Shown: one piece after another, positions 1 through 64,000 of the stretch | How positions within the stretch are numbered: position 1 is the stretch's first letter | How the letters are laid out: each line of letters starts with the position of its first letter | From: a virus | Taxonomy: Duplodnaviria > Caudoviricetes | Direction: 5' to 3' (one strand) | Virus record (IMG/VR): IMGVR_UViG_3300037067_005321 | Span: 1 to 64,000 of that record | DNA length: 64,000 nt | The notes under the pieces: generated by a model | What the model was told of the DNA's origin: nothing | The model's database searches: none | What the model saw: the letters and a program-made list of their open reading frames with translations, nothing else | Program-made: the position numbers and the translations under genes

Positions 1-1
1 T

Positions 2-208
2 TTTTGGTATATATGGTTATTATTCTTTACAGTAGTTTGTGTATTTATTAATTATGGAGCTTGGTATTCCTTTAATTTAATAAAAAGAAATGATGGAACA
101 GATAATATATTTGATACTCTTGATTGGCCTTTAGCTGCTATCCTGTTGGGTATATTTCCCCTTATTATGTTTATTGGGATACATATTTATGGACGGGTTC
201 CTTATTAA
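2..208 (+). CDS. small membrane protein, 5'-truncated
   Basis: Manual translation gives FWYIWLLFFTVVCVFIN...GRVPY*, with two hydrophobic stretches; not in the ORF track. Confidence 0.6.
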   Translation, partial: FWYIWLLFFTVVCVFINYGAWYSFNLIKRNDGTDNIFDTLDWPLAAILLGIFPLIMFIGIHIYGRVPY

Positions 209-219
209 GGAGAGACTAA

Positions 220-399
220 ATGATTTGGTATATATAGTTATGCATTTTTACAATTTGGTGTGTATATCTTAATGAGGTAATATGGTGGGAAAATAAGGAA
301 TCCTATGATTATACATATTCTATAGGAATAGGAACAGCAGGAGCTTTCATATTTATAAGTTCAGCATGTGCTATAATAATTACGCTGAGTAGGGGTTAA
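220..399 (+). pseudogene. paralog of the upstream membrane gene with an in-frame TAG at codon 6
   Basis: AGGAG RBS, then MIWYI*LCIFTIWCVYLN...LSRG*; aligns with upstream FWYIWLLFFTVVCVFIN, and TAG (235-237) replaces TGG. Confidence 0.55.
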
Positions 400-401
400 T
401 A

Positions 402-647
402 ATGATTATATACAAAGAAAAAATAGTAAAAGTACCAGATAAATATAAATGTGATAAATGTAGTAAAGAATTTGATGTTGCTATAGATTGGTCAGAATCA
501 CAAGAGTTTCATCATATAAATTTTATTGGTGGTTGGGGGTCTATTTTTGGAGATGGGGAAGAAGTTAAATGCAATTTATGCCAATATTGTTTAAAAGAAT
601 TAATAGGAGATTATTTACAAATTGAAAAATTTAATGGTAGATATTGA
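402..647 (+). CDS. hypothetical Zn-binding protein
   Basis: Two CxxC pairs (CDKC, CQYC). Confidence 0.7.
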   Translation: MIIYKEKIVKVPDKYKCDKCSKEFDVAIDWSESQEFHHINFIGGWGSIFGDGEEVKCNLCQYCLKELIGDYLQIEKFNGRY

Positions 648-1203
648 AACACTTGACACTAGAAAATCAAGCGTTATATTACAGATAGGTGCAGCATATT
701 TTGATCGTTATACTGGTGAAGTTGGGGATAAATATTCAGTAAATATAGACCTAAAATCCTCTCTTGCATCAGGATTTACAGTTAATGCTGACACTATATA
801 TTGGTGGATGAAACAAGCAGAAGAAGCTAGAAAATCTGTATTTGAAGGTGAAGCAATGCATGTTTTTGATGCTATTAATGACTTTAATAGATTTGCAGAA
901 AAAGCAAAGTTTGTATGGTCACATGCAACATTTGACTTTAATATTATATATAATCATTTTGAAAAACTTAATATAGTACCCACATTTCACTATAGAACAG
1001 CTAGAGATATAAGAACTCTTATAGATTTAGCAGATATTAATTTTACAGAGAAAAAGGGTAGAAGCGGAACTAGACACACTGCTTTAGATGATGTGCTTTA
1101 TCAAATTGAGTATTGTGTGATAGCTTTTAATACCATAAAAGGAAAAATTGAAAACTCAAAACCAAAAAAAGATAGTAGTGGATTGGAGATAAAAAGAGTA
1201 TGA
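622..1203 (+). CDS. DEDDh 3'-5' exonuclease (phage exonuclease VIII-like)
   Basis: MVDIETL, FDFNII, RDIRT and HTALDDV motifs. Confidence 0.85.
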   Translation: MKNLMVDIETLDTRKSSVILQIGAAYFDRYTGEVGDKYSVNIDLKSSLASGFTVNADTIYWWMKQAEEARKSVFEGEAMHVFDAINDFNRFAEKAKFVWSHATFDFNIIYNHFEKLNIVPTFHYRTARDIRTLIDLADINFTEKKGRSGTRHTALDDVLYQIEYCVIAFNTIKGKIENSKPKKDSSGLEIKRV

Positions 1204-1508
1204 GTTATGAATCCATTAGTTGTTTAAGAATAAATATATTTGATGAAATTATTCCTGATAATCTATCTCCATGGGTTTTTATAAGACCCTACTATCCAAC
1301 TACTTATATTAATTATGCGTGGATTCCACAAACTATAGGATATCAAATATGGATTTTATTTGAATTTAAAACAAAAGAAGATAGAGAAATTTGGGAAAAT
1401 AATCTTCCATCAATAATAGCTAAACGGTTAGATAGAAATCTAATCCCATATGCTTTAAATTTTGGTTGGGGCAGTAGAAATATAAATGGATTTGTAATAT
1501 CTAATTAA
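1200..1508 (+). CDS. hypothetical protein
   Basis: ATGA overlap with the previous gene; GGAG RBS. Confidence 0.6.
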   Translation: MSYESISCLRINIFDEIIPDNLSPWVFIRPYYPTTYINYAWIPQTIGYQIWILFEFKTKEDREIWENNLPSIIAKRLDRNLIPYALNFGWGSRNINGFVISN

Positions 1509-1526
1509 AATGGAGATAAGAAAAGT

Positions 1527-1919
1527 ATGAGTTATGAAGAACTAGGTAAAAAAGTAGGAGCACTCGTTGATAAAAAGCAAGAGGCATATGGTAATTCATT
1601 TGGTAGAGCAGGAAATGTTCTTTGGGAGTTATATCCTGAGGGAATTAAACCAAATCAGTATGATGACGCTCTAGCTATTGTCAGAATTATAGATAAATTG
1701 TTTCGTATAGCGAATAAAAAAGATGCCTTTGGGGAAGACCCCTATTCGGATATAGTGGGATATTCCCTATTAGGGATGAACATGAATTTAAAAAAGAAAG
1801 AAGAAGAACCAAAGACCACTGAAAAATGGAAAGTAGTAGAGTTGGGGCAAGTACCGGATACTATAACAACAGTTGCATCTGATGCTCCAAATTTTAATTC
1901 TGATAATTTGGTAATGTAA
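1527..1919 (+). CDS. DUF1599-like (nucleotide-modification-associated) protein
   Basis: KKQEAYGNSF...DKLFRI...DIVGYSLL pattern. Confidence 0.6.
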   Translation: MSYEELGKKVGALVDKKQEAYGNSFGRAGNVLWELYPEGIKPNQYDDALAIVRIIDKLFRIANKKDAFGEDPYSDIVGYSLLGMNMNLKKKEEEPKTTEKWKVVELGQVPDTITTVASDAPNFNSDNLVM

Positions 1920-1920
1920 A

Positions 1921-2172
1921 ATGACAGACTATCAAGAATTTACAACTAAAAATACTTCTAAAGAACAAAGAAGAAAATTAAATATTGGTGATATTTGGTC
2001 TAACCAAGCTAAGTGTTTGAAATGTGGTGATATTATTAGATCAAAAAACAGACATGATTATGTAGAATGCAAATGTGGAGCAATAGCAGTAGATGGGGGG
2101 AGTTGGTATCTGAGAAGAACAGGTAAAGAAGAAGATATAGAAGAAATGTCGGAGATGTATAATGGAATTTAA
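1921..2172 (+). CDS. small phage Zn-ribbon protein
   Basis: AKCLKCGDIIRSKNRHDYVECKCGAIAVDGG pattern. Confidence 0.7.
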   Translation: MTDYQEFTTKNTSKEQRRKLNIGDIWSNQAKCLKCGDIIRSKNRHDYVECKCGAIAVDGGSWYLRRTGKEEDIEEMSEMYNGI

Positions 2173-2392
2173 TGAAGGTGGAATTTGGGAATTTTCAGAA
2201 TGGGAAATACAATTAGACAGAGAATTAGAAAGCAAGTATTATAATAAATGTAAACATTGTATAGATATTGATAATAACAAATTTAGATGTCCTAGAATAG
2301 TTGTTGGCACAAATGAAGCTGGCTATAATTCAACTGGAATTTGTTTAGATTGTATTTTAGAAGCAGTTAAGAAGATGGAGGATAAAGATTGA
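2162..2392 (+). CDS. hypothetical Cys-rich protein
   Basis: CKHC...CLDC; overlaps its neighbours in operon fashion. Confidence 0.6.
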   Translation: MEFNEGGIWEFSEWEIQLDRELESKYYNKCKHCIDIDNNKFRCPRIVVGTNEAGYNSTGICLDCILEAVKKMEDKD

Positions 2393-4305
2393 CAGAAAAG
2401 AAGAAAGAATATGTTTCTAATATTTATAAAAAGATAGTAGAAAAACGATCTTATTCAAGATGGGTAGATGAATTAAATAGAAGAGAAACATGGAAGGAAA
2501 CAGTAGACAGATATAGAAACTACTTTCTATCTAAAGGAATAATAAAAAGAGAAGATGAATTTAATATAGCCTGTGATATGATAGAAGACTATGAAATATT
2601 ACCAGCCATGAGATGTTTGTGGTCAGCAGGAGAAGCACTTGATAAAGAAAATTTAGCAGGATTTAATTGTTCCTATACACCAATAGATAAAGTAAAAGTA
2701 TTTGCTGATATTCTTTATATACTTATGAACGGTGCTGGCGTTGGATTTTCTGTAGAAAAGAAATATACAGACTGTTTACCAAAAATACCTTCTATACTAT
2801 CTCAATCTGAAGACATCATGATATTTGCTGATAGTAAATTAGGATGGGCAACTGGATTTCATAAATTTATGGTGGAATTATATAATGGTAAGATAGTTAA
2901 ATATGATCTTTCCAAAATAAGACCAGAAGGTGCAAGACTTAAAACTTTTGGTGGGAGAGCTAGTGGGCCACAGCCATTAAAACAATTACTTGAATATACT
3001 AAAGTTATCTTTGATAAAAGAAAAGGTAGTAAACTACAACCAATAGATTGTCATGATATAGTTTGTTATATAGCTAACTGTGTGGTTTCTGGGGGGGTCA
3101 GAAGATCAAGTTGCATATCTTTATCAGATTTGAATGATTTAGATATGAGGTTTGCTAAAAATGGTGAATTTTGGGTGCAAAATATGCAGAGAAGCTTATC
3201 TAATAATTCTGCTGTATATGATTCAAAACCAAATTCTTCTTCTTTTTTGCAAGAATGGTTGTCTATTGTACAAAGCAGATCTGGAGAAAGGGGTATTTTT
3301 AATAGGAAAAGTTGTAAATTTATAGTTACACAGTCTGGCAGAAGAGATCCTAATTATGAGTTTGGGGGAAATCCATGTCTTGAGGTAATTTTAAGACCAC
3401 GGCAATTATGCAACTTATCTGAAATAGTAGCTAGACCAAATGATACAAAAGAAATACTTTTAAAAAAAGCTAAGTATGCTACTATATTAGGCTGTATACA
3501 ATCTACTCTTACTAAATTTAATTTTATAAGTAGAGAATGGAAGAGAAATTGTGAAGAAGAGAGACTACTTGGTGTATCTCTAACTGGTTTAAGAGATCAT
3601 AAAATACTTTCAAAAGAGAGTAAAGAATCAAGGATTCTTTTAACAGAAATGAAACAAACTGTTTTGGAAACTGCTAAGGAATGGTCTGCACAATTAGGTA
3701 TAAATATGCCAGCAGCTACTACAGTTATCAAACCATCTGGTACAGTTAGTCAGGTAGTAGATTCAGCTTCAGGATTACATCCTAGATATGCACAATATTA
3801 TATAAGGAGAATAAGAATCTCCAAGACTGATGCAGTAGCAAAGTTGCTTATAGATAAAGGGGTTAATTATGAAATAGAAACAGGGCAAGAGATAGATACA
3901 GCAAACACATTAGTATTTGATTTTCCTATGTGTTCTCCTGATACTGCTATTTTAAAAGAAGATGTATCAGCGTTAGATCAACTTAATTACTGGTTAATGC
4001 TCCAAAAATATTGGTGTGAGGGTAAACCTTCTTGTACTATTTATATAAAGGATAGTGAATGGATGGAAGTAGGAGCTTGGGTATATAAAAACTGGGATTA
4101 TGTATCTGGAATAGCCTTTTTGCCTACTGATGATAATGTATATAGATTAGCTCCATATGAAGAAATAGATGAAGAACAATATAATAATCTAATAAAAGAA
4201 TTTCCAGATGGGATAGATTTAGAAGAATTATCAAAATATGAATTAGAAGATAGCACAGAAGGTGCTAAAGAATTAGCTTGTGTTGGTGGAACTTGTGAAA
4301 TATAA
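2389..4305 (+). CDS. nrdJ: class II (adenosylcobalamin-dependent) ribonucleotide reductase
   Basis: RRETWKETVDR, FNCSY, GAGVGFS, RLKTFGGRASGPQPL, GGVRRS, NPCLE, CNLSE, IKPSGTVS and C-terminal ACVGGTCEI. Confidence 0.93.
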   Translation: MTEKKKEYVSNIYKKIVEKRSYSRWVDELNRRETWKETVDRYRNYFLSKGIIKREDEFNIACDMIEDYEILPAMRCLWSAGEALDKENLAGFNCSYTPIDKVKVFADILYILMNGAGVGFSVEKKYTDCLPKIPSILSQSEDIMIFADSKLGWATGFHKFMVELYNGKIVKYDLSKIRPEGARLKTFGGRASGPQPLKQLLEYTKVIFDKRKGSKLQPIDCHDIVCYIANCVVSGGVRRSSCISLSDLNDLDMRFAKNGEFWVQNMQRSLSNNSAVYDSKPNSSSFLQEWLSIVQSRSGERGIFNRKSCKFIVTQSGRRDPNYEFGGNPCLEVILRPRQLCNLSEIVARPNDTKEILLKKAKYATILGCIQSTLTKFNFISREWKRNCEEERLLGVSLTGLRDHKILSKESKESRILLTEMKQTVLETAKEWSAQLGINMPAATTVIKPSGTVSQVVDSASGLHPRYAQYYIRRIRISKTDAVAKLLIDKGVNYEIETGQEIDTANTLVFDFPMCSPDTAILKEDVSALDQLNYWLMLQKYWCEGKPSCTIYIKDSEWMEVGAWVYKNWDYVSGIAFLPTDDNVYRLAPYEEIDEEQYNNLIKEFPDGIDLEELSKYELEDSTEGAKELACVGGTCEI

Positions 4306-4313
4306 GGAATACT

Positions 4314-4574
4314 ATGGAAAATAAAACAAAAGATATAAAACAAAGAACTATTACAATTTATGAATTACTAGGTTTATTATTTATATATCTCAAATTAACT
4401 AGTCAAATAGATTGGTCTTGGCTTTGGATTACTTGCCCATTTTGGGGCATATATGCTTTTTGGTTAGCTATAGCAGGTTTAGCATTTTTTGGTGGAATAC
4501 TTTTATCAATAATTAATTCTTTATGGAATTTTACACTTAAATGGTTTTTACCTAAAAATAAAAAGGAGGATTAA
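4314..4574 (+). CDS. membrane protein
   Basis: LKLTSQIDWSWLWITCPFW phage membrane-protein pattern. Confidence 0.7.
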   Translation: MENKTKDIKQRTITIYELLGLLFIYLKLTSQIDWSWLWITCPFWGIYAFWLAIAGLAFFGGILLSIINSLWNFTLKWFLPKNKKED

Positions 4575-4578
4575 GATA

Positions 4579-4767
4579 ATGAGGTATAAAGGTGATGATT
4601 ATAATTGGGATGATATTGAAGATGATCCTTATGAATTTTATGATGAAATGACAGCTTCACCTAATAAAGTAATGAGAAATAGTAGAGATTATGACAAAGA
4701 TTTAAGATATAGACTAGATGAATATTATGAAGAATTTGATCCAAAAACATTATATGGAGAATATTAA
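4579..4767 (+). CDS. acidic hypothetical protein
   Basis: AGGAGG RBS; fits the operon. Confidence 0.6.
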   Translation: MRYKGDDYNWDDIEDDPYEFYDEMTASPNKVMRNSRDYDKDLRYRLDEYYEEFDPKTLYGEY

Positions 4768-4768
4768 G

Positions 4769-5095
4769 ATGGGTGTGGATTATGATAGTGTGGCAGGTAT
4801 TGGTATTTTAGTAGATGAAGATATAAGAGAGAAGTTGATATTAGCAGATCTTTTTTCTGAGGAGGAGTGGGAAGAAGATCCTGGAGAATGTTTGGAAAAA
4901 GTAGGAATAGCATTTTCAGAAGCAGGGGATTCATGTTACTCTGGGAAAGATCCTAGATTTTATTATTTTGTAGAAGGAAAAAACTTAGAAGAGATAATAA
5001 ATAACTATCCAATCTTACTAGACATGCTTAAAAGATTTGGTATAAACAAAACAATTAAAGATCTTATAGTTATAGAAGATCTATTAGTATGGTAA
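4769..5095 (+). CDS. hypothetical protein (start probably ATG 4769 rather than 4718)
   Basis: GGAG RBS upstream of MGVDYDSVAGIG. Confidence 0.6.
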   Translation: MGVDYDSVAGIGILVDEDIREKLILADLFSEEEWEEDPGECLEKVGIAFSEAGDSCYSGKDPRFYYFVEGKNLEEIINNYPILLDMLKRFGINKTIKDLIVIEDLLVW

Positions 5096-5110
5096 TAAGG
5101 AGATATTAAG

Positions 5111-5410
5111 ATGAATTATAAATATAAGAAAAAACCAGTAGTAATTGAAGCCTTTCAAATGACTAAATTTCGTAGATGGGATAATTCTGATTGGCCTAAT
5201 TGGTTGCATCAAGCATGGAATAAAGATCCATCTGAAGGAGCATTGTGGATAGATGGGGATGATCCTACTAGAGAAAAACTTGTTTGTGGTACTCTTGAGG
5301 GAGTACATAGAATAGATTGGGGGGATTATATTATACAAGGAATAAAAGGAGAAATATATTCTTGTAAACCAGATATATTTGAAGCTACATATGAGGAAGT
5401 AAATGAGTAA
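5111..5410 (+). CDS. conserved phage protein (PGDYG-like)
   Basis: YKKKPVVIEAFQ...TLEG...GDYIIQGIKGEIYSCKPDIFEATY. Confidence 0.8.
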   Translation: MNYKYKKKPVVIEAFQMTKFRRWDNSDWPNWLHQAWNKDPSEGALWIDGDDPTREKLVCGTLEGVHRIDWGDYIIQGIKGEIYSCKPDIFEATYEEVNE

Positions 5411-5630
5411 AAAAGATATACTTAAAGCTATACGTTGCCAATGTAGCACTTGCTTTGGAGAAACTCAGCCAGTAAAATTCCCAATATCTAACCCACAAGA
5501 TGTAAAGGAATGTACTTCTCCTAATTGCTATCTCTATCCTTACAGGCTTGGTAAAGACCCAAATGTAAGCCATAAAAGAAGTGAGAATGCAAAGAAGAGA
5601 GGATTTGGCAAGAAGGAGATTAAGAAATGA
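5403..5630 (+). CDS. hypothetical Cys-rich protein
   Basis: KAIR..C..C...EC....C.LYPYRLG. Confidence 0.65.
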   Translation: MSKKDILKAIRCQCSTCFGETQPVKFPISNPQDVKECTSPNCYLYPYRLGKDPNVSHKRSENAKKRGFGKKEIKK

Positions 5631-5824
5631 AAGAACAAACAAAACTTGATGAACACTTTTTTAGAGAAGCAGAATGTTGTGGAACTTGTAAATCTGGTAA
5701 ACCTAGAGGTTCCTGGAAAGATACAATTTTAGATTGTATGGAAGATAGAAACTTTGATATATCAGATGATTACAGAGGAGTTTGTATTTATATGAGATGT
5801 AATTTATATGAGAAAAGAAAATGA
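5627..5824 (+). CDS. hypothetical Cys-rich protein
   Basis: ATGA overlaps; CCGTC motif. Confidence 0.55.
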   Translation: MKEQTKLDEHFFREAECCGTCKSGKPRGSWKDTILDCMEDRNFDISDDYRGVCIYMRCNLYEKRK

Positions 5825-6081
5825 AAAATGATACCCTACTAATTAAAAATACAATAATTTGCCCAGGTTGTGGATGGATAGGAGAGAAAAGTAAACTAGA
5901 CAAGAATAAATGTCCTAGGTGCGGCTATAAAAATAAAACAAGCCCATATAGATTACTTACTATGTCAGAAATGGAAAGTAGAAAATATAAAAATGAAGAA
6001 TATCAAAATGTAAATATGTATAAATTTTTAAAATCATATAATAAAATATGTGATGAAAATATATTTAACATGATGTTATAA
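5821..6081 (+). CDS. hypothetical Zn-ribbon protein
   Basis: CPGCGW...CPRCGY. Confidence 0.6.
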   Translation: MKNDTLLIKNTIICPGCGWIGEKSKLDKNKCPRCGYKNKTSPYRLLTMSEMESRKYKNEEYQNVNMYKFLKSYNKICDENIFNMML

Positions 6082-6091
6082 GGAATAAAAA

Positions 6092-6781
6092 ATGAATAGA
6101 GCTATAGCAATAAGAAAAGATGATAACTATAATGAGATAGCTGAGTTAACTTTACCAAGTATAAAAAAATATGTTGACAAATGTAAAACAGATCTTATAT
6201 TTATAAGTGATTGCAAAGGGTATCATCCTCATTACAGAATACTTCAATTTTGGGAATTATTTGACACTTATGATCAGATTCTTTCATTAGATATAGATGT
6301 ATTGATAAGATCAGATTGTCCTGATATATTTAAGTATTCAGAACTATGTAGTTGTGGAGATAAATCTCCTATTCTTTATTCAGTATTTGAGGATAAAGGA
6401 TCTAGAGAATTAGATAGGCATAATAGGATACAGTTTATACAAGATAAGTTTGGTCCTGTTGATTGGACAGAAGATTACATCAATACTGGATTTAGCTTGT
6501 TTTTAAAAGATAGTAAACCAATATTTGAACCAGTATCAGAAGACAAACTTTGGATGGATTTAGGATATGATGATGTATATTTAATGTATAAAATTCATCA
6601 ATTAGGATTACAAGATAGAGTATTTGAGTTGCCTTGCTCCTTTAATCATATGAGTTTATTTAATGAGTGGTTTAATCCACAAAATTCCTTTGTTCTACAC
6701 TTCGCAGGAATGGGACAGTTATTCGGTCAAAAAAGTAGAATAGACAATATAAAGTATGCATTGGAACATTGGTATAAATAA
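6092..6781 (+). CDS. GT-A fold glycosyltransferase (GT8-like)
   Basis: LSLDIDVLI DxD motif, YINTG, FN...LHFAG. Confidence 0.7.
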   Translation: MNRAIAIRKDDNYNEIAELTLPSIKKYVDKCKTDLIFISDCKGYHPHYRILQFWELFDTYDQILSLDIDVLIRSDCPDIFKYSELCSCGDKSPILYSVFEDKGSRELDRHNRIQFIQDKFGPVDWTEDYINTGFSLFLKDSKPIFEPVSEDKLWMDLGYDDVYLMYKIHQLGLQDRVFELPCSFNHMSLFNEWFNPQNSFVLHFAGMGQLFGQKSRIDNIKYALEHWYK

Positions 6782-6786
6782 TTATT

Positions 6787-6859
6787 GGGTTGATAGTTTA
6801 ATTGGTAAAATAGTGGACTCCAAATCCACCAGATGGGAGTTCAAATCTTCCTCAGCCCG
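6787..6859 (+). tRNA. trnW: tRNA-Trp(CCA), 3' CCA not encoded
   Basis: Acceptor GGGTTGA/TCAGCCC, anticodon arm GTGGA-CTCCAAA-TCCAC, T arm GGGAG-TTCAAAT-CTTCC, discriminator G. Confidence 0.9.
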
Positions 6860-6896
6860 TATTTTATCTATATTAGAGCTTTAAAAAGGATATAAA

Positions 6897-7238
6897 ATGA
6901 CTGAACCAAAAAACTTAGATGAATGTATTAACTGGTTTATGGAAAATATTATTGATGAAGAATTATATAAATATAAACATCTTTCTGAAGAAGATACTTG
7001 TATTTTTCATCATGGAACTGGAAGAAATATAAGAAATAATTGGAATTTATGGAATAACGAATCTTTATTACATAAATGGTTTAATTCAATAGGAATTTAT
7101 CATCCAGACGATATGTCTGCAATTATATTAACTTCTTTACATAGACATCTAAATAATAAACTTATTAATTTAGAGGAACAAGTTAAATTTTATCAAGATT
7201 ATTGGAGTAAAATAAATGAAAGTAAAATTAGAATGTAG
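6897..7238 (+). CDS. DUF6794-like protein
   Basis: PKNLDEC...HHGTGRNIRNNWNLW...GIYHPDDMSAIIL. Confidence 0.7.
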   Translation: MTEPKNLDECINWFMENIIDEELYKYKHLSEEDTCIFHHGTGRNIRNNWNLWNNESLLHKWFNSIGIYHPDDMSAIILTSLHRHLNNKLINLEEQVKFYQDYWSKINESKIRM

Positions 7239-7404
7239 TGATCCAGTATCTACAGAAACAAAAGAATATGAATCCATAGAAAGCTTTTTAAAGGAATTTC
7301 CATATTTTAGTCAATTATTATCTGATGGTAGAGAGGAACTTGAAACTAATATTAGAATAATAACAGAAGACCCTTTAATAATGAACATTGAATTATATAA
7401 GTAA
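7216..7404 (+). CDS. hypothetical protein
   Basis: GGAG RBS; fits the operon. Confidence 0.5.
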   Translation: MKVKLECSDPVSTETKEYESIESFLKEFPYFSQLLSDGREELETNIRIITEDPLIMNIELYK

Positions 7405-7415
7405 GGTGAATTATA

Positions 7416-7658
7416 ATGTTACTTAAATTTTCAGTTGCTTTAGGTGAATTTGGCAGTACTATATATGAAGAAACTTTTGCACCAGAAGATATAAATCTTT
7501 CTCCAGAAAGATGGAATTCTTTTAGTCCGAATGCACAAGCTGCTTATTTAATGAGATGGTTTGAAAAAATACCTAAGAAGTTTAACATTGAGGAAATACC
7601 AGAACCAAAAGAAATGTTACCTGAGTATGATAAGGAGAAGAAATTAGATGATAAATAA
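7416..7658 (+). CDS. hypothetical protein
   Basis: AGGTGA RBS; fits the operon. Confidence 0.55.
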   Translation: MLLKFSVALGEFGSTIYEETFAPEDINLSPERWNSFSPNAQAAYLMRWFEKIPKKFNIEEIPEPKEMLPEYDKEKKLDDK

Positions 7659-7944
7659 AGAAGAAACAATTTATCGTATGTATTTAAATGAAGATAATCC
7701 ATATTCACTATCAGCAGAAGATGATATATATTTCAATGCTGATGAGTATGGAAGAATGAGATTTGATGAATTTAGATCATGGTTACAAAGATGGAGAACA
7801 AAAGATGAGTTAATTAAATTATTAGAAACAATTATATTTGAGCTTGAACATAATTTTAAGGGAGAGGAGGAAGTTGAATCTATGGCAAAATCTAAAGATA
7901 CTAAGAAAGAAACTAAGAAGAAACCTATAAAGAAGAGTAAGTAG
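7648..7944 (+). CDS. hypothetical protein with a Lys-rich tail
   Basis: Fits the operon. Confidence 0.55.
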   Translation: MINKEETIYRMYLNEDNPYSLSAEDDIYFNADEYGRMRFDEFRSWLQRWRTKDELIKLLETIIFELEHNFKGEEEVESMAKSKDTKKETKKKPIKKSK

Positions 7945-8108
7945 TTAAATATATTAACTTTTTTAAAGTGGCAGAGATAACTTATGTATCTAGACGCCAT
8001 TATCCTAATTACGATATACTGAAAAGAAGTACGAGTAGGAAGATTGGGGGAGCCACACCGGATATGCATGTTATCATTTTAATATAAATAAAATAATGGA
8101 GACAAAAA

Positions 8109-9050
8109 TTGAATAAAATAGAAAATATACGATCATTATTTGGAAAGATGTCAATACAAGAATTAGCAAAAAAGTTTAAGGTTAAGGAATCTAGTGTAGA
8201 ACGATATTTAAGAAATGGAAAATTGATAAGTGATAAAGTAGAGAATAAAATATTTACTGTTGTAAATTCTCCCAAAATTCTGTTACTCGATATAGAAACG
8301 TTACCAGCAGAAACCTTAGTTTGGGGTTTATACAAGCAAGTTATTCCTACTGAAAATCTTATAAAGGATTGGTCTATAGTTGGTTGGTCTGCTAAATGGC
8401 TAGGAACTTCTAAAGTAATGTCGGAAATTCTTACTCCAGAGGAAGCTATAAATAGAAATGACAAGAGAATTCTTGAAAATTTATGGTTATTAATGGATGA
8501 TGCACAGATATTAATTGGTCATAATTGCATAAAATTTGACATTAGAAAAACTAATGCTAGATTTTTACAACATGATTTTGCTCCTCCTAAACCATACAAA
8601 GTTGTAGATACTTACACCGAAACTAGAAAGAATTTTGCATTTGTATCAAATAAACTTGATTATCTTAATAGTATGCTTGGATTAACTAGAAAGATAAAAA
8701 CAGAATATGGACTTTGGCGCAGATGTTTAGGAATGGATGGAGCAGATGCTAATAAAGCCCTATCAGAAATGGAGAAATATAATAGACAAGATATAATAGC
8801 TCTAGAAGATCTTTATCTAATTCTTAGACCTTGGATTAAGGGACATCCCAATCTTGCTATTTATATGGATATAGAAGATAGTATATGTCCTAATTGTGGA
8901 GATACTAATTTAATAGAAGATGGTAATTATTTTACACCATCTGGAAGATACAAAGCATTTAGATGTGAAGGTTGTGGAGCTATAGGAAGATCAAAAACTA
9001 ATGAATTAACTAAGGAGCAGAGGAAGTCCATGATACTTCCTGCAAGATAG
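8109..9050 (+). CDS. RNase H-like 3'-5' exonuclease with N-terminal HTH and C-terminal Zn ribbon
   Basis: LLLDIET, GHNCIKFD, SNKLDYL, YNRQDI; CPNCG...CEGCG. Confidence 0.85.
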   Translation: MNKIENIRSLFGKMSIQELAKKFKVKESSVERYLRNGKLISDKVENKIFTVVNSPKILLLDIETLPAETLVWGLYKQVIPTENLIKDWSIVGWSAKWLGTSKVMSEILTPEEAINRNDKRILENLWLLMDDAQILIGHNCIKFDIRKTNARFLQHDFAPPKPYKVVDTYTETRKNFAFVSNKLDYLNSMLGLTRKIKTEYGLWRRCLGMDGADANKALSEMEKYNRQDIIALEDLYLILRPWIKGHPNLAIYMDIEDSICPNCGDTNLIEDGNYFTPSGRYKAFRCEGCGAIGRSKTNELTKEQRKSMILPAR

Positions 9051-9250
9051 TGGAAGAACAAGTTAAAGATATAGTTGAATATTTATATAGAAATGAGTAT
9101 AACTTCATAAAATCTTATAGGGAAGATCCTAAGAAAGTATTTTCTAATGTATCTAATAATATGAAAATAACACCTATTAATTTAAAAGCAATTCTCAAAG
9201 AATTTTATGAAGGATTAACTGCTAATAAACTAAATGATATAATAGCATAG
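9050..9250 (+). CDS. hypothetical protein
   Basis: TAGTG stop/start overlap. Confidence 0.5.
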   Translation: MEEQVKDIVEYLYRNEYNFIKSYREDPKKVFSNVSNNMKITPINLKAILKEFYEGLTANKLNDIIA

Positions 9251-9258
9251 GAGATAAT

Positions 9259-9660
9259 ATGAAATTAGAGAATATAAAAGAATGGTTTGATAGAAAATGG
9301 TTTATGATAAAGAGATTTTTTAAACATACATATCAATATTGGTCTAGAGGATTTTCAGATAAAGAAACTTGGGAGCTTTATGATGAAATAGCTAAATTTG
9401 TGCATCCAAGATTGGTTATTTTTCGTAAGTTAAATAATGGCATACCTTATGGTGAAACTGAAAAATCTTGGGATAAAAAATTAGATAAGATGATTATATC
9501 ATTTGATATGTTATCAAGATATGATGAAATAGAAGAATCTTGGTGTACTTTAGAAAATAGTAAATATAAAAGTAATGTTAAAAAGGTGAAATCAGATCAA
9601 AAGAAAATACAAGAAGGTTTGGATCTTTTTGCTAAATTCTATCATGGTTTATGGTGGTAA
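9259..9660 (+). CDS. conserved phage hypothetical protein
   Basis: RGFSDKETWEL...EGLDLFAKFYHGLWW pattern. Confidence 0.7.
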   Translation: MKLENIKEWFDRKWFMIKRFFKHTYQYWSRGFSDKETWELYDEIAKFVHPRLVIFRKLNNGIPYGETEKSWDKKLDKMIISFDMLSRYDEIEESWCTLENSKYKSNVKKVKSDQKKIQEGLDLFAKFYHGLWW

Positions 9661-9663
9661 GCT

Positions 9664-10521
9664 ATGGGATATCTAGAGATACCTAATCTCTATAAAGAGC
9701 AAGATATTCTTTTATTTAAAGAATGTTATGCTTTAGAAAAAATACACGGTACTTCAGCACATATTTCATGGAATGAAAATAAATTAAGTTTATTTTCTGG
9801 CGAAAATAAAGATTATTTTATTAATATGTTCAATCATGAATTTTTAAAAAATGAATTTACTAAATTAAATATTCCAAAAATAAGTATTTTCGGTGAATTT
9901 TATGGTGGTAAATGCCAAGGAATGTCAGATACTTATGGTAAAATACCAAGATTTGTTTCATTTGAGGTAAAAATAGGAGAAAATTGGTTATCAGTACCAA
10001 ATGCAGAAGAAATTGTAAAAATATTTAATTTAGATTTTGTTCCATATACAAAGTGCTTAACTGATATAAAACTCTTAGATGAATTAAGAGATAAACCATC
10101 TGATCAATCTATTAAATGTGGTATTCTAGAACCTAGAAAAAGAGAGGGAATAGTTTTAAGACCACTTATTGAAGTTAGGAAAAATAATGGTTCTAGAATT
10201 ATAGCAAAACACAAAGCTGATGATTTTAGAGAAACAAAAAACAAAAGATCATTAAATAAAAATGAACTATTAATTTTATCTGATGCAAAAGCTATAGCAG
10301 AAGAATGGGTAACAGAGATGAGATTATCTCATGTCCTTCAAGAATTTGAAAAACCAACAATAGAGGATACTGGTAAAATAATTAAAGCTATGTTTTCTGA
10401 TATTGTAAAAGAGTCAAAAGGAGAAGTTGAGTATTTAGATTTAGCAAGTAAAGAAATAAGTAGGAAAACAGCTCTAATGTTTAAAAATAGATTAAAAAAT
10501 TCTTTATTATTGAAAAAATAA
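9664..10521 (+). CDS. ATP-dependent RNA ligase (Rnl2-like)
   Basis: Motif I EKIHGTS, FGEFYG, REGIVLRP, IAKHK. Confidence 0.8.
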   Translation: MGYLEIPNLYKEQDILLFKECYALEKIHGTSAHISWNENKLSLFSGENKDYFINMFNHEFLKNEFTKLNIPKISIFGEFYGGKCQGMSDTYGKIPRFVSFEVKIGENWLSVPNAEEIVKIFNLDFVPYTKCLTDIKLLDELRDKPSDQSIKCGILEPRKREGIVLRPLIEVRKNNGSRIIAKHKADDFRETKNKRSLNKNELLILSDAKAIAEEWVTEMRLSHVLQEFEKPTIEDTGKIIKAMFSDIVKESKGEVEYLDLASKEISRKTALMFKNRLKNSLLLKK

Positions 10522-10555
10522 TTTGTGATTTTATTTAACCTAAAATGTTTATAAT

Positions 10556-10649
10556 TATATGGCTAGGGATGTACACCTGAAAAGAAGGTACTTCCAACCT
10601 TCCTGCCATATATTTTAGAATGGAAGATAAATCAATGGAAGTGATTAAT
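10556..10649 (+). ncRNA. structured leader, class A copy 1 (candidate cis-regulatory RNA)
   Basis: Closing stem TATATGGC/GCCATATA; hairpin GAAGGT-ACTTCCA-ACCTTC whose loop is complementary to TGGAAGT (10636-10642) at the RBS. Confidence 0.75.
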
Positions 10650-11552
10650 ATGCCTAGAAAATTAGAATATGAGTTTATTAGAGAACAATTTGAAAAAAGT
10701 GGATGGACACTTTTAAGTAAAAAATATATTAATTCTAAAAAAAAGTTAAATGTAATGTGTGATAATGGTCATAAAATAAAAGTAAGATATGATCAATTTA
10801 AAGATGGTATAGGATGCTCTATTTGCTCCTTTGATAAAAAAAGACTATCTATAGATTTTGTAAAATCTGAATTAGAAAAATATGGGTTTATTCTAATATC
10901 AAAAAAATATATATCAGCAATAAAAAAGATTAAAATAAAATGTAAAGAAGGTCATATAACCACTACAACTTGGTCAATTTGGAAAGAACATAAATCATGC
11001 TCAGAATGTTCTAATAATAAAAAAAGAATATCATTAGGGATAATATTAAATAAATTAAATATATTAGGTATATATTTACTATCTAAACATTATACTAATA
11101 ATAAACAAAAATTAAAGCTAAAATGTAAAAATGGTCATATATTCTATTCTAGGTGGAATGATATTGATCAAGGACATACACAATGTAGACAATGTTATTT
11201 AAATTCTAAAATAGTTTATGATATAAAAGACATAGACAAATTCTATAAATATAGAATAATAGTACAAAGATTAACTAGAAAAATGTATAAACAATTTAAG
11301 GAATTAATAAATCCAAATAATTTAGAAAGATCGCAGGGAGCTAATCATCATCTAGATCATAAATTTTCAGTATTAGACGGATTTTTAAATAATATATCTC
11401 CTGAAATAATATCAAATCTATATAATTTACAAATGTTGCCTTGGTTAGAAAATTCAATTTATAAAAAGGGAAGTTCATCTATATCATATAAAGAGTTAAT
11501 GATAGGTTGGGAATTATATAATATATATTATATAGAAAATATTATTTATTAA
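10650..11552 (+). CDS. free-standing HNH-type endonuclease with 3 tandem Zn-ribbon repeats (start probably 10650)
   Basis: 3 x C..GH...C..C repeats; HLDHKFSVLDGF...NLQML...N C-terminal domain. Confidence 0.75.
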   Translation: MPRKLEYEFIREQFEKSGWTLLSKKYINSKKKLNVMCDNGHKIKVRYDQFKDGIGCSICSFDKKRLSIDFVKSELEKYGFILISKKYISAIKKIKIKCKEGHITTTTWSIWKEHKSCSECSNNKKRISLGIILNKLNILGIYLLSKHYTNNKQKLKLKCKNGHIFYSRWNDIDQGHTQCRQCYLNSKIVYDIKDIDKFYKYRIIVQRLTRKMYKQFKELINPNNLERSQGANHHLDHKFSVLDGFLNNISPEIISNLYNLQMLPWLENSIYKKGSSSISYKELMIGWELYNIYYIENIIY

Positions 11553-11555
11553 AAT

Positions 11556-11591
11556 AAAAGGCTACTTACTCTATTTGTAAGTAGCCTTTTT
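11556..11591. terminator. bidirectional rho-independent terminator
   Basis: AAAAGGCTACTTAC-TCTATTT-GTAAGTAGCCTTTTT between the convergent arms. Confidence 0.9.
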
Positions 11592-11609
11592 GCTAGGATA
11601 GGTGTATAT

Positions 11610-12515
11610 TTATTTGACTAGCCAAGAATTTGCTGTGGCAAGGTAGAAATCACGCACTCCATACTTATCAGTAATATGGGTAGCTGCTCCACTTTTATTA
11701 TTACTCCAATAAATTAAATCACTGGCATTATAACGTGACGCAATGAGGTCAGAAGCACTATTATTGCAAAGTACTAAATGCCTACCAACATTTCCACTGC
11801 TTCCTTTAGGAAGTTTAACTCTAGTCTTGCTACTATTTCCAGACAATAATATGGTAAAATCTGTATTAGTTGCAGTATAATCAACACTTATTGTTTTAGA
11901 TTTATGTTTATAAAAGTTACTATCTATTACTCTGAATGCTTTTGTTATAATGTAAGCTGAATTTGTATCTGAAGTAGATAGTTCTGGAATTGATAAATGG
12001 GGTGTAAAGGAAGTAAGTATTTGGTAGTTCATTCCAGACATAGTAGTTCCATACTGATAACTTGCTACAAAATCAGCAGTTGCAGTTAAATTACTTCCTA
12101 AAGTTATAGAGAATGATCCTAAATTATAGTCTATAGTCCCACTACCGGGAGGAGAAGCATCCCCAGATAAAGTTCCAGCACCATTATCTGTAAAATGCTC
12201 ATAACTGGCATTAATTGTTACTGTATTAGCTAAAATAGGTACATTGTCAATGTATCCAGAATACATCTTAGTTGCAGCCAATCCAGTAGCAACAACTTCA
12301 TTAGTAACATACCCCCAATAATTAGAATTTTCATAATTAGAAGATAATGTTAAGTTAGTTGCTGAATTTACAGAAGCTATATCATAAAAAACTGATTCAT
12401 CAGAGATTTTAAATATATCTCCTTGACCAATATATGTTGTAAATTCAGTACTATTTCCTATTACTTTAGCTGATCCAGGCTTTATGGTTACAGAATTTAC
12501 TGAGTACACGGACAT
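11610..12515 (-). CDS. putative tail fibre/accessory virion protein
   Basis: Ser/Thr/Gly-rich beta-type sequence (VIGNSTEF, GSGTIDYNLG) at the end of the tail module. Confidence 0.6.
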   Translation of the reverse strand: MSVYSVNSVTIKPGSAKVIGNSTEFTTYIGQGDIFKISDESVFYDIASVNSATNLTLSSNYENSNYWGYVTNEVVATGLAATKMYSGYIDNVPILANTVTINASYEHFTDNGAGTLSGDASPPGSGTIDYNLGSFSITLGSNLTATADFVASYQYGTTMSGMNYQILTSFTPHLSIPELSTSDTNSAYIITKAFRVIDSNFYKHKSKTISVDYTATNTDFTILLSGNSSKTRVKLPKGSSGNVGRHLVLCNNSASDLIASRYNASDLIYWSNNKSGAATHITDKYGVRDFYLATANSWLVK

Positions 12516-12560
12516 TATTTATACCTCAATATATCAATCACATAATTATTATGTGTAAAA

Positions 12561-13079
12561 TTACCACTCAAATTGACAAAAGCTCTCTAATAGAGAAAAG
12601 TCTTCTCTTGTTAAATTAATATCTGTATTAGTTATAACACATCTTTTCTCTTTTTTATATATCTCATTATCAAAATTATATAATATATCTCTACCATATA
12701 TAGTACATTTGTCTAGTTCTAAACCACTATCTATAGATAAAAGATCAGACCATTCTTTTAAATCTGTTGAAGATATGAAAATAGTTCTTTTAAACTCTTC
12801 AATCTTTTTCTTATTTTCCTCTTCAGTCCCTGATAAAGTTAAAGAATATTCATTAGTTTTTTCATCTATATATTTATCTATTATCTCTTTTCTTCTTTCA
12901 GAATATTCCTGAAATTCTGGTGATTTTATTATCTTCTTCTGAAAAACCCCATAATCAAATGCTGATTTTCCTGTTATACATTTGTCTAGTTTTATAAATG
13001 ATTTTCCCAAAGGATTTTCTGGATTAATGAAATATTCAAATACTACATTGTAAAACTTTATTTTCTCTTTTTCTCCCAT
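12561..13079 (-). CDS. hypothetical protein
   Basis: GGAG RBS and its own promoter-like sequence. Confidence 0.65.
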   Translation of the reverse strand: MGEKEKIKFYNVVFEYFINPENPLGKSFIKLDKCITGKSAFDYGVFQKKIIKSPEFQEYSERRKEIIDKYIDEKTNEYSLTLSGTEEENKKKIEEFKRTIFISSTDLKEWSDLLSIDSGLELDKCTIYGRDILYNFDNEIYKKEKRCVITNTDINLTREDFSLLESFCQFEW

Positions 13080-13121
13080 CTATTGTTCTCCATTTTAAAT
13101 AATAATATTAATAAAAAAGGT

Positions 13122-13150
13122 ATACTAGCAAAAATAAGTAATATAGTCAA
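13122..13150 (-). promoter_or_regulatory. sigma70-like promoter
   Basis: TTGACT-N17-TAGTAT with a TG extension, upstream of 13079. Confidence 0.45.
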
Positions 13151-13193
13151 TAACTCCCCATGTTACATCACCTCAATATAATATAATCATTAA

Positions 13194-16100
13194 TTAACTT
13201 TTGTCAAGTGTTTTTTTCAAGTTTTCATAATCTTCTTTTAGAGAGTTAAAATCTCTATATAATTGCATTAAAGAACCTCGTAACCATGACGGCCAAATCT
13301 TAGAGGACATTGAGGGATTTCCTCTTGAACTTTTCATAATATCTCCCTTTTTCCACATTAATTCTTTTGTAAAAGGGTTATACATATCTTCAGCAGCCTT
13401 GACTAAGGCCCATTCTGGTAAAGTATTATCATCAATAAATTCTAAGCCCGATATTGGATCATATTTTCCTGAGCCTTTGATTTTTGCCAATTCTGCAAGA
13501 TCATCTCTATCATCTAAGAAAAAGAAATCTGCTTCTTCATTTACATTATAGACCCATAATTGATCCCATTGATAAGAAGTGCCATATCCAAGACTTATAC
13601 CTCGATCTGTAGAAGGAACTAAACCAGCAGTATTATAGCCCATTGATCGAAGTGTTCCATTGGCATCAGCAGTAAAGGTTATATTAGAAGCATTATTTGC
13701 TCCAGTGACAGTGATTAATGCATAATCATTTGAATCATAAGTAGTTTTCAATGTTGCTACAATTTCACTACTTGCATTAGATAATCTAAAATCTACAATA
13801 TTTACACCAGCTTGATATATAGTAATATATGAAAAAGGATTAGCACTTTCATTTAGCTGCATTACAATCTTCCCATAATTATTAGCGTCATACGTAACAC
13901 TGCTTGAAAATATAGCACTATTTGAGAAATAAGACCCCACACTTGAAACCCATACAACATCTGATGTGGCTGATCTCATCCTAATATATGTATCGTCTAT
14001 GGAAATATTATGTTTTCCAGTCCCTGTTTGACCAACAGTTATTGCCGAAGCACTTGAGTCTATAGAAATTAAATTTGTGGTATTATTCCTGAAATACATT
14101 GCTCCTGAACTAATAAGGATATTATTTTGGCTGGTGGACGCCCTACCTATAAGAACTGTAGATCCAAAAGAAGATAAAACAGTTGATCCACTTTTAACTT
14201 CTACCCCAGAGGAACTTACTTTTGTGTGATAACCAGCTTGATTCCCAAAATAAGCATTTCCACTAGTATCCCATTGACTATATACAGTTGTATTTACCCC
14301 TATTCTCAATCCATTAGTCTGTTCAATCGAAAACCATGCTTTTGATGCAGTTGCATATTGTCCTGCTGCTAATCCATAAATAGCAGAGGAATACCCATAG
14401 GAGCCATTAAGATTTCCTAATCTAAGTTGGGTAGTTAATGTAGTCCAGGGACTTCCAGCATGAGTAAACATGGAAATATATGGAGCATTAGTTTCTGAGG
14501 AAGTAAGATAAATTCCACCATCCCCGGACTGCCCAAAATTTGTAACACAAGTTCCTTTAGACCATGCCGGATTAGTATCAACCTCATACATAGCATTTTT
14601 GTCTCTTGAAACAGTATATGCCCCACTGGAAGTATCAGTATAATAAGTGTAAAAGCAAAGATCCACACTAGAATATGCAGTATAAGAACTTATATAATCA
14701 CATGAATTTCCATTATGAGTAGGAGAAATGGAATCTCCCCCAACTACAATATAATCAGTTGCACTACTTCCTGAAAACTCAATTGTTACAACATAATTGG
14801 TATCATCCACAGTTGTATATGGAGATGAAAAAGTAAAATCAGTAAGAGCAAAATCTGTGGTTAATGTTGAGACATCAAAAGCATCTGATGTAGCTAAAGC
14901 TTCTCCAGTTGGTACACTAGATACACCAAATGTTCCAGAATGAGCATATAATTTTGCATAAGCTGAACCTGTAGGACTGCTTGTTTTTTTCAAATAGAAT
15001 GATGCTTTTGTTAAAGCACTTCCATTACCTGTTATTGACTGTCCTCTTATAGAAGTAGGTGTACCTGCTGCAACTGTATAATACACATAGTATATTCTAT
15101 CATAAATAGAAGTAAGCCAAGCTGACGTTGCAATGTTATAATAAACACCATTTCCCTCATCTTCTGGAGTTCCATCAACCCCTATTGAAATATCATTACT
15201 AGCATCTGATGAGGTACTCGTAAATTGCAATGTGGTAACATAACGAGTTCCATTTACTGTAGCAACAGGAGATGAAAATGTGAAAGTAACAATTTGATAA
15301 CTTGTAGTTAATCCAGTGGCTACATCTACAGTTGCTGATGTTCCTAAAGCTGCCCCAGTAGGCAAACCAGAAGTACCCCAAGTTCCAGTATGAGCATAAA
15401 TTACTGCACTCATCGTTCCCGTGGGACTACCAACTTTTTTAATATAAAAACTTACCTTAGTTATTGACTCCCCATTTCCGGTAAATGTCTGCCCTCTTTC
15501 AAGAACATAGCCAGAATACATGAAACTATCTGTAGTCTGATTGGAAGAGGCATAACTATCCATCAAAGTATCTACTGCTGGAGAACTGTAACCTATTGAA
15601 TAATCAGTAGAATTATTACTTTCTGAATAACTATCCATTGTGGCTTCTTCACCTGTAGCAGTTACTTGAAACCACTCATCCTCTCCACCATCTTTTATCC
15701 TTAAAATATCACCAACAGAAAAAGTCTCATCACCTTTTATTGTCATTGTACATGAGTCTAAGGCTGTCATAGCTTCATCTAATACATCTGCTGGCCTGAT
15801 TAATACACTTCCACCAACTACAGAAATAGAGTCCTTTTGGAATACTGAGGCATGTATAACTCCTCTAGCAACAATATTTCCGACTTCTAGTAAATTAGAA
15901 TTAAGAATAAATCCTGCACCTAAATATCCGGAAACATAATTAGAACTTTGTATTGACATAGATGCACCATCTAGTTCTACATATGTTCCAGAATTATGAC
16001 CTAATCTCATCCTTGAATTTTCAGAATCAAGAAAGAAATAATCAGAATATAATAAAGATCCAGAAATAGTAAAATTACCAACATTGATTTGGTTATCTAC

Positions 16101-19100
16101 GCTATTGGCATTTTCAGACGCACTACTTGATGATGAATATTGACCATGCCAATCTACATCTCTAACCATACATGTAATAAGTGCTTTATTTCCGGCAGTT
16201 GCTAATTGAGCAGATGTTAATACAATAGATACATAATTGTTTTCTAAATTAACCCAAGCACTATATCCTTCCCCTGATACATCATAACTATATTGATAAT
16301 ATCTATGATCTAAATCAGTACCTTTATTCCATTCAAACTTTACACCACCAGGGATTCCAGATGCAGTAAGACCTGTTATATCGATAGGAGGAGAATTATA
16401 TGCTTCAAATGGTAAACTATACTCTGATTCACCACCATTCCTGCTTCTGGTAGCTATTTTAAAATATAATTTATTGTAATATCCACCATAAATAGTATTA
16501 TTTGCATCTGATAAGCAAGTATCATATGTATAAGTATACTGAGTAGTATTTACATATTCTGTTCTTAATAATTTAGACTCATCATTAGGATCAGAATAGT
16601 ATATTTTTACAATATAGCCATCAACAGAGTCTGTTGAACTATTTAAGGATACAGGATTCCAAAAAATAGTTATATCCTTACCATCCCATTTGTGGGTATT
16701 TGGCATATACCCACTTATGCATATTCCAGAGGGGCAAACCAAATCTGTAGGCATATTTGGTAAAAAGCAACTTACATATGAGTAAGCACTCCCTATACCA
16801 CTATTAGTTTTTCCTTGTAATCTAAAGTAATATGTTGCATTGGTTGCTAATGAATTGTTTATATATTTTAATGTATTATTATATATACTTCCTATGCTTT
16901 CATAAGTTCCATTATTAGTTACTGAAAACTCCACTATTATATAATCAGCATTAGTACATATAGCACTTATATTAAATCCTATTTCCCCACTGCTATTCAA
17001 AGCAACAATTGATATATTAGTTGGTTTTGCTAATTTTATAGTTGTAGGATTAGATAAATCTGTATCATTATTTTCTATTATAGATATAGTAGGCTCAGTA
17101 TATACCGAGGGAATATGATTTACAAGAGTAAGATCTACTTCATCTACTTTAGATCTTTTTACTTCTGTAAGTCTATATGGTTTTATATATGTACTTTTCT
17201 TACCAATTGCATATACAGCATCTGATTTTGGATATTCAGAATCAGGCCAATTTTGTAAAGAAGCTGTTTGTGAAACATTTCCATTTAAAATAGTAGCTGT
17301 TACAAAATTATTATCTGATGTTTGATACTTAATTAAATAAGTTGCTGTTACATCAGTAAAAGTATAGGTAGCTTCCAAGCTAACAGTCTTATTAGTAGCA
17401 TTATAGGATAATATCCTTCCACTATTTCCCCACCCAGGCAATGTATGAGAGATATTAACTATATCTCCAGCAGATGCATGTATATAATCTAGACCAACTT
17501 TAAAATTTATAACATGGTTGCTATTAATAGCATTACTGTGTTTGAATTTTAACTCTCTCTCAGCTTTTTGTCTATTTACTATTCCTTTTAGTCCTATACT
17601 AGATTTAGTAGATTTAATTAAGTCTGTATCTTCAGCAATAGATGATAAAAGCTTCTGTTGGTAATCATCAGAAGCATCAATATATTGGCCTTCCAAAATA
17701 TAAGGAATTTCTGTCAAATTAGTAAAAGATTGAGAAAAACTATCCTTTATTATATTTCCTAAAGAAAGTGTATGTATTGGGGTATCATTTTTATTGATTA
17801 TAAAGCTAATTACTCCATTTTTCCAGACAGGCCAACACCTAAAACTATTGCACATTTCAGCTAATGATGTAATAGCTGCTTGTTGCGTTTCTAAGACACC
17901 ATCAAATGTATGATAATGTTCTTTAATAGTTCCAGACATTGATGCATCAGATATTGTTACGGATCTATCATTAGTATCTCCCAATGCAAAAATATTTAAT
18001 CCTATATAAGCTATATTTGGATTAGTACATGTTATTGTAACAGATACATTACCTGAACCTGTATTACAGGTATTAGATCCTAACCAAACAAGATTAGTTT
18101 TGTTAGTAAAATTATCTTTACTTGCTGCTCCATATGCATTTACATTCAATCTTCCATTACGAGACATATTTAAAATCAATGTATATGTTCCACGCACTGA
18201 TAAAGTAGAACTTAGTCTAAATCCTACAGTATATCCATATGCACCACTCAGTATTATTTGTCTATTTGTTGCTGATGATGTTACAGCACCAGTATTTTCC
18301 CAAGCAGACCCCCACCAATACTTCGTCCATAAATTACTATTTATAACTGAATACCAACCAATATAATCAGGTTGGTTTCCATCATATGGATCATATGAAA
18401 CATGGCATGTTTTAATATTTGCTACCATCTCTGAAGTATTTAGGTCAGAAGAGGATAAATAATTGCCTAATCCAAATCTTTTATTTAAAACTAAATCTCT
18501 AACACATAAAATTGAATTATTTGAATATTCTGTCTTATATGTAACTTCATCCCAAGTTCTTTCAACCCCACCAGAAGTTTCAAATCTACTATTAGTAGAA
18601 CTATAATATGCAGAATCAAATGTTCCAGTCCCAGATAAAGATGGTACACTTATTTTTTTACCTTTAATAGTAGTTATAATATTAGGTATAGATCCAGATA
18701 ATTGATCTGTAGCTTTAATCTTTAATCCAAGTAATGCAGTATTGGGATATATAAAATTACCAGAAGTTACTTCTGTAATTGAATATAGCTGTATGCTATC
18801 TGCTACTTTATAATCAGAAGAAACTCCGGTTGTTCTTTGTAATTTTATAGAATATATTCCTTTTCCAAGACCATATGTAAGACTATCAAAATCTAAATAA
18901 AAACAGTCCCAAACAGCACTCTTGCTGGAATCTGTCATAGTTCTAGAATCAGCAGATGATGAATAAACAGTAGAATAAATTTCAATCTCATTTCCTACTT
19001 TTGCTAATTCAGGACTAACCCAAATAGTGTAATCTCCAATATAAGCAACCTCATTTGTCCAAGAATTACTCTCATATCCTGTTGATGTATTATAGTATAT

Positions 19101-20393
19101 ATGATTAGTACAATTTACAGTTAAGTAAGTAATTGATTTAGTAACAGTATTTGTACATTGTAAATATATAGTATAAATATCCGTATAGTTTCTATTACCA
19201 CCACTTACACCAGAATAACTAGTATAAGATGTTGTGTCTTTATAAACTTTTACTCTATAAGTTTCGGGTCTTATTCCAGAAGCATATGTTTCCCAAGGAG
19301 TATATCTAACCGCCCATATATTTTCAATTACTCCTGATATAGCTTTATAACCTACTAGATATTCTATAATTGTGGCAGAATGCCAAGTTTCTTCAGATTC
19401 CTCTTTATAAGATACACTATATTTAACTGATTGAGAAGCAAATCCAGAATCAGTTATTTTATATAAAGCAGGAGCTTTAACTTGTATAAGTACTTTATTA
19501 ACTTCTTTAGTCGTAGTATATGTAGTACCATCTAGAGTTATTTCCTTTTCTAGTGTATATAAAGCTCTAGCACCATCAAAATATGGGATAATATTTTGTT
19601 CAAAAGGATAAAACTCATTATTTGCTCCTACATTGTTAGTTCCAGTTCTATACCACCAACTTATATCTGTATAAGTATATAATGGCTGATCATTAATTAA
19701 TATTGCTGGATCTTTATATCCAACTCCTAAAGAATCGTTACTTGAAGTTGAATTTATATCTGAAGTAGTACATATAGAAGTATTATCTGAATATTGGCAA
19801 ATACCTTCTATTTCTCCTTCACATAATGCCAATAACATATATAAATAGCTATCTTTACCCTCACTCAATACATATGCTGAAATTAAATTTCCACCTACAG
19901 CATGTGTACCATATACTATAGGTATAGGTGCTTCATTAGATGCTATAGTAGAAATTCCTGACCAATTATATGTTTGAGATCCGCTGGAAGAAGTTGAAGC
20001 TGTTAATTGAGGTAAGTCTGGGGAGAATAGAGCACTCGATATAACTGATAATGCTCCACTAATCAGTAATGCATAACCTACAGATTTAAGAGGAGTAAAT
20101 ATTATTAATATAGCACCAATTGCTACAGATAGAAATCCACCACTTTCATTACTGCCATATTGTGGGTATAATACAATTAAATCATCTCGGGATACCTTGG
20201 TAGAAATCCACACATCTGGATGTTGTATTTCACCATTTAGTTGTATAACAACTTTTTGTGACATAATTATGTCATAAAGTTTTTTATCCTGCTGTTTAGC
20301 ATATGAATAGCAACTACCTAATAATGTATCATTATCAACAGATACAAATTCCGCGGTCTCATCAGGCAGATTTCTAAATGTAACTTTTGACAA
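13194..20393 (-). CDS. tail tip/central fibre protein (lambda gpI+gpJ-like fusion)
   Basis: gpI-like N-terminus, PIPIVYG, ALCEGEIEGI, YPNTALLGL, FN3-like repeats and C-terminal coiled coil; follows NlpC/P60. Confidence 0.88.
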   Translation of the reverse strand: MSKVTFRNLPDETAEFVSVDNDTLLGSCYSYAKQQDKKLYDIIMSQKVVIQLNGEIQHPDVWISTKVSRDDLIVLYPQYGSNESGGFLSVAIGAILIIFTPLKSVGYALLISGALSVISSALFSPDLPQLTASTSSSGSQTYNWSGISTIASNEAPIPIVYGTHAVGGNLISAYVLSEGKDSYLYMLLALCEGEIEGICQYSDNTSICTTSDINSTSSNDSLGVGYKDPAILINDQPLYTYTDISWWYRTGTNNVGANNEFYPFEQNIIPYFDGARALYTLEKEITLDGTTYTTTKEVNKVLIQVKAPALYKITDSGFASQSVKYSVSYKEESEETWHSATIIEYLVGYKAISGVIENIWAVRYTPWETYASGIRPETYRVKVYKDTTSYTSYSGVSGGNRNYTDIYTIYLQCTNTVTKSITYLTVNCTNHIYYNTSTGYESNSWTNEVAYIGDYTIWVSPELAKVGNEIEIYSTVYSSSADSRTMTDSSKSAVWDCFYLDFDSLTYGLGKGIYSIKLQRTTGVSSDYKVADSIQLYSITEVTSGNFIYPNTALLGLKIKATDQLSGSIPNIITTIKGKKISVPSLSGTGTFDSAYYSSTNSRFETSGGVERTWDEVTYKTEYSNNSILCVRDLVLNKRFGLGNYLSSSDLNTSEMVANIKTCHVSYDPYDGNQPDYIGWYSVINSNLWTKYWWGSAWENTGAVTSSATNRQIILSGAYGYTVGFRLSSTLSVRGTYTLILNMSRNGRLNVNAYGAASKDNFTNKTNLVWLGSNTCNTGSGNVSVTITCTNPNIAYIGLNIFALGDTNDRSVTISDASMSGTIKEHYHTFDGVLETQQAAITSLAEMCNSFRCWPVWKNGVISFIINKNDTPIHTLSLGNIIKDSFSQSFTNLTEIPYILEGQYIDASDDYQQKLLSSIAEDTDLIKSTKSSIGLKGIVNRQKAERELKFKHSNAINSNHVINFKVGLDYIHASAGDIVNISHTLPGWGNSGRILSYNATNKTVSLEATYTFTDVTATYLIKYQTSDNNFVTATILNGNVSQTASLQNWPDSEYPKSDAVYAIGKKSTYIKPYRLTEVKRSKVDEVDLTLVNHIPSVYTEPTISIIENNDTDLSNPTTIKLAKPTNISIVALNSSGEIGFNISAICTNADYIIVEFSVTNNGTYESIGSIYNNTLKYINNSLATNATYYFRLQGKTNSGIGSAYSYVSCFLPNMPTDLVCPSGICISGYMPNTHKWDGKDITIFWNPVSLNSSTDSVDGYIVKIYYSDPNDESKLLRTEYVNTTQYTYTYDTCLSDANNTIYGGYYNKLYFKIATRSRNGGESEYSLPFEAYNSPPIDITGLTASGIPGGVKFEWNKGTDLDHRYYQYSYDVSGEGYSAWVNLENNYVSIVLTSAQLATAGNKALITCMVRDVDWHGQYSSSSSASENANSVDNQINVGNFTISGSLLYSDYFFLDSENSRMRLGHNSGTYVELDGASMSIQSSNYVSGYLGAGFILNSNLLEVGNIVARGVIHASVFQKDSISVVGGSVLIRPADVLDEAMTALDSCTMTIKGDETFSVGDILRIKDGGEDEWFQVTATGEEATMDSYSESNNSTDYSIGYSSPAVDTLMDSYASSNQTTDSFMYSGYVLERGQTFTGNGESITKVSFYIKKVGSPTGTMSAVIYAHTGTWGTSGLPTGAALGTSATVDVATGLTTSYQIVTFTFSSPVATVNGTRYVTTLQFTSTSSDASNDISIGVDGTPEDEGNGVYYNIATSAWLTSIYDRIYYVYYTVAAGTPTSIRGQSITGNGSALTKASFYLKKTSSPTGSAYAKLYAHSGTFGVSSVPTGEALATSDAFDVSTLTTDFALTDFTFSSPYTTVDDTNYVVTIEFSGSSATDYIVVGGDSISPTHNGNSCDYISSYTAYSSVDLCFYTYYTDTSSGAYTVSRDKNAMYEVDTNPAWSKGTCVTNFGQSGDGGIYLTSSETNAPYISMFTHAGSPWTTLTTQLRLGNLNGSYGYSSAIYGLAAGQYATASKAWFSIEQTNGLRIGVNTTVYSQWDTSGNAYFGNQAGYHTKVSSSGVEVKSGSTVLSSFGSTVLIGRASTSQNNILISSGAMYFRNNTTNLISIDSSASAITVGQTGTGKHNISIDDTYIRMRSATSDVVWVSSVGSYFSNSAIFSSSVTYDANNYGKIVMQLNESANPFSYITIYQAGVNIVDFRLSNASSEIVATLKTTYDSNDYALITVTGANNASNITFTADANGTLRSMGYNTAGLVPSTDRGISLGYGTSYQWDQLWVYNVNEEADFFFLDDRDDLAELAKIKGSGKYDPISGLEFIDDNTLPEWALVKAAEDMYNPFTKELMWKKGDIMKSSRGNPSMSSKIWPSWLRGSLMQLYRDFNSLKEDYENLKKTLDKS

Positions 20394-20394
20394 A

Positions 20395-20802
20395 TTATTT
20401 CATCTCCTTATATCTTAGAACTTTATAAAGCTTCTTATCCCAAAATCCTTCTAATCTATCAATTCTTGAAGTATTATTTATGTCTATATGTATAAATTTT
20501 CCATCTTCAATATATAATCCCATATGATTTGCAATTGAATAGGATCTTGTATAAAATAGTAAAACATCATATTTTTTAAATGGAGCATTTACATAATACC
20601 AATATTTTGGTATATTATTAATTATATGATTTTCTGATTTATACCAATCAAAAGAATACTCTAATTTTTCTAAATAATCACCAAAGTCTATATTTGCTTC
20701 ATTTGTTAGTATTAATTTACATAATCCAAAACAGTCAACACCACAAAAGTCTCTACCCATATGTTTAAATGGAATACCAATATATTTTGAAAAATCAGTC
20801 AT
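20395..20802 (-). CDS. NlpC/P60 tail-associated peptidase (gpK-like)
   Basis: YIGIPF...GRD..GVDCFGL...HMGLY...FIH. Confidence 0.88.
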   Translation of the reverse strand: MTDFSKYIGIPFKHMGRDFCGVDCFGLCKLILTNEANIDFGDYLEKLEYSFDWYKSENHIINNIPKYWYYVNAPFKKYDVLLFYTRSYSIANHMGLYIEDGKFIHIDINNTSRIDRLEGFWDKKLYKVLRYKEMK

Positions 20803-20841
20803 TTTGTTCTTCCTTAATAATATAGTAGTAAGTTATTAAAA

Positions 20842-22719
20842 TTAAACGATTATGCTAGATTTTGGCACACCAGGAAATCCACCAAATCTACTTATATTAT
20901 TTCTTGTTTTACATGAATCTAAAGTTCCATCACAGGTAGGATATGTAGTACTATTTATAGTATTGTTAGGATCACAATTATGTGTTGCTATTCCACCTAC
21001 TACAAATGAATGTGAATTATTTATTTCTAAGTTATATACTTCACCACTATATTTATATCTATCTATATTTTTTATTTGAACTAATGCACAATTATCTAAA
21101 TATATAACTGTATCAGTTCTAGAAGCTAAATTAGAATTAGAAAATGGATAATTATCCCCAAAAAATCGCTTAATTAATGACTTACCAGGCTTTCCAGATA
21201 TTCTTATATAGTTTGTATAATAATATTTAGGATTATTTTTTGTAGATGGAAAAATATTATTACGTAATAATATATATATTATTTGCCAAGCAAGTCTATT
21301 ACTTGTAGTAGCCATTGATATTTCAGATACACTTTTACCTCTTGAATATTTAATAGAACCGTCACCTCTGAAAACACCATATAATATATCCATTTGTAAA
21401 TCTGGATCTAAATATATAAGTTCATCACATATCTTTTTTCTATATGATATGGAAGATCCAAAATATTCAAATATTATACTTAATAATTTAGATCTAATAA
21501 CACACTCTGTACAATTATCTTTTCTTTTATTAGCAAATCCTAATATACCAAATTTATTATTAATTGTATTTAACACAAAATCAATATCAAAAATTTCATC
21601 TTTATGAAATGCAAAAGAAAGATATTTTTTAGTAGCACTTCCTTCTGCTAAATAATATCCAACTAATTTTAAGAAATCTGAATCAATATCAATAAATCTA
21701 TTTATTTTAATGGTATCAGCATATTTTCTAAATAATGATATTTTTGTTTCATTATCATGTAATAAATATGGATATCCTATTTTTCTTATTATTTTAGCTA
21801 AGTCCAATATTTTAATATCCTGCGTATATCTATTTATTGGTATACATACATAATCACCAACTTTTAAATCATTAGCTTTTACAAATTCTAATGTATCCTT
21901 TAATTTATTTAAATCTTTATTATCTCTAGCTATGTATATAGGATGATTCTTAGTTACATTTATAGGTTTTAATCCTTTTGCTTTTATACTAACTATCTCA
22001 TCATCATAATTATTAATAATAATATTATTAACAGATTCAAAATTACCATTATGATCTAATATTTTATCTCCAATTTCAATATCTTGAATTTCTTTTGTAG
22101 TATAATTTTGAATTGTAACTTGTTCATTTGGCAACAAACACTCAGTACCCAAATAACCCGCGCCTATACCCATTGCCCAAGCACATTCTGAATAAAATAC
22201 TCTTCCAGGTATTGTAACATTTTTTATAGATAATTTTGATTTACATGAAAATGTAACAACACTTTCGTTTGAGGATGTACCATCTATAAAAAACTTCTCT
22301 TTAATAATAGCATTATGATCTGGATCACTTCCAACATGATTTGCACTTGATCCAGATGGAAGATATTTTGCAAAAGTTGTTATAATATAAACATTACATC
22401 CTCTTAAATATCGTCTATTTTGAATATAGGATTCAACTACTCTATCAGTATTTGGTATGCTAATAGATACATCAGAAAGTTCTCCATTAACATTTGAAGA
22501 AAAGTCACCACGATCAATAGGAACTCCATAATATAATGTTTCTGTAGCTCCAACTTCTCCACTATTATTAACATTCCATCCATATATATTCTGATTTAAA
22601 TCAGTATAATATACATGGTCATGTCCAGAGTATGATGCATTGATACAATACATCGTTATTGGGAATCCGCCCGATATTCTAGCACTTTCAGTTAAAAATG
22701 TACTTGTTACATCATACAT
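20842..22719 (-). CDS. minor tail protein gpL-like, intein-containing
   Basis: After intein removal it ends ECAW...YLGTECD...TCDGTLDSCKTRNNISRFGGFPG (4-Cys gpL C-terminus); sits between the Dit-like and NlpC genes. Confidence 0.82.
   Translation of the reverse strand: MYDVTSTFLTESARISGGFPITMYCINASYSGHDHVYYTDLNQNIYGWNVNNSGEVGATETLYYGVPIDRGDFSSNVNGELSDVSISIPNTDRVVESYIQNRRYLRGCNVYIITTFAKYLPSGSSANHVGSDPDHNAIIKEKFFIDGTSSNESVVTFSCKSKLSIKNVTIPGRVFYSECAWAMGIGAGYLGTECLLPNEQVTIQNYTTKEIQDIEIGDKILDHNGNFESVNNIIINNYDDEIVSIKAKGLKPINVTKNHPIYIARDNKDLNKLKDTLEFVKANDLKVGDYVCIPINRYTQDIKILDLAKIIRKIGYPYLLHDNETKISLFRKYADTIKINRFIDIDSDFLKLVGYYLAEGSATKKYLSFAFHKDEIFDIDFVLNTINNKFGILGFANKRKDNCTECVIRSKLLSIIFEYFGSSISYRKKICDELIYLDPDLQMDILYGVFRGDGSIKYSRGKSVSEISMATTSNRLAWQIIYILLRNNIFPSTKNNPKYYYTNYIRISGKPGKSLIKRFFGDNYPFSNSNLASRTDTVIYLDNCALVQIKNIDRYKYSGEVYNLEINNSHSFVVGGIATHNCDPNNTINSTTYPTCDGTLDSCKTRNNISRFGGFPGVPKSSIIV
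20977..22140 (-). mobile_element. intein (388 aa) with a LAGLIDADG homing endonuclease
   Basis: Block A CLLPNEQV, block B VTKNHPI, LVGYYLAEGS and LYGVFRGDGS motifs, VYNLEI...THN/C terminus. Confidence 0.92.
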
Positions 22720-22728
22720 ATATTACTC

Positions 22729-23406
22729 CTATACATGGTACTTACTATTAAAAGATACTTCACCAGAACGTAGAAATCCTGCTGTATCTGGATCATTAAG
22801 TTTATCATTTGCATATCCAGCAATCTCAAAATTAGAAATATCGTTACCATTATGATAACAATTATATACTGGATATACTAGCCCATCATTCTTTGCATTA
22901 GTTGAAGATAAATCTCCGTAGGGAGTAGATATAGTAAAAACCACTGATGTATTTACAGTAACAGTAGTTACAGATCCTATTTTAAATTTATTACCATTCC
23001 AGAAAAATCCATAATTTGCTTTTTGATTTGTAGTAGCTGAATAGGGCAATGTATTAGTAATATTACATGTCCATGTAGTACTGGTAGGAGTTATAGCAGA
23101 TGGATTTGATCCTTTACTCAAATCTACTACATAAAAAGAATCTAGCCCACCTTCTACCTTATCAATGAAATGTTCTATTTGAATATATTCTTTATCAAAG
23201 ATATTATTATATTTATAATTAATCATAATATTAGGCAATGACTTCTTTCTAGTTTGTATAGTTTGCTGTTCATAAGTAGTAATTAAATTATCATATAATT
23301 TATAACTATTACATCCACTATTTGGCTCAAAATATGAATATGATATTCCATCAATAATACCTCTAGAATATGTAGCAGATACATCACCTATTGGATACAA
23401 TTTCAT
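22729..23406 (-). CDS. distal tail (gpM/Dit-like) protein
   Basis: Position between the tape measure and gpL-like genes. Confidence 0.55.
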   Translation of the reverse strand: MKLYPIGDVSATYSRGIIDGISYSYFEPNSGCNSYKLYDNLITTYEQQTIQTRKKSLPNIMINYKYNNIFDKEYIQIEHFIDKVEGGLDSFYVVDLSKGSNPSAITPTSTTWTCNITNTLPYSATTNQKANYGFFWNGNKFKIGSVTTVTVNTSVVFTISTPYGDLSSTNAKNDGLVYPVYNCYHNGNDISNFEIAGYANDKLNDPDTAGFLRSGEVSFNSKYHV

Positions 23407-23421
23407 TATTAAATCAACTCC

Positions 23422-26400
23422 TTATCCTGTTTTAAGTTTTCTATATATTGGTCCTTTACTATGAATATCATCAATAACATAATTAACAATAGTATTTTTA
23501 CCAGAGGGTCCACTAAGAAGTCTAGGTGCATCTGTTTCTCTAATGACATTAGCTATATAAATTGGAGTGCTACCTTGATTTCTAACATATCCAGAAACAG
23601 AATTAGATTTAATATTCTCCTCTGGAATAACTATTTCTTTACCAGAAGCATTATCTCCTAATACTGCTAGAGATGGGGCATTAGTCATACCACCAGATGA
23701 AAACTTTCTAAAGGCAGTTATTTTAGGAAGTACACCACCAGTTGCATATCCTGCTGAAGCACCAACATTTATATTACTTGATATTGCTCCTCCTATTTGG
23801 CCTCCTGTGCTAGATGTTGTAGTTGTTAGAGCTGATGCAATCCCCATCACAACTTGCATAGCAATCCATTCATTAATAGCTTGACGAATTGAATCAACTA
23901 AATCCTTGAAGAATGATTTAAATGCATCCTTTAAATTTTCTATAGGATCTTCCAGCTCATCTATTTGAGTTCTAAGATTTTTCATCTCATCAGTTATTTC
24001 AACGACTCTTTCAGCATTCCCTTCTGATATTGCTTCATCATATTCTTCTTTTAATTCTTTTAATTCAACTTTGAGTTCAGCAGCTTCCTGTCTTTGCTCC
24101 TGAAATCCTCCAGTGGAGTTTTGTAGTACAGTGGCTAATCCAGAAGCACCTTCTGTATAGGCTTTACTTATCCAACTAACTTTTGCTTCTTGGAAAGATT
24201 GTGCTTCTTTAACTAGTTGTTTATAAACATATAATAATGAATTTGAATATTTAAGTTCCTCTTCAATAAGGTCTAATGATTCAGTTTTATTATCTTTAAT
24301 TTTATCTTCATAATTTTTTATTTTAGTCTGATCACTAGTTAATTCCTTCATTTTTGAGTAAGATTCATTCTCAACATTAAGTATTTCTCTTTTAATCCTG
24401 AGAATTTCTTCATTATCACCTACTAATTCAGCTTCTTTTTGGGCTAATGCCAACTCAAGAAGTCTAACTTCTAGTTGTTCCTCTTCCTTCTTAATTCTAA
24501 GATTTTCATTATCAGAATCTCTTTGAGCCTTATTTGCTGATCTTTGATTATCAACCGTTTTCTTTGATACATCATATTGTAATTGTATTAAATCCACATT
24601 TTCATTATTTAATTGATTTATATTTCTTTGTATATCAATATTATCTTGTGATAAATCATTTTTTTGTTGCTGTAACTCATAAATTTTATTGATTTGATCA
24701 GTGTCCTCTTTTCCAACTTTCAATTCTTCTATAGAATTATCTATACCTTTTTTCTTTTCTTCATTAATTTTAATTTGAGTTTCTAATGAATCAATAAATC
24801 TTGACTTTGCTTTTTGATCATTAACTTTTATTAATTCTTTTACTTCTAATTCTCTTAGTTTAGTTGATTTAGCTATCTGAGAATTGGTTCTACCATCCCA
24901 TTTATCACCTAATTCTTTTAATTTATTTAATTTCTCAGTCTTATTGATAATATCATCATTAATTTGTATAATTTGACTTTCTATATCAGAATTTTTAATA
25001 GCCTTAGATGCTTCTTCTTCTAAAATTTCTAATTTCTTTTTGCTAAGTTGTAAATCTAATTCAGCAGAAGATATATTATCATCATTATACTTTTTTTTAG
25101 CAGTATATAGAGATTTTTCAGCTTTTAATTCCTCTTGCGTTCTTTTTACATACTCGGATCTTAAATTTAGTTCAGCAGCAGCTTGATCAAAAGTTACTGA
25201 TACATCTGCACCTTCTGTAGTTTCTTCAGATGTTCCATATACTGTTCTAAGATTTTGTGCAATTTCTGGATTTTTAGATCCTGCTATTATAGCTTTTTCT
25301 AATTCTTCTCTTACTTTCTTAGCTTTTTCATAAGCTTCTTCTTTGGCTTTTATATCTTTTTCTGTAATAGATAAATTTTCTTCATTAGATTCTATAGTTA
25401 AATTACTTATATCTAATAATGTCTTTGCATCAAGAACTTCTTGTTTAGTATCAACTTTGAGAGTTTCTCTAGATGTTATACCTATTTTGTCCATTTCATC
25501 ATAAAGACCCAATAGTTCTTTTAATATTTTTAAATTACTACCAGTTTTAATATCTTTAGATAAAGATCCTACTCCAATAACATTTTTAGCAGCACTTAAT
25601 GCAGTTACACCTTTTTGTGTTTTTATATATTCTTTTATTAAAGCAATATCTTCTTTACTTAAATCTTGTATAAATTTTGCTTTTGTACTAGTTTTATCTA
25701 ACTTACTAAATATATCAGCAATAGTTTGAATATCTTGGACATTTCTACCCATTTGAAGAGCTTTATTCATTTTATCTATCCAATATTGGACATCTTCTAA
25801 TAAAATTGATGCTTCGGAAGCATATGCTTTTATACTACCCCATAATTTACTCCAAGACTTAGACATTGTATCTAATGCTCTTTTTTCAATTTCTGCTGCT
25901 TCACCAGTTGATTCACCTGTTTGTTTTATTTTATCTTCCCACTCATCCCAATTTCTGATTATAGCTAATAAAGAGTTTATACTTCTTGCACCCATATCTT
26001 CAAAAACTAATGCTAATTTTGAAACTGATATATCCCCTTTTCCTAGTTTAGTAGCTAACTGATCAAATATATCTAATATGTCTAATGATTTTGTTGGATC
26101 TATACTAATACCAAAATTTTCTTCAAATTTAGAAGCATTTTGTGCTATTTTTAAAAGAACAGTTCTCATTTCTGTTCCAGCTTTAGATCCTTTAATTAAA
26201 TTATCATTTAAAAGACCTAAAATATTGCCCATTTGCTCAAATGTTAAATTTGTAAGTTTACCAGTTGAAGCTAAGTAGGAATATCCAGTTACTAATTCTG
26301 ATATTTCTATTTGATGTTCCTTCCATACTTTAGCCAAAACATCATTAATATATAAAAATTTATCTTCTAATGTAGTTACATGAGTAATAGTATCACCAAA

Positions 26401-27798
26401 ATTATTATAAATACCAGCAACAAGTTTAGTTACTTCATTAGAATCTCCCTCAGTAGCTACTAATAAGGACATAGTAGAATTTAAAGCAGCAATAGCCTCT
26501 TCTGCCCACAATCCAGCAGATCCTAATTGATAAAGTACATTACCTAGATCTTCCCACTCCCCACCATGAATGCCAATAGCCTCTTTCATAGCAGTAGAAT
26601 ATGAATTTAATATTTCTGTAGAACTCATTATTTGTGATTCTGCAACTCTAAATGCTCTAGCCACTTGGTTTTGATAATCAACAACTGAATTAACTAAATT
26701 TCCAATACCTCTATATGCTCCCCAAGCAAGACGCAGCTCTAAGAACCATCCCATTCTATTTTTAAACCACTCTTTAGATAAAAATCCTGTGTCTCTAGAT
26801 GGTTTCTCTGTTTCTTTTCTTAATCTCTCCATCTCAGCAGTAAGTTTGGGGGTAAGTTTTCTGCCCATCTCAATACGAGATTCTAAACTTTTTAATAATG
26901 CTACTTTATTAGCATTAGCATTAATACCCATACTTATTTCTTTACGATATCCAGCCTCAGCTATTCTAGCACTAACTATCTTTTCTTTCAGTTTCTGAAA
27001 TATAGCTACTTCACTAGTAGCATTTTTAAGTCTACTGGAAATATCATATCGTTCTTGCAATTGTACTTTTCTATTTAATACATTGCCAAATCCCTCCATC
27101 TCCTCTTTTATTTTTGGCATCCTCATTTCTAAAGAAGCAATAATTTTATCTAGCCAAAGTTTAACTTCTTTATTACTCTTTAAGCTTACATTTTCTATAG
27201 CTTTATTAAACTGATTGAGATATTTATCAGTTTGTTCAGATATTCCTTTTAATCCATTTAAATACGATTGTAAATTATTAGGAAGTTGTGGATTCATAGT
27301 TTGTTTTGATTCAATACCGCTTAACCCAACTTTTCCCTCATATGCATATGATACTAGAGATTTTCTAGTAGCTCCACCCTTAGATAAAGCTTTTGTAGTT
27401 TCTAAAGATAAATTTCTTATTCTTTCTAGTGTAGATATTATTTCTTCAGCCCCACCTGATAATTTGATTGTATTAAAAGATGCAGATAATTTATCAAATT
27501 GTTCTATAACAGAAACCATATCCATTCTTGCTTTAATAGCAAATTTATCAAAAGATTCTTCCACATATCCAATATTTTCAGCCCAAGTACTTCTTACTTT
27601 ACCTAATTGTTCATTTATAGTTTTATAGTATCCTTTTATTGCAGAAGAGGATTTTCCACTTATAGCAGCATCTAGCCTAATATTTTTAAAACTATTAGAT
27701 AGTACTAATAGTTCCTTTTTTAAACCTTCTGCTCCATTCATAGCTTTGGAATAATCAATACCTATACCTACATTAATTCCACCAACACTAACTGTCAA
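23422..27798 (-). CDS. tail tape measure protein
   Basis: 1458 aa, largely helical; TP901-type core (IKGSKAGTEMRTVL); YATGG/FSSGG...GKEIVIP C-terminus. Confidence 0.92.
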   Translation of the reverse strand: MTVSVGGINVGIGIDYSKAMNGAEGLKKELLVLSNSFKNIRLDAAISGKSSSAIKGYYKTINEQLGKVRSTWAENIGYVEESFDKFAIKARMDMVSVIEQFDKLSASFNTIKLSGGAEEIISTLERIRNLSLETTKALSKGGATRKSLVSYAYEGKVGLSGIESKQTMNPQLPNNLQSYLNGLKGISEQTDKYLNQFNKAIENVSLKSNKEVKLWLDKIIASLEMRMPKIKEEMEGFGNVLNRKVQLQERYDISSRLKNATSEVAIFQKLKEKIVSARIAEAGYRKEISMGINANANKVALLKSLESRIEMGRKLTPKLTAEMERLRKETEKPSRDTGFLSKEWFKNRMGWFLELRLAWGAYRGIGNLVNSVVDYQNQVARAFRVAESQIMSSTEILNSYSTAMKEAIGIHGGEWEDLGNVLYQLGSAGLWAEEAIAALNSTMSLLVATEGDSNEVTKLVAGIYNNFGDTITHVTTLEDKFLYINDVLAKVWKEHQIEISELVTGYSYLASTGKLTNLTFEQMGNILGLLNDNLIKGSKAGTEMRTVLLKIAQNASKFEENFGISIDPTKSLDILDIFDQLATKLGKGDISVSKLALVFEDMGARSINSLLAIIRNWDEWEDKIKQTGESTGEAAEIEKRALDTMSKSWSKLWGSIKAYASEASILLEDVQYWIDKMNKALQMGRNVQDIQTIADIFSKLDKTSTKAKFIQDLSKEDIALIKEYIKTQKGVTALSAAKNVIGVGSLSKDIKTGSNLKILKELLGLYDEMDKIGITSRETLKVDTKQEVLDAKTLLDISNLTIESNEENLSITEKDIKAKEEAYEKAKKVREELEKAIIAGSKNPEIAQNLRTVYGTSEETTEGADVSVTFDQAAAELNLRSEYVKRTQEELKAEKSLYTAKKKYNDDNISSAELDLQLSKKKLEILEEEASKAIKNSDIESQIIQINDDIINKTEKLNKLKELGDKWDGRTNSQIAKSTKLRELEVKELIKVNDQKAKSRFIDSLETQIKINEEKKKGIDNSIEELKVGKEDTDQINKIYELQQQKNDLSQDNIDIQRNINQLNNENVDLIQLQYDVSKKTVDNQRSANKAQRDSDNENLRIKKEEEQLEVRLLELALAQKEAELVGDNEEILRIKREILNVENESYSKMKELTSDQTKIKNYEDKIKDNKTESLDLIEEELKYSNSLLYVYKQLVKEAQSFQEAKVSWISKAYTEGASGLATVLQNSTGGFQEQRQEAAELKVELKELKEEYDEAISEGNAERVVEITDEMKNLRTQIDELEDPIENLKDAFKSFFKDLVDSIRQAINEWIAMQVVMGIASALTTTTSSTGGQIGGAISSNINVGASAGYATGGVLPKITAFRKFSSGGMTNAPSLAVLGDNASGKEIVIPEENIKSNSVSGYVRNQGSTPIYIANVIRETDAPRLLSGPSGKNTIVNYVIDDIHSKGPIYRKLKTG

Positions 27799-28204
27799 CT
27801 ATATCACCTTTTTTATCATTTTTAATAAGAGCACCTGCTGCTTTAAATAAATTAAGTAATGTTTTACCTGATTTCTCTATTTTATTTTCTGTAACTTCTT
27901 TCCATGTAAGGGAGTTTATAAAACTGTTCCAAACTTGTTTTTTCTTGTTGAAGTCTCTTGTAGTTCCACCAAAAGATGGGGAGGCATATGCTATGGAGTG
28001 TGCTAAAGTTACAGCATCAAATTTCTTACTGTCTAAATTATTCTTGATACACTTTTCATAAAACAGATAAACTTGATCTATAGTATAATTATTTTTTATA
28101 TCGTTTAGAGTATGACCATTTTTGATAAGTACTGAGAAGATGTCAGCAATAGTAACTACTTCGCCCCTCTTCCTCTTTACTCGTTTGGATTTGGGGCTAT
28201 TAGA
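27788..28204 (-). CDS. gpT-like -1 frame extension of the tail assembly chaperone
   Basis: Open -1 frame with no ATG, reading ...GEVVTIADIFSVLIKNGHTLNDIKNNYTIDQVYLFYEKC...DIVDS*; it fills the gap before the tape measure gene. Confidence 0.8.
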   Translation of the reverse strand, partial: SNSPKSKRVKRKRGEVVTIADIFSVLIKNGHTLNDIKNNYTIDQVYLFYEKCIKNNLDSKKFDAVTLAHSIAYASPSFGGTTRDFNKKKQVWNSFINSLTWKEVTENKIEKSGKTLLNLFKAAGALIKNDKKGDIVDS

Positions 28205-28563
28205 TTTTTTATGCTGTTTATTATAGTAGTCTTATTTTGATCATATATAGTAAAAGCTATTTTAAGACCATCTTCCATAGATAGTTTCTTAACAGATTCA
28301 TCATCAGTATTGAGAGTTATCTTTATTATTTCAAATACTTCTGAACTTGCAATTGAGAGCAATTTTGCTATTGTAGTATATTTTAAAATACCACCTGAAT
28401 TATCTAACTCTTCAATAAGTCCTTTAGCTTCTGCTTTTTCAATTACTTTTCCTAGTGATTCCGCTAGGTTAAAGAGATGTCCAAAACCCCACGGTAAAAT
28501 TTTGAATCCAGCAATTGTTACTTCTGGGAAGAGGATTTTCTCTTCTGATTGTTTCTCTGTCAT
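28177..28563 (-). CDS. tail assembly chaperone (gpG-like)
   Basis: Between tail tube and tape measure; ends in slippery heptamers. Confidence 0.8.
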   Translation of the reverse strand: MTEKQSEEKILFPEVTIAGFKILPWGFGHLFNLAESLGKVIEKAEAKGLIEELDNSGGILKYTTIAKLLSIASSEVFEIIKITLNTDDESVKKLSMEDGLKIAFTIYDQNKTTIINSIKNLIAPNPNE

Positions 28564-28589
28564 TAAGTTTGTTGCTCCTTTATTTTAAA

Positions 28590-29669
28590 TTATTTCATCC
28601 AACCAATTTCTTTGTAAAACTGGTACAAATCATATCCAATATATAGTTCTTTGAGAGTGATTGAAGAATTAGCTTTCTTTTTCCAATTTATTGTTGGTGA
28701 TAGCATCTCTAAATTATATGGATTTGAGATTATGTCTGTTAATATTTTATTTTTAAATCCTTCTGCTACTGAAACTCTATGATCCAGATGAGCTTCATCT
28801 TTATTATTTCCACGTATTAAACCTAATGGATTTATAAAATCTTCTTCTAAATTATATATTCTGTATGTTTTGTTTCTAGCATCTCTATTATAGAGATGAA
28901 ATTCTTCTATTTCTTCTTCTGAATAATATTTATAGATTGATAATCTATAACATTTTGGACATCTGCATCCATTAATCCAATTTGCCATTTTGGTAATATA
29001 TTGATGTCCTTCTGAACAAATAGTTATTAATGGAGATCTAACATTTTTATATTCAGTAGATATTAAAGTATAATTTTCTAGTTCTAATCTTTCTCTAACT
29101 ATATCAATATTAACTAATTTATTACCAATACATCTACCACATCTCTGTCCTTGTTTCCAGCAAGTCCATAATATTTCATGATGATGCCCTTTTGGACAAA
29201 TAAATTTAAGTTTTTCACTAGGATCTTTATATTTAGTACTTAATAAGATATATCCTTCCTTTTCAAAGGACTTTCTAATATTGTCAATACTTTCACATCT
29301 ATTTTCTGAATAACATACCCCACACCTTGATCCATTTCTCCAAGAATTTTTACTCATTGAAATTTTATGTCCTTCTGGACAAATCAAATTTAGTTTTTGT
29401 TTACTATCTTTATAATTTGTAGTTAATAATTGATATCCTTCTGATTCTACTTCTTCTTTTAAATCATTTAATTTAGTTCTCTTATCTTCATGAGCACACA
29501 AAAAACAACCAGCACCAGATTTAAAGTGTGAATATCTTAACTGATGTTTATGCCCTCTATCACAAATAAAATCTAACTTTTGATTTGAGTCAATATATTC
29601 CGTAGATAATAAGACCCAACCACGTTTTTCAAACTCTGATTTAATAAATTCATAAGAATGTTTTTTCAT
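28590..29669 (-). CDS. free-standing HNH-type endonuclease with 4 Zn-ribbon repeats
   Basis: 4 x C..GH...G..C..C; HLDHRVSVAEGF...NPYNLEML; paralog of 10650 and 32321. Confidence 0.75.
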   Translation of the reverse strand: MKKHSYEFIKSEFEKRGWVLLSTEYIDSNQKLDFICDRGHKHQLRYSHFKSGAGCFLCAHEDKRTKLNDLKEEVESEGYQLLTTNYKDSKQKLNLICPEGHKISMSKNSWRNGSRCGVCYSENRCESIDNIRKSFEKEGYILLSTKYKDPSEKLKFICPKGHHHEILWTCWKQGQRCGRCIGNKLVNIDIVRERLELENYTLISTEYKNVRSPLITICSEGHQYITKMANWINGCRCPKCYRLSIYKYYSEEEIEEFHLYNRDARNKTYRIYNLEEDFINPLGLIRGNNKDEAHLDHRVSVAEGFKNKILTDIISNPYNLEMLSPTINWKKKANSSITLKELYIGYDLYQFYKEIGWMK

Positions 29670-29748
29670 ATATTACCTCTGCTATAAGTAATTTTGATAG
29701 GCTGAGGAGTAGATAGCAGCTACTCCTCACTTACGTCCGTCGAACCTA
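29670..29748 (-). ncRNA. structured leader, class B copy 1
   Basis: Closing stem TAGGT/GCCTA; hairpin TGAGGAGTAG-CTGCTAT-CTACTCCTCA whose loop is complementary to ATAGCAG directly before the AGGT RBS. Confidence 0.75.
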
Positions 29749-29752
29749 ATTT

Positions 29753-29780
29753 AATATAATCACTATTTAGCAAATGTCAA
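29753..29780 (-). promoter_or_regulatory. sigma70-like promoter
   Basis: TTGACA-N12-TGAT-TATATT. Confidence 0.65.
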
Positions 29781-29813
29781 GTAGTAATTATAAGTTAATT
29801 GTTATAAATTTAA

Positions 29814-30380
29814 CTAAATCATATTTAATATACCATAAGGTTTAGAAGCCCATTCTGAAGTAGTTGACAAAAATTCAACGCTCAATTCACAGGAGATCTG
29901 ATTCCACTCTGTACCATCCCCAAAATTAATACTACCAGAAGGACGCAAAGTTGCCTTTGGAATACTAATTACAAAATCATTACCAGTTTGGGATCTGAAT
30001 AGTAAAGATACAGATCCTCTTTGTAATGGCTCCATCATTAGAGCAGTTTTACCTGTTCCTAATGTTGATCCAAGAAACACCCTCTTAAAGTTAGCCTCAT
30101 CCAGTTCATCAAACGTAAAAGGAATTGTTATGTTATTTTCAACATTAACAGTTTTATCTTTACGTCTAGAACCATTTACAGTGATATAATGATCAAGAAA
30201 AGTAACTTCAGGAGTAATCTCCGATGTTACAATATTACCCAAACTCCTAGCAGCAGTTCTAAAGTTAGAACCAACTGTAGTTGTTGCAGTAGTATCCAAC
30301 AGGGAAGCATGTCCAATTGTAGGATCAAAATATATATCAAGACCGCCAACTGCGTAGTTCACATCTGATTTTACGGCCAT
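29814..30380 (-). CDS. major tail (tube) protein
   Basis: Position and size; RSLGNI...EITPEV...IPKATLRPSGSINF pattern. Confidence 0.8.
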   Translation of the reverse strand: MAVKSDVNYAVGGLDIYFDPTIGHASLLDTTATTTVGSNFRTAARSLGNIVTSEITPEVTFLDHYITVNGSRRKDKTVNVENNITIPFTFDELDEANFKRVFLGSTLGTGKTALMMEPLQRGSVSLLFRSQTGNDFVISIPKATLRPSGSINFGDGTEWNQISCELSVEFLSTTSEWASKPYGILNMI

Positions 30381-30499
30381 TTATTTCACTTCCTATTAAA
30401 AAATTTCGTACACTATGTACGGTTTGTATTCTCCAGATACTCCTAAATTGTTAATATATACCCTAAATCCATAGGTGATTTCTCCAGGTTCTTTAAAAC

Positions 30500-31681
30500 T
30501 TATTTTAATGTGTTATACACATCTTTTTCACCATATTCAAACAAATGAATATTTTTTATATTATCTGGCATACCCTTCTTTTCCAACCCTAGAAGTTCAG
30601 CATATAAATTTTCAGTTTTGATAATAAAGTTTTCCATTACTAATTCTTGTCTTTTTGTTTTAATATTCTTCATTATATCTAAATATTGATTTTCTAATTG
30701 TGAACAATCCCCTACTTCATCAATATGATTAAACACAAAACCAATACCATGTTTTTTTATATGCTCCATAGTTTCTGGACACCAACAAGCTAAAGATGGT
30801 AATCCAGCTTGAAGGTATTCTTCTTCTTTGTTGCTTAATGTATATTTAACTTGAGCTTTTTGCCCATCCTCTTTATTAAAAATACATATACCATATTTAA
30901 ATTTAGTAAGTTTTTCCATCATTTCATTATAAATAGTTGGTGGACAAATAACTGCTCCAATATTTTGATATGTGGTATATGCTGACATATTGCCACAAAA
31001 TATATGAGTCTCATTACCCATTTCAACTAATCTTTTCATTATTCCATAAAGATCTCTATATGAAAATCTTCTATTTAAATCAATATCATCTGGGGGATTT
31101 AAACCACCTTCATATACTAATCCTTTACGATCAAATATTTTAGATTCATCAAAAGACACAATATCCTTATTACAATAACTATAAACAACAGTATTTGGTA
31201 TATTAACTTTAAACAATCTATTAATTATTTCTTGTATAGGTTGTGATACATATATTAATCCATCTGCATTTGCCATCATTTCTAATTCTGCAACTGATGC
31301 AAACCCTTGTCTGATGGTGTCTAAGTCATGTAGGTCTGCTACTATTTTAACTCTATCAGATGCAGTCATATCTTGTACTACTTCACGTATCCATTTTACA
31401 GGATGGGATGGTTCGTTGTGAAAATGCAAAATATTACATCCGTTAGATACCATTAATTTAACATTATTTTTAAACTGAGCTTCTCCATCATATACAAGAT
31501 ATTGATCATAAGTATTCATACCATAAGATACCTTAGTACCATTACCCCAAACTTCATATCCTAATGATTTCAATGCTTTAGCTTGCTTCTGTACTCGGAT
31601 GCAATGATGATCTGCTAGCATTGCTATTTTTAAAGGTTTTCCTTCTTTATTTAAAATTGGTTTGTCATAATCATTTAACAT
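30500..31681 (-). CDS. GT-B fold glycosyltransferase-like protein
   Basis: HFHNEP, VADLHD, LVYEGG, SNK..EYLQAGLP (GT4-like). Confidence 0.7.
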   Translation of the reverse strand: MLNDYDKPILNKEGKPLKIAMLADHHCIRVQKQAKALKSLGYEVWGNGTKVSYGMNTYDQYLVYDGEAQFKNNVKLMVSNGCNILHFHNEPSHPVKWIREVVQDMTASDRVKIVADLHDLDTIRQGFASVAELEMMANADGLIYVSQPIQEIINRLFKVNIPNTVVYSYCNKDIVSFDESKIFDRKGLVYEGGLNPPDDIDLNRRFSYRDLYGIMKRLVEMGNETHIFCGNMSAYTTYQNIGAVICPPTIYNEMMEKLTKFKYGICIFNKEDGQKAQVKYTLSNKEEEYLQAGLPSLACWCPETMEHIKKHGIGFVFNHIDEVGDCSQLENQYLDIMKNIKTKRQELVMENFIIKTENLYAELLGLEKKGMPDNIKNIHLFEYGEKDVYNTLK

Positions 31682-31688
31682 ATTTAAT

Positions 31689-31892
31689 TTATCTACTATT
31701 CCTTTCTATTTTAAAAATTGAATTTACTTCTTGGATTTTTATATTATTCAAATATGCTCCACCTTGTTCTATTAGTCTTCTAGCATCTGATTTAGTTTTA
31801 CATAATCCAGATCTTACAAATAATTCAGTAAGTTGAATTCCATTAATTGCTTCTTCTCTTTTAATTATCATAGTTGGTATTGCATCTATCAT
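31689..31892 (-). CDS. stand-alone S4 RNA-binding domain resembling the tyrosyl-tRNA synthetase C-terminus
   Basis: IPT...GIQLTELFVRSGLCKTKSDARRLIEQGGAYLNN. Confidence 0.8.
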   Translation of the reverse strand: MIDAIPTMIIKREEAINGIQLTELFVRSGLCKTKSDARRLIEQGGAYLNNIKIQEVNSIFKIERNSR

Positions 31893-32311
31893 AATTTAAC
31901 ATGTTTTATTGTAAAATTACTAACACATATCTGCCACTCCCCACCCTCCTCCGGTTGCAGGGGAATTGGCTGACTTTGATTAGCTAATACTATCCCATTT
32001 CCTGATGCCATTACATTATGATTCATATGTAAGGTATTTATAACTGCTTGACAAGTTCTAATAGAAGATAGATTAGTTTTGGTTTTAATTCTTATTTGAA
32101 GAGAACTATTATACTTATCTTTAGAAGTTGGAGGAGCACCACCATAAGGTAATATAGATATACAAGGAGTAGCTATACTAGGAAATTTTCCTAAATATAG
32201 ATTCTTATTAGATACTAATCTAGTGCCTAGAGCAACACATACTGGAGAAGTTGCTGTTAAAGATACAAAGTATTTACTAAATTCATTCAATATAGTGTTA
32301 GTTATTGCCAT
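31889..32311 (-). CDS. tail terminator-like protein
   Basis: Position; LQIRIK...INTLH...QSQPIPL...VSNF pattern. Confidence 0.65.
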   Translation of the reverse strand: MAITNTILNEFSKYFVSLTATSPVCVALGTRLVSNKNLYLGKFPSIATPCISILPYGGAPPTSKDKYNSSLQIRIKTKTNLSSIRTCQAVINTLHMNHNVMASGNGIVLANQSQPIPLQPEEGGEWQICVSNFTIKHVKL

Positions 32312-32320
32312 TTAAACTCC

Positions 32321-33190
32321 TTATAATGCTAAATATTCTCTATATCCAAGATATAATTCATCTAACGTAATTTCTGAAGTACCAAGTTTAGATAAATTAT
32401 CATGCTCTATTAACATTTGTAAATTAAATGGATTAGCTATTACTTCTGGACTTATCCCATTTAAAAATCCATCTAACACTGTATAAATATGATCTAGGTG
32501 GTATTGATATCTACCTCTTGGAAGATTTAGAGGATTAATTATATATTTATATATTTTATATATCTTATTTGAGATTCTATCTACTATTTTTCTATATTTA
32601 TAATATTCAAAAATATCATAAAAATTGTATCTTAATCTAGATTCAAAGAAACATTTCTTACATCTATGGCCCTGCTGAAAATCATTCCATCTTAATTTTA
32701 ACTTATGATTATTAGGACAAACTAATTCTAATTTCTGATAACAGTTGAAATATGTATTTGTAAGTAATTTATAACCCTCTAATTCCATTATATTTTTTAT
32801 TTCATTTATATCTTTTCTAGCATTCCCAGAACAATGAGGACACCTATATCCAGAATACCAATTAGCATAACTCATACTATTTTTATGTTCTTTAGGGCAA
32901 ATATACTCTAATTTTTGTAAGGTATTTTGATAAGTAGTACTTATTAAAATATATCCCTCTTTAAGAAACTGATTTCTAATAAAAGATATATCTAATCTTT
33001 TATTATTAGAACACTGACCACACCTTTGGCCAAATAGCCAACTATCATATCTTATTTTTCCATAATGTCCTTTTGGGCATATATACTCTAATGGATTTTT
33101 ATTATTTTTATATTTATTACTTAGTACTGTATATCCTTCTTTCTCAAATTCTTCTTTTACTAATTCAATAGTTATCTTCCTACGTTTCAT
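32321..33190 (-). CDS. free-standing HNH-type endonuclease with 3 Zn-ribbon repeats
   Basis: 3 x CP..H...G.RC..C; YHLDHIYTVLDGF...NPFNLQML. Confidence 0.75.
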   Translation of the reverse strand: MKRRKITIELVKEEFEKEGYTVLSNKYKNNKNPLEYICPKGHYGKIRYDSWLFGQRCGQCSNNKRLDISFIRNQFLKEGYILISTTYQNTLQKLEYICPKEHKNSMSYANWYSGYRCPHCSGNARKDINEIKNIMELEGYKLLTNTYFNCYQKLELVCPNNHKLKLRWNDFQQGHRCKKCFFESRLRYNFYDIFEYYKYRKIVDRISNKIYKIYKYIINPLNLPRGRYQYHLDHIYTVLDGFLNGISPEVIANPFNLQMLIEHDNLSKLGTSEITLDELYLGYREYLAL

Positions 33191-33287
33191 TATTATAATT
33201 CCTCCTCATAATTTGTTTCCTCTTTTATTTAATTTATGGCAGGTAGGTGAGGAGTACCTACTTTTCGGTTACGTTTACCTAGCCATA
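33191..33287 (-). ncRNA. structured leader, class A copy 2
   Basis: Closing stem TATGGC/GCCATA; hairpin GTAGGT-ACTCCTC-ACCTAC whose loop is complementary to the GAGGAG RBS. Confidence 0.75.
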
Positions 33288-33294
33288 CCTTATA

Positions 33295-33322
33295 TGTATA
33301 ATCACTATTTATAATTTGTCAA
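33295..33322 (-). promoter_or_regulatory. sigma70-like promoter
   Basis: TTGACA-N12-TGAT-TATACA, starting immediately after the upstream stop codon. Confidence 0.6.
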
Positions 33323-33324
33323 GT

Positions 33325-33924
33325 CTATTTTTTATATTTATGAATATTTAATTCAATATTTTCTACCATAAATTTAGCCATCCTTTTAGTTGATCTCTTA
33401 GCAGCTATCTTAGCTAAATCGGCTGGTAAAGCACTAAAATCCTCTTTAATTATATTAAGATAGTATGATTGGCGCTCCAACCAAGGATTTTCTAAAAAAA
33501 GAGGCCCAGTACCTGGGAATAAAGCATGTGGATGGCTTGGTGATCCATAAGGAAATAAATTATAATGAATTATGGATGTCACATCCTCACCATCTGCATT
33601 AAATTTAGAATACTGAACATAAGCTCTAATAGATTTTGACCCTTTAATCCTCTCAGCAGATATTTTGCCTAAATCAGCAGTTACAGTACCATCTTCATTT
33701 CCACTAGCTACATTTAAATAACCTCTACTTCCAAAAGTTAATACTGCTTTACCACTTCTTCTTAATTCACCAGTGTCATAAGGAACTCTTGGTTGAGCAT
33801 TAGTTAATAAATCTATAGCTATTACAGCAGCAATCCTAGCTGATTTAACTGCAATAATCTGACCAAGAGCATCTAAATTTTTACTAACTGATTTAACTTC
33901 ATTTATATCTATAGTTACAGGCAA
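33325..33924 (-). CDS. HK97 gp10-like tail completion/neck protein
   Basis: VPYDTGELRRSG and GPLFLENP motifs. Confidence 0.75.
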   Translation of the reverse strand: MPVTIDINEVKSVSKNLDALGQIIAVKSARIAAVIAIDLLTNAQPRVPYDTGELRRSGKAVLTFGSRGYLNVASGNEDGTVTADLGKISAERIKGSKSIRAYVQYSKFNADGEDVTSIIHYNLFPYGSPSHPHALFPGTGPLFLENPWLERQSYYLNIIKEDFSALPADLAKIAAKRSTKRMAKFMVENIELNIHKYKK

Positions 33925-33934
33925 TTATATCACC

Positions 33935-34246
33935 TTATGCAAGATAAAGTTTAAAATGATCAATTTGTCCAGAAAGATCTACTTCTTTATTTATAACTAA
34001 TATTTTATAATACTTACCATCTTTCAAAAGTTCATAATTTTCTTTAACTATATAATCTGGAAGAATCCAAACTTGAACAGTTGCTATTCTTTCTTCACCA
34101 GTAGAAGAAACTACTTTAGTAATTACTTCTTGCCATCTACAGTTAACATTTGAATATACTTTAGCTCTAGTAATATCGGAATAAGCATCAGTAGTTACTG
34201 AATAAATTTCACATAATTGGTTGAGTAAGCCTTGAATTAAACTCAT
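33935..34246 (-). CDS. head closure (head-tail joining) protein
   Basis: Size, position and beta-rich NVNCRWQE...GEE...DHFKLYL pattern. Confidence 0.7.
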   Translation of the reverse strand: MSLIQGLLNQLCEIYSVTTDAYSDITRAKVYSNVNCRWQEVITKVVSSTGEERIATVQVWILPDYIVKENYELLKDGKYYKILVINKEVDLSGQIDHFKLYLA

Positions 34247-34470
34247 TTATTTTCTCCTCTACTAGTCATTTCTCTCAGGCAAATTATCCATATTGCTTGA
34301 GAGATAGTATTTAAAAAAACTATAAAAAGGAACAAAGGAACTCCCAGAAGATAATGACTGTCGTTTAACCAAAGGGCTAAAAGCAAATCTAAAGGAAGAG
34401 TTATTGAACTGATCCATATCATAATCCATTCCCATCTTGTGAATTTGGGTATAACTGGGAGGCTCTTCAC
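34243..34470 (-). CDS. small membrane protein
   Basis: Two hydrophobic segments; ATGA overlap with the next gene. Confidence 0.5.
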   Translation of the reverse strand: MKSLPVIPKFTRWEWIMIWISSITLPLDLLLALWLNDSHYLLGVPLFLFIVFLNTISQAIWIICLREMTSRGENK

Positions 34471-34503
34471 TTAACTCACCACCTAAAGTTTGTTCTATAG
34501 ACA

Positions 34504-34569
34504 TTATTTTTTACCTCCACAACCTTTTCCACCTTTTTTGGGTTTAGGCTTATCTTTCTTTTTAACCAA
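34504..34569 (-). CDS. 21-aa Lys/Gly-rich peptide
   Basis: TTG directly after the upstream TAA, with GGAGG RBS; MVKKKDKPKPKKGGKGCGGKK*. Confidence 0.4.
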   Translation of the reverse strand: MVKKKDKPKPKKGGKGCGGKK

Positions 34570-34872
34570 TTATTTCTTCCCTCCTTTCCTTTTAAGTTTT
34601 TCTCTAAGTTTCTCCTTCTTTGTTTTTTTGTGCTTTTTCACCTTGTATTGCTTCAATTTTCCTTTAGGCATAGGATCTTTTGTTAAACTTTTTATACGTT
34701 TAACTTTATCAAATTTTATATTCTTAATAGACCTACGTTTTATTATATCACCAGATTTAAGTTCAATAATAAATACTCCATTCTTTATCCCAAGAAGCCT
34801 GGCACGTTGCCATTTATTTCTAGAAGTCCATACCTCAATAACAAATTTCATCTTTCTATAATCTTGATACAT
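34570..34872 (-). CDS. highly basic protein
   Basis: Lys/Arg-rich; TAATG coupling. Confidence 0.6.
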   Translation of the reverse strand: MYQDYRKMKFVIEVWTSRNKWQRARLLGIKNGVFIIELKSGDIIKRRSIKNIKFDKVKRIKSLTKDPMPKGKLKQYKVKKHKKTKKEKLREKLKRKGGKK

Positions 34873-35054
34873 TATCTTTTCTTCTTTCTTCTTTTAGATT
34901 GTTTTTGTTTAGATGTTACTTTCTTTCTACGCTTATTCTTTCTAAGATATTCTTTATAACCTTTAGCATGTCCGTGCTCATTATACCATTTACGCCAGAG
35001 ATCAGGATGGTTAATTTTTAAAAATAGTTCTTGTTGTGGACTTGAGAAGGGCAT
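34872..35054 (-). CDS. small basic phage protein
   Basis: MPFSSPQQ..FL..NHP.LW.KW pattern with a basic tail. Confidence 0.65.
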   Translation of the reverse strand: MPFSSPQQELFLKINHPDLWRKWYNEHGHAKGYKEYLRKNKRRKKVTSKQKQSKRRKKKR

Positions 35055-35056
35055 AC

Positions 35057-36079
35057 TTACCTCCTGGCAATCTTTAATCTTCTGGAAATCCAGCTACTTA
35101 GTAGTTTTTTAGCTGTAGATGATATAGGTATACTCATTCCACTGCCACTATCTTTTAATGATACAGATACATCCCCTATGCTAACTGATTTAGCTATAGT
35201 CTTATAACTATTTATATTTTCCATTCCTTCTGATTCTAATAAGAAAATAGCTTGCTCTATCTGAGCTTCTTTAATATTCTTATCTAATGGAACAAATAAT
35301 GCAAACTCTGTACTGGTAGCTGGAATGGATGTAAAAGCCTCTGATACTGTGATAGACCCATTAGACACATTAGAATTACTAACTAATCTTATATCATTAA
35401 GAGGAGTTCCTTCAGTAATATGAATAGTACTATATTTAAACCAATCTGTAGGATATTTACCATAAGTATCTGAATATAAAGAAGTATGTCTAAATGAAGT
35501 AGTCGTTATTGGAGTACTACAATTTCCTGTTATAACATCATGATCATCCCTAGGAAATTCAAGTGATTGTGAGTCATAATATTTATCACCTATAAATTTA
35601 AATCTGTCAATACATTTAGCAGCTTCTACTAATAGTCTTTTTTTACCTTCTATTGACAAAGAGTCCCATTTATTTGAATGACCATATTTATTCATAATAT
35701 AGTTATTAGCTTCAGTTAAAGAAGTGTAGGAATTAGCATTAGGATCACCAAGTTTTGAATTTAAAGTTAAAGAACCAAATACTTCAAAAGTAATATAATG
35801 TGTATAAACATTACTGGCTGTAGTAACTCCTGCTAGTTGAAGTTGATATGTTTCACCGACAGTACCACCTTTTACAGTCACACTAACATTAGTGGCAGTA
35901 ACAGCTTTTGTAGCAACTAGAGAGGTGGTTACATTTGCACCAAGAGAATCAAAAACTGTAGCAGTACATGAACTTATAGTCTCAGTACCAGATAAATCCT
36001 CAGTAAATTTCTTAGTTACTTGAAATCTATCTGTATTCATTTTATAAAAATAATCTACATCATGTGTATATTTTGCCAC
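35057..36079 (-). CDS. head-tail adaptor (DnaT-like/gp6-like) with extra beta domains
   Basis: ANSYTSLTEANNY, QSLEFPR, IKEAQIEQA, SVSIGDVSVS. Confidence 0.72.
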   Translation of the reverse strand: MAKYTHDVDYFYKMNTDRFQVTKKFTEDLSGTETISSCTATVFDSLGANVTTSLVATKAVTATNVSVTVKGGTVGETYQLQLAGVTTASNVYTHYITFEVFGSLTLNSKLGDPNANSYTSLTEANNYIMNKYGHSNKWDSLSIEGKKRLLVEAAKCIDRFKFIGDKYYDSQSLEFPRDDHDVITGNCSTPITTTSFRHTSLYSDTYGKYPTDWFKYSTIHITEGTPLNDIRLVSNSNVSNGSITVSEAFTSIPATSTEFALFVPLDKNIKEAQIEQAIFLLESEGMENINSYKTIAKSVSIGDVSVSLKDSGSGMSIPISSTAKKLLSSWISRRLKIARR

Positions 36080-36538
36080 TTACTCACCTACCATAAGTTC
36101 TTTTATTTCATCTGGTATATTACAAATATGATCAGATGTTTTGACTATTATTTTTTCAAATTTATTTAATAAGTCTATTAAAACTTTATCATTTGTACAA
36201 AGTATTGTTCTTATTCCAGAAGTACCAATATATAAATTCAATTGAAATACTAGTCTATAAATATCTAATCCTTCAGAATAATCTAGATTAGTAATCTTCT
36301 TTATCTTTAACTTTTTACCTATTTTATATAGGTCAAACTGCCTCTGTGCAACTATAGCATCAGAACACAATTTTGGATAATTAATTGAAGGACTATCACT
36401 ACAAATAATAATTATATCATATTCATTATTATCTGAAGTTATAGTGTCAAAGAATTCATAAATCCAGTTATAGCAAGTATATGAAATTATTAATTTTTTC
36501 ATTAATATATCCTCTTCAAATCTGAATAGCATTCCCAT
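36080..36538 (-). CDS. hypothetical protein (weak PIG-L-like resemblance)
   Basis: Last gene of the glyco cluster; start more likely at the internal MKKLII. Confidence 0.5.
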   Translation of the reverse strand: MGMLFRFEEDILMKKLIISYTCYNWIYEFFDTITSDNNEYDIIIICSDSPSINYPKLCSDAIVAQRQFDLYKIGKKLKIKKITNLDYSEGLDIYRLVFQLNLYIGTSGIRTILCTNDKVLIDLLNKFEKIIVKTSDHICNIPDEIKELMVGE

Positions 36539-37173
36539 GGCGTAGCTATTATTCTTTTATCTACAGCTTCTTGACTATTATAAAATATTATTGAATGTTT
36601 CTTTTGGCTAAGACAGACAAAACTTATAAAACCCTCTGGACCAATAAAGAACTCACAATTTTGGGCTAAACAAATTAGATCTCTTATATTAGTCTCACCA
36701 ACTAGATTAACACAATTTCTTACACTTTTATAAATAGGATTATTACCTACTAAAACACATCTAAAATCTTTGTTTTCTTCTATTATAGAATTTACTGAAT
36801 CAATTGAAAATCTTTTACAGTTTCTTCCTTCTAATTTTCCACTATGGGGTTGTAGTATCCAAAATGGTTTATCAAAACAAAATCTATTATGTAAATCAAA
36901 TTGAGGAAAATATTCCATATCTTCATGGCAATCAGCGGTTATCTCTGGAATATCTAATCTAGGTTTTTCTGTGAATTCAAGTTCTATAATGAAAATATTA
37001 TATATTTCTGAAATTGATTGAGCATAGGAAATTGGATCTAAATAAGCAAACACCTTGCATTGTTTTTTTATCTTTATAACTTTTAGGCAATGAATATAAC
37101 TGTCCCCTATCCCCGCTCCAATAGAGGCTAACTCAAACAAAGTTAATCTCCATATATAAATTATAATCTTCAT
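36502..37173 (-). CDS. GT9 (heptosyltransferase-like) protein
   Basis: GIGD, NLVGETNIRDLI...FIGPEG. Confidence 0.65.
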   Translation of the reverse strand: MKIIIYIWRLTLFELASIGAGIGDSYIHCLKVIKIKKQCKVFAYLDPISYAQSISEIYNIFIIELEFTEKPRLDIPEITADCHEDMEYFPQFDLHNRFCFDKPFWILQPHSGKLEGRNCKRFSIDSVNSIIEENKDFRCVLVGNNPIYKSVRNCVNLVGETNIRDLICLAQNCEFFIGPEGFISFVCLSQKKHSIIFYNSQEAVDKRIIATPWECYSDLKRIY

Positions 37174-37369
37174 ATAACTCTCCTAAAGTTATATATGAAT
37201 TACCATTTTTGCTACTATTTTCAGAATGCTCTAACATTCTAAGATTAAATGGGTTTCCAATTACTTCTACTGGAACTTTATTTCTAAATCCATCTACTAC
37301 TGAAAATATATGATCAACATGAAATTTACTTTCATCTTTCCATTCTTTACATTTTGTGCATTGTTTCAT
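37133..37369 (-). pseudogene. internally deleted or minimal HNH endonuclease
   Basis: MKQCTKCKEWKDESKFH joined directly to VDHIFSVVDGF...NPFNLRML; lacks the repeat array and helical linker of its paralogs. Confidence 0.6.
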
Positions 37370-37463
37370 CTTAATCACTCCCCCCTGATTTATCTCCTCT
37401 TTTATTTAATTATGGCAGGTAGGTGAGGAGTACCTACTTTTTGGGAGCTGCCCTAGCCATAAT
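37370..37463 (-). ncRNA. structured leader, class A copy 3
   Basis: Closing stem ATTATGGC/GCCATAAT; hairpin GTAGGT-ACTCCTC-ACCTAC whose loop matches GAGGAG and GGGGAGT downstream. Confidence 0.75.
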
Positions 37464-37465
37464 AT

Positions 37466-38332
37466 TTAATTAAAATTAAATTTCTTCCTCCAATCTTCTT
37501 CTTCTAGAATATATTTTGGTATAATATCAGGATGTTTGTCTTTGAACTCAAATGGTTTACCATCTTTATCAGCAATATAACCATCATTAAACCAACAACT
37601 ATTTATACCACTTAATTCTTTATTTAATTTTATGTATTGTTCTTCATTATTAAAGTTATAGTTACGATAGATCTTATCTAACCAATTTACTTTTTTTGAC
37701 TGTGGATTATTAGGATATTCAGTCAACCAAAAATCTAATTTAGAAAAAGGATTGGTTAATAGCCCATAATGAAACATTGTTGGATTTTTAATAGATCCTA
37801 ACATAACAGATTCCTTTTTTGTACAATACCAATTTTGAGTAGGAAAAAATACATTACCATTAATTAAATTTTCTTCATTTATTCTAAATAGTCTCTGATG
37901 TTCCCCTACTAAATATCTATTTGTATTTATAAAGAAATAATAATCTCTAAATGTTATATCAGTATATTTATTTTCTTCAATGATACTCTTTATTTTATTT
38001 ATTATTTCCTGTTTATAAAATTCATCTGCATCTAGAACAAAAATCCAATTTCCAACTTCATAATTTTCTGATCTACTTAACATAAAATTAAGTAAACCAG
38101 CTTTTATAATAGAATGATTGCTTTTATTGTATTTTACATCTATGAACTTAATATGTTTCATATAAGATTTTGCTATATTATATGTCTCATCAACATATTT
38201 TTCTAATATTTCTGAATGAGCAGATACATTTACTATAACTTCATCACAGAATTTTAAGGCTTGCTCAATTGCTAAACCTATGTAATTCTCACAATTCCAA
38301 GCACATAGAAGTCCTATTATTTTAGGCTTCAT
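37466..38332 (-). CDS. GT2-family glycosyltransferase
   Basis: WNCENYI, WIFVLDADEFY, FHYG. Confidence 0.8.
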   Translation of the reverse strand: MKPKIIGLLCAWNCENYIGLAIEQALKFCDEVIVNVSAHSEILEKYVDETYNIAKSYMKHIKFIDVKYNKSNHSIIKAGLLNFMLSRSENYEVGNWIFVLDADEFYKQEIINKIKSIIEENKYTDITFRDYYFFINTNRYLVGEHQRLFRINEENLINGNVFFPTQNWYCTKKESVMLGSIKNPTMFHYGLLTNPFSKLDFWLTEYPNNPQSKKVNWLDKIYRNYNFNNEEQYIKLNKELSGINSCWFNDGYIADKDGKPFEFKDKHPDIIPKYILEEEDWRKKFNFN

Positions 38333-38906
38333 TCTTCTTTTCCTTTATTATGAACCAATCCCAATTTTTTTTAATTATAGAATACTTCAATTCTTCACCA
38401 AATTTATCTACTGCTGTTCTAACACCGACTTCTCTTTTACAGTAATCATGCCCACCAAATATACCACCAAGTTTTACTTTAGGATAATACAAATCAATAT
38501 CTTTTTTAACATCTTCATAAGAATGGGAAGCATCAATATAGCAAAAGTCTACCTTATTATAAATCTTATTTATAGCATTTGCAGACCAATCTTTTATAAA
38601 AACTATTTTATCTTTATAATCTTGAAGTACAAATTTACAAAACTCTTCTATTTCTGGAGTTTCAAATATATCAATAAGATATAACTTTTTTATATCTAAT
38701 TCATCTAGTATTCGTTTAGCATTAACTCCAAACTGAACACCAACCTCAATCCCTACTAAATTAGATTTACCTTTTAATTCATTAAACATTGGCCTATCCT
38801 CAAATATACTGGAATTCATAGATACCATTACATCACTATATCTATTATCCTGTAAGTATTTTAGTAAAGTTTCATTATTTAATTCACTTTTAAGTTCTGG
38901 ATTCAT
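38322..38906 (-). CDS. class I SAM methyltransferase (Methyltransf_24-like)
   Basis: GIEVGVQFG, DFCYIDASHSYEDV, GGIFGGHDY. Confidence 0.85.
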   Translation of the reverse strand: MNPELKSELNNETLLKYLQDNRYSDVMVSMNSSIFEDRPMFNELKGKSNLVGIEVGVQFGVNAKRILDELDIKKLYLIDIFETPEIEEFCKFVLQDYKDKIVFIKDWSANAINKIYNKVDFCYIDASHSYEDVKKDIDLYYPKVKLGGIFGGHDYCKREVGVRTAVDKFGEELKYSIIKKNWDWFIIKEKKNEA

Positions 38907-40123
38907 GTATTACACCTCTGATGTGAAACTAATTTATTTTTAAATTCATTATTAAATTCTTTTATTATACTTTTCAATTCATGATTAGTAAAGTTTGGGG
39001 TGGACCAAATATCATTATCATATTCTCCCTGTTTAGACCAATCACAATTTTTAAACTCATCTTGATAATACTTAGTTCCAGGGTAAGGGCAGAGCAAAGT
39101 CATACCAAATATATTAGGATCAGTATCAATAATTAATTGTCTAGTCTCTTCAATAGTCTCTTTTGTTTCTAGTGGATTACCAGTAATATAAAATCCTCTC
39201 ATATCAAGACCAGCTTCTTTACCCCATTTAAAAACATCTCTAATCTTTTGTGGAGTTGTACCTTTATTAATTTCGTTAAGTATTTTCTGGCTTCCAGACT
39301 CACAACCAATTGCTATCTGGTCACAATTGGCTCTTTTTAACAATGATAAAATGTCTTTAGTTATATAAGCAGAATGTAGCATACATTGAAATGGAAGTTT
39401 ATTATCCCTTCTTATTTTTTCTTCACAAAAATCTATAGTTTGTGTACTATCTTTTTCAATCCATGTGGGATCTGCAAATTTAAAATAGTTTATATTATAT
39501 TTCTTTTTGCAATATTCTATTTCATCTAATGTATCATTAACATCTCTATATCTCACATTATTGTGACTCATTTCCTTTTCTCCGCAAATTGCACAGGAGT
39601 GGGAGCACCCTCTTTTAGATACTATAGACAAAATACGCTGATTACAAACTTTTTCACAATAATCTAAATGTCTAGATTCATTAAATAATTCTCTATCAGG
39701 CCAAGATATTTGTGAAAATGGCAACATTTTACCATATATAATTTTACCAGTATTTCCATTTAATACTTCTAATAATCCAGTCTCACCTTCACCAATAATA
39801 ATTTGGTCTACGACTTGATCTGGACTTATCTTTGTGGATGTTACGTGGAATCCACCTAAAACTATTCTAACCTTTTTATTTATAGCTTTTATTTTCTTTG
39901 CTGATTCTATTACTGACTGAAATACACAAGTAGTTGCAGAAAATGCGGCAATATCCGCTTTTGACGTTGCATTAATTATATCTTCTTCTTTATCAAAATT
40001 ACCATGATAAAATTCTATATCTAACTCACCATTATAATTCTTTTTTATATAAGAAGATAAATATCCAGACCATAATGGCTCCCAAATATTATTGTAATAG
40101 TTTTGAATTAAAACTAATTTCAT
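38903..40123 (-). CDS. B12-binding radical SAM protein
   Basis: LGGFHVT, IGEGE, SKRGCSHSCAIC, GCESGSQKIL, PYPGT. Confidence 0.9.
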   Translation of the reverse strand: MKLVLIQNYYNNIWEPLWSGYLSSYIKKNYNGELDIEFYHGNFDKEEDIINATSKADIAAFSATTCVFQSVIESAKKIKAINKKVRIVLGGFHVTSTKISPDQVVDQIIIGEGETGLLEVLNGNTGKIIYGKMLPFSQISWPDRELFNESRHLDYCEKVCNQRILSIVSKRGCSHSCAICGEKEMSHNNVRYRDVNDTLDEIEYCKKKYNINYFKFADPTWIEKDSTQTIDFCEEKIRRDNKLPFQCMLHSAYITKDILSLLKRANCDQIAIGCESGSQKILNEINKGTTPQKIRDVFKWGKEAGLDMRGFYITGNPLETKETIEETRQLIIDTDPNIFGMTLLCPYPGTKYYQDEFKNCDWSKQGEYDNDIWSTPNFTNHELKSIIKEFNNEFKNKLVSHQRCNT

Positions 40124-41176
40124 TTAAATACTTTCATTAATTATATTACAAATAAATTCAACTTCTTCATCTTTGAGTAAGGGATACACTGGTAAACATA
40201 GAATCCTAGAATAAATATCGTTAGTATTTTTATATCCATTTGCTAGAGGTGTATAATATATTTTAGTTTCTACTCCATTATTTTTTAGATTATTATAAAT
40301 CTTATTTCTAATTTCTTTATTTTCAAGAAGTATACCAAATACAGACCAATTTGTATTACCAACTTTTTGACCAGTACATTCTACTTCTAATAATTCCCAG
40401 TATTTATTTATTATATCTAATCTTCTTTTTTGATTATCTTCAAAGTTTCTAATTGAATTTAAAGCAACAACACAGTGTATCTCAGGAATTTTAGCATACG
40501 TTGTTTCTAATTCCTTGCATACACTAGCTATATCATCATTTTCAGTGAGGATTAGTCCACCTTGTCCCGCAGGTGTGATTTTTGAAAAACTAAGACTAAC
40601 ACATTCAAATATACCTCTATGACCTAAATTTGGCAGATTCCATCCATGAGCAGCATCAATAACTATAAACTTACTATTCTTTTTATCATCTTCTGTTGGT
40701 AAAAATTCATTTCCAAATGTATCTACTGCTAATAGAATATCTGAAGTATATCTAGCATCTTGAAAATTAACTAACCAAGTATCTTTATCTATATCACAAA
40801 ATTCTTTATTATCTATATCAAAATTACAATCTACCGAATAGCTTGAACTATACCAAGTAAATGCTGGAACTGTAACTGAGTTCAGTTTATATCTTCTATT
40901 ATATTCACCTAAATCTATTTCTTTTCTTAATAGTGCTGATGGAACTTGAAATTCTTTACTATATAATTCTTTTAATGCTCTAAATCCTAATATTAAAGCT
41001 GAGGTACAAGTATTACAAGCAACTACATGTTTAACACCAGTTTTCTCTTTAACTATATTTTCTAATTGCTCTGTGAAATTTCCGTTTGCAACTTTACCAC
41101 TCTCAATTATATTCTTTATCTCTTGTAATTCAAAATCTGATAAAACTGTATTCGTTTTACTGTAAGGTATTTTCAT
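40124..41176 (-). CDS. DegT/DnrJ/EryC1/StrS sugar aminotransferase
   Basis: IDAAHG, SLSFSKITPAGQGG, ILCLPVYP. Confidence 0.85.
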   Translation of the reverse strand: MKIPYSKTNTVLSDFELQEIKNIIESGKVANGNFTEQLENIVKEKTGVKHVVACNTCTSALILGFRALKELYSKEFQVPSALLRKEIDLGEYNRRYKLNSVTVPAFTWYSSSYSVDCNFDIDNKEFCDIDKDTWLVNFQDARYTSDILLAVDTFGNEFLPTEDDKKNSKFIVIDAAHGWNLPNLGHRGIFECVSLSFSKITPAGQGGLILTENDDIASVCKELETTYAKIPEIHCVVALNSIRNFEDNQKRRLDIINKYWELLEVECTGQKVGNTNWSVFGILLENKEIRNKIYNNLKNNGVETKIYYTPLANGYKNTNDIYSRILCLPVYPLLKDEEVEFICNIINESI

Positions 41177-42083
41177 TGTAATTACTCACTATATCTAAAA
41201 GTTCTTTCATTTTAATATCCCAAGTATATTCTTTTAACACTCTATTTCTGCCATTTATCCCAATCTGAATTCTTTCTTCTTCAGTTATGGAATTCAGCTT
41301 TTCAACTAAATCTTCTTTACTTGAAAAATAAACTATTTCCTCACAATCTTTAAAATACTTATCTAAAGTATTAGTAGTATCTAAATGAAAAGTACAAGTA
41401 CCACAAGCTAGATATCTAACTAGCCTATTACTAAAATAATCTTTTTTATTATTAAAAGTATTAAGTGATAACATGTAAGTTGAACTAGAACAAATCTTAG
41501 CAAAGTCTTCTTCCACTACTTCATTATCAGAATATCCACTACCATATGTTTTGACATCAAATTTATTAAGTCTAAGAAAATCTATATATTCATCTCGTTC
41601 TTTAGTCTTAGTTCCAATAAAAGAAATATCTACTTTATCTTCTTCAAAAATATCTATAGGTTTAAAGATATCAGTATCTACACCCTGAATAAGATGATGG
41701 CAATTATTAACATATTTTTTTATATCTGGATCTGTATACGATGAAAAATTAGCTAAATTCATTTGTTCTATAACTTCTGAACAGTTTAATAATGTTTCAA
41801 GCGGGTCCATAAAGAATAAAAATGTTTTAGTATATTTGTTACATTCAGACATTATTCTTGGATCAGTATTATTGTGTTTGCAAAATATAGTTAAATATGG
41901 ATTTTGCTCTTTGATTGTATTAATTAGATACTCATAATAAAATTCATGTCCATATTTTGATATAAGTGATCTATAATTTATCGGTATTATATCTAAACTT
42001 AGGTTAATCAATGATTTAGCCATTGGGATTTGTGTAGAACCTTTTTTATCTAGAACACCAACTATACAAATTTTATTATTCAT
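41157..42083 (-). CDS. CgeB-like glycosyltransferase
   Basis: GVDTDIFKP, DISFIG, SNRLVRYLACG, YTWD. Confidence 0.8.
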   Translation of the reverse strand: MNNKICIVGVLDKKGSTQIPMAKSLINLSLDIIPINYRSLISKYGHEFYYEYLINTIKEQNPYLTIFCKHNNTDPRIMSECNKYTKTFLFFMDPLETLLNCSEVIEQMNLANFSSYTDPDIKKYVNNCHHLIQGVDTDIFKPIDIFEEDKVDISFIGTKTKERDEYIDFLRLNKFDVKTYGSGYSDNEVVEEDFAKICSSSTYMLSLNTFNNKKDYFSNRLVRYLACGTCTFHLDTTNTLDKYFKDCEEIVYFSSKEDLVEKLNSITEEERIQIGINGRNRVLKEYTWDIKMKELLDIVSNYNENTLQ

Positions 42084-43014
42084 AAATACCTATATTATTC
42101 CATCTATCATATACTTGTTTATCATTAACTATATTTTTTAGTATATTATATAATTCTTTAACTCTATATTTATCTAAATGATGTTTCTGTATTATATTTA
42201 AAGCATTTCTTGTTATTCTATAAATTTCTTTCTTATTCATAGAATATATATCTTTAATTACATCTATTAAATTATTACAATCAGAAGTATATTCTAAGTA
42301 TACTTCTTCTTTACCAAATAATTTTTCTTTTTGTTCTATTTTCGTAGTCAAACACAGTGTTCCACAAGACATTATTTCATATATTTTTGTGGGTGCTTTG
42401 TATAAAGGAGGAAAAGAGCAGGATAAAGCATAATTATATCTTTTTATTGTATCAAAATATAAATCATATCCTATCTCACCAATATAATCAATCATATCAT
42501 TTTGTTCCAATAGTTTCAAAGCTTTTTGTCTAGTAAAATAATATTTATTATTACTATATCTTCCACTACCTACAAATGTTAAAAAGTTAATTCTATTATC
42601 AAGATAATTTGAATCTATATCTATTAATATTTTATCTTCATCCACTGAAAAAGGCAGCCAAACTGAAGGAACTGAATCTGTAATATTTGAATATCTACTT
42701 ATTACAAAATCTATACCATTGTTTATATACCAATTTTTATCATCTAGATCCCAAAAATCTATGTCTATTACTACTTTTGGTATAGTGACACTTTTTAAAT
42801 CAAAATTAAAAAATCTACTTATTGGATATTCTGGAAGTAATAATATATTTGGGTTAACTTCTCTTATTAACGAATTTATATTTTCTAAGTTAGTATGTAT
42901 ATATACATCACAATATTTTCTTAACTTTTTAATAAAGTCAATAGTTGATCTTCTATTAAACGCTAAATTCTGCTTACCATCATGTATATATAATATCTTA
43001 ATATTATTATTCAT
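42076..43014 (-). CDS. CgeB-like glycosyltransferase
   Basis: WLPFSVD, TFVGS, KIYEIMSCG. Confidence 0.75.
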   Translation of the reverse strand: MNNNIKILYIHDGKQNLAFNRRSTIDFIKKLRKYCDVYIHTNLENINSLIREVNPNILLLPEYPISRFFNFDLKSVTIPKVVIDIDFWDLDDKNWYINNGIDFVISRYSNITDSVPSVWLPFSVDEDKILIDIDSNYLDNRINFLTFVGSGRYSNNKYYFTRQKALKLLEQNDMIDYIGEIGYDLYFDTIKRYNYALSCSFPPLYKAPTKIYEIMSCGTLCLTTKIEQKEKLFGKEEVYLEYTSDCNNLIDVIKDIYSMNKKEIYRITRNALNIIQKHHLDKYRVKELYNILKNIVNDKQVYDRWNNIGIYE

Positions 43015-43819
43015 AAAATATACAACTAGTTATTGCACCGATATTTTTTATTAATGATGTAAAAAGTAAATTATATTTATTATCAAATAAAGAGAGAAAT
43101 CCACTATGTATACAATCATATTTAAAATTTCTTAAATATCCACAAATACATATATAAGAGTCATTAATACAAAAATCATAAAGTGTATAATCATTACTAA
43201 AATTGATAATAATAGTATTATTTAATAATAATGCTGGTTTTAAATTATTAATTGTATCTGTATTGCATAAAGAATAAATATCATCATTATATATTTCTAC
43301 TCTAGAAGAATTATATCCAACATTTATTCTTTCTATTTCATTTAGATCAAAATCTAATTTAATAATACCACATTCAGAATTAGTTCTATTTGATAAAGAT
43401 CCTACATTTAAATATATATTATCCTTATATTTAGATATATCATTTATATAAATTAATGAATCATTATCACCTTTTATAAAATATCCAAAATCTTTTACCA
43501 ATACAATATTATTATATTTTTTATCTATAGATATTATTTTGTTTCCTTTACTAGAACATACTAATATAATATCCTTGCTAATAGTTACATCTCTTAAAGA
43601 AATAGTGTTATAATCTAAAAACAACTTATTTACTATTTTAAGATTTTTATCAAATTTATGTATAGTGTAATTAGATACTACATATAATTCATTATTATAT
43701 AATGATAAACCATTTATACTTTCATTATTTGTATTAGTAGAATATAAGAAAGATATTTGTTTTGTATTGGTATCAAAGTTATATATTTCACCAATACTTG
43801 TTCCTAATATAATTTTCAT
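43007..43819 (-). CDS. hypothetical, probable beta-propeller protein
   Basis: Repeated short beta-strand units; very AT-rich. Confidence 0.5.
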   Translation of the reverse strand: MKIILGTSIGEIYNFDTNTKQISFLYSTNTNNESINGLSLYNNELYVVSNYTIHKFDKNLKIVNKLFLDYNTISLRDVTISKDIILVCSSKGNKIISIDKKYNNIVLVKDFGYFIKGDNDSLIYINDISKYKDNIYLNVGSLSNRTNSECGIIKLDFDLNEIERINVGYNSSRVEIYNDDIYSLCNTDTINNLKPALLLNNTIIINFSNDYTLYDFCINDSYICICGYLRNFKYDCIHSGFLSLFDNKYNLLFTSLIKNIGAITSCIFYE

Positions 43820-44364
43820 TATTTCTTCTCAAAAAAGAAGTCCCAATTATTGTGATGAAATCCAATCTGCTTATTAATAGAAAAAGTCATGACCGCTTTC
43901 CTTACTTCACACTCACAAGCATATTCATTCTTGTAGTCATGTCCTGATAAGTACCCACCAACTTTAATTTTAGGCCAATATAACTCTAAATCTTTCTTCA
44001 CATATTCAAAACGATGGTTGCCATCAACATAACATACATCTATAGAATTATCTTTTATTTGACTAGCTACATTTTCTGATAAATCTAATATCCAAGTAAT
44101 TTTAGATTCATATGGTTCTAATAACTTAAATGCTTCATCTTTACATCTTATCCCATCTTTTGCTGCTAATACACCATCACCTAACATATCCCCATATTCA
44201 ATAAAAGGATCAATAAGTATTAATTCCTTTATATCAAGATAATTAAGCATACAAAAAGCATTTTTACCTGATTCTACGCCTATTTCAATTATAGTGAGAT
44301 CTTTTCTATCTATTATATGATTGAAAAAAGGACGATCCAATAACCATTCATTTTTAGTAAACAT
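43819..44364 (-). CDS. class I SAM methyltransferase (Methyltransf_24-like)
   Basis: IEIGVESG, YVDGNH, GGYLSGHDY. Confidence 0.85.
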   Translation of the reverse strand: MFTKNEWLLDRPFFNHIIDRKDLTIIEIGVESGKNAFCMLNYLDIKELILIDPFIEYGDMLGDGVLAAKDGIRCKDEAFKLLEPYESKITWILDLSENVASQIKDNSIDVCYVDGNHRFEYVKKDLELYWPKIKVGGYLSGHDYKNEYACECEVRKAVMTFSINKQIGFHHNNWDFFFEKK

Positions 44365-44365
44365 A

Positions 44366-44947
44366 TTATCTCTTTCTTAAAATTAGTTCTATTCCACACT
44401 CTGTAGTTGGTAATAAAGTTTGATCTTGTCTTGGTAAATTTAAATAAGTATGATTTAGAAGTTCTATTTTTTCTACTGAAATAATATCTGATAGTTTATC
44501 TATTAATTCTAAAATATTTATAGATTTTGCTCCTACACAAGATATATATTTATTAATTGTAAATGTCCATATATGATTCTTATTAAAAGTACTAGGAAAA
44601 ATACCCTGTTCATAAAGATCTTCATCTGGTACTATAATTACTAAATAACCTCCTGATTTTACTACTCTTATCCAATTACATATTGCTATCCAGAAATCTT
44701 CCATATGTTCTAGACAATGTGAACTATGAAGAAAATTATATGAATTATCTTCTATATTTAATAAATACTGAGCATCACCATTTTCTTTATCATATGAATC
44801 TATACTTTCAACTAATGGAAAAAGTTCTTTATATTGTGATAAAGGATCAGAGCCACAACCAACATCTATACCTTTACCTTTAAAATATAATCTTAGAAAG
44901 TTAGGATTTGATAATCTCCGCATTAATGACTTGCTGCACTCGTGCAT
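44366..44947 (-). CDS. class I SAM methyltransferase (Methyltransf_11-like)
   Basis: GIDVGCG, HSSHCLEH, RVVKSGGYL..VPD. Confidence 0.85.
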   Translation of the reverse strand: MHECSKSLMRRLSNPNFLRLYFKGKGIDVGCGSDPLSQYKELFPLVESIDSYDKENGDAQYLLNIEDNSYNFLHSSHCLEHMEDFWIAICNWIRVVKSGGYLVIIVPDEDLYEQGIFPSTFNKNHIWTFTINKYISCVGAKSINILELIDKLSDIISVEKIELLNHTYLNLPRQDQTLLPTTECGIELILRKR

Positions 44948-45694
44948 CTAACCCTCTCTTATCTTTCTTCTATATTCTATTATTGGTTCACCATATTTAC
45001 CATAATATTTATGACAGTTTTCATCATCAATTCCTCTCCATTCTCTTTCTCTTTCAATATTTATATTTCCAATAAAAACAGGAATATTATTCTTATTAAG
45101 AATATATTGAAGTTCCTGATGTGGATTCCAGAATGGAAATGGAGGCATTTCTATTTTTTTTACTTCTTCTATTCTATTACAATATATATCCATATTTTTA
45201 GAAGAACTAAAAGCAAAGAAATCATTTAGTCCACCACCATTATTGGATGCTGGAATAAATATACAACTATTATCTAATTTAGATAAATCATCCAATGGTT
45301 CATTAATATATAAATCTGCTCTACTTCTAATAACCCAATCATACACAAAACCGTTTCGTTTCTCATAATCAGATTTTAAATCATTAGCTCTTTTAATAAA
45401 ATAATACTGTCGTAATACAGCTAAATTAGTACATTCCTCTCCCATTTCTGCTATATGCCTAATATAGGGCATTGGTCCTCTAGCAATAGAATATAAATAT
45501 TCTAAACTAGGATCTTTTGTTAATTCAAGTTCTGTAAAATCTATTTTAACTTTATAAAAATTATCAAGAGAAGAATCATTAGCAAATGAAATAAACACAT
45601 CACAATTATTTGGTTCAATTATATTCTTTACAAACTTATACCAAGTTTTATCTATTCCTCTAGCTTGACCACTTAAACATAATGCAACCCTCAT
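44948..45694 (-). CDS. putative glycosyltransferase-like protein
   Basis: MRVALCLSGQAR...YDWVIRSRADL...NDFFAF pattern. Confidence 0.6.
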   Translation of the reverse strand: MRVALCLSGQARGIDKTWYKFVKNIIEPNNCDVFISFANDSSLDNFYKVKIDFTELELTKDPSLEYLYSIARGPMPYIRHIAEMGEECTNLAVLRQYYFIKRANDLKSDYEKRNGFVYDWVIRSRADLYINEPLDDLSKLDNSCIFIPASNNGGGLNDFFAFSSSKNMDIYCNRIEEVKKIEMPPFPFWNPHQELQYILNKNNIPVFIGNINIEREREWRGIDDENCHKYYGKYGEPIIEYRRKIREG

Positions 45695-45707
45695 TTACTA
45701 TTTCCTT

Positions 45708-46718
45708 TCATATAAAACTAAAATAATCTTTACTAATTAAATCTTTCATTATTAAATCATATCTGATATATCTACAATCATATAAATTACACTTATTTGG
45801 GTCTATATTTGATATTTTATATTTATGCTCCGCAGATCCCCATATAGACTCAAATGATTTTTCAAATATATTTCCAATCTTCATTTCATCAGGTCTATGT
45901 CTATAATAACAACAGATATAAATATCTCCATAGTAATCAATTAAAGTTTGGATAGTTGATATTTTACATTCTTTATCACATTTAGTAAAATGATCAAAAT
46001 CAATAATTATTTTAGTATTTTGTGGAGTTATACTATCAATAATTTCTTTTATATATTCTTTTTTTCCAAGATCTAAATTTAATGATGAATTAGCTACAGA
46101 TTTAAATTGTATTGAATAAAAACCAACATCATCTGCTATTCTTATAGCTTGTTTTATATCACCACTATAAATATTTGATGTAATTGTATATTTATAAGAA
46201 ACTTGTAGCTTTTCTGGTTTGTCTTTTATAAATTCACTTATATTTCTTAATATATGATTAAAATAATCTGAACCTTTTATTCTCTTAAATTCTTGTGCAG
46301 ATCCTGACTCAAAAGATACTCTAATAAAAGAACAATTGAAAAGAAGTTTATATAATTCTGGTCTAAGCCTTTTATTTATTAGTAATCCATTAGTAACTAA
46401 TCCTATTTTAAATCCTAATTTAAATGCATACTCTAAAAATTCTTCTATTGTTGAAAGCATAAGAGGTTCGCCGCCACCAGATAGTCCTATTCCTTCTACT
46501 CCTATATTTTTACAAGTATCAAGTATATGTTTCCACTCACTAATACTAAGTTCTTTCTTTGGTCCAGAGTTAAGTTCTTTATAATCACAAAAAGTACAAT
46601 TAAACTGACATTTATTAGTTGGATATAATGCTAAGAATCTAGGATATGTAAAAATACCTTTATTTAAGTCCTTTATTTGACTATAATAGCTCAGTATTCT
46701 ATTATCAAATTCTAACAT
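45708..46718 (-). CDS. radical SAM/SPASM-domain protein
   Basis: CQFNCTFC, SGGGEP, VTNG, GDIYICC, IGNI. Confidence 0.88.
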   Translation of the reverse strand: MLEFDNRILSYYSQIKDLNKGIFTYPRFLALYPTNKCQFNCTFCDYKELNSGPKKELSISEWKHILDTCKNIGVEGIGLSGGGEPLMLSTIEEFLEYAFKLGFKIGLVTNGLLINKRLRPELYKLLFNCSFIRVSFESGSAQEFKRIKGSDYFNHILRNISEFIKDKPEKLQVSYKYTITSNIYSGDIKQAIRIADDVGFYSIQFKSVANSSLNLDLGKKEYIKEIIDSITPQNTKIIIDFDHFTKCDKECKISTIQTLIDYYGDIYICCYYRHRPDEMKIGNIFEKSFESIWGSAEHKYKISNIDPNKCNLYDCRYIRYDLIMKDLISKDYFSFI

Positions 46719-47767
46719 TTTCTTTGTCTTTCTATAGCATCTATTATCATTTCTACTGTTATACTACTCATGCAACTGTTTTCCTTTTTACATTTATCAA
46801 GATAATAACACTCACATTTTTCTACAGGTTCTATTATTTCTCCTAAACCATATAAATAAAATTCATTCTTATTAAAAACATTATTCATTAGTACTATTCG
46901 TTTTTTTAATCCTATTGCTACATGTAAAGCTGAAGTAACTTGTGTAACTATTAAATCACAATTATCTACTAAATTTATAAATTTATTATAAGTTCCATAC
47001 CCTAGATATTTAGCACCACTTAAATCAGATATAACTTTATTAATCTTATCTTCTCTTTCTCCACCAAGAAGAACAACTTCATATCCAGATTCTAGTAATT
47101 TTCTAGATAAATTCTTCCAATTATGTATATCCCAACATCTTGTAGACCATCTTTGTCCATAACCTGTATTTAGTCCTATTACATATTTTGATTTATCTAA
47201 CCAAACTTCTTCTTTTTTAAAAGAAGGTAATATATATTCTTCCCCATTAAACGGTTCTATAAAGATAATATCAAATATTTCTTCTACATAATGTTTAGAA
47301 TTTTCCTTGCTAACTCTATCAAATACACCAGTTTTATATTTATGAAATGCTGATGGTGTACAAACTACAACACCATTTTCTAATCTAAAACCTATCAAAT
47401 TTCTAGACTTTAAACTTTGAGCAAAAGCACAAACTGACATTTCCTTATCTAAATTAATAATAAGATCAAAATTAATATTTCTAAGTATTTCAATACTTTT
47501 AAAATTATAACTTAAACTTTCTATATTATCTGGTAATACCTCTGAATGATTACTTAACCAATAAATCTTAGGATTTTTATATATAGAGAAGAACCTGTGT
47601 AAAATTGGTGTAGTTCTAATTATATCACCAATACCATCTAATTTAACTATCAAAATTCTAGTATCTATTTCTGCATAATAGTTGCAAGAATAACACTCAT
47701 ATCCAAATTCTTTATTATATTTACAAGGTGAATATCCTTTAAAATGAATACAATTAGTTTTTATCAT
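46712..47767 (-). CDS. GT9 (ADP-heptose:LPS heptosyltransferase-like) protein
   Basis: ILIVKLDGIGDIIRTTP, TSALHVAIGL. Confidence 0.85.
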   Translation of the reverse strand: MIKTNCIHFKGYSPCKYNKEFGYECYSCNYYAEIDTRILIVKLDGIGDIIRTTPILHRFFSIYKNPKIYWLSNHSEVLPDNIESLSYNFKSIEILRNINFDLIINLDKEMSVCAFAQSLKSRNLIGFRLENGVVVCTPSAFHKYKTGVFDRVSKENSKHYVEEIFDIIFIEPFNGEEYILPSFKKEEVWLDKSKYVIGLNTGYGQRWSTRCWDIHNWKNLSRKLLESGYEVVLLGGEREDKINKVISDLSGAKYLGYGTYNKFINLVDNCDLIVTQVTSALHVAIGLKKRIVLMNNVFNKNEFYLYGLGEIIEPVEKCECYYLDKCKKENSCMSSITVEMIIDAIERQRKC

Positions 47768-49293
47768 TACATAAGTTCTTTCAATATTTGGTTATCTTCT
47801 AATAAAATATTATCACTTACTTTTTTAGTAGTATATCCTTTGAAACACCACGCTTCTAAAGGCTTACAATCTTGGCAAACATCTTTATAAATTACTTCTT
47901 GTATATTGTTTGTAATAACTTTATAAACACCAAATAATTCTGCATCATGCCAAGAAATTAATCCACCATCTTTAACTATAGGATAATAATTAATAGTATC
48001 ACTATTTACACTATTAAAATCATGTCCACCATCAATATAACAAAAATCTACTTGTTCTTGTATATCTTTTATAGCATCATCTGATGTTTTTTCTATCCAA
48101 ATTATTCTATCTTTATACTTCTCTAATTTCTGATATGCTTCTTTTTTCCACTCAATTACATTTTTAAAGTGAGCATAGTCAACATAAGAATCAACCAAAT
48201 ATAACTTCTTTATATCAAGATTTTCTAATATATTTAGAGCATTAGCACCATCAGATACACCAATTTCTATACCTATTAAATCTTTTTTATCTCTTAAAGT
48301 TCTCAAAGATGGCCTGTTAATTGTATCTGGTATTGGCCTTTCATTAAAACATCCTGCTTTCTCTAATTCATATAGAAATGCTGCTATATCAGACATAATA
48401 GTATCTGCATCTATGGCTCTATAATCTGTAACATATCTAAATGAACAAGGAACATTTCCTCGATTGTAATGGGAAATGTGTCTCTCACGTTCATGTCCAA
48501 TTATATAGGAATTACAACCACTTAACATAGATACTGATGTTAAAAAAGATTGGCTAGAGATGGAGCAAACTGAATTATTTAAATATGCTATTATCTTTTC
48601 TAATTTATCCTCACCATTGTAAGATATCAGGTTTATAACATCATTTGATTCAGGATAATCAGCTAGACATGCACCATTAGGTGTACCACCCAATACTATT
48701 AGGAAATCTTCTTTTAATCTATCTACTACTTCTTTCCATACGTATACGGGAACATTCCTATTACTAGCTCTTTCTCTATTTCTAGGAAATATACATATTA
48801 TAGGCTTATTAAAATTTACTATTTGTAAATCTGATTTATACATAGAGAATATCTGTGGCATATTATCAATAATATGATTACAACCACGCGGAGTAAAAAA
48901 TTCTACCGTATTCTCAGAAGTATAATCGTAAAATTGTCTTATATATTCTATAATATCTGAATAAATATCTGGTGGAGTAAGACTACCAGCAGGAGATCCC
49001 TTTTCTACTAATTCATAACAATCTCTATCAAATCTGTCTGAATATACAAACTCAGGTAATGGTAACATCAAATAAGCAAAATCTGAAACAAGACAAGATA
49101 CAGACATATCCATAAATAATATAAATTTATAATCAGGATATTTTTCTTTTTTTAGGAATCGCAGATGCCCAAAAAATTCTTGTATTCCCCACCCAAATTC
49201 ACCGCAAAAGAAACTAACAAATATCTTTTCATCTTTAAGTTTATTTTTTATTTCTTCTGGAGTTCCTTTTTCAAATTCTATAGTTTCAATCAT
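47767..49293 (-). CDS. GT-B-like domain fused to a SAM methyltransferase
   Basis: N-terminal GEFGW...SSQS domain; C-terminal GIEIGV, YIDGGH, GGLISWHD. Confidence 0.7.
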   Translation of the reverse strand: MIETIEFEKGTPEEIKNKLKDEKIFVSFFCGEFGWGIQEFFGHLRFLKKEKYPDYKFILFMDMSVSCLVSDFAYLMLPLPEFVYSDRFDRDCYELVEKGSPAGSLTPPDIYSDIIEYIRQFYDYTSENTVEFFTPRGCNHIIDNMPQIFSMYKSDLQIVNFNKPIICIFPRNRERASNRNVPVYVWKEVVDRLKEDFLIVLGGTPNGACLADYPESNDVINLISYNGEDKLEKIIAYLNNSVCSISSQSFLTSVSMLSGCNSYIIGHERERHISHYNRGNVPCSFRYVTDYRAIDADTIMSDIAAFLYELEKAGCFNERPIPDTINRPSLRTLRDKKDLIGIEIGVSDGANALNILENLDIKKLYLVDSYVDYAHFKNVIEWKKEAYQKLEKYKDRIIWIEKTSDDAIKDIQEQVDFCYIDGGHDFNSVNSDTINYYPIVKDGGLISWHDAELFGVYKVITNNIQEVIYKDVCQDCKPLEAWCFKGYTTKKVSDNILLEDNQILKELM

Positions 49294-49325
49294 TAATTAT
49301 AACCTTTCTATTGTTTACTTTCTAT

Positions 49326-49353
49326 AATATAAACATTATATACTATTTGTCAA
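49326..49353 (-). promoter_or_regulatory. sigma70-like promoter of the glyco cluster
   Basis: TTGACA-N12-TGTT-TATATT upstream of 49293. Confidence 0.6.
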
Positions 49354-49382
49354 GGGGTAAAGTGAAAATAATTTAAATTATT

Positions 49383-49769
49383 TTATAAATTATCCTTAAC
49401 ATATCTCTTATGATATGCATTTTTTGCACCTAAACATACTCCATAATACATTGGGTATCTAATATATACTGGTTTATTTCTAACAGTCATAGCTTCAAGA
49501 AATACTTTATTACTTATCTCAAAAGATACTATAGGAATACTATCTATTCTAAAAATGTAATCATGTATTACTGCTTCTCTATGTGCTCTATCACCAAATA
49601 AAGAATATATAATTGGAAGTCTGGGGACACTAGCAAAATCAGTTTGAAAATCTACTGGAACTTCAATTCTTCCTACTAAATCAGATTCATAAATTAATGG
49701 AGCATCTAAAATCCAGATCTTATCATTATCTAAAAGAGTTATTTTTAACTGAGTTAAAAATCTTGCCAC
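49383..49769 (-). CDS. DUF1353-family protein
   Basis: VPVDFQTDFASVPR...AVIHDY...FLEAM. Confidence 0.85.
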   Translation of the reverse strand: MARFLTQLKITLLDNDKIWILDAPLIYESDLVGRIEVPVDFQTDFASVPRLPIIYSLFGDRAHREAVIHDYIFRIDSIPIVSFEISNKVFLEAMTVRNKPVYIRYPMYYGVCLGAKNAYHKRYVKDNL

Positions 49770-49861
49770 TATTTATCAACTTCTTTTTTCTTCTTTAATC
49801 TCAAAATTTCTAATATAAGAGTAACTAGTGTTATAGCTTTATCAATAGGTATTCTAGCCAT
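49769..49861 (-). CDS. 30-aa hydrophobic/basic peptide
   Basis: MARIPIDKAITLVTLILEILRLKKKKEVDK*; fills the gap and overlaps both neighbours. Confidence 0.45.
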   Translation of the reverse strand: MARIPIDKAITLVTLILEILRLKKKKEVDK

Positions 49862-50072
49862 TTTGTACTTCCTTTAGCTCTTTTTCTCTTTTAGATGCTC
49901 TCCACTTTCCATATATAGCAATGCCAATACCTGCAAGAGTTATTATAACATTTATAAGACTTGCTTGTTCCTCAGAACTGAGTTCTATACCACATAAATT
50001 AAGTATTTGTGGTACTAGAGCTATAACAAGACCACTATATGTAATCTTACCCTGTAATATTTGCTGGCTCAT
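49854..50072 (-). CDS. putative holin
   Basis: Two TM segments, GKITY...AIYG..RA and a charged tail, next to the endolysin. Confidence 0.65.
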   Translation of the reverse strand: MSQQILQGKITYSGLVIALVPQILNLCGIELSSEEQASLINVIITLAGIGIAIYGKWRASKREKELKEVQNG

Positions 50073-50085
50073 TTAATATCACTTC

Positions 50086-50553
50086 CTATAAATATAATTT
50101 AGCTATTAATTTTTCACTTTCTAAAAATGAAAGTATTATATCAAAATCTACTTCTTCAAAATTTACATTTATTAATTCACCAGATAAAGTTCCTGGTTGT
50201 ATAATTTCCATAGCAGCAATAACTTTAGGTGAGAATAATTTTAATTTAGCATTAATATAATTAACTGCATCAAGATATGTTAATTTAATATTATCTCTTT
50301 TAACTGTATTTATATCATTTTCTATACTATTTATTACTTTTATAATATCCTTTGCAGATATTTCTTTACCTTCTAAACCAGCTACTGTGCCTATTTTTAT
50401 TATTTTACCTACTTTATCTAAAGTAACTCCTTTTTCATTCGCTATTTTTGATAAAACAGAATTAGAAGTATCTGTATCAACCAAATTTACAGAGTTTAAT
50501 GAGCAACTAGCACAAAATATTAAAGTTGCTATTAATATAATTAATTTATACAT
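50086..50553 (-). CDS. lipoprotein in the lysis cassette
   Basis: Hydrophobic signal with lipobox-like CASC. Confidence 0.6.
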   Translation of the reverse strand: MYKLIILIATLIFCASCSLNSVNLVDTDTSNSVLSKIANEKGVTLDKVGKIIKIGTVAGLEGKEISAKDIIKVINSIENDINTVKRDNIKLTYLDAVNYINAKLKLFSPKVIAAMEIIQPGTLSGELINVNFEEVDFDIILSFLESEKLIAKLYL

Positions 50554-50574
50554 ATTTATTCTCCTTTTATATAA

Positions 50575-50898
50575 TTATTTTTCATCAAAACTATAATGAT
50601 TTCCATCTTTAAATCTTCCCCCCCAAGAACATCTTGGATGAAGAGATTCCCAATATTCACCAAATTGTTTATGTGCTTCTGTGGTAGTTTGATATACTTT
50701 ATTAATATATAAAAGTATATCCATAGCAAGACCTAATTCATGCTTACTACCAACTTTGTGATTAGTAGTAGGTGCTTTTTTTGTTCTATGAATTGTACCT
50801 TCATCAAAAACTGCTTCATACCCTGGTATAGAATTCATATAATCAATCTGTTTACATATTAATTTTGTAAATAGACATCTATCTTCTCTTAAACTCAT
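50575..50898 (-). CDS. endolysin, M15-family peptidase (start probably 50898)
   Basis: SKHELGLAMD...WGGRFKDGNHYS Zn-peptidase motifs. Confidence 0.85.
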   Translation of the reverse strand: MSLREDRCLFTKLICKQIDYMNSIPGYEAVFDEGTIHRTKKAPTTNHKVGSKHELGLAMDILLYINKVYQTTTEAHKQFGEYWESLHPRCSWGGRFKDGNHYSFDEK

Positions 50899-51029
50899 TT
50901 TATAAATCTCCAAATATGTTTTTCATATAAAATACCAAGTCTTTTAGCCAAATATTTATGAATACCTATATTTCTAAGTCTACAATAAATATGAAGTGGA
51001 TTTAGAAAATGACTTAATAAGCTATTCAT
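50895..51029 (-). CDS. 44-aa hypothetical protein
   Basis: MNSLLSHFLNPLHIYCRLRNIG...WRFIK*; ATGA coupling to the endolysin. Confidence 0.55.
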   Translation of the reverse strand: MNSLLSHFLNPLHIYCRLRNIGIHKYLAKRLGILYEKHIWRFIK

Positions 51030-51037
51030 ATTATTGT

Positions 51038-51442
51038 TTATTCACCCACAACCACCCCGACGCTTAGATTTCGTGGAGGATTCGGAATCTCCACTATCGT
51101 CTCGAAAGGGACGGTATATTCTACCTCGTTTGAGGGGTTGCTTTCACCAGCCTCATTAAATGCCTTCACAACCAGATAATAAGTTTCGGAATCTACCCAG
51201 TCAGTAAAGGCTTGAGACATCAGCATATAGTTTTCCGTGGTATCAGGAGAGACTCCTGTGTAAGTCCCAGATGTTATCCCTCTGTATATTCTATATCCCT
51301 CAACTACACTACCGCCATCAGGGGAATCCCATTGTATCATTCCACCATTTGGGATAGAGGCAAAAGAAAAGGTTAGGCAGAATAAAAGTAAGATTGCTGC
51401 TGTGATTAATATTTTTTTCATTGTAATAATCCTCCGGGTCAA
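51038..51442 (-). CDS. signal-peptide FN3-domain protein
   Basis: MKKILITAAILLLF signal; WD...GYRIY...YYLVVKAFNEAGESNPSNEV. Confidence 0.8.
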   Translation of the reverse strand: MTRRIITMKKILITAAILLLFCLTFSFASIPNGGMIQWDSPDGGSVVEGYRIYRGITSGTYTGVSPDTTENYMLMSQAFTDWVDSETYYLVVKAFNEAGESNPSNEVEYTVPFETIVEIPNPPRNLSVGVVVGE

Positions 51443-52977
51443 TTAAATCTTCCACCATTACCGGCTCCTAAACCTGTCACAGACCCACCTGATCCTGAAC
51501 CAAGCCCCGAGATTGATCCGGCAGCGGTTAAACTTGCACTTGAATTATTAGTTACTGTTTTATCATCTTCTGCTGTGAGGTCATTACTTGAAGCGTCCGC
51601 GGCCTCTCCTGCGCTTGTAACTATATCAAGTGTACAGGTATCCCCAGAATAAATCTGATTCTCATTTAAAAATGTCCACTGACTCGTACCACTTCCCGAT
51701 GAGTAAGTAAGATCAACTCCATCACCGGCAGTTGAGCAGTCAAGATTGAAATCTCCAACATCAACGCTGACGTTGGTAACTGCCTCAGAGAAAGTAACTA
51801 CGGTTGTTGTGCCTCCGACTGGGATTGAGGCAGAGGAAAAAGCGGGGGCTACTTCATCTGTGCCTAGATCCATTGTGTATGCTGGTGATATTTCCCCAGA
51901 AGCATTAACGACATAGAGATATACAGTATCATCATCTTCAAATGACCCTTGATTCAAGGTGAATGTAATTCCTGTATCATTCCATGTCGCAGGTACTTGT
52001 ATTTCTGTATGACTTGCAGAACCATAATCAGGCCATGTTAAATCGTCTGTGTTTGATATAATTATATGTGCTTGTGTACTATCAATATATAATTGATCCA
52101 GATACTCATTACCCGATGGAGCTGATCCTGTAACCTGTCCTATCCTATGCCATCTTACATCGTTTCCATCAGCTTCATTGCCAAAGAAACAAACATTCGT
52201 AGCCCTCCACCATGTTTTTCCATCTACAATGAAAATCGAATATCCATCAGTGTTTCCAGTAGATGTGTTCCAATGTATAAAATATTCAATATGATGCCAT
52301 TGTTGGAGAGGTAGTAAGGTAGCAGTAGTAGGGCTATATGACCCTCCCCCGTACTGCCCTGCTGAAACTGTGTTATAAGCTAATGTACCATTCCATGTTA
52401 AATCACCAGCATTGCCATCCCCTCCTGATATTGTAGCATAGGTTCCTCCAGTATTTTGTACTGTCCATACAGGAGAAGGATAGTAAGGGCTATTGCTGTC
52501 TGTCCAAACTCTATAAAATTTCTCATTTGTATTGTTACCTAACCCATAGGCTGCATAATCTCTATACATCCAGAATGAAACATACGTGTCCGTTGCAGAT
52601 GATTGATTATATCCGACATGATGATAATCTGAACCACTATCAGTCCTTGGCACATAACTTGCTTTTAAGTTGGATTGAGTTATGCTCGCCCTTGGAGATG
52701 CACTTGACAAAATTACATCCCCCTGAGTTGTAGCCCATGACCCGCCCAATGAATCTATTTCATCAGTGTTTGACCCTGATGAAAAATTGTTAGTTGCCGT
52801 AGCATTGTCATAACTAGATATCAATGGGGCAGCTGTTTTTGTTCCGAAACCTGATCCAGCAATCATAATAGTTTGACCATTGATAAAAGTTCCAGTTACA
52901 CTATCAATATCTGGAGCTGCCAATGCCATGCTTGCAAAACCTAAAATTAAAAAGGATATAATGTATTTTATGAGCAT
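51439..52977 (-). CDS. signal-peptide protein with Ig-like and concanavalin/LamG-like domains
   Basis: Signal ending ALA/A; IAGSGFG; QQWHHIEY...IVDGK...YLDQLYI; TWNDTGITF. Confidence 0.65.
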   Translation of the reverse strand: MLIKYIISFLILGFASMALAAPDIDSVTGTFINGQTIMIAGSGFGTKTAAPLISSYDNATATNNFSSGSNTDEIDSLGGSWATTQGDVILSSASPRASITQSNLKASYVPRTDSGSDYHHVGYNQSSATDTYVSFWMYRDYAAYGLGNNTNEKFYRVWTDSNSPYYPSPVWTVQNTGGTYATISGGDGNAGDLTWNGTLAYNTVSAGQYGGGSYSPTTATLLPLQQWHHIEYFIHWNTSTGNTDGYSIFIVDGKTWWRATNVCFFGNEADGNDVRWHRIGQVTGSAPSGNEYLDQLYIDSTQAHIIISNTDDLTWPDYGSASHTEIQVPATWNDTGITFTLNQGSFEDDDTVYLYVVNASGEISPAYTMDLGTDEVAPAFSSASIPVGGTTTVVTFSEAVTNVSVDVGDFNLDCSTAGDGVDLTYSSGSGTSQWTFLNENQIYSGDTCTLDIVTSAGEAADASSNDLTAEDDKTVTNNSSASLTAAGSISGLGSGSGGSVTGLGAGNGGRFN

Positions 52978-53540
52978 AGATACACCCTGAATGTTCTATC
53001 AAAAGTTTCGTTGCTTGACATGTCCCAACTATTATCAACGCTAGTTATAGCCACTCCACCGGCATATCCTGCGGCTGTATCATAATACCATTTCGCAGCA
53101 CCTGCCGTCCCTGATGTCAAAGCTGCACCACAATAATAGGTTGTAGATGCCGACACAGCTCCCTTAGTGACAAAAGTAAATTTTACCCATCCCGATCCAG
53201 ATAAAACGACTGAAGCTGTTGCAGTATAGGATGTTAAATTACTAGATGTACCCCATCTAACTTCGACTGTGGGATGTGTCCCATCGTCATATAAATACAA
53301 TTCTATTGATGACAATGCTCCAGCAGAGCATTGAAATGATTGTCCGATGGCTCCATAATTCTGTCCATCGTAGTAAATAGTTTTAGCTCCAGTATTGGTT
53401 TCAAAATTAACATTTACTGCATCGGTTGAACAAGCCGCCGCACCCCCCATAGAAGCACCCTTTCTACTTGTCCCCACATCAGCACTTGAAGACAGCGCAC
53501 AACATAGTATTAAAACAATAAACAAAAGTAATTTTTTCAT
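52968..53540 (-). CDS. signal-peptide beta-sandwich protein
   Basis: MKKLLLFIVL signal; GQSF...IELYL...WVKFTF...DRTFRVY module also seen in the tail tip protein. Confidence 0.65.
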   Translation of the reverse strand: MKKLLLFIVLILCCALSSSADVGTSRKGASMGGAAACSTDAVNVNFETNTGAKTIYYDGQNYGAIGQSFQCSAGALSSIELYLYDDGTHPTVEVRWGTSSNLTSYTATASVVLSGSGWVKFTFVTKGAVSASTTYYCGAALTSGTAGAAKWYYDTAAGYAGGVAITSVDNSWDMSSNETFDRTFRVYLCS

Positions 53541-53549
53541 AGAAGCTCC

Positions 53550-55838
53550 TTAATTAACATCAGTCCAAGTTCCAAGAGGACCAAATACAGCAATATTATT
53601 TGCATCAATAGCCATAACCGTAATTGTTTCACCAACCGCATCGGCCTGAATAGCATCCCCGGCAGAGCAACCTAAATAAAGGAAAATGTCAGTACCATCA
53701 TTGGGATTAATAGTTAAGGTTTGGGCTACTGTTACTACAAAAGCAACTGATTTTCCTATCCAGGTAGATGCTTCTGGCAATGTATATATAGTTCCATCTC
53801 CATCACCTGTATTTGTCCATACTTGACCAATTTGTGCAATCGTCATTGCCTCATTATCAATATCGGCAGTTACTTTTTTTGTATCGGTAATCTGCAATGC
53901 AGTCCTGATATCAGTTGCTCCCGAATCTGTAGCAACCAATATTTCATTGTCAGTTGCCGTATTAAAATCAACATTCAAATTCTCGGAACCGGAAATAGCA
54001 GCAGGAGCATCAGCATCCGTCATTGTGCCAAGATAAAGTAATTCCCCTGATGCATCCCACCACACATTAGTATTCCAAGTTCCGGCAGCACTTCCACCTA
54101 CTGTGGCTATCCGAAAATCACCAACCTCTCCATCTTCTGTGGTTGTTGTTTGCTGACCATAAATCTTAACTGTTTCCTCATCTGTATATTCTGCCCCGGC
54201 TGCATCTGAATCCATAAGCCCAGTATAAGGAGAGGCAGCGCCGGCAGACCTTATTTCATCAGCTGTAGTTATAAGGTCGGCATTGGTAGTTAAAGTACCA
54301 GCAGAATGGGTTATAGTCACATTGCCATTATCCCAATTTATAACTCCTCCAGAGGCTAAGAATAAATCAGACCACATAACAGAGGTAGAACCTAATGCCG
54401 CCCCATCAGTGGCATCAGGGAATGATCCGTTTGAAGATATTGTGCTTGTAAATGTAACAGCAGGCGTAAAGGCAAAAGTGCCACCTGTATTGCTCGCAAA
54501 CGTCCAAATATCAGTTCCAGCAGTAAGAGTAAAATCCTCAGAGTTTGCAAACCCCAAGAAAGCATTTGTAGCATATCCAATCTCTCCATCAGCATCAGGG
54601 GTTGTATCTCCAAGAACAATACCACCAAGGGCCAAGGTGCCAAGTCCATCAAATTTTACTCCTGTACCAAGTGAGACCGCCCTTGATCCATCAATGCCAT
54701 TTGTGAAGGTAAGAGCAGGAACCCACGAAGCTCCTGTATTGTCATAGACCTGTATAGCAAAGGTATGCCCTGCATCAGTAGCTTTTGTCCTGATAACGTC
54801 ACCATTGACAAAGGTAAGGTCATACGCTGCATCTATGGTTTCATCCGTTCCGTCAAGCTCAATAAACGTGGTAGGGCTTCCCGCTATATCTGTAACCAGT
54901 GAGGTTACAACATCATACGCCCCCGTCGAGCCACCTCCTATCTGTGCTGTTCCTGCCGCTGCCGTGGAATCCTGTAATAGAAATGTAGGTGTTGGATCTG
55001 TCAGTGTAGGATCTCCGGTTAGAGCCGGGGAAGCTAGAGGGGCATAATTTGAGGCGGTAATATCATCTGCTATCGAAGCATCTGCAATTGGAGAAGTAAA
55101 TGTCACAGCCGGGGTAATTGTAATTAATGCTCCCGTGGTACTTGCTATTGTCCATAAATCAGCCGAGGGAGTAAATACGAGGTCTTCTGAAATGCCACTA
55201 AGTTTGTGAGAAAGGACATCAGTAGAACCAAGGGTTAACTGAGCAGCTCCGGTTACATCAAATATGCCTGAGCTTGTTATCGTACCGGAAGATGTGATCA
55301 CCCCTGCATCAGTCATTGTAATATCAACCGCCGTTACATCTGACCAGTCAATTTCTTCATCACCTATAACATCATCAGGTAATTCTACTTCTCCTTCACC
55401 AGTACCATCAGTAGTTATTGTAACTGAATCAGTAGTTGCATCACCAAGTATACCAGCAATATTACCAAAGTTTATATTTCCACCGCCTACTGTAACATCA
55501 TCAGTTAAAACAAGAGGTTTAATTATATCTACAGTTTCACTTACTCCATCAATTTGAACATATTCAGTATTTTCTCCAGTGGAATCTTCTGTTCTAAGAC
55601 TTAGTATTGTATCATTAGCTCCACCGGAACTACCAGCACCAATTTCTGCTGTTCCTGCTGCATCATTAGAGTCTCTTAAATTTAATGTTGGTGTGGTATC
55701 AGTAATTGTAGGATCTCCAGTTATTTCTGCATTTACTAAGGAAACACTTCCACTTTCACCTGATACATATGGTCCAGCAATACCAATTGATGGAATAATT
55801 AGAAAAAGAAGTAAAGATAATATAGTCTTTTTTATCAT
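53550..55838 (-). CDS. signal-peptide, acidic Thr/Asp/Gly-rich fibre-like protein with internal repeats
   Basis: MIKKTILSLLLF signal; duplicated TGDPT.TD.TPT and SED...TPAVTFTS modules. Confidence 0.7.
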   Translation of the reverse strand: MIKKTILSLLLFLIIPSIGIAGPYVSGESGSVSLVNAEITGDPTITDTTPTLNLRDSNDAAGTAEIGAGSSGGANDTILSLRTEDSTGENTEYVQIDGVSETVDIIKPLVLTDDVTVGGGNINFGNIAGILGDATTDSVTITTDGTGEGEVELPDDVIGDEEIDWSDVTAVDITMTDAGVITSSGTITSSGIFDVTGAAQLTLGSTDVLSHKLSGISEDLVFTPSADLWTIASTTGALITITPAVTFTSPIADASIADDITASNYAPLASPALTGDPTLTDPTPTFLLQDSTAAAGTAQIGGGSTGAYDVVTSLVTDIAGSPTTFIELDGTDETIDAAYDLTFVNGDVIRTKATDAGHTFAIQVYDNTGASWVPALTFTNGIDGSRAVSLGTGVKFDGLGTLALGGIVLGDTTPDADGEIGYATNAFLGFANSEDFTLTAGTDIWTFASNTGGTFAFTPAVTFTSTISSNGSFPDATDGAALGSTSVMWSDLFLASGGVINWDNGNVTITHSAGTLTTNADLITTADEIRSAGAASPYTGLMDSDAAGAEYTDEETVKIYGQQTTTTEDGEVGDFRIATVGGSAAGTWNTNVWWDASGELLYLGTMTDADAPAAISGSENLNVDFNTATDNEILVATDSGATDIRTALQITDTKKVTADIDNEAMTIAQIGQVWTNTGDGDGTIYTLPEASTWIGKSVAFVVTVAQTLTINPNDGTDIFLYLGCSAGDAIQADAVGETITVMAIDANNIAVFGPLGTWTDVN

Positions 55839-55847
55839 AATATCACC

Positions 55848-56219
55848 TTAATTCTTTGTATAATATATTGTATAAGCCACAGTACCAGCAGCAAGAGTAA
55901 CATCAACATATATACCATTATTATATTGAACACCTGGATCAAAACCAAATACTTGAGTTGTTGAAGAACTTGCAACAACTACCCAAGAATTTATTATTTT
56001 TGTACCGGATGCTGCTGTATTATCATATACAGTAACAGTTACACTATTTACACCATCTGTTAATACAGATATACCATAAAACTTGCCAGCACCACCAACT
56101 ACTTTTGCATCTGCTGCATATGCAGTAGAGGGAATACAATATTCTACTGATTGTGCATAGACTAATGATGGAACACAAAATAATATCATTATAAAAATTA
56201 AATTTAATAATTTTTTCAT
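55848..56219 (-). CDS. signal-peptide small beta protein (decoration-like)
   Basis: Signal ending VYA/Q; VYDNTAASGT...NNGIYV. Confidence 0.65.
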   Translation of the reverse strand: MKKLLNLIFIMILFCVPSLVYAQSVEYCIPSTAYAADAKVVGGAGKFYGISVLTDGVNSVTVTVYDNTAASGTKIINSWVVVASSSTTQVFGFDPGVQYNNGIYVDVTLAAGTVAYTIYYTKN

Positions 56220-56222
56220 ATT

Positions 56223-56645
56223 TTACCTCACTTCCTGATTCTCATTACTAATAGGTCTAGTAGTTTGTGGATTAGTTATAAGCTTGTTAAGCAAGTCTTT
56301 TATATCACCTAATTCTTCCTTCAATTCTTTTCTATCTTCTTTTTGAGTAGTTTTTATTTCTTCTATGCCCTTTTGCATAGAATCAACTTTTTCCTTTAAT
56401 ATATAAATATCTTCTGTATGTTTATTAACAGTTTCTGCCTTTGCATATACATAACTAGCAGTATTAGAAGAAAACCAAACCCTTATTCCAGTAGTATAAA
56501 GTGGAATTAAAACCAAAGTACATATAGCTACTATAATTATAGGAGATGGTCTTTTTATATATTCTTTTAAACAAGTTTTATCTGCTTTTGTAACTTTCAT
56601 ATTTGCTATATCATCATGTAGATTTTCATGCTTTTCACATATCAT
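56223..56645 (-). CDS. single-TM coiled-coil protein
   Basis: Hydrophobic segment followed by heptad repeats. Confidence 0.6.
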   Translation of the reverse strand: MICEKHENLHDDIANMKVTKADKTCLKEYIKRPSPIIIVAICTLVLIPLYTTGIRVWFSSNTASYVYAKAETVNKHTEDIYILKEKVDSMQKGIEEIKTTQKEDRKELKEELGDIKDLLNKLITNPQTTRPISNENQEVR

Positions 56646-56654
56646 AGAATTCTC

Positions 56655-57047
56655 CTACTTTAACTCTCTCAAAAAAAGATCTGCATAAATATTAGTTGGA
56701 CTAGCTGATGGAGAAGCAACTGTGCTAGGAACTTTAAGACCTAATCTTATTTGAGAAGTAGGATAATTAACTTTTATTAATTTTGATACTGTAGGATTTG
56801 CAGTAGATATAGTTCCAGAATCTATACTAGCTACTCTATCTGAACCAGTAAATTTACCTTCTATTCTATATGTAATGGAATTGGATGTAAGTGTTGCACA
56901 ACAAAGAGATATTACTACATCACTAGCTTTACTAGAAAACCAACCTGTAGCAGTAGTTGTACCACCAGAACTATTATAAACAAAATGGGATGCAGTCAAA
57001 TTATAATTGCTAAACATACTACGCAATGACTGTGCTTGAACTGTCAA
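56655..57047 (-). CDS. putative virion protein
   Basis: Ser/Thr-rich beta sequence; GAGGTGA RBS. Confidence 0.55.
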   Translation of the reverse strand: MTVQAQSLRSMFSNYNLTASHFVYNSSGGTTTATGWFSSKASDVVISLCCATLTSNSITYRIEGKFTGSDRVASIDSGTISTANPTVSKLIKVNYPTSQIRLGLKVPSTVASPSASPTNIYADLFLRELK

Positions 57048-57197
57048 AATGAATCACCTCTATAATATAATATCTTCCTTAGTTTTAGAATCAATAGTAG
57101 TCTCAGTATTAGAATAATCAAATCAATATCAATAGGAAAGAGGGAATATGGAAGAATAAAACAATAATAACTATAAATAGATTATAATCATTAGTGT

Positions 57198-57231
57198 TTT
57201 GCCAACTCTCTAAAGCCTAAAGAGTTGGCAA
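57198..57231. terminator. hairpin, possible terminator
   Basis: TTGCCAACTCT...AGAGTTGGCAA inverted repeat in an intergenic gap; no clear U-tract. Confidence 0.45.
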
Positions 57232-57297
57232 GAAAAAGACTCTCTAAATTTTGCATTGTCAAGAGGCATAGAGAGTATGGTAAGTTACTGAAATTAC

Positions 57298-57642
57298 TTA
57301 TGTTTGATCACAAAGGCTGGCGACAGTATTGCTGGAAAATCTGTATAGACCGTTACCTGCCAACACTATTGAACCAAGAATAGTTGCACTTTGACAAGTT
57401 AAAGTTGCTTCAGCAGGAAGACTAGCAGCAGTATTTTTACCAGAGAAAAATATAAACTTTCTATTTGCACCAGTTCCTATTTTAATATAACTGGATACAG
57501 TTACAGCAGGAGCACTTGCAGCAGTTCCTACCACTAAATTTGTTGCAGCAACCGTAGCACATGTTACTGTGGCAAAACCTTTTATGTCAACTTTTGCTCC
57601 TGTTTTTGGATATAAATTACTTTTATAATGTGAATTTCCCAT
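57298..57642 (-). CDS. putative virion protein
   Basis: Ala/Thr-rich; in the head-gene neighbourhood. Confidence 0.55.
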   Translation of the reverse strand: MGNSHYKSNLYPKTGAKVDIKGFATVTCATVAATNLVVGTAASAPAVTVSSYIKIGTGANRKFIFFSGKNTAASLPAEATLTCQSATILGSIVLAGNGLYRFSSNTVASLCDQT

Positions 57643-57739
57643 CTAACACCTTCCATTGTTGAGGTACATAAATATCTGGGTAAATACTTATGATATCATA
57701 TCGGAATAATATGAATCCTCTTTATTAAATAAACTAAGT

Positions 57740-58336
57740 TTATTTTTTCAACACCCAAACTTTCTGCTTGGGATTTGTCCTATCAACTAAATCTACTTTA
57801 TAACCATGTTCTTTGCATAAATAATCAACTATATTAACATTTGTCATTCTGAGAACACTTTCATTCTTATTAGCAATCTCAGATGCTTGTGTTTTATATA
57901 TATTCATCTTTTGTCTAGTTACTTGAGTTTCAGAAATTGGTGTTCCATGCTGATATCTATTAATAAGTTCAATTACTTCCTTTTTGGTTACTTTATGAGT
58001 AGAAAGAAAATCAGATAGTAATTCATTTGGATCTTCTTCTTTTGCAGATAACATATTCTTTCTTAGTTCTTTTTGTGTTATTCCTATATCTTCTATTTGT
58101 GAAGATGATACTACATTATTTATTATATCCTCTTCTTTTATTTCTACTATAGATTCATCATCATCTTTAAATTGATTTTCTGATAAATCTAATACTTCCT
58201 CTTTATTATCTGAATCAACTATCTCAGTTCCCTTCTCATAAACATCATAATCCTCTTTAGACATTTTATGCAATTTACGGATATGGACTGTTAGATTAAC
58301 AAACTTTTTACCACAAACTTTACATTCTTTTTCCAT
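57740..58336 (-). CDS. C2H2 Zn-finger hypothetical protein
   Basis: CKVCGKKF..L..HIRKLH. Confidence 0.65.
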   Translation of the reverse strand: MEKECKVCGKKFVNLTVHIRKLHKMSKEDYDVYEKGTEIVDSDNKEEVLDLSENQFKDDDESIVEIKEEDIINNVVSSSQIEDIGITQKELRKNMLSAKEEDPNELLSDFLSTHKVTKKEVIELINRYQHGTPISETQVTRQKMNIYKTQASEIANKNESVLRMTNVNIVDYLCKEHGYKVDLVDRTNPKQKVWVLKK

Positions 58337-58375
58337 ATATAAGCTACCTCCATAGCTGTTTAGTTACATCCGTAA

Positions 58376-58645
58376 CTATTTCTTTAATTTATTATATTGT
58401 TCTGAAACAGACTTTCTTTGCTGACCTAAAGTATCAATATAGATTACATTAGAATCATAATCACTTTCATTACCATAAGCAGACTCTATATCTTTGCGAT
58501 ATGCTTTTAACCCTTCCGAGTTTTTAGCATAAGTACCATATAACTTCTTTCCTTTTTTCCATTTAAAAGCTTCTGACATATCTTTACTAGTAGTAGAAAT
58601 TTCACTAGTAGCAGAAACTGTTAATGTATCCTGATCAAAGCCCAT
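58376..58645 (-). CDS. hypothetical protein
   Basis: GAGGTGA RBS. Confidence 0.6.
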   Translation of the reverse strand: MGFDQDTLTVSATSEISTTSKDMSEAFKWKKGKKLYGTYAKNSEGLKAYRKDIESAYGNESDYDSNVIYIDTLGQQRKSVSEQYNKLKK

Positions 58646-58649
58646 TTAA

Positions 58650-59516
58650 TCACCTCTTAAAATTTAAGTATAATAGTATACTTTCAAATGTTCTCATTTG
58701 ATCATCTGATATAACCTCATAGGAATATCCATTTTCTTCTGCAAATTTATATCCAGCTTCTATTTTAGCTATAGTTTTTGGAAATTCTAATTTATATTTA
58801 GGTTTTATCTCTTGTATATATCTATCATTAATGATAAAATCTGGTACATAATTTCTAATATGTCCTTCAAATTCATACTTTATTATAAAAGGTTCCATAT
58901 CATATTTGATTACATCATCTGAAAATTCTAAGATATTTAAGTATATTTCTTCCCAAGAGGATCTATATAAAAAAGTTTTATTATTTTTAATTGAATAAAA
59001 ATAACCTTGTTTATGATATTTTCCTCTTATAATTCCTTTAGCAGCATTTTCAGAAACTCTATCAGCAACTTCTGGTATTTTCATTGGATTATCAACACCA
59101 TATTTTTCTAACAAAGTTTTTTCTCTACTATCTTTTGCTTTTAACATTGAAGAAACTTTATGAGTTTTACCAGCAAAAGAATTATTATCTAATTGACTTA
59201 TAGATATTTTATTCTTATGATCTTGTGATAATTTTCTTCCTTTAGTAGAGATATTTCCAATAGCAATTTTACTTTGTAATTCTTTTTTATAATCAGACAT
59301 TAATTTTGCATCTGGAAATAATTTTAAGTATTCTTCTTTAGTTAAATTATGTCTATTTTTTAAATGTTTAGGATTTAAATAAGTTCTTTTTAAACCACAT
59401 ATTTTACACTCAATATAATCTATATTTTCTATTCCATCTTTAAATTTTATCAAAGATTTTTCTACTTCATGTCTTATTAAATAATTAAGAGATCTTTCTC
59501 TAGAAGACATTGCCAT
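58650..59516 (-). CDS. free-standing PD-(D/E)xK (TnsA-N-like) endonuclease with a Zn finger and NUMOD3-like motifs
   Basis: CKICG...HL..RH; HKNKISIS; EKYGVDNP; YRSSWE...YVPDF...EIKP. Confidence 0.78.
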   Translation of the reverse strand: MAMSSRERSLNYLIRHEVEKSLIKFKDGIENIDYIECKICGLKRTYLNPKHLKNRHNLTKEEYLKLFPDAKLMSDYKKELQSKIAIGNISTKGRKLSQDHKNKISISQLDNNSFAGKTHKVSSMLKAKDSREKTLLEKYGVDNPMKIPEVADRVSENAAKGIIRGKYHKQGYFYSIKNNKTFLYRSSWEEIYLNILEFSDDVIKYDMEPFIIKYEFEGHIRNYVPDFIINDRYIQEIKPKYKLEFPKTIAKIEAGYKFAEENGYSYEVISDDQMRTFESILLYLNFKR

Positions 59517-59598
59517 GTCATTAACCTCCGTAATAGGATTATTCTAGGGTGTGGATGAAGATTACGGCCCCATCCACATTTAATCCTGCCAGACCCTA
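59517..59598 (-). ncRNA. structured leader, class B copy 2
   Basis: Closing stem TAGGG/CCCTA; hairpin TGTGGATGGGG-CCGTAAT-CTTCATCCACA whose loop is complementary to ATTACGG before the AGGT RBS; an extra AGGATTA/TAATCCT pairing. Confidence 0.78.
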
Positions 59599-59604
59599 TT
59601 TTAT

Positions 59605-59632
59605 AATATAATCATTTTATTTCTTTTGTCAA
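59605..59632 (-). promoter_or_regulatory. sigma70-like promoter
   Basis: TTGACA-N12-TGAT-TATATT. Confidence 0.65.
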
Positions 59633-59673
59633 GTAGTAAAATAATTATAGTCTATAAGTTATTGATATTATTA

Positions 59674-60633
59674 CTAAATGGCGTTGGCGATCCAATGTCT
59701 CCACTGGTTAATACACCCACCAAACCTTGTAAAAATTGTTGCATAATATCTCTTTGACGTTTCATCCTGCCAGAAATCAAGAGTGACATCCTCACGATTT
59801 GTGGCTAAAAGACCATTCCTCAATTTTCCCATGAACCAACCATCTGTATCAGTAAGATATGCCCACTCCATAGGAGTAAGTATTTGATACATTGTGTTGA
59901 CATCATTATCCTGATTACCAGGAATTAAGGTACTATTGAGAATTGTCTGAGCAGTAAACTTCAATGCAGGAGGAATCAAAAGAACATCAGGTATAAGTTC
60001 TATACGATCATCTCTTTCATCCCTATTGTTAGTTGTAGTATACTGCAAATAAACAGTCTCAAGATTATCCTTCGTCAATGTATATGACGAATTGTAGTTA
60101 GAGTAATCAGTTCCACCTTTACTTGTATGAGAAGTAGAGAAGAAATAATCACCATCATAAATATAACCAGATGCACCCATTGTATCATCAATAACACCTG
60201 TTATAGTGTTATTAAATACATCAGTACCAGCACCATTGGCTCCATAATTAAAAAACTTAGCATAGAATTTCTCTTTTGTAATAGGAAGCTTTTGACTCCA
60301 AGAAGCTACTGCATTCTGTAAAAGATTACCTGACTTTTTAGAATCCTTCATTGATTCATAAGAGAACTTTGTACCTCTTGCAAAAGATTTATTAGCACAT
60401 ATAATTGTGTAACTTTCAATGGGGGCCTCAAATTCTATATCCTCATCTTCAGGTTTTTCTAACAATTCACCCAACCCAATAGCAGACGAAAACTTTTCGT
60501 AAGCCGCATCGGAAGGAATAACATCAAAAATTTGCTCATACTTCGGGGGGGTTTGTGGATAGGCTTCCCAAAAATAACTATATGAGTCACGTTTCATTCC
60601 TTCGGTAAAATCTGAACGTTTTACACCAGCCAT
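59674..60633 (-). CDS. major capsid protein (HK97 fold, Mu gpT-like)
   Basis: Follows the scaffold and decoration genes; DG..FFSTSH, PDVLLIPPAL, YLTDTDGWF, RFG....WR. Confidence 0.9.
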   Translation of the reverse strand: MAGVKRSDFTEGMKRDSYSYFWEAYPQTPPKYEQIFDVIPSDAAYEKFSSAIGLGELLEKPEDEDIEFEAPIESYTIICANKSFARGTKFSYESMKDSKKSGNLLQNAVASWSQKLPITKEKFYAKFFNYGANGAGTDVFNNTITGVIDDTMGASGYIYDGDYFFSTSHTSKGGTDYSNYNSSYTLTKDNLETVYLQYTTTNNRDERDDRIELIPDVLLIPPALKFTAQTILNSTLIPGNQDNDVNTMYQILTPMEWAYLTDTDGWFMGKLRNGLLATNREDVTLDFWQDETSKRYYATIFTRFGGCINQWRHWIANAI

Positions 60634-60650
60634 CTATATATCACCTCTCC

Positions 60651-61133
60651 TTATGTATGATACTGCACAAATGCAGGTTTAACTCTCACACGAACTGTAT
60701 GAGCATCTTTGTTAAAATCTACAACTGTAAGTGTAGAAGCGGTGCAAGCACCTATCTTAGCTTTCATAATTGTAGTATAAGTTGATCCATCAATTACTAT
60801 ACCAGCAGCAGCACCAATATAAGTAGCTGTCATGGATGCAGCAGTTTCCTTTACAGGAAGTTCAAAAACATCATCCAACCCAGGAGTTATGACAAAAACT
60901 TTGTCAGCCCTGCCTGTGGCAGACGATTTCCATGCATTATATCCATCAGCATCTTTTGGTGTTACTGCCCAACCCATGACTTGGGTTGTATTCGAGGCAC
61001 ACATAGTAACATCCCCGCTACTAAGATAAACAAACTTTCCACCTTTACGAGAAAAGTATTGATCAGCAGCGACACGATATTCTCTACCCTTGCCAGGACC
61101 AGCAACATGACCATATCGTATATCACTCGACAT
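60651..61133 (-). CDS. capsid decoration/cement protein
   Basis: Position between the scaffold and major capsid genes; beta-rich. Confidence 0.65.
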   Translation of the reverse strand: MSSDIRYGHVAGPGKGREYRVAADQYFSRKGGKFVYLSSGDVTMCASNTTQVMGWAVTPKDADGYNAWKSSATGRADKVFVITPGLDDVFELPVKETAASMTATYIGAAAGIVIDGSTYTTIMKAKIGACTASTLTVVDFNKDAHTVRVRVKPAFVQYHT

Positions 61134-61168
61134 TTATATAATCACCTATTTTGAAATAGAATAATTTT

Positions 61169-62089
61169 TTATTCTTTTTTAGGATGCAATTTTGCATCTC
61201 TCTTCTTTTTAATCTCTATAAGATCTTCAACTGAAAGACCTTTTTCATCTGCTTCTTCAATTAAATCTGGATCTTTTGGATCATATGTACCTGGAGTGCT
61301 CTTAGAGAGCTTTTTATTTTTGTCAGATGAGTCATCCCCACCCTTCTTTAGATCCGGTCCACCTACTTTAATTTTAGACTTTACAAGGTTCTCATTTTTA
61401 GGATCTGATAGAAATTCTTTGACAATATCTTCAACTGTTTTTCTATCCTTCAATTTTCCGTTATTGTCTCTTATATCATGTGAAAATTCATCCAAACTTT
61501 CATCATACTCAAATTTATACTCAAGCATATTCATTATTTGAGAAGGATTAAAGGCATCATACTTAATAGCAGATTCCATTAGTTCACTCCTAAGCCTTGA
61601 TTTTCTTAAATTTGAAATAACGCCATCTTTGTCTGCTAACTTCTTTTGTAATTCTTCAGTAGCTTTTTTTGTACCATTAAGATTGTCTTCCATCTCTTTC
61701 TTAAAAGTATCAAACTTTTTATTGAAAGAGAATTCAGCTTTTTCAAGATCAGACTTCTTACTCATTTCCAAATCTTCCTTCTCCTTGTCAATTGAAGCTT
61801 TATGATCTTTCAATTCTTGGAGTTCTTTCTTTAGAGCAGTAAGTTCATCACCTTTAGGCATATCTTTAATTTGTGCCTCAAGATCTTTCATCTGATCACG
61901 CAATTTATTACGTTCCTCTTTGACTTTATCTCGATCTTTAAACGCCTTTTTACTTTCTTCTTTCCAGAATTTCTTATCCTTCTTCTCTTCTTCTTCTATC
62001 TGTTTTGTTAAATCATCATCACTAATATTTTCATCTTTTATTTCAATTTCCAACTCTTTTGCTTTATCTAAAAGTTCTTTCTTTGCCAT
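61169..62089 (-). CDS. capsid scaffolding protein
   Basis: Highly charged coiled coil between the portal and capsid genes. Confidence 0.8.
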   Translation of the reverse strand: MAKKELLDKAKELEIEIKDENISDDDLTKQIEEEEKKDKKFWKEESKKAFKDRDKVKEERNKLRDQMKDLEAQIKDMPKGDELTALKKELQELKDHKASIDKEKEDLEMSKKSDLEKAEFSFNKKFDTFKKEMEDNLNGTKKATEELQKKLADKDGVISNLRKSRLRSELMESAIKYDAFNPSQIMNMLEYKFEYDESLDEFSHDIRDNNGKLKDRKTVEDIVKEFLSDPKNENLVKSKIKVGGPDLKKGGDDSSDKNKKLSKSTPGTYDPKDPDLIEEADEKGLSVEDLIEIKKKRDAKLHPKKE

Positions 62090-62144
62090 CTAAGGTATCC
62101 CCCTTTACTTATAAACTAACGTCCGTTAGTTGTTAAATTGTTAA

Positions 62145-63719
62145 TTATTCAGTTTTATTAAAAACTTTCTTTTTACTTTTCTTACCTTTTACTAATTCTT
62201 CATTTTGCTTTTTAGATGTGAATGTGTTAGCTAAACGATTTACATTAGGATTTCCATCATCCTCAATATCAGAATCATTTGTACCATCAAAAGAATTTCC
62301 ACCCTTGATTGATTCTACAATTCCATCTCCATCTTCAATCTCTTGTTCAATTTCAGATTTAATATCATCTGTAATAGTTGGTAGAGATTTAGCAGCAACT
62401 TTCTTCTGTAAAGTCTTATTAAGTCTAACAGAAAAATTCCTTTCCATAACTTTAAGTATAGAATCTAATTCATCTTGTAAAGCAGCTATATCAAAAGTAG
62501 TAGGATATTTTACAGGAACATATTTGGAATAATCTTCACCCAAGTAATCATATACTATTTTAGATATATCATTTTCAGCCTTTTGATATGAGCTCGCTTT
62601 TTCAACAAGAGCAGAATTAACACTCATAAAACCCATTTGTTTGGAACGTCCACTTACTGACGCATACATATCTTCTGATGATCCTATAAGTCTAGCCAAT
62701 CTATATATCTCTTTTATATGATCTATAACAAGTGACCATATAGTTTGTATATTAGCTACATCTGGAGATATAAATTGGGGAGGATGTGTTGCATCACCAG
62801 AGAATGTCCAAACAGATGAAGTACCAATCTGGTGCAATGGATCTTCTTCATCCTCATTTTTCTCAGATAATGAACCATCATCTGGAACTACCAATTGAGA
62901 AAAAGTTTGTCTTTCAATCTGTTCATCTATACAGGAACACCAGTTAAGAATAGTTCTATTTATATATACTATATCTTTTAATAAAGATTCACCAACTTTA
63001 TCATCTTCCATAGTATTATGATAAATAGTAACAAGAGGTATATAGCCTAAAGGATTCTTTCCAGAAGATTCTTCTTTATCTCCTAACTTTATTTTATTAC
63101 CATCTTGATCCTCAATCCACCATTCCTCTTTTGTATATACAAGAAAATGTTCTTCCTCTTCTCTTTTTATAGTTATGTCTTCATCACGATAGTATGAATA
63201 CTTTACAACTATCCAGTTTAAATCACCATTTGAATCAGTAGACCAATCTACTAATTCTGTGGGTTTAACTATTCTTATTTTAGGAGTAAGTTTTAATTCT
63301 TTTTCTTGAGCTTTTGTAATAGGAGAAGAAGTTTTGAAGGGCATGGTAAGAAGAATATGAACAACACCAAATACTGAGGAAAGATATCCAGATCTTTTGA
63401 TAAGATCTGTAATTGCTAATCTTTGACCATCTACATTTGATCTGAAATATGTTAGTTTTTCATCTGGTGGTCTGTCAATACTTTCTTTCATGATATAAGA
63501 GTTTATCATTTTTGGAAGAGTATCACAAAAATTTAGAAAGTATGCTCTTTGCAATCTTTCATCGTAATCATCAGATTCTTCTAAACGATGAGAAAATAGA
63601 TTTTCATCAGTAACAAAATCATCTCCACCTTTGGCAGCAGAATAATAGAGTTCCCACTTATCCTCATTATCTTCATATTTTGGATGTTTTCTATCAGCTA
63701 TCTTTATCTTGTCTGCCAT
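62145..63719 (-). CDS. portal protein
   Basis: 524 aa after the terminase; HP.Y...W...Y.ERL.RA.F.N, LGYIPLV, SG.SK motifs. Confidence 0.88.
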   Translation of the reverse strand: MADKIKIADRKHPKYEDNEDKWELYYSAAKGGDDFVTDENLFSHRLEESDDYDERLQRAYFLNFCDTLPKMINSYIMKESIDRPPDEKLTYFRSNVDGQRLAITDLIKRSGYLSSVFGVVHILLTMPFKTSSPITKAQEKELKLTPKIRIVKPTELVDWSTDSNGDLNWIVVKYSYYRDEDITIKREEEEHFLVYTKEEWWIEDQDGNKIKLGDKEESSGKNPLGYIPLVTIYHNTMEDDKVGESLLKDIVYINRTILNWCSCIDEQIERQTFSQLVVPDDGSLSEKNEDEEDPLHQIGTSSVWTFSGDATHPPQFISPDVANIQTIWSLVIDHIKEIYRLARLIGSSEDMYASVSGRSKQMGFMSVNSALVEKASSYQKAENDISKIVYDYLGEDYSKYVPVKYPTTFDIAALQDELDSILKVMERNFSVRLNKTLQKKVAAKSLPTITDDIKSEIEQEIEDGDGIVESIKGGNSFDGTNDSDIEDDGNPNVNRLANTFTSKKQNEELVKGKKSKKKVFNKTE

Positions 63720-63727
63720 AACTCTCC

Positions 63728-64000
63728 TTAATCTTTTTTTGTTCTCCTACAAGTAAGTTTAAACTTTTTCTTACTACATATTCTAAATGCCATTTCTAAT
63801 GAATCAATTGCATCATCAAATAAATCTCCTTCACCTGTCCAATCCAATATCTGATCTACTGCAAATCTATATTCTTTTGTAAAATTATACTTTTGCGAAT
63901 CAAAAACTATAGTCTTATCTTTTATAAATGGTATAAGACCTTCTATCCTTAATTTCTTATCACTATAGTTTTGTAATTCTTCAGTTGGAATTCTATAACC
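63728..64000 (-). CDS. terL: terminase large subunit, C-terminal fragment
   Basis: Manual translation ...KKLRIEGLIP...FDDAIDSLEMA...*, directly upstream of the portal. Confidence 0.8.
   Translation of the reverse strand, partial: GYRIPTEELQNYSDKKLRIEGLIPFIKDKTIVFDSQKYNFTKEYRFAVDQILDWTGEGDLFDDAIDSLEMAFRICSKKKFKLTCRRTKKD

Follow-up and report, generated by a model that had tools for sequence, protein, structure and literature searches.

Structured leaders of five phage nuclease genes with 7-nt loops complementary to the adjoining ribosome-binding regions

The int-alpA motif owes its name to its setting next to integrase or alpA genes in proteobacterial prophages and satellites, and is reportedly traced to the comparative-genomics survey of Weinberg et al. 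in 2017. Rfam files it (RF02996) as a candidate sRNA of orphan function, and neither a target at the Shine-Dalgarno (SD) sequence nor a two-site logic is part of the Rfam model. The C4 RNA of phage P1, which like the CI RNA of satellite P4 is processed by RNase P into a stable RNA active in trans, has a target site that includes the ribosome-binding site (RBS) of the first gene. The CI RNA of P4 pairs with seqA and seqC (PMC4825925), while IsrK of the Gifsy-1 prophage activates translation (PMC4825925). T4 homing endonucleases are restrained by RBS-sequestering RNA structures and offer a precedent for a brake in the leader (PMC2988022). A literature search for a functional study of int-alpA found none, and the main text of the 2017 survey (PMC5737381) does not discuss the motif.

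The window analysed here comprises 64,000 nucleotides (IMG/VR record IMGVR_UViG_3300037067_005321) of an uncultured, AT-rich (29% GC), apparently lytic phage with a 135.7-kb genome; a 10-kb megablast against the INPHARED phages gave no match. The original prediction placed a structured leader with a 7-nt loop before five nuclease ORFs of this phage, with the complement of each loop near its own RBS. All five leaders, each with its 7-nt hairpin loop, were seen where predicted, all five complements were found, and co-variation of the two was observed in 116 int-alpA-type units from IMG/VR. The complement comprises 6-7 pairs and abuts or overlaps the SD of the unit's own downstream gene, with loop/site duplex energies of -6.8 to -9.8 kcal/mol across the five units. 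The copies, taken by the prediction for one kind of unit, do share this loop/SD logic but constitute two structural classes, class A (int-alpA: U1, U3 and U4) and class B (U2 and U5). The Rfam search that it had called for was run and gave RF02996 above threshold for three leaders; the claim that the element is not a named RNA family holds for U2 and U5, which match no Rfam family, and not for U1, U3 and U4.

The five leaders and their nuclease genes

U1 (10556..10612, plus strand) scores 39.5 bits against RF02996 (gathering score 35.8) and forms a three-way junction of P1 (10556-10563/10605-10612), P2 (10566-10578) and P3 (10584-10589/10597-10602), with the loop ACUUCCA at 10590-10596; its minimum-energy fold reproduces the same junction (z -3.0). 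The first loop complement, site 1 (UGGAAG, 10621..10626), gives a duplex of -7.6 kcal/mol, and site 2 (UGGAAGU, 10636..10642, -8.9 kcal/mol), a 7/7 complement within the SD-like GGAAGUGAU, is placed in the loop of a weak local hairpin. Nuclease gene 1 (10650..11552, plus strand; 300 aa; PHROG 559 'HNH endonuclease', 1.9e-27) starts at the ATG at 10650, as fixed by paralog alignment, and its product combines zinc-ribbon/CapR-like repeats with an HNH-like C-terminal domain.

The other four units and their genes lie on the minus strand. U3 (33236..33289, RF02996 43.3 bits) has the P3 strands GUAGGU (33261-33256) and ACCUAC (33248-33243) around the loop ACUCCUC (33255-33249). Its site 1 is GAGGA (33218..33222, -6.8 kcal/mol), and its site 2 is the SD GAGGAGG itself (loop complement GAGGAG(G), 33201..33207, -9.8 kcal/mol). 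A promoter (33296..33322; TTGACA 33322-33317, TGATTATAC 33304-33296) precedes the unit, and the paralogous nuclease gene 3 (32321..33190, ATG 33190, 289 aa; PHROG 681/559, Pfam CapR domain) follows it. U4 (37409..37463, 47.6 bits) is identical to U3 in P3 and loop (37431-37425) and carries a compensatory change in P2; its minimum-energy fold independently gives the int-alpA three-way junction. It is without a promoter of its own and starts 3 nt past the upstream ORF. Site 1 of U4 is GAGGAG (37394..37399, -9.5 kcal/mol), while site 2, GGGGAGU (37377..37383, -9.7 kcal/mol), makes seven pairs including one G-U and lies within the SD-like GGGAGUGAU. Nuclease gene 4 (37133..37369, ATG 37369, 78 aa; PHROG 5104/23051) encodes a lone HNH-like C-terminal domain, in which the H-D-H...N...N columns are invariant in the paralog alignment. 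The loop ACUCCUC of U3 and U4 is a generic anti-SD sequence, able to match any strong SD. Contigs of three DNA runs break at the repeat common to U3 and U4, and these contigs contained no informative variants or cassette-free joints; the public runs listed as containing the phage included no RNA run.

In class B, neither RF02996 nor any other Rfam family matched U2 or U5 at E<=10, even on 100-nt searches. U2 (29698..29748) consists of P1 (UAGGU 29748-29744/GCCUA 29702-29698), a 14-nt junction and a 10-bp P3 with the loop CUGCUAU (29720-29714). The target AUAGCAG (29679..29685, -8.8 kcal/mol), a 7/7 loop complement joined to AGAGG, is itself looped out by a local stem (AUUACUU/AGGUAAU), the SD being part of the 3' strand of that stem. 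The U2 promoter (29753..29780; TTGACA 29780-29775, TGATTATATT 29762-29753) matches the phage's own promoter consensus, and nuclease gene 2 (28590..29669, ATG 29669, 359 aa; PHROG 559, 1.1e-38) is a paralog of gene 1. U5 (59545..59598) has P1 UAGGG 59598-59594/CCCUA 59549-59545, the junction segment AGGAUUA (59587-59581) and an 11-bp P3 with the loop CCGUAAU (59567-59561). Its 14-nt target (59528..59541) joins UAAUCCU, the partner of the junction, to AUUACGG (59534-59528), the partner of the loop, overlapping the SD GGAGG (-7.6 and -7.9 kcal/mol). Its promoter spans 59605..59632 (TTGACA 59632-59627, TGATTATATT 59614-59605). Nuclease gene 5 (58650..59516, ATG 59516, 288 aa) encodes a TnsA-like PD-(D/E)xK nuclease with NUMOD3 (PF08722, 5e-10, above cut-off). 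The element thus serves two unrelated nuclease folds, as predicted, namely the HNH-like C-terminal type (PHROG 559/5104) and the TnsA-like PD-(D/E)xK type (PF08722).

As proposed here, class B comprises P1 of the form UAGG(N)/(N)CCUA, an optional small P2, a linker ending in UAA(A/G), and a P3 of 9-11 bp capped by a loop of 6-7 nt, the complement of which directly adjoins the SD. It is known from three copies only: U2, U5 and one in another phage (L041:961-1017(-)) that precedes an HNH_3/AP2-type ORF. A MAFFT alignment of the three disagreed with the structure, and a class B sequence pattern run over 50 phage records gave 9 matches, fewer than the roughly 28 obtained with the reversed pattern as control; among the 9, the L041 unit, already known, was alone convincing. 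This candidate leader class is absent from current databases and would represent the same logic on a second scaffold.

No further units were detected in the 135.7-kb genome with the int-alpA model and the class B descriptor. A genome-wide descriptor scan returned few exact, non-AT-only complements of 7-nt loops, among which only those of U1, U2 and U5 directly precede a gene start. Beyond the window, at genome 130173-131075, a sixth HNH-type paralog is without a leader, and four other genes under the same phage promoter type have short, unstructured leaders. The cassette of promoter, RNA and nuclease that had been envisaged is complete in three of the five copies (U2, U3 and U5), these alone having their own promoter.

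A search for related loci in IMG/VR returned no relatives of nuclease genes 2 and 5. TnsA-like nuclease homologs with 30-34% identity (L123, L126) are without such a leader; the L123 gene has a promoter of the same type and an almost leaderless start. In cultured phages (Bacillus phages Eldridge and BSP12, Escherichia phage JEP8), the genes homologous to nuclease 2 are preceded only by a terminator, a promoter and a short leader, and no culturable model system was found among them.

Co-variation of loop and target in the int-alpA family

The RF02996 matches of U1, U3 and U4 span the full model (positions 1-71), and the model alignments contain in each the P1-P2-P3 three-way junction with its UA, GAAAA and CU linkers. 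The purine-rich 3' tail of the model (positions 68-71, AgGG) complements the loop CCuU, and site 1 of U1, U3 and U4, the second, upstream loop complement of these units, aligns there. Integrase or alpA neighbours were not seen, the units here preceding nuclease genes; such context lies outside the model.

Besides the structures, the complementarity and the placement at the SD, family-wide co-variation of the loop with each of the two sites was observed. The family was sampled from IMG/VR as 116 non-redundant int-alpA-type units with 78 distinct loops, collected by a pattern search that selected for the junction nucleotides. Each unit's sites were compared with its own loop and with the loops of the other units, at least 5 contiguous Watson-Crick pairs being scored as a match. 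Site 1, just past the closing stem, is matched by its own loop in 85% of cases against 4.8% for other loops, and site 2, at the SD, in 73% against 8.6%; both are matched in 67% of own-loop tests and 0.7% of cross-loop tests. A spacing of 5-10 nt separates the end of site 2 from the start codon. P2 and P3 co-vary, and every one of the four Watson-Crick types occurs at pairs 2-4 of P3, where 91-100% of the pairs are canonical. A count of G-U against A-C strand asymmetry was dropped, being confounded by the loop-closing positions. Of 79 units, 49 have site 2 within a hairpin loop, where shuffles lead to an expectation of 28, and the same holds for U1-U4. The tract after P1 is U-rich (47% T against 26% overall), with a T-run in 53 of the 116 units, and the loops differ in all five records that carry two units per genome.

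The motif was expected to travel specifically with nucleases. This expectation failed: the 110 downstream ORFs in IMG/VR include 32 of DUF1376, 14 of DUF927, about 10 antirepressors and only about 10 of HNH/NUMOD/DUF559 types. The int-alpA-type motif is therefore not nuclease-specific, and elsewhere it stands mostly before replication (DUF1376, DUF927) and antirepressor genes.

Proposed control of translation initiation and alternative readings

With a probability of roughly 0.55, judged from the sequences, the leaders control translation initiation of the downstream gene through base pairing. Most likely each unit is a loop-to-SD switch for the leader that contains it; it may act in trans as well, in the manner of P1 C4, P4 CI or IsrK. 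The compact junction, with P1, a small P2, an A-rich linker and P3, would present the 7-nt P3 loop, and pairing of this loop with a site adjoining or overlapping the SD would exclude the 30S subunit and leave little nuclease. Such pairing would create a pseudoknot or, for a site exposed in a small hairpin loop, a kissing interaction between the two loops. Class A may behave as a two-state switch, in which the loop on site 1 would leave the SD free and on site 2 would block it; with site 1 about 13-15 nt upstream of site 2, the dockings would be mutually exclusive. Class B, without site 1, may read a longer two-segment target via junction and loop. We infer repression rather than activation, action in cis, and whatever sets the balance between sites 1 and 2. 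A pseudoknot or kissing contact that brakes translation, as originally suggested, is the most economical reading of the structure and of the loop/RBS co-variation. Against it, the 7-pair contacts are weak and AU-rich and the local hairpins reach only -1.3 to -3.2 kcal/mol.

The units may, though this is improbable, work mainly as trans-acting antisense RNAs, as P1/P7 C4, P4 CI and Gifsy-1 IsrK do, the junction being freed by termination after P1 or by processing, accumulating, and pairing with sites 1 and 2 on further copies of the transcript. The private loop/target pair would then be, with equally low likelihood, an immunity-like specificity code providing dose-dependent shut-off. The 78 loops on an almost invariant scaffold and the differing loops of two-unit genomes argue for this, and loops of such extreme diversity suit a specificity code read in trans at least as well as an element confined to cis. 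It is also consistent with the U-rich tract after P1 (the RF02996 model also shows a run of U at this point, and Rfam lists the motif among sRNAs), with the antirepressors and replication initiators often found downstream, which are classic C4/CI targets, and with the pairing of CI RNA with seqA/seqC and the action of IsrK on its own mRNA (PMC4825925). However, U3 and U4 have no run of U behind P1 and terminator prediction was negative, their common anti-SD loop would strike many mRNAs, and neither the window nor the class B stretches match the Rfam C4 model (RF01695) at E<=10.

Activation by pairing, with the P3 loop kissing and opening a local hairpin that holds the SD, as in activators of the IsrK/DsrA type, is distinctly unlikely. 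IsrK offers a precedent (PMC4825925), and in U2 and many IMG/VR units site 2 does lie in a local-hairpin loop with the SD on the 3' arm; yet hairpins of -1.3 to -3.2 kcal/mol could hardly block a ribosome, and a complement that runs into the SD (U2 AUAGCAG-AGG, U5 AUUACGG-AGG, U3 GAGGAGG) would occlude it when paired.

Conservation of the junction (CUAG, GAAAAG, CCUG) is very high, which a simple pairing switch does not explain. A sensor, either a riboswitch or a binding site for a protein such as the encoded protein or a host factor, whose bound partner chooses site 1 or 2, would account for GGCUAGG, GAAAAG and CCUGCC being near-invariant, beside variation in every helix, in phages whose GC content ranges from about 29% to over 60%. 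We regard this as doubtful, to much the same degree as activation: the pattern search itself favoured these junction nucleotides, no single protein could autoregulate genes as varied as those found downstream, class B retains the logic with a different junction, and there is no ligand candidate. A nuclease guide or cofactor, or repeats serving as DNA-level homing or recombination sites, would suit the restriction of the units in the window to nuclease genes, but is very improbable. Each RNA has its target at the SD, within its own leader and in sense orientation, and elsewhere the same RNA precedes replication, antirepressor and structural genes; moreover, G-U pairs are tolerated (U4 site 2, U5 P3), the helices co-vary as RNA and two unrelated nuclease folds have the element in common.

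Beyond the loop-to-SD switch itself, a wider and less likely reading may tentatively be offered, in which int-alpA-type RNAs and their class B cousins would form a widespread programmable RNA lock with a private loop/target code for each phage, satellite or selfish cassette. It would act in cis and in trans as a C4/CI-like layer of immunity or dosage control on replication, antirepressor and homing-nuclease genes, with the junction given over to RNA processing or to sensing. A target of two sites that overlaps the SD and co-varies with the loop provides the orphan int-alpA with a concrete functional hypothesis. It suggests that phages may throttle toxic or timing-critical genes with a portable, re-addressable RNA module. 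Because the scaffold is natural and small and its 7-nt address can be exchanged, translational switches might be engineered from it.

Comparison with known systems

Three leaders belong to the known family RF02996; the SD-overlapping second target and the two-site logic lie outside its Rfam model, and the candidate class B scaffold matches no Rfam family. U1, U3 and U4 share with int-alpA the junction, its nucleotides and a 3' tail rich in purines and complementary to the P3 loop, but the units here precede homing-type nuclease genes, not int or alpA, and U2 and U5 are unmatched. As with C4 of P1/P7 (RF01695) and CI of P4, the RNA belongs to the leader of its putative target operon, and its loops complement two sites on the same transcript, including the RBS; antirepressor and replication genes are controlled there, as may hold for many int-alpA units, and the two reading segments of class B recall the a'/b' elements of C4. 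This is a likeness of working and not of membership. The leaders do not match the C4 model, both targets here lie downstream, and CI acts through transcription termination. IsrK is similar in that one promoter yields a short RNA and a read-through mRNA, the RNA acting on the translation initiation region of its own mRNA (PMC4825925), but it activates and its structure is unrelated. In the T4-type hairpins (I-TevI, I-TevII, I-TevIII, segB, and mobE of Aeh1; PMC2988022), structure at the SD likewise keeps translation of selfish nucleases low; those are simple local hairpins, bypassed from a late promoter inside them, whereas in the leaders described here a separate folded domain would contact the SD by its loop, as a portable family with a variable 'address'.

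Nuclease genes and their leaders

The source record is a 135.7-kb IMG/VR phage with terminal repeats and a GC content of about 29%, of which the window forms the first 64 kb; near-identical DNA is present in groundwater and landfill metagenomes. Five nuclease-like genes were identified in the window. Three are paralogs (10650-11552, +; 28590-29669, -; 32321-33190, -) with zinc-ribbon/CapR-like repeats and a common C-terminal H-x-D-H...N...N domain, assigned by PHROGs to the HNH endonucleases; a 78-aa protein (37133-37369, -) consists of this C-terminal domain and nothing else, and the fifth is a TnsA-like PD-(D/E)xK enzyme (58650-59516, -). The gene for this 78-aa HNH-only protein is directly followed by an ORF of 223 aa (36502-37173, -) that had no match in Pfam or PHROG. 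A sixth HNH-like paralog, with the same C-terminal domain (HIDHIFSV...N...NL), lies outside the window at 130173-131075 (+) of the whole record, without a structured leader and with a small gene directly upstream. Other features of the window include very large ORFs between the nuclease cassettes (13194-20393, -, 2399 aa; 23422-27798, -, 1458 aa), a tRNA-Trp (CCA) gene (6786-6860, +) and, at 57239-57275 (-), a match to the Rfam family abiF (RF03085) that reaches 30.3 bits (E 0.2) and stays below the gathering score of 37.

As originally predicted, a folded unit with a 7-nt hairpin loop is present upstream of all five nuclease genes (leaders U1 to U5, for the ATGs at 10650+, 29669-, 33190-, 37369- and 59516-, respectively), and each loop has a complement of 6-7 pairs abutting or overlapping the Shine-Dalgarno sequence (SD) of its own gene. 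Three of the loops (ACUUCCA, CUGCUAU and CCGUAAU) are not SD-like, and it is rare for such a loop to have an exact 7-mer complement only a few dozen bases away. When hairpins followed by an exact complement of their loop were sought across the genome, most of those obtained were AT-only and attributable to chance, and the units with these three loops were the only ones to stand immediately upstream of a gene start. U1 and U4 differ from each other in loop and SD-proximal site at three positions, with the pairing kept at all three. The proposed cassette of promoter, RNA and nuclease holds for U2, U3 and U5, which carry their own promoter of the phage's general consensus, cTTGACA-N14-TGATTATAtTAT, but none was seen at U1 and U4. 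The consensus cTTGACA-N14-(A)TGATTATAtTAT also occurs before short unstructured leaders at 13207 (-) and 49353 (-) in the window and at 70248 (-) and 71113 (-) of the genome, and the same promoter type precedes the gene of a TnsA-like nuclease on an unrelated contig from metagenome data (L123:170-200).

Two classes of leader

U1, U3 and U4 (class A) match the Rfam family int-alpA (RF02996) with scores of 39.5, 43.3 and 47.6 bits, respectively, above the gathering score of 35.8 bits; the element, earlier not recognised as a named RNA family, thus has a name for these three. The matches run over the whole length of the model, whose three-way junction P1-UA-P2-GAAAA-P3-CU-P1' consists of closing stem (P1), small stem (P2) and loop-bearing hairpin stem (P3), and are the only ones in the whole genome. 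The class A copies thus add new members to a motif that is already catalogued, and no study of int-alpA was found in the literature searched. Metagenome assemblies of the phage break exactly at the sequence common to U3 and U4 (33236-33265, 37412-37439), an assembly effect of the repeat.

For U2 and U5 (class B), Rfam gave no match, including in searches restricted to about 100 nt with relaxed filters. In this class P1 is short (UAGGU/GCCUA or UAGGG/CCCUA), the junction of about 14 nt ends in UAA(A/G), and P3 in U2 and U5 has 10-11 bp below the 7-nt loop. In U5 a second segment, AGGAUUA in the junction, is exactly complementary to UAAUCCU. This sequence adjoins the loop target AUUACGG on its 5' side, and the two segments together would read a contiguous 14-nt target; in U2 the junction pairing is short (UAAGU/ACUUA). 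A descriptor search found one further unit, in an unrelated IMG/VR phage (L041:961-1017, -), with its own promoter upstream and an HNH_3/AP2-type endonuclease ORF (L041:427-930, -) downstream. The loop complement is joined to the SD of this ORF, at which tandem GUUAG-GUUAG targets are located. Its P1 is UAGGU/GCCUA, as in U2 (also given as UGUAGG/CCUACA), followed by P2 CGCU/AGCG, the linker GUAAA and a 9-bp P3. As this unit folds into a clean three-way junction (z -3.4), class B probably has the topology of int-alpA with different junction letters. Class B is uncatalogued and is known from three copies. The same phage bears an int-alpA unit (L041:1920-1964, +) before a DUF1376 gene.

Covariation of the loop with two downstream sites

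A search of IMG/VR with the class A junction-letter pattern identified at least 119 contigs, and 34 of 40 records re-scanned with RF02996 matched the family. The matches listed yielded a non-redundant set of 116 units with 78 different loops and two downstream loop complements, site 1, covered by the last positions of the RF02996 model, 10-17 nt past CCUGCC, and site 2, 13-15 nt beyond site 1 and ending 5-10 nt ahead of the start codon. This layout is present in U1, U3 and U4. In U1 the two sites open with ATGs (10620 and 10635) that precede, in frame, the start supported by homology (10650), and mechanical ORF calling thus lengthens the gene by 10 codons.

Pairing, scored as at least five contiguous Watson-Crick pairs, was compared between a loop's own leader and the leaders of units with unrelated loops. 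Among the matches listed (116 units), site 1 is paired by its own loop in 85% and by other units' loops in 4.8%, and both sites together in 67% and 0.7%, respectively; for site 2 the values are 73% and 8.6%, which bears out the predicted loop/RBS covariation in homologs. The P3 and P2 helices also co-vary, with all four pair types present among these matches. Site 2 lies inside a small hairpin loop in 49 of 79 listed units, against 28 expected from shuffles, and likewise in U1-U4, which fits a loop-loop contact.

Probable mode of action

As the stretches of the loop that pair with sites 1 and 2 overlap, the two sites are mutually exclusive. The loop docked on site 2 would block 30S binding, and docked on site 1 would leave the SD free; the duplex energies (site 1, -6.8 to -9.5; site 2, -7.9 to -9.8 kcal/mol) are similar, so that a small bias could switch the state. 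Such control in cis is the favoured reading, at slightly better than even odds (about 0.55).

Action in trans by a released RNA, as with C4, CI and IsrK (PMC4825925), ranks second and appears unlikely. It would suit the highly diverse loops on one fixed scaffold, the different loops within genomes carrying two units and the U-rich tract past P1 in about half of the listed units (53 of 116). In the listed L004-L122 units, T makes up 47% of the 9 nt past P1, compared with 26% overall; this terminator-like run fits Rfam's sRNA label and is absent from U3 and U4. Action in trans would also suit targets that include antirepressor and replication genes. Activation by pairing and a sensor role are minor options.

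A Pfam run on 110 ORFs downstream of the listed IMG/VR units gave DUF1376 (32), DUF927 (14), antirepressor types (Rha, AntA, ANT, P22_AR_N, KilA-N; about 10) and HNH_3, HNH, NUMOD and DUF559 types (about 10). The element is thus not specific to nucleases and elsewhere mostly precedes other genes, in contrast to this genome, where the units precede nuclease genes only.

For the nuclease genes of this phage, cis control would amount to a translational brake on homing-type nucleases, in agreement with what is known of the T4 homing endonucleases (PMC2988022).

Follow-up and report, generated by a model that had tools for sequence, protein, structure and literature searches.

Phage leaders of the int-alpA RNA family carry two alternative targets for one hairpin loop

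Three structured leaders in a 64,000-nucleotide stretch of phage DNA (positions 1 to 64,000 of IMG/VR record IMGVR_UViG_3300037067_005321; hereafter the window) belong to the int-alpA RNA family (Rfam RF02996). In each, the loop of one hairpin (P3) is complementary both to a proximal site (S1) and to a distal site (S2) in the Shine-Dalgarno (SD) region of the following gene. Judged from comparative sequence analysis, it is reasonably probable that int-alpA leaders act in cis to control translation initiation, by a competition between a decoy pseudoknot and a kissing complex at the ribosome-binding site (RBS). This reading is supported by family membership, by covariation of the junction helices and of both sites, and further by the position of the sites, their mutual exclusivity, the SD character of S2 and the recurrence of a hairpin (P4) that presents it.

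Three int-alpA leaders and their genes

All three leaders exceeded the RF02996 gathering score of 35.8 bits in cmscan (39.5, 43.3 and 47.6 bits for copies 1, 2 and 3), each matching model positions 1-71 of 71, and no further copies were present in the whole 135.7-kb phage genome. The original prediction had described them, without recognising the catalogued motif, as 'class A leaders' at 10556+, 33287- and 37463- that share one pattern. Indeed, the pattern TATGGCTAGG-N-AAAAG-N-CTGCCATA occurs exactly three times, with none expected from 100 dinucleotide shuffles. The compensatory stem changes that it had pointed out are present in P3 (GAAGGT/ACCTTC versus GTAGGT/ACCTAC) and in P2 (GGT/ACC versus GGG/CCC), and the sequence also bears out two complements of the loop downstream in every copy, the second lying in the SD region within a hairpin loop, 6-11 nt 5' of the ATG (Table 1). 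The junction nucleotides CUAG, GAAAAG and CCUG are found in all three copies, with A replacing the first G of GAAAAG in copy 3, and these columns are invariant in a MAFFT alignment of leaders.

The motif itself is already catalogued. Its Rfam model covers neither the distal RBS site nor the hairpin around it, as the 3' end of the model is the proximal site (S1 occupies model positions 66-71 in all window copies). The family is reportedly among the candidate RNAs of Weinberg et al. 2017. A search of literature full text gave only incidental mentions of int-alpA, none of them a functional test, and none of 'RF02996'.

Table 1. Coordinates of the three leaders and associated features in the window
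Feature	Position	Strand	Basis or remark
Copy 1 int-alpA match	10556-10627	+	
Copy 1 shared pattern	10558-10610	+	
Copy 1 three-way junction	10556-10612	+	RF02996 match and sequence
Copy 1 P1	10556-10563/10605-10612	+	
Copy 1 P2	10566-10578	+	
Copy 1 junction GAAAA	10579-10583	+	
Copy 1 P3	10584-10589/10597-10602	+	
Copy 1 P3 loop ACTTCCA	10590-10596	+	
Copy 1 S1 (decoy) TGGAAGA	10621-10627	+	complement TGGAAG 10621-10626; Rfam model 3' end
Copy 1 P4 AATCA/TGATT	10630-10634/10642-10646	+	
Copy 1 S2 TGGAAGTG	10636-10643	+	in P4 loop
Copy 1 likely start ATG	10650-10652	+	picked by paralog alignment
Endonuclease-like gene 3' of copy 1	10650-11552	+	300 aa
Copy 2 promoter-like TTGACA-16 nt-TATACA	33291-33322	-	sequence; 5' of copy 2
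Copy 2 int-alpA match	33219-33289	-	
Copy 2 shared pattern	33235-33287	-	
Copy 2 three-way junction	33235-33289	-	RF02996 match and sequence
Copy 2 P1 TATGGC/GCCATA	33287-33282/33240-33235	-	
Copy 2 P2	33279-33267	-	
Copy 2 P3	33261-33256/33248-33243	-	
Copy 2 P3 loop ACTCCTC	33255-33249	-	
Copy 2 S1 AGAGGA	33223-33218	-	loop complement GAGGA 33222-33218
Copy 2 P4 AATT/AATT	33213-33210/33200-33197	-	
Copy 2 P4, alternative	33212-33206/33198-33192	-	7 bp
Copy 2 S2 TGAGGAG	33208-33202	-	
Copy 2 start ATG	33190-33188	-	
Endonuclease-like gene 3' of copy 2	32321-33190	-	289 aa
Copy 3 int-alpA match	37396-37463	-	
Copy 3 shared pattern	37411-37461	-	
Copy 3 three-way junction	37409-37463	-	RF02996 match and sequence
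Copy 3 P1	37463-37456/37416-37409	-	
Copy 3 P2	37453-37443	-	
Copy 3 P3	37437-37432/37424-37419	-	
Copy 3 P3 loop ACTCCTC	37431-37425	-	
Copy 3 S1 GAGGAG	37399-37394	-	
Copy 3 P4 AATCA/TGATT	37390-37386/37377-37373	-	
Copy 3 S2 GGGGAGTG	37383-37376	-	
Copy 3 start ATG	37369-37367	-	
Short gene 3' of copy 3	37133-37369	-	78 aa

Every copy is the 5' leader of a paralogous endonuclease-like gene (3/3); these nuclease-like genes lie directly 3' of the RNA, and neither an integrase nor alpA adjoins any of them. The copy 1 product matched PHROG 559 'HNH endonuclease' (E 5e-28) and PHROG 681 and has weak CapR-like repeats, while that of copy 2 matched PHROG 681/559 and the Pfam CapR homology domain (33.9 bits). 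By paralog alignment, the homology of the copy 3 product (PHROG 23051/5104) to the other two nucleases is confined to their C-terminal H-x-D-H...N...N domain, for which sequence searches gave no NCBIfam or PDB match. The gene upstream of copy 3 ends with a stop codon 2 nt before the first base of the leader.

With the promoter-like sequence 5' of copy 2, transcription would begin roughly where P1 does. A 14-mer from this region, AAATAGTGATTATA, has its only exact match in the leader of a paralog (29755-29768). A promoter consensus scan did not call this box; overall, promoter and terminator consensus scans performed at chance level, returning nothing upstream of the leaders on the correct strand and no internal promoter within the window leaders. 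Across the family, a -10-like box 5-14 nt upstream was seen only at some AT-rich loci. Coincidence of the leader with the start of transcription can therefore be no more than suggested, copy 2 being the best case. The sequencing runs containing this phage are DNA contigs from groundwater and landfill metagenomes, with no RNA run among them, and a 10-kb megablast for related phages in a phage collection produced no match.

Conservation of the junction and of both loop targets

We compared about 140 int-alpA loci drawn from viral contigs and bacterial genomes. In 61 diverse sequences, 87.8% of cells in the junction helices P1, P2 and P3 were paired, against 61.3% after shuffling, and the covariation score of these helices was 0.609, compared with 0.154 for shuffled and 0.09-0.16 for slid controls. 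Both sides had changed in 11 of the 15 helix pairs. Although the helices all vary, as does the loop, the junction nucleotides show little or no variation across a range of genomes that runs from AT-rich phages to GC-rich Proteobacteria. Genes downstream of family members elsewhere encode antirepressors, HNH/GIY-YIG nucleases and DUF1376 proteins; these are accessory genes, for which dosage plausibly matters.

MAFFT brought the junction into register, whereas S1, S2 and P4, which vary in spacing, stayed out of it; custom permutation scripts therefore served to test the pairs of the pseudoknot and of P4. For independent, mutually distinct loops, complementarity to the leader's own loop far exceeded that to foreign loops, both at the best site (z -6.5) and at the second site (z -9.2; 0/5000 permutations), and two further comparisons of this kind agreed. 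Thus the double target is conserved in homologs, the test that the original prediction had set for itself. The loop of P2 gave no signal (z -0.3/-0.6) and the ORF interior little (z -0.1/-2.1). Reversed loops retained some (z -2.7/-5.2), so that part of the complementarity reflects purine/pyrimidine composition. A count of G-U against A-C mismatches gave no strand-specific signal.

Both sites were present in 32 of 42 viral representatives, and about 50 bacterial loci inspected by eye had the same layout. In all 33 independent loops the footprints of S1 and S2 on the loop overlap, by 3-8 nt, and the two pairings are therefore mutually exclusive. S1 pairs right up to the 3' end of the loop, and its footprint was the more 3' of the two in 23 loops versus 4 (p 3e-4). 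S2 has the properties of an RBS: it ends 1-11 nt 5' of the start codon at 29 of 31 loci, and it pairs with the anti-SD better than S1 does at 28 loci, the reverse being true at 3 (p 2.5e-5). A P4 hairpin of at least 4 bp presents S2 at 24 of 32 loci, against 13.5 expected, with a mean stem of 4.47 bp versus 3.43 bp in the null (0/5000). P4 is thus recurrent rather than universal, and for such short stems the chance level is itself high (3.4 bp). Single-sequence minimum free energy (MFE) folds recovered P4 in copies 2 and 3; that of copy 1 broke P1 to nest the loop:S2 helix and was uninformative.

Family-wide, the two duplexes are balanced in energy (-9.7 versus -10.1 kcal/mol); 15 loci favour S1 and 15 favour S2. 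In the window copies, however, the S2 duplex is the stronger by 1.4-3.6 kcal/mol (S1 and S2, respectively: -8.1 and -10.5 for copy 1, -8.1 and -11.7 for copy 2, -10.8 and -12.2 for copy 3), which puts in doubt that an open state is ever favoured there and counts against the competition that we prefer. Moreover, a convincing S2 is absent from about a fifth of the viral representatives (e.g. L083, L114 and L062), and a few loci (L017, L030) lack both sites. In loci without S2 the junction and S1 must serve some function independent of it.

A proposed two-state model and its alternatives

In the model that we propose, the P3 loop would take one of two mutually exclusive tertiary pairings. In the first, it would pair with the single-stranded decoy S1 to form an H-type pseudoknot, leaving S2 exposed in the loop of P4 and presumably permitting translation. 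In the second, it would engage S2 in a loop-loop kissing complex that occludes the RBS, and so probably represses. Both states may be populated in vivo, with the balance perhaps shifted by the order of folding during transcription, by ribosome binding or by a factor that recognises the junction. The partition between them would then set, and possibly time, the amount of nuclease made.

The Rfam type of the family, 'Gene; sRNA', suggests action in trans instead, with junction RNA freed by processing or termination and its loop pairing with S1 or S2 of the same or sister transcripts, an arrangement that would be akin to the C4 antisense RNA of phage P1. Many members precede antirepressor genes, the class controlled by C4 according to PMC8198154; a U-rich stretch follows P1 at many viral loci; and the identical loops of copies 2 and 3 would make cross-talk possible. 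However, no terminator-like site follows P1 in any of the three window copies, bacterial loci are without the U tract, and cmscan gave no match to C4. The targets lie in cis at fixed short distances, S1 directly adjoins the loop's 3' edge, as it would in an H-type pseudoknot within one molecule, and the loop sequence is stable, not diversified, within gene families. We consider a trans-acting sRNA quite unlikely. Three other identities were discarded. A hammerhead or other self-cleaving ribozyme is a misfit in junction lengths and sequences and had no Rfam match; a leader peptide with S1 as its SD would need a start codon after S1, which copies 1 and 2 have but copy 3 and the family in general do not; and the GGA of CsrA-type sites is absent from many loops and targets.

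Two further alternatives accept cis action. The junction and S1 pseudoknot might be a static 5' stabiliser or scaffold, the match to S2 being a by-product of SD/anti-SD resemblance. That some loci keep S1 alone would fit, as would the position of the leader, which begins close to or exactly at the start of transcription wherever a promoter can be guessed. Many loops are pyrimidine-rich and anti-SD-like, and reversing the loop leaves part of the signal in place. Against this, S2 matches locus-specific loop nucleotides that are not SD-like (e.g. GACGGC, TAGCG, AACGG, CTGTGG and CATGGA), and the second-site signal is specific to own loops even though many foreign loops are also anti-SD-like; we judge a static element improbable. 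Alternatively, the junction might bind a small molecule or a host or phage protein that chooses the pairing, in the manner of a riboswitch or a protein-dependent switch. Its nucleotides are nearly invariant while helices and loop vary, and the near-equal family-wide energies of the two pairings would be expected of a switch that is poised for a trigger. Yet the downstream genes have no common metabolic theme pointing to a ligand, cmscan matched no known aptamer family, and a fold that aims P3 at the 3' tail would explain the conservation equally well. Such a sensor also seems to us to have little chance of being correct.

The cis-acting competition thus remains our preferred reading. More tentatively, and with doubt outweighing confidence, int-alpA may be not an sRNA gene but a modular lock on translation, used widely by phages and mobile elements for their accessory and selfish genes and fitted with a junction that senses a trigger. 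That junction might respond to the loading of ribosomes, to a factor of the phage or host, or to a small molecule, and flip the bistable leader between its two states. If true, this would provide a mechanism for an orphan motif and a new class of two-target riboregulator. The family, catalogued with no known function, has members as far apart as uncultured, AT-rich phages and the prophages and islands of Proteobacteria, and its comparison yields a testable model. Should that model hold, it would explain how phage homing endonucleases, antirepressors and replication initiators are safely dosed, and would provide a compact natural blueprint for a translational switch that carries its own competitor site.

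Relation to known systems

Like other int-alpA (RF02996) RNAs, the window copies have the three-way junction with its conserved nucleotides, and a site in the tail that complements the P3 loop. The family name notwithstanding, their neighbours are endonuclease-like genes in a lytic-looking 136-kb phage, not integrase or alpA.

Hairpin loops that pair with sequence adjoining the RBS of a downstream gene, as predicted here, are also known from plasmids: in the IncI/IncB rep genes repZ/repA such a pseudoknot gates translation. The plasmid pairing, however, activates, under the control of an antisense RNA and a leader peptide, and involves neither a decoy nor a three-way junction. No known aptamer family of an SD-sequestering riboswitch was matched by the window copies in the Rfam cmscan.

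The C4 RNA of phages P1 and P7 is an antisense RNA co-transcribed with the icd-ant genes that it silences (Citron and Schuster 1990, as cited in PMC8198154). C4 resembles the leaders in being a structured RNA within the transcript of the controlled genes, there an antirepressor operon, with loops complementary to the downstream ribosome-binding region; it differs in that it is processed and acts as a free RNA, having two loops and a pair of adjacent targets. C4 (Rfam RF01695) had no match in the window copies, whether the cut-off was the gathering score or an E value of 5, and there is no sequence similarity. Phage P1 reportedly carries upstream copies of the C4 targets as well.

Finally, translation of T4-type homing endonuclease genes (I-TevI, segB and mobE) is restrained by hairpins in which the RBS is sequestered in the stem of one stable local structure, with relief coming from a late promoter inside it (PMC2988022). 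Neither a stem-buried RBS nor an internal late promoter is found in the window copies. The likeness is that of a phage homing endonuclease whose translation is restrained by RNA structure at the RBS, in our case a predicted restraint. The difference is that here a hairpin of 4-7 bp holds the SD in its loop, where it would be contacted by a distant loop for which a decoy competes.

Three int-alpA leaders and the genes behind them

The pattern originally proposed as common to three stretches proved exact (three occurrences within the window, none in 100 shuffles), and an Rfam scan identified all three as int-alpA RNA (RF02996). With the gathering score at 35.8 bits, copies 1, 2 and 3 scored 39.5, 43.3 and 47.6, each covering the full 71-position model; they are the only copies on the source contig, a 135,715 bp IMG/VR viral contig with terminal repeats that is present in groundwater and landfill metagenome runs. 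Since this motif is already catalogued, they are additions to a known kind of RNA; a full-text literature search found no published functional test of int-alpA. The final positions of the model correspond to the proximal (S1) of two sites complementary to the loop of helix P3. The distal site (S2) and the small hairpin around it (P4) fall outside the model, past its 3' end.

Every copy lies immediately 5' of a gene from a single paralogous family. The long members match PHROG 559 'HNH endonuclease' and PHROG 681 'endonuclease' (E 1e-22 to 1e-28), with weak CapR repeat matches as well, and database searches with the C-terminal H-x-D-H...N...N domain common to the paralogs returned no curated family and no solved relative. 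Two more paralogs are found elsewhere in the phage genome. One of them, listed below as the fourth paralog, is preceded by a different structured leader (class B) with a hairpin whose loop, CUGCUAU, complements AUAGCAG adjoining the Shine-Dalgarno (SD) sequence. This leader and copy 2 have a promoter-like box in common, TTGACA followed by the exact 14-mer AAATAGTGATTATA; since the same putative promoter precedes different leaders, these seem to be interchangeable among the paralogous genes.

In a second class B-type leader, AGGAUUA and a long hairpin (loop CCGUAAU) lie within UAGGG/CCCUA, 3' of which UAAUCCU-AUUACGG abuts an AGGU SD and then ATG. Outside the window, the C-terminal domain of the nucleases occurs a fifth time (locus L204), fused to a different N-terminal part, and no int-alpA copy was seen in front of it. 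The window also holds a tRNA gene and a sub-threshold match to abiF RNA (RF03085; 30.3 bits, gathering score 37) over the full model length.

Leaders, genes and other features of the phage genome
Feature	Position	Strand	Remark
tRNA-Trp (CCA) gene	6786-6860	+	
int-alpA copy 1	10556-10627	+	
In-frame ATG	10635	+	copy 1
Paralogous nuclease-like gene	10650-11552	+	300 aa; downstream of copy 1
Fourth paralog	28623-29669	-	
Class B leader	29670-29790	-	
Paralogous nuclease-like gene	32321-33190	-	289 aa; downstream of copy 2
Upstream ORF	33209-33180	-	copy 2
int-alpA copy 2	33219-33289	-	
Paralogous gene	37133-37369	-	78 aa, C-terminal domain alone; downstream of copy 3
int-alpA copy 3	37396-37463	-	
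abiF RNA match	57239-57275	-	sub-threshold
Second class B-type leader	59517-59598	-	
Fifth C-terminal domain copy	C1 130719-131048	+	outside the window

Two sites that track the P3 loop

Int-alpA-type loci were gathered with two degenerate patterns (80 stretches from bacterial genomes and at least 120 viral ones), and once matches without a P3 stem had been discarded, at least 86 unique loci of viral and about 50 of bacterial origin were left. The helices of the three-way junction, P1, P2 and P3, covary strongly in 61 diverse sequences, with 87.8% of cells paired versus 61.3% when shuffled, and a covariation score of 0.609 versus 0.154 for shuffled and 0.09-0.16 for slid controls. The P3 loop is highly variable across lineages (GCCGUC, CUCCUCC, CACCUAA, CAUCUC, UACCUG, CCACCUU, CCCCGAU, CCUUCA and others), and in most loci two matching sites downstream track its sequence.

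This was evaluated by permutation among loci whose loops share no 5-mer, scoring the 64 nt that immediately follow P1 against the locus's own loop and against loops taken from other loci. Own-loop complementarity stood out both at the best site (z = -6.5) and at a second, non-overlapping one (z = -9.2), neither value being reached in 5000 permutations. The same test showed no signal with the P2 loop (z -0.3/-0.6) and almost none in ORF interiors (z -0.1/-2.1). Reversed loops retained part of the signal (z -2.7/-5.2), indicating a compositional component, since the loops are pyrimidine-rich and the targets purine-rich. Both sites are present in 32 of 42 viral representatives among the matches listed, and the predicted double target is thus kept in homologs.

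S1 starts 9-20 nt past P1 and is separated from S2 by a median of 7 nt. In 33/33 independent loops the two footprints overlap by 3-8 nt, so the two pairings cannot coexist. Pairing with S1 usually extends right up to the loop's 3' end, as in an H-type pseudoknot stacked on P3, and the footprint of S2 is displaced towards the 5' side (23 loops versus 4, p 3e-4). Duplex energies are balanced family-wide (mean -9.7 versus -10.1 kcal/mol, 15 loci favouring each side), and in copies 1, 2 and 3 the S2 duplex is the stronger (-8.1/-10.5, -8.1/-11.7 and -10.8/-12.2 kcal/mol).

Some loci depart from this arrangement. Some, among them L083, L114 and L062, retain S1 alone, with an SD unrelated to the loop, and in L108 a single loop site doubles as SD. 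Since loci without S2 exist, the junction and S1 would have to be of some value in its absence. In two viral contigs (L017 and L030) an int-alpA-like junction precedes an ORF and no loop target occurs downstream of the P3 loop, which points to a subgroup without the pseudoknot; this small group has a conserved downstream ORF of about 490 aa (METK.FL...). Another pattern match, L073, has both loop targets and lies 5' of an ORF of 481+ aa with a Cas12f1-like TNB (TnpB-type) domain.

The distal site and the start of translation

As originally suggested, S2 coincides with the SD region: it ends 1-11 nt 5' of the start codon in 29/31 loci and pairs better than S1 with the anti-Shine-Dalgarno (28 loci versus 3, p 2.5e-5). 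Because of this better pairing, S2 is, on sequence grounds, the real ribosome-binding site (RBS) and S1 a decoy for the loop, not for ribosomes. The small hairpin pointed out originally also recurs across the family more often than expected, P4 having a mean stem of 4.47 bp versus 3.43 in the null (0/5000) and stems of at least 4 bp in 24/32 loci versus 13.5 expected. Its stem sequence varies freely (AAUCA/UGAUU, UUAC/GUAA, AUUGA/UCAAU, ACUAUU/AAUAGU, GCGC/GCGC).

In copy 2 a 9-codon upstream ORF, MRRNYNNET, starts 8 nt past the decoy and extends across the main ATG in a different reading frame, and copy 1 has an in-frame ATG 7 nt past it. No start codon follows the decoy in this way in copy 3, and the arrangement is therefore not common to all the leaders.

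A possible two-state leader

Since both pairings are kept by selection and are mutually exclusive, both conformers would have to matter. The locus-specific, non-SD matches at S2 are left unexplained if the leader is a static stabiliser whose SD-like complementarity is incidental. Rfam types the family as a trans-acting small RNA, for which the C4 RNA of P1 may offer an analogue (PMC8198154); this reading is less economical, however, since the targets lie in cis at fixed short distances, the window copies have no terminator 3' of P1 and no U tract occurs in the bacterial loci. A less likely alternative, a switch sensing a ligand or protein, would be compatible with the invariant junction.

The simplest and most likely reading is the open/closed RBS of the original prediction. 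Pairing of the P3 loop with S1 would present the SD in the P4 loop, open to ribosome loading; a kissing interaction between the P3 and P4 loops would close the RBS. The balance might be set by folding order, S1 being transcribed first, so that the RBS would stay open for a short time until the RNA reached its closed state; by a ribosome on S2 freeing the loop, which S1 would capture as a latch; or by a factor recognising the invariant junction.

Family-wide, the genes 3' of int-alpA encode antirepressors (ANT, AntA, P22_AR_N, Rha, KilA-N), HNH_3-AP2, HNH and GIY-YIG nucleases, DUF1376 proteins and one methyltransferase; these are accessory genes that might plausibly need tight dosing. The T4 homing endonuclease genes are well known to have their translation restrained by RNA structure (PMC2988022), but via a structure different from that of int-alpA.

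Follow-up and report, generated by a model that had tools for sequence, protein, structure and literature searches.

Homing endonucleases are toxic when over-produced, and to our knowledge little is known about the control of free-standing homing endonucleases beyond a few hairpins of phage T4. In T-even phages, structures that sequester the ribosome-binding site limit translation of I-TevI, I-TevII, I-TevIII, segB and mobE of Aeh1 (PMC2988022). These structures are single stable hairpins with an internal late promoter, such that late transcripts lack the 5' half of the structure and repression is relieved (PMC2988022). The closest catalogued RNA to the elements described below is int-alpA (RF02996), which is listed by Rfam as an sRNA. 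The leaders described here (i.e. class B leaders) likewise precede homing-endonuclease genes and probably control their translation in cis by sequestration of the Shine-Dalgarno (SD) sequence.

The window (i.e. the whole stretch of DNA analysed, 64,000 nt) corresponds to the initial 64 kb of an IMG/VR phage record that totals 135.7 kb, carries terminal repeats and has a G+C content of ~29%. The main leader (i.e. the 59.5-kb leader) is encoded on the minus strand, flanked by the major capsid gene and a gene for a 288-aa nuclease, the product of which contains a TnsA-like PD-(D/E)xK nuclease domain and exhibits weaker matches to NUMOD3 and zinc-finger-like domains. A second copy (i.e. the 29.7-kb copy) precedes a gene for a 359-aa HNH-family nuclease that directly follows a tail gene, and both leaders are thus positioned directly upstream of a homing-endonuclease-type gene. 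Near-identical DNA was detected in a groundwater metagenome and a landfill metagenome; the landfill contig is identical over 58600-59833 and therefore provides no covariation information. Four DNA sequencing runs hold parts of the locus, and no RNA holder was listed. Coordinates are given in Table 1, with the 59.5-kb leader numbered on the minus strand from U59598 (i.e. nt 1).

Both cassettes have their own sigma-70-type promoter, set in a common context of TACTACTTGACA-N13-GATTATATTA, and the 59.5-kb leader begins ~7 nt past the -10 hexamer. The genome contains ~13 near-perfect sigma-70 promoters, and an ~80-nt leader is found behind only two. These promoters (TTGACA, 16-18 nt, TATATT or TATTAT, often with TGAT before) are scattered and occur also inside the late structural arm (e.g. 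13207, 49353, 59632 and 29780 on the minus strand; 70248 and 71113 beyond the window), with several having the upstream context ACTTTACCCC in common. No terminator-like site was seen between the 59.5-kb leader and its ORF. Neither leader contained an embedded late promoter in a scan for promoters other than phage-specific late ones, which placed same-strand promoter-like sites only upstream of the whole leader or in the ORF.

Insertion of the 288-aa nuclease gene has separated the major capsid gene from a conserved gene encoding an 89-aa protein (orf89). In two related contigs (L007 and L013), the capsid gene is followed by a terminator-like hairpin and then the homolog of the 89-aa gene, with no cassette at this site, while other nuclease cassettes are present at the same junction in L026, L018 and others, indicating that the promoter, the leader and the nuclease gene constitute one inserted unit of mobile appearance. 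The capsid-to-orf89 junction has the appearance of an insertion hot spot (58645-59674 in the window; L007:4951-5178, L013:4948-5187, L018:4936-5585, L026:4948-6909). The L018 nuclease at this junction exhibits 47% identity over 141 aa to that of the window and is located behind a different, three-way-junction leader. The L018 leader and the J segment of the window leader (see below) have the 11-mer CAGGATTAAAT in common, which in L018 is the first (decoy) complement of the loop. Within the nuclease ORF, window positions 59066-59136 were matched by many short contigs from four metagenomes over only ~50 nt at 80-90% identity; these contigs diverge on both sides, as for a short motif common to many different nuclease genes.

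Table 1. Features of the two class B cassettes and other annotated elements of the window.
Feature	Leader position	Window coordinates	Strand	Remarks
P1 5' strand UAGGG	nt 1-5	59594..59598	minus	pairs with CCCUA; covaries in 10 clade members
J segment AGGAUUA	nt 12-18	59581..59587	minus	SD-like; exact complement of the anti-SD strand; in MFE fold; duplex -6.0 kcal/mol; not conserved in relatives
P2 hairpin	nt 21-31 with 39-49	59550..59578	minus	11-bp G-rich stem, 7-nt loop
P2 loop CCGUAAU	nt 32-38	59567-59561	minus	
P1 3' strand CCCUA	nt 50-54	59545..59549	minus	
UAAUCCU, predicted family anti-SD strand, P3 5' strand	nt 58-64	59535..59541	minus	perfect with J; 3 contiguous bp (CCU/AGG) and isolated pairs with SD
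AUUACGG, full P2-loop complement	nt 65-71	59528..59534	minus	last GG is the SD start
Shine-Dalgarno GGAGGU	nt 70-75	59524..59529	minus	8 nt before AUG
Start codon AUG	nt 83-85	59516-59514	minus	
Promoter of the 59.5-kb cassette, sigma-70-type		59605..59632	minus	TTGACA, 16 nt, TATATT; 11/12 consensus
Free-standing nuclease gene, 288 aa		58650..59516	minus	PF08722 5e-10; phrog_15427 endonuclease
Major capsid gene		59674-60633		Mu gpT-like
Second class B leader		29667..29748	minus	
Second copy, P1		29744-29748 with 29698-29702	minus	UAGGU/GCCUA
Second copy, P2		29703-29729	minus	10-bp stem; loop CUGCUAU at 29713-29719
Second copy, anti-SD AUUACUU		29686-29692	minus	
Second copy, loop target AUAGCAG		29679-29685	minus	7 bp with loop CUGCUAU
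Second copy, SD strand AGGUAAU		29672-29678	minus	
Second copy, AUG		29667-29669	minus	
Promoter of the second cassette		29753..29780	minus	TTGACA, 16 nt, TATATT; 11/12 consensus
HNH-family homing-endonuclease-like gene, 359 aa		28590..29669	minus	phrog_559 HNH endonuclease 1e-38; phrog_681
int-alpA (RF02996) match		10556-10627	plus	before HNH-family gene 10650-11549
int-alpA (RF02996) match		33219-33289	minus	before HNH-family gene 32324-33190
int-alpA (RF02996) match		37396-37463	minus	before 78-aa HNH-family remnant 37136-37369
tRNA gene (one)		6787-6859	plus	64 bits

The initial annotation had described two pairings in the 59.5-kb leader, one between a junction segment (J) and UAAUCCU, the other between the P2 loop and AUUACGG, and both were found to be exact Watson-Crick complements at these places. 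The two targets are, as described, contiguous (TAATCCTATTACGG, at 59541 on the minus strand) and abut AGGU, the last two G residues of the second target belonging to the SD, and the starts of both leaders (GGGTCTGGC and AGGTTCGAC) agree with those given. A closing helix of 5 bp (P1), present in the centroid fold, had not been described and encloses a P2 stem of eight Watson-Crick pairs followed by a G-C and two G-U pairs. The layout of the second copy is also as claimed, with AAGU/ACUU (4 bp), CUGCUAU/AUAGCAG (7 bp) and then AGGU. The MFE fold of this copy contains P1, P2 and a hairpin with a 7-bp stem (P3), in which the SD lies. In both window leaders, the whole 7-nt loop, starting C(C/U), complements the target that adjoins the SD (7/7 in each).

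Relatives of these leaders were sought in 20 phage contigs with a capsid protein of 55-64% identity, which were fetched whole and scanned with a structural descriptor. Nine more leaders with P1, P2, a loop complement beside the SD and P3 were obtained, all having a G-rich P2, a loop of 6-7 nt starting with C and an exact complement of this loop beside the SD. The loops vary by copy (CCUACU, CCUGUC, CCUUAAU, CCUCUAU, CCCAUUC, CUAUAC and CUUACC), each matching its own target, and P1 covaries in the clade (UAGGG/CCCUA, UAGGU/GCCUA, UGCAGGU/GCCUGCA, AAGUGGU/ACCACUU, GCUGG/CCAGC and AGGGU/ACCCU). As the descriptor demanded the loop complement, the test was repeated without this demand by scanning IMG/VR for two P2 stems alone with any loop of 6-7 nt. 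A full loop complement was present at most 30 nt downstream in 34 of 424 oriented contexts as compared to a mean of 2.6 and a maximum of 8-10 for shuffled or permuted loops in 1000 trials. Approximately 29 of the 34 were clear leaders with an SD and start codon immediately after. A covariance model was then built from one such leader, encoding only P2 and P3 and hence blind to the loop pairing; six further copies with other P2 stems were recovered from the same contigs, and the loop pairing was present in all six. On 23 copies aligned with the model (a MAFFT alignment of the divergent leaders being structurally unusable), pairing amounted to 100% in P2, 95% in the loop-target helix and 94% in P3, and compensatory changes were present at 6 of the 7 loop-target pairs and at all 4 pairs of P3. 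None of 500 shuffles reached the values for the kissing helix and P3, and slid controls were at most 64% paired. Almost no nucleotide is conserved across the family outside the helices. The pairing of the hairpin loop with the 7 nt adjoining the ribosome-binding site, as first put forward for the window, is found in every relative, with a different sequence in almost every copy, and the family statistics together with the exact 7-nt complements abutting the SD in both window copies place it far beyond chance.

Homing-endonuclease domains (Endonuclease VII/HNH, GIY-YIG, LAGLIDADG or NUMOD) were encoded by 14 of 20 downstream ORFs, indicating that leaders of this family precede free-standing homing-endonuclease genes whose catalytic types are several and unrelated. 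At the gathering threshold, Rfam models matched the window only at tRNAs and int-alpA, elsewhere than the class B leaders, and no ribozyme, riboswitch or other family was detected at E <= 10 for both leaders, L018 and the loci of 15 relatives. Both window leaders resemble a large and widespread family, with no Rfam entry, of 5' leaders that accompany free-standing homing-endonuclease genes of uncultured phages. When the canonical hairpin pattern was sought in bacterial genomes, a loop complement was located downstream in 5 of 142 matches, of which about three were leader-like (e.g. in an Acidobacteria MAG and a Bacilli MAG), indicating that the family is mostly phage-borne. Neither window leader was matched at E <= 10 in its own genome by a covariance model of the 23 canonical copies (R3). 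Of the two, only the 29.7-kb copy was picked up by a single-sequence model (R2; 11.6 bits, E = 2.6), and a score of 18.5 bits was obtained for L154, which has a canonical P2 stem. Both window leaders are assigned to the family on the basis of common architecture and of intermediates (i.e. L154, L165, L149 and L155) and not of a model score, and their membership is to be read as putative in this sense.

Several members carry an extra hairpin (P1a) at the position where the window leaders have the unpaired J strand. The P1a loop is usually 7-9 nt in length with a 6-nt palindrome (UAAUUA, UAGCUA, UGAUCA, CUGCAG, UCAUGA or UUAUAA), as observed in L342:7729-7760, L310, L326, L339, L312, L351, L340, L325, L319 and L398, in L155:9170-9200, and in L149, L150, L165 and L168. 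An unstructured palindrome of 8-10 nt (GUAGCUAC, UGUACGUACA) replaces P1a in some relatives, and the arm is missing from both class B leaders of the window. The self-complementarity of these loops suggests RNA dimerisation or a site for a dimeric protein. In nearly all members, the 5' strand of P2 is SD-like, containing GGAG or GAGG (UGAGGAGUAG at 29720-29729 of the window; GGGGAGUG in relatives), and the 3' strand resembles the 3' end of 16S rRNA (CACUCCCC, CUCCUCA); P2 may double as a mimic of the SD:anti-SD duplex or may merely be G-rich. One contig contains two well-formed leaders (L342:7756-7808 and L342:9736-9844) followed by ORFs of 2 and 21 codons; these leaders may be orphans left behind by decay or loss of the nuclease gene.

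The other half of the 14-mer behaved differently from the initial proposal. The bases that immediately precede the loop target in relatives (e.g. UUCU, CUCU, AACCU, AUCCU, CCUUU, AUUCUU, AAUCCU and GAUCCU) complement the SD, which immediately follows it. This pairing (P3) comprised at least 4 contiguous bp in 28 of 34 contexts as compared to 5.6-9.5 expected, and the anti-SD half pairs with the ribosome site in 28 of 29 relatives. Variants of the anti-SD motif in the clade are UAAUCCU, UAAUCCC, AAUCCUA, UGAUCCU and UAACCU. Measured against the threshold of 4 bp, P3 has 7 bp in the copy starting at 29748 and 3 contiguous bp in that starting at 59598. From these comparisons of sequence, the UAAUCCU of the 59.5-kb leader is read as the anti-SD strand of the family, whose conserved partner is the ribosome site and not the junction strand, and the anatomy proposed earlier is corrected in this respect. 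As the anti-SD pairs with the SD across the loop target, the conserved design is one of anti-SD, loop target and SD, forming a hairpin that is locked by a kissing loop.

By comparison, a J complement of at least 6 nt abutting the target was present in only one of 38 leaders, the 59.5-kb copy itself, and a double pseudoknot consequently does not hold as the design of the family. The first pairing was missing in relatives, the outcome that the initial annotation had named as refuting, and in the second copy it has 4 bp, no more than chance would give (P = 0.96 for a match of at least 4; duplex of -0.1 kcal/mol). An informative case is L154, a leader of a related phage that occupies the same genomic position as the 29.7-kb copy, after the same tail gene. 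The junction sequence is common to the two (GGUCUGACGAGCGUAAGUG versus GGUUCGACGGACGUAAGUG), and the P2 stem of L154 is GGGGAGUG/CACUCCCC; L154 keeps AAGU and lacks ACUU. In this orthologous pair, P3 changes from AUUACUU/AGGUAAU in the 29.7-kb copy to AUCCU/AGGAU in L154. The reading of the 14-mer by two segments therefore stands in part: the loop segment is kept in position and covaries with its target, but the J segment is confined to one leader of 38.

The class B leader is the 5' leader of a self-contained homing-endonuclease cassette, which has its own promoter, leader and nuclease gene and sits in the late structural operon of the phage, and these features taken together make it likely that the leader throttles translation of the nuclease in cis. 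The G-rich P2, held at the P1-closed junction, presents a 7-nt loop fully complementary to 7 nt located 5' of and overlapping the SD, and across the family pairing of anti-SD with SD brings the two hairpin loops to kiss, the ribosome site being divided between the kissing helix and the P3 stem. We infer that 30S binding would be lowered such that only a trickle of nuclease is made, whether transcription starts at the cassette promoter or reads through from the capsid or tail operon. Control of translation is suggested by this geometry and by the T4 precedent. The 59.5-kb copy would depart from this scheme, as its P3 appears to have decayed to 3 bp, the joint weakest of the clade with L155a, and the SD stem is weak, with only the GG of the SD under the loop helix. 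In ensemble folding restricted to nested pairs, the four SD bases left uncovered by the loop helix were 63% unpaired as compared to a family median of ~0.17, and on this modelled basis the 59.5-kb leader may repress weakly; several canonical copies were equally open at the SD in such folding, which contains no kissing term.

The anti-SD strand of the 59.5-kb leader has a perfect 7-bp partner in J, a pairing that is real in the sequence and thermodynamically competitive and that may have a copy-specific role. As nested alternatives, J:anti-SD with P2 (the MFE fold, -14.5 kcal/mol) and P1 with P2 (the centroid, -14.4 kcal/mol) are isoenergetic, and the J:anti-SD duplex is better by 3.7 kcal/mol than that of anti-SD:SD (-6.0 versus -2.3 kcal/mol), the energies of crossing helices being approximations from nested folds and duplexes that include no kissing or pseudoknot term; on these grounds the J helix should form. 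J may have taken the place of P3, stacking on the loop helix as a clamp, or may be an SD-like decoy that relieves repression. A further reading, which is possible but on balance doubtful, is that this copy is a double pseudoknot or switch in which the SD-like J and the SD compete for the anti-SD strand. If J prevails, J:anti-SD would stack on loop:target in a composite helix of 14 bp, leaving AGGU free and the leader ON or partly ON, whilst formation of P3 would turn it OFF, with the balance set by a factor, by temperature or by the order of co-transcriptional folding. The energies above and the unusually weak P3 are consistent with such competition, as are a second SD-like site in the class A (i.e. 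int-alpA-type) leaders of the same genome and the presence of the 11-mer in this role in the L018 cassette. An exact 7-nt complement of J abutting the loop target has a chance of 0.2-0.9% per leader with matched composition (2.6% for any 7-mer anywhere in the linker), but with 38 leaders examined 0.1-0.35 cases were expected by chance, such that the one case is only suggestive and selection is unproven. The leader has, moreover, no match to any ligand-binding family, and no close relative was found for covariation, the copy from the other sample being identical. The J pairing is a lineage-specific feature, either a replacement clamp or an SD-like decoy, and not a conserved second 'reading head'.

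Both cassettes were without a blastn match in 50,697 phage records, and searches of IMG/VR by peptide patterns found no relatives of either nuclease. The best protein relative of the TnsA-like nuclease is 34% identical and is encoded by a gene (L421) with a promoter and no leader, and the gene of a second protein relative overlaps the upstream gene. Scanning of IMG/VR with the consensus promoter returned only generic sigma-70 promoters of unrelated phages, and the pattern GGTCTGA...GGGGAGTG produced only chance matches among the matches listed. The P2 stem of the 59.5-kb leader with a free loop gave 12 chance matches in GC-rich DNA, and no relative, among 241 million metagenome records. A single-sequence model of this leader (R1) recovered only L155-type copies, weakly, from 21 related records.

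Other explanations do not require control of translation in cis, and each is given a low weight relative to a translational throttle. The inverted repeats could act at the DNA level, as a site at which the mobile cassette is recognised, recombined or bound by a protein, and the location at the 5' boundary of the cassette and the 6-nt palindromes in the neighbouring hairpin loop of relatives are in keeping with this; it is nevertheless very unlikely, as the loop-target and anti-SD-SD complementarities are non-palindromic and on the same strand, and as the fixed orientation and distance to the SD and start codon and the tolerance of G-U pairs point to RNA. A likeness to bipartite guide RNAs had also been raised, by which a trans-acting guide or small RNA would read the 14-nt target with two segments, perhaps together with the nuclease. 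The split recognition of one contiguous target is a formal resemblance only, and a search of the 135.7-kb phage genome agreed with the initial observation of a sole target in cis: the 14-mer occurs once at up to 1 mismatch, with a single 2-mismatch match at chance level. Moreover, there is no terminator between leader and ORF, the same leader type precedes nucleases of at least four protein-guided families, and neither the nearest relative of the nuclease nor the L018 nuclease is accompanied by this leader, making a guide function highly improbable. Equally little credence is given to the idea that a self-cleaving ribozyme or RNA-processing signal cuts the nuclease mRNA away from the transcript of the late operon. 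The compact pseudoknotted fold and its position between phage genes would suit such an element, and RNase processing has precedents upstream of some seg and mob genes of T4 (PMC2988022), but no Rfam ribozyme or other family was matched even at E = 10, and the near absence of conserved nucleotides outside the helices leaves no catalytic core.

The compact leader of this family travels with unrelated nuclease families and rewrites both loop and target in almost every copy. If it acts as proposed, it would amount to a translational throttle that is portable and orthogonal, with relevance to phage biology, to annotation of phage intergenic regions and to the synthetic control of expression. A more speculative extension, which we hold to be rather unlikely, is that J is an SD mimic competing for the anti-SD in a three-partner switch with a 14-bp composite helix, and that SD-like decoys are a general device of selfish nuclease cassettes; if true, such decoys, among them the second targets that int-alpA-type leaders of this phage contain, would tune or time translation of the nuclease.

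Bipartite guides such as the IS110 bridge RNA resemble the 59.5-kb leader in that two RNA segments complement adjacent halves of one stretch; in the leader, however, the target is in cis and 20-50 nt away, the second segment is not conserved and the nucleases encoded downstream of such leaders carry protein DNA-binding modules. In kissing-loop complexes such as ColE1 RNA I/RNA II and the HIV-1 dimerisation site, loops of 6-7 nt pair over their full length between molecules, whereas the class B contact is intramolecular and would serve an expression platform. In the preQ1-II/III and SAM-II/V riboswitches, a loop or junction pairs with the SD region, and the resulting pseudoknot blocks initiation. 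The class B hairpin loop similarly pairs at the SD region, but the leaders have no Rfam match or conserved ligand pocket and are linked to mobile nucleases and not to metabolic genes.

Likeness is greater for int-alpA, in which a closing stem and a small hairpin are followed by a further hairpin; the 7-nt loop of the latter is complementary to the ribosome-site region, itself contained in a small hairpin downstream. In the int-alpA copies of the window, the loop of this downstream hairpin (e.g. AAUCA-GGGGGGAG-UGAUU) carries the SD and complements the 7-nt loop, and a second copy of the complement is located earlier. Nucleases of the phrog_559/681 family are found behind either leader type, and the sequences of these loci suggest that int-alpA is itself a cis leader of nuclease genes. 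The two types nevertheless exhibit no sequence or model match even at E = 10 (59400-59750 and 29560-29900) and differ in the position of the SD, which in int-alpA is in the loop of the downstream hairpin, accompanied by a second decoy site, and in class B is split between the loop target and the 3' stem. As with the T-even hairpins, a cis RNA structure precedes a homing-endonuclease gene and covers a good Shine-Dalgarno sequence, and the purpose is presumed to be the same, namely to keep down or time translation of the nuclease on abundant polycistronic transcripts. Unlike the T-even hairpins, class B leaders have a promoter upstream of the whole leader and none embedded, and their SD hairpin is short (3-7 bp) and appears to be locked by a covarying loop-loop contact with a second, junction-held hairpin.
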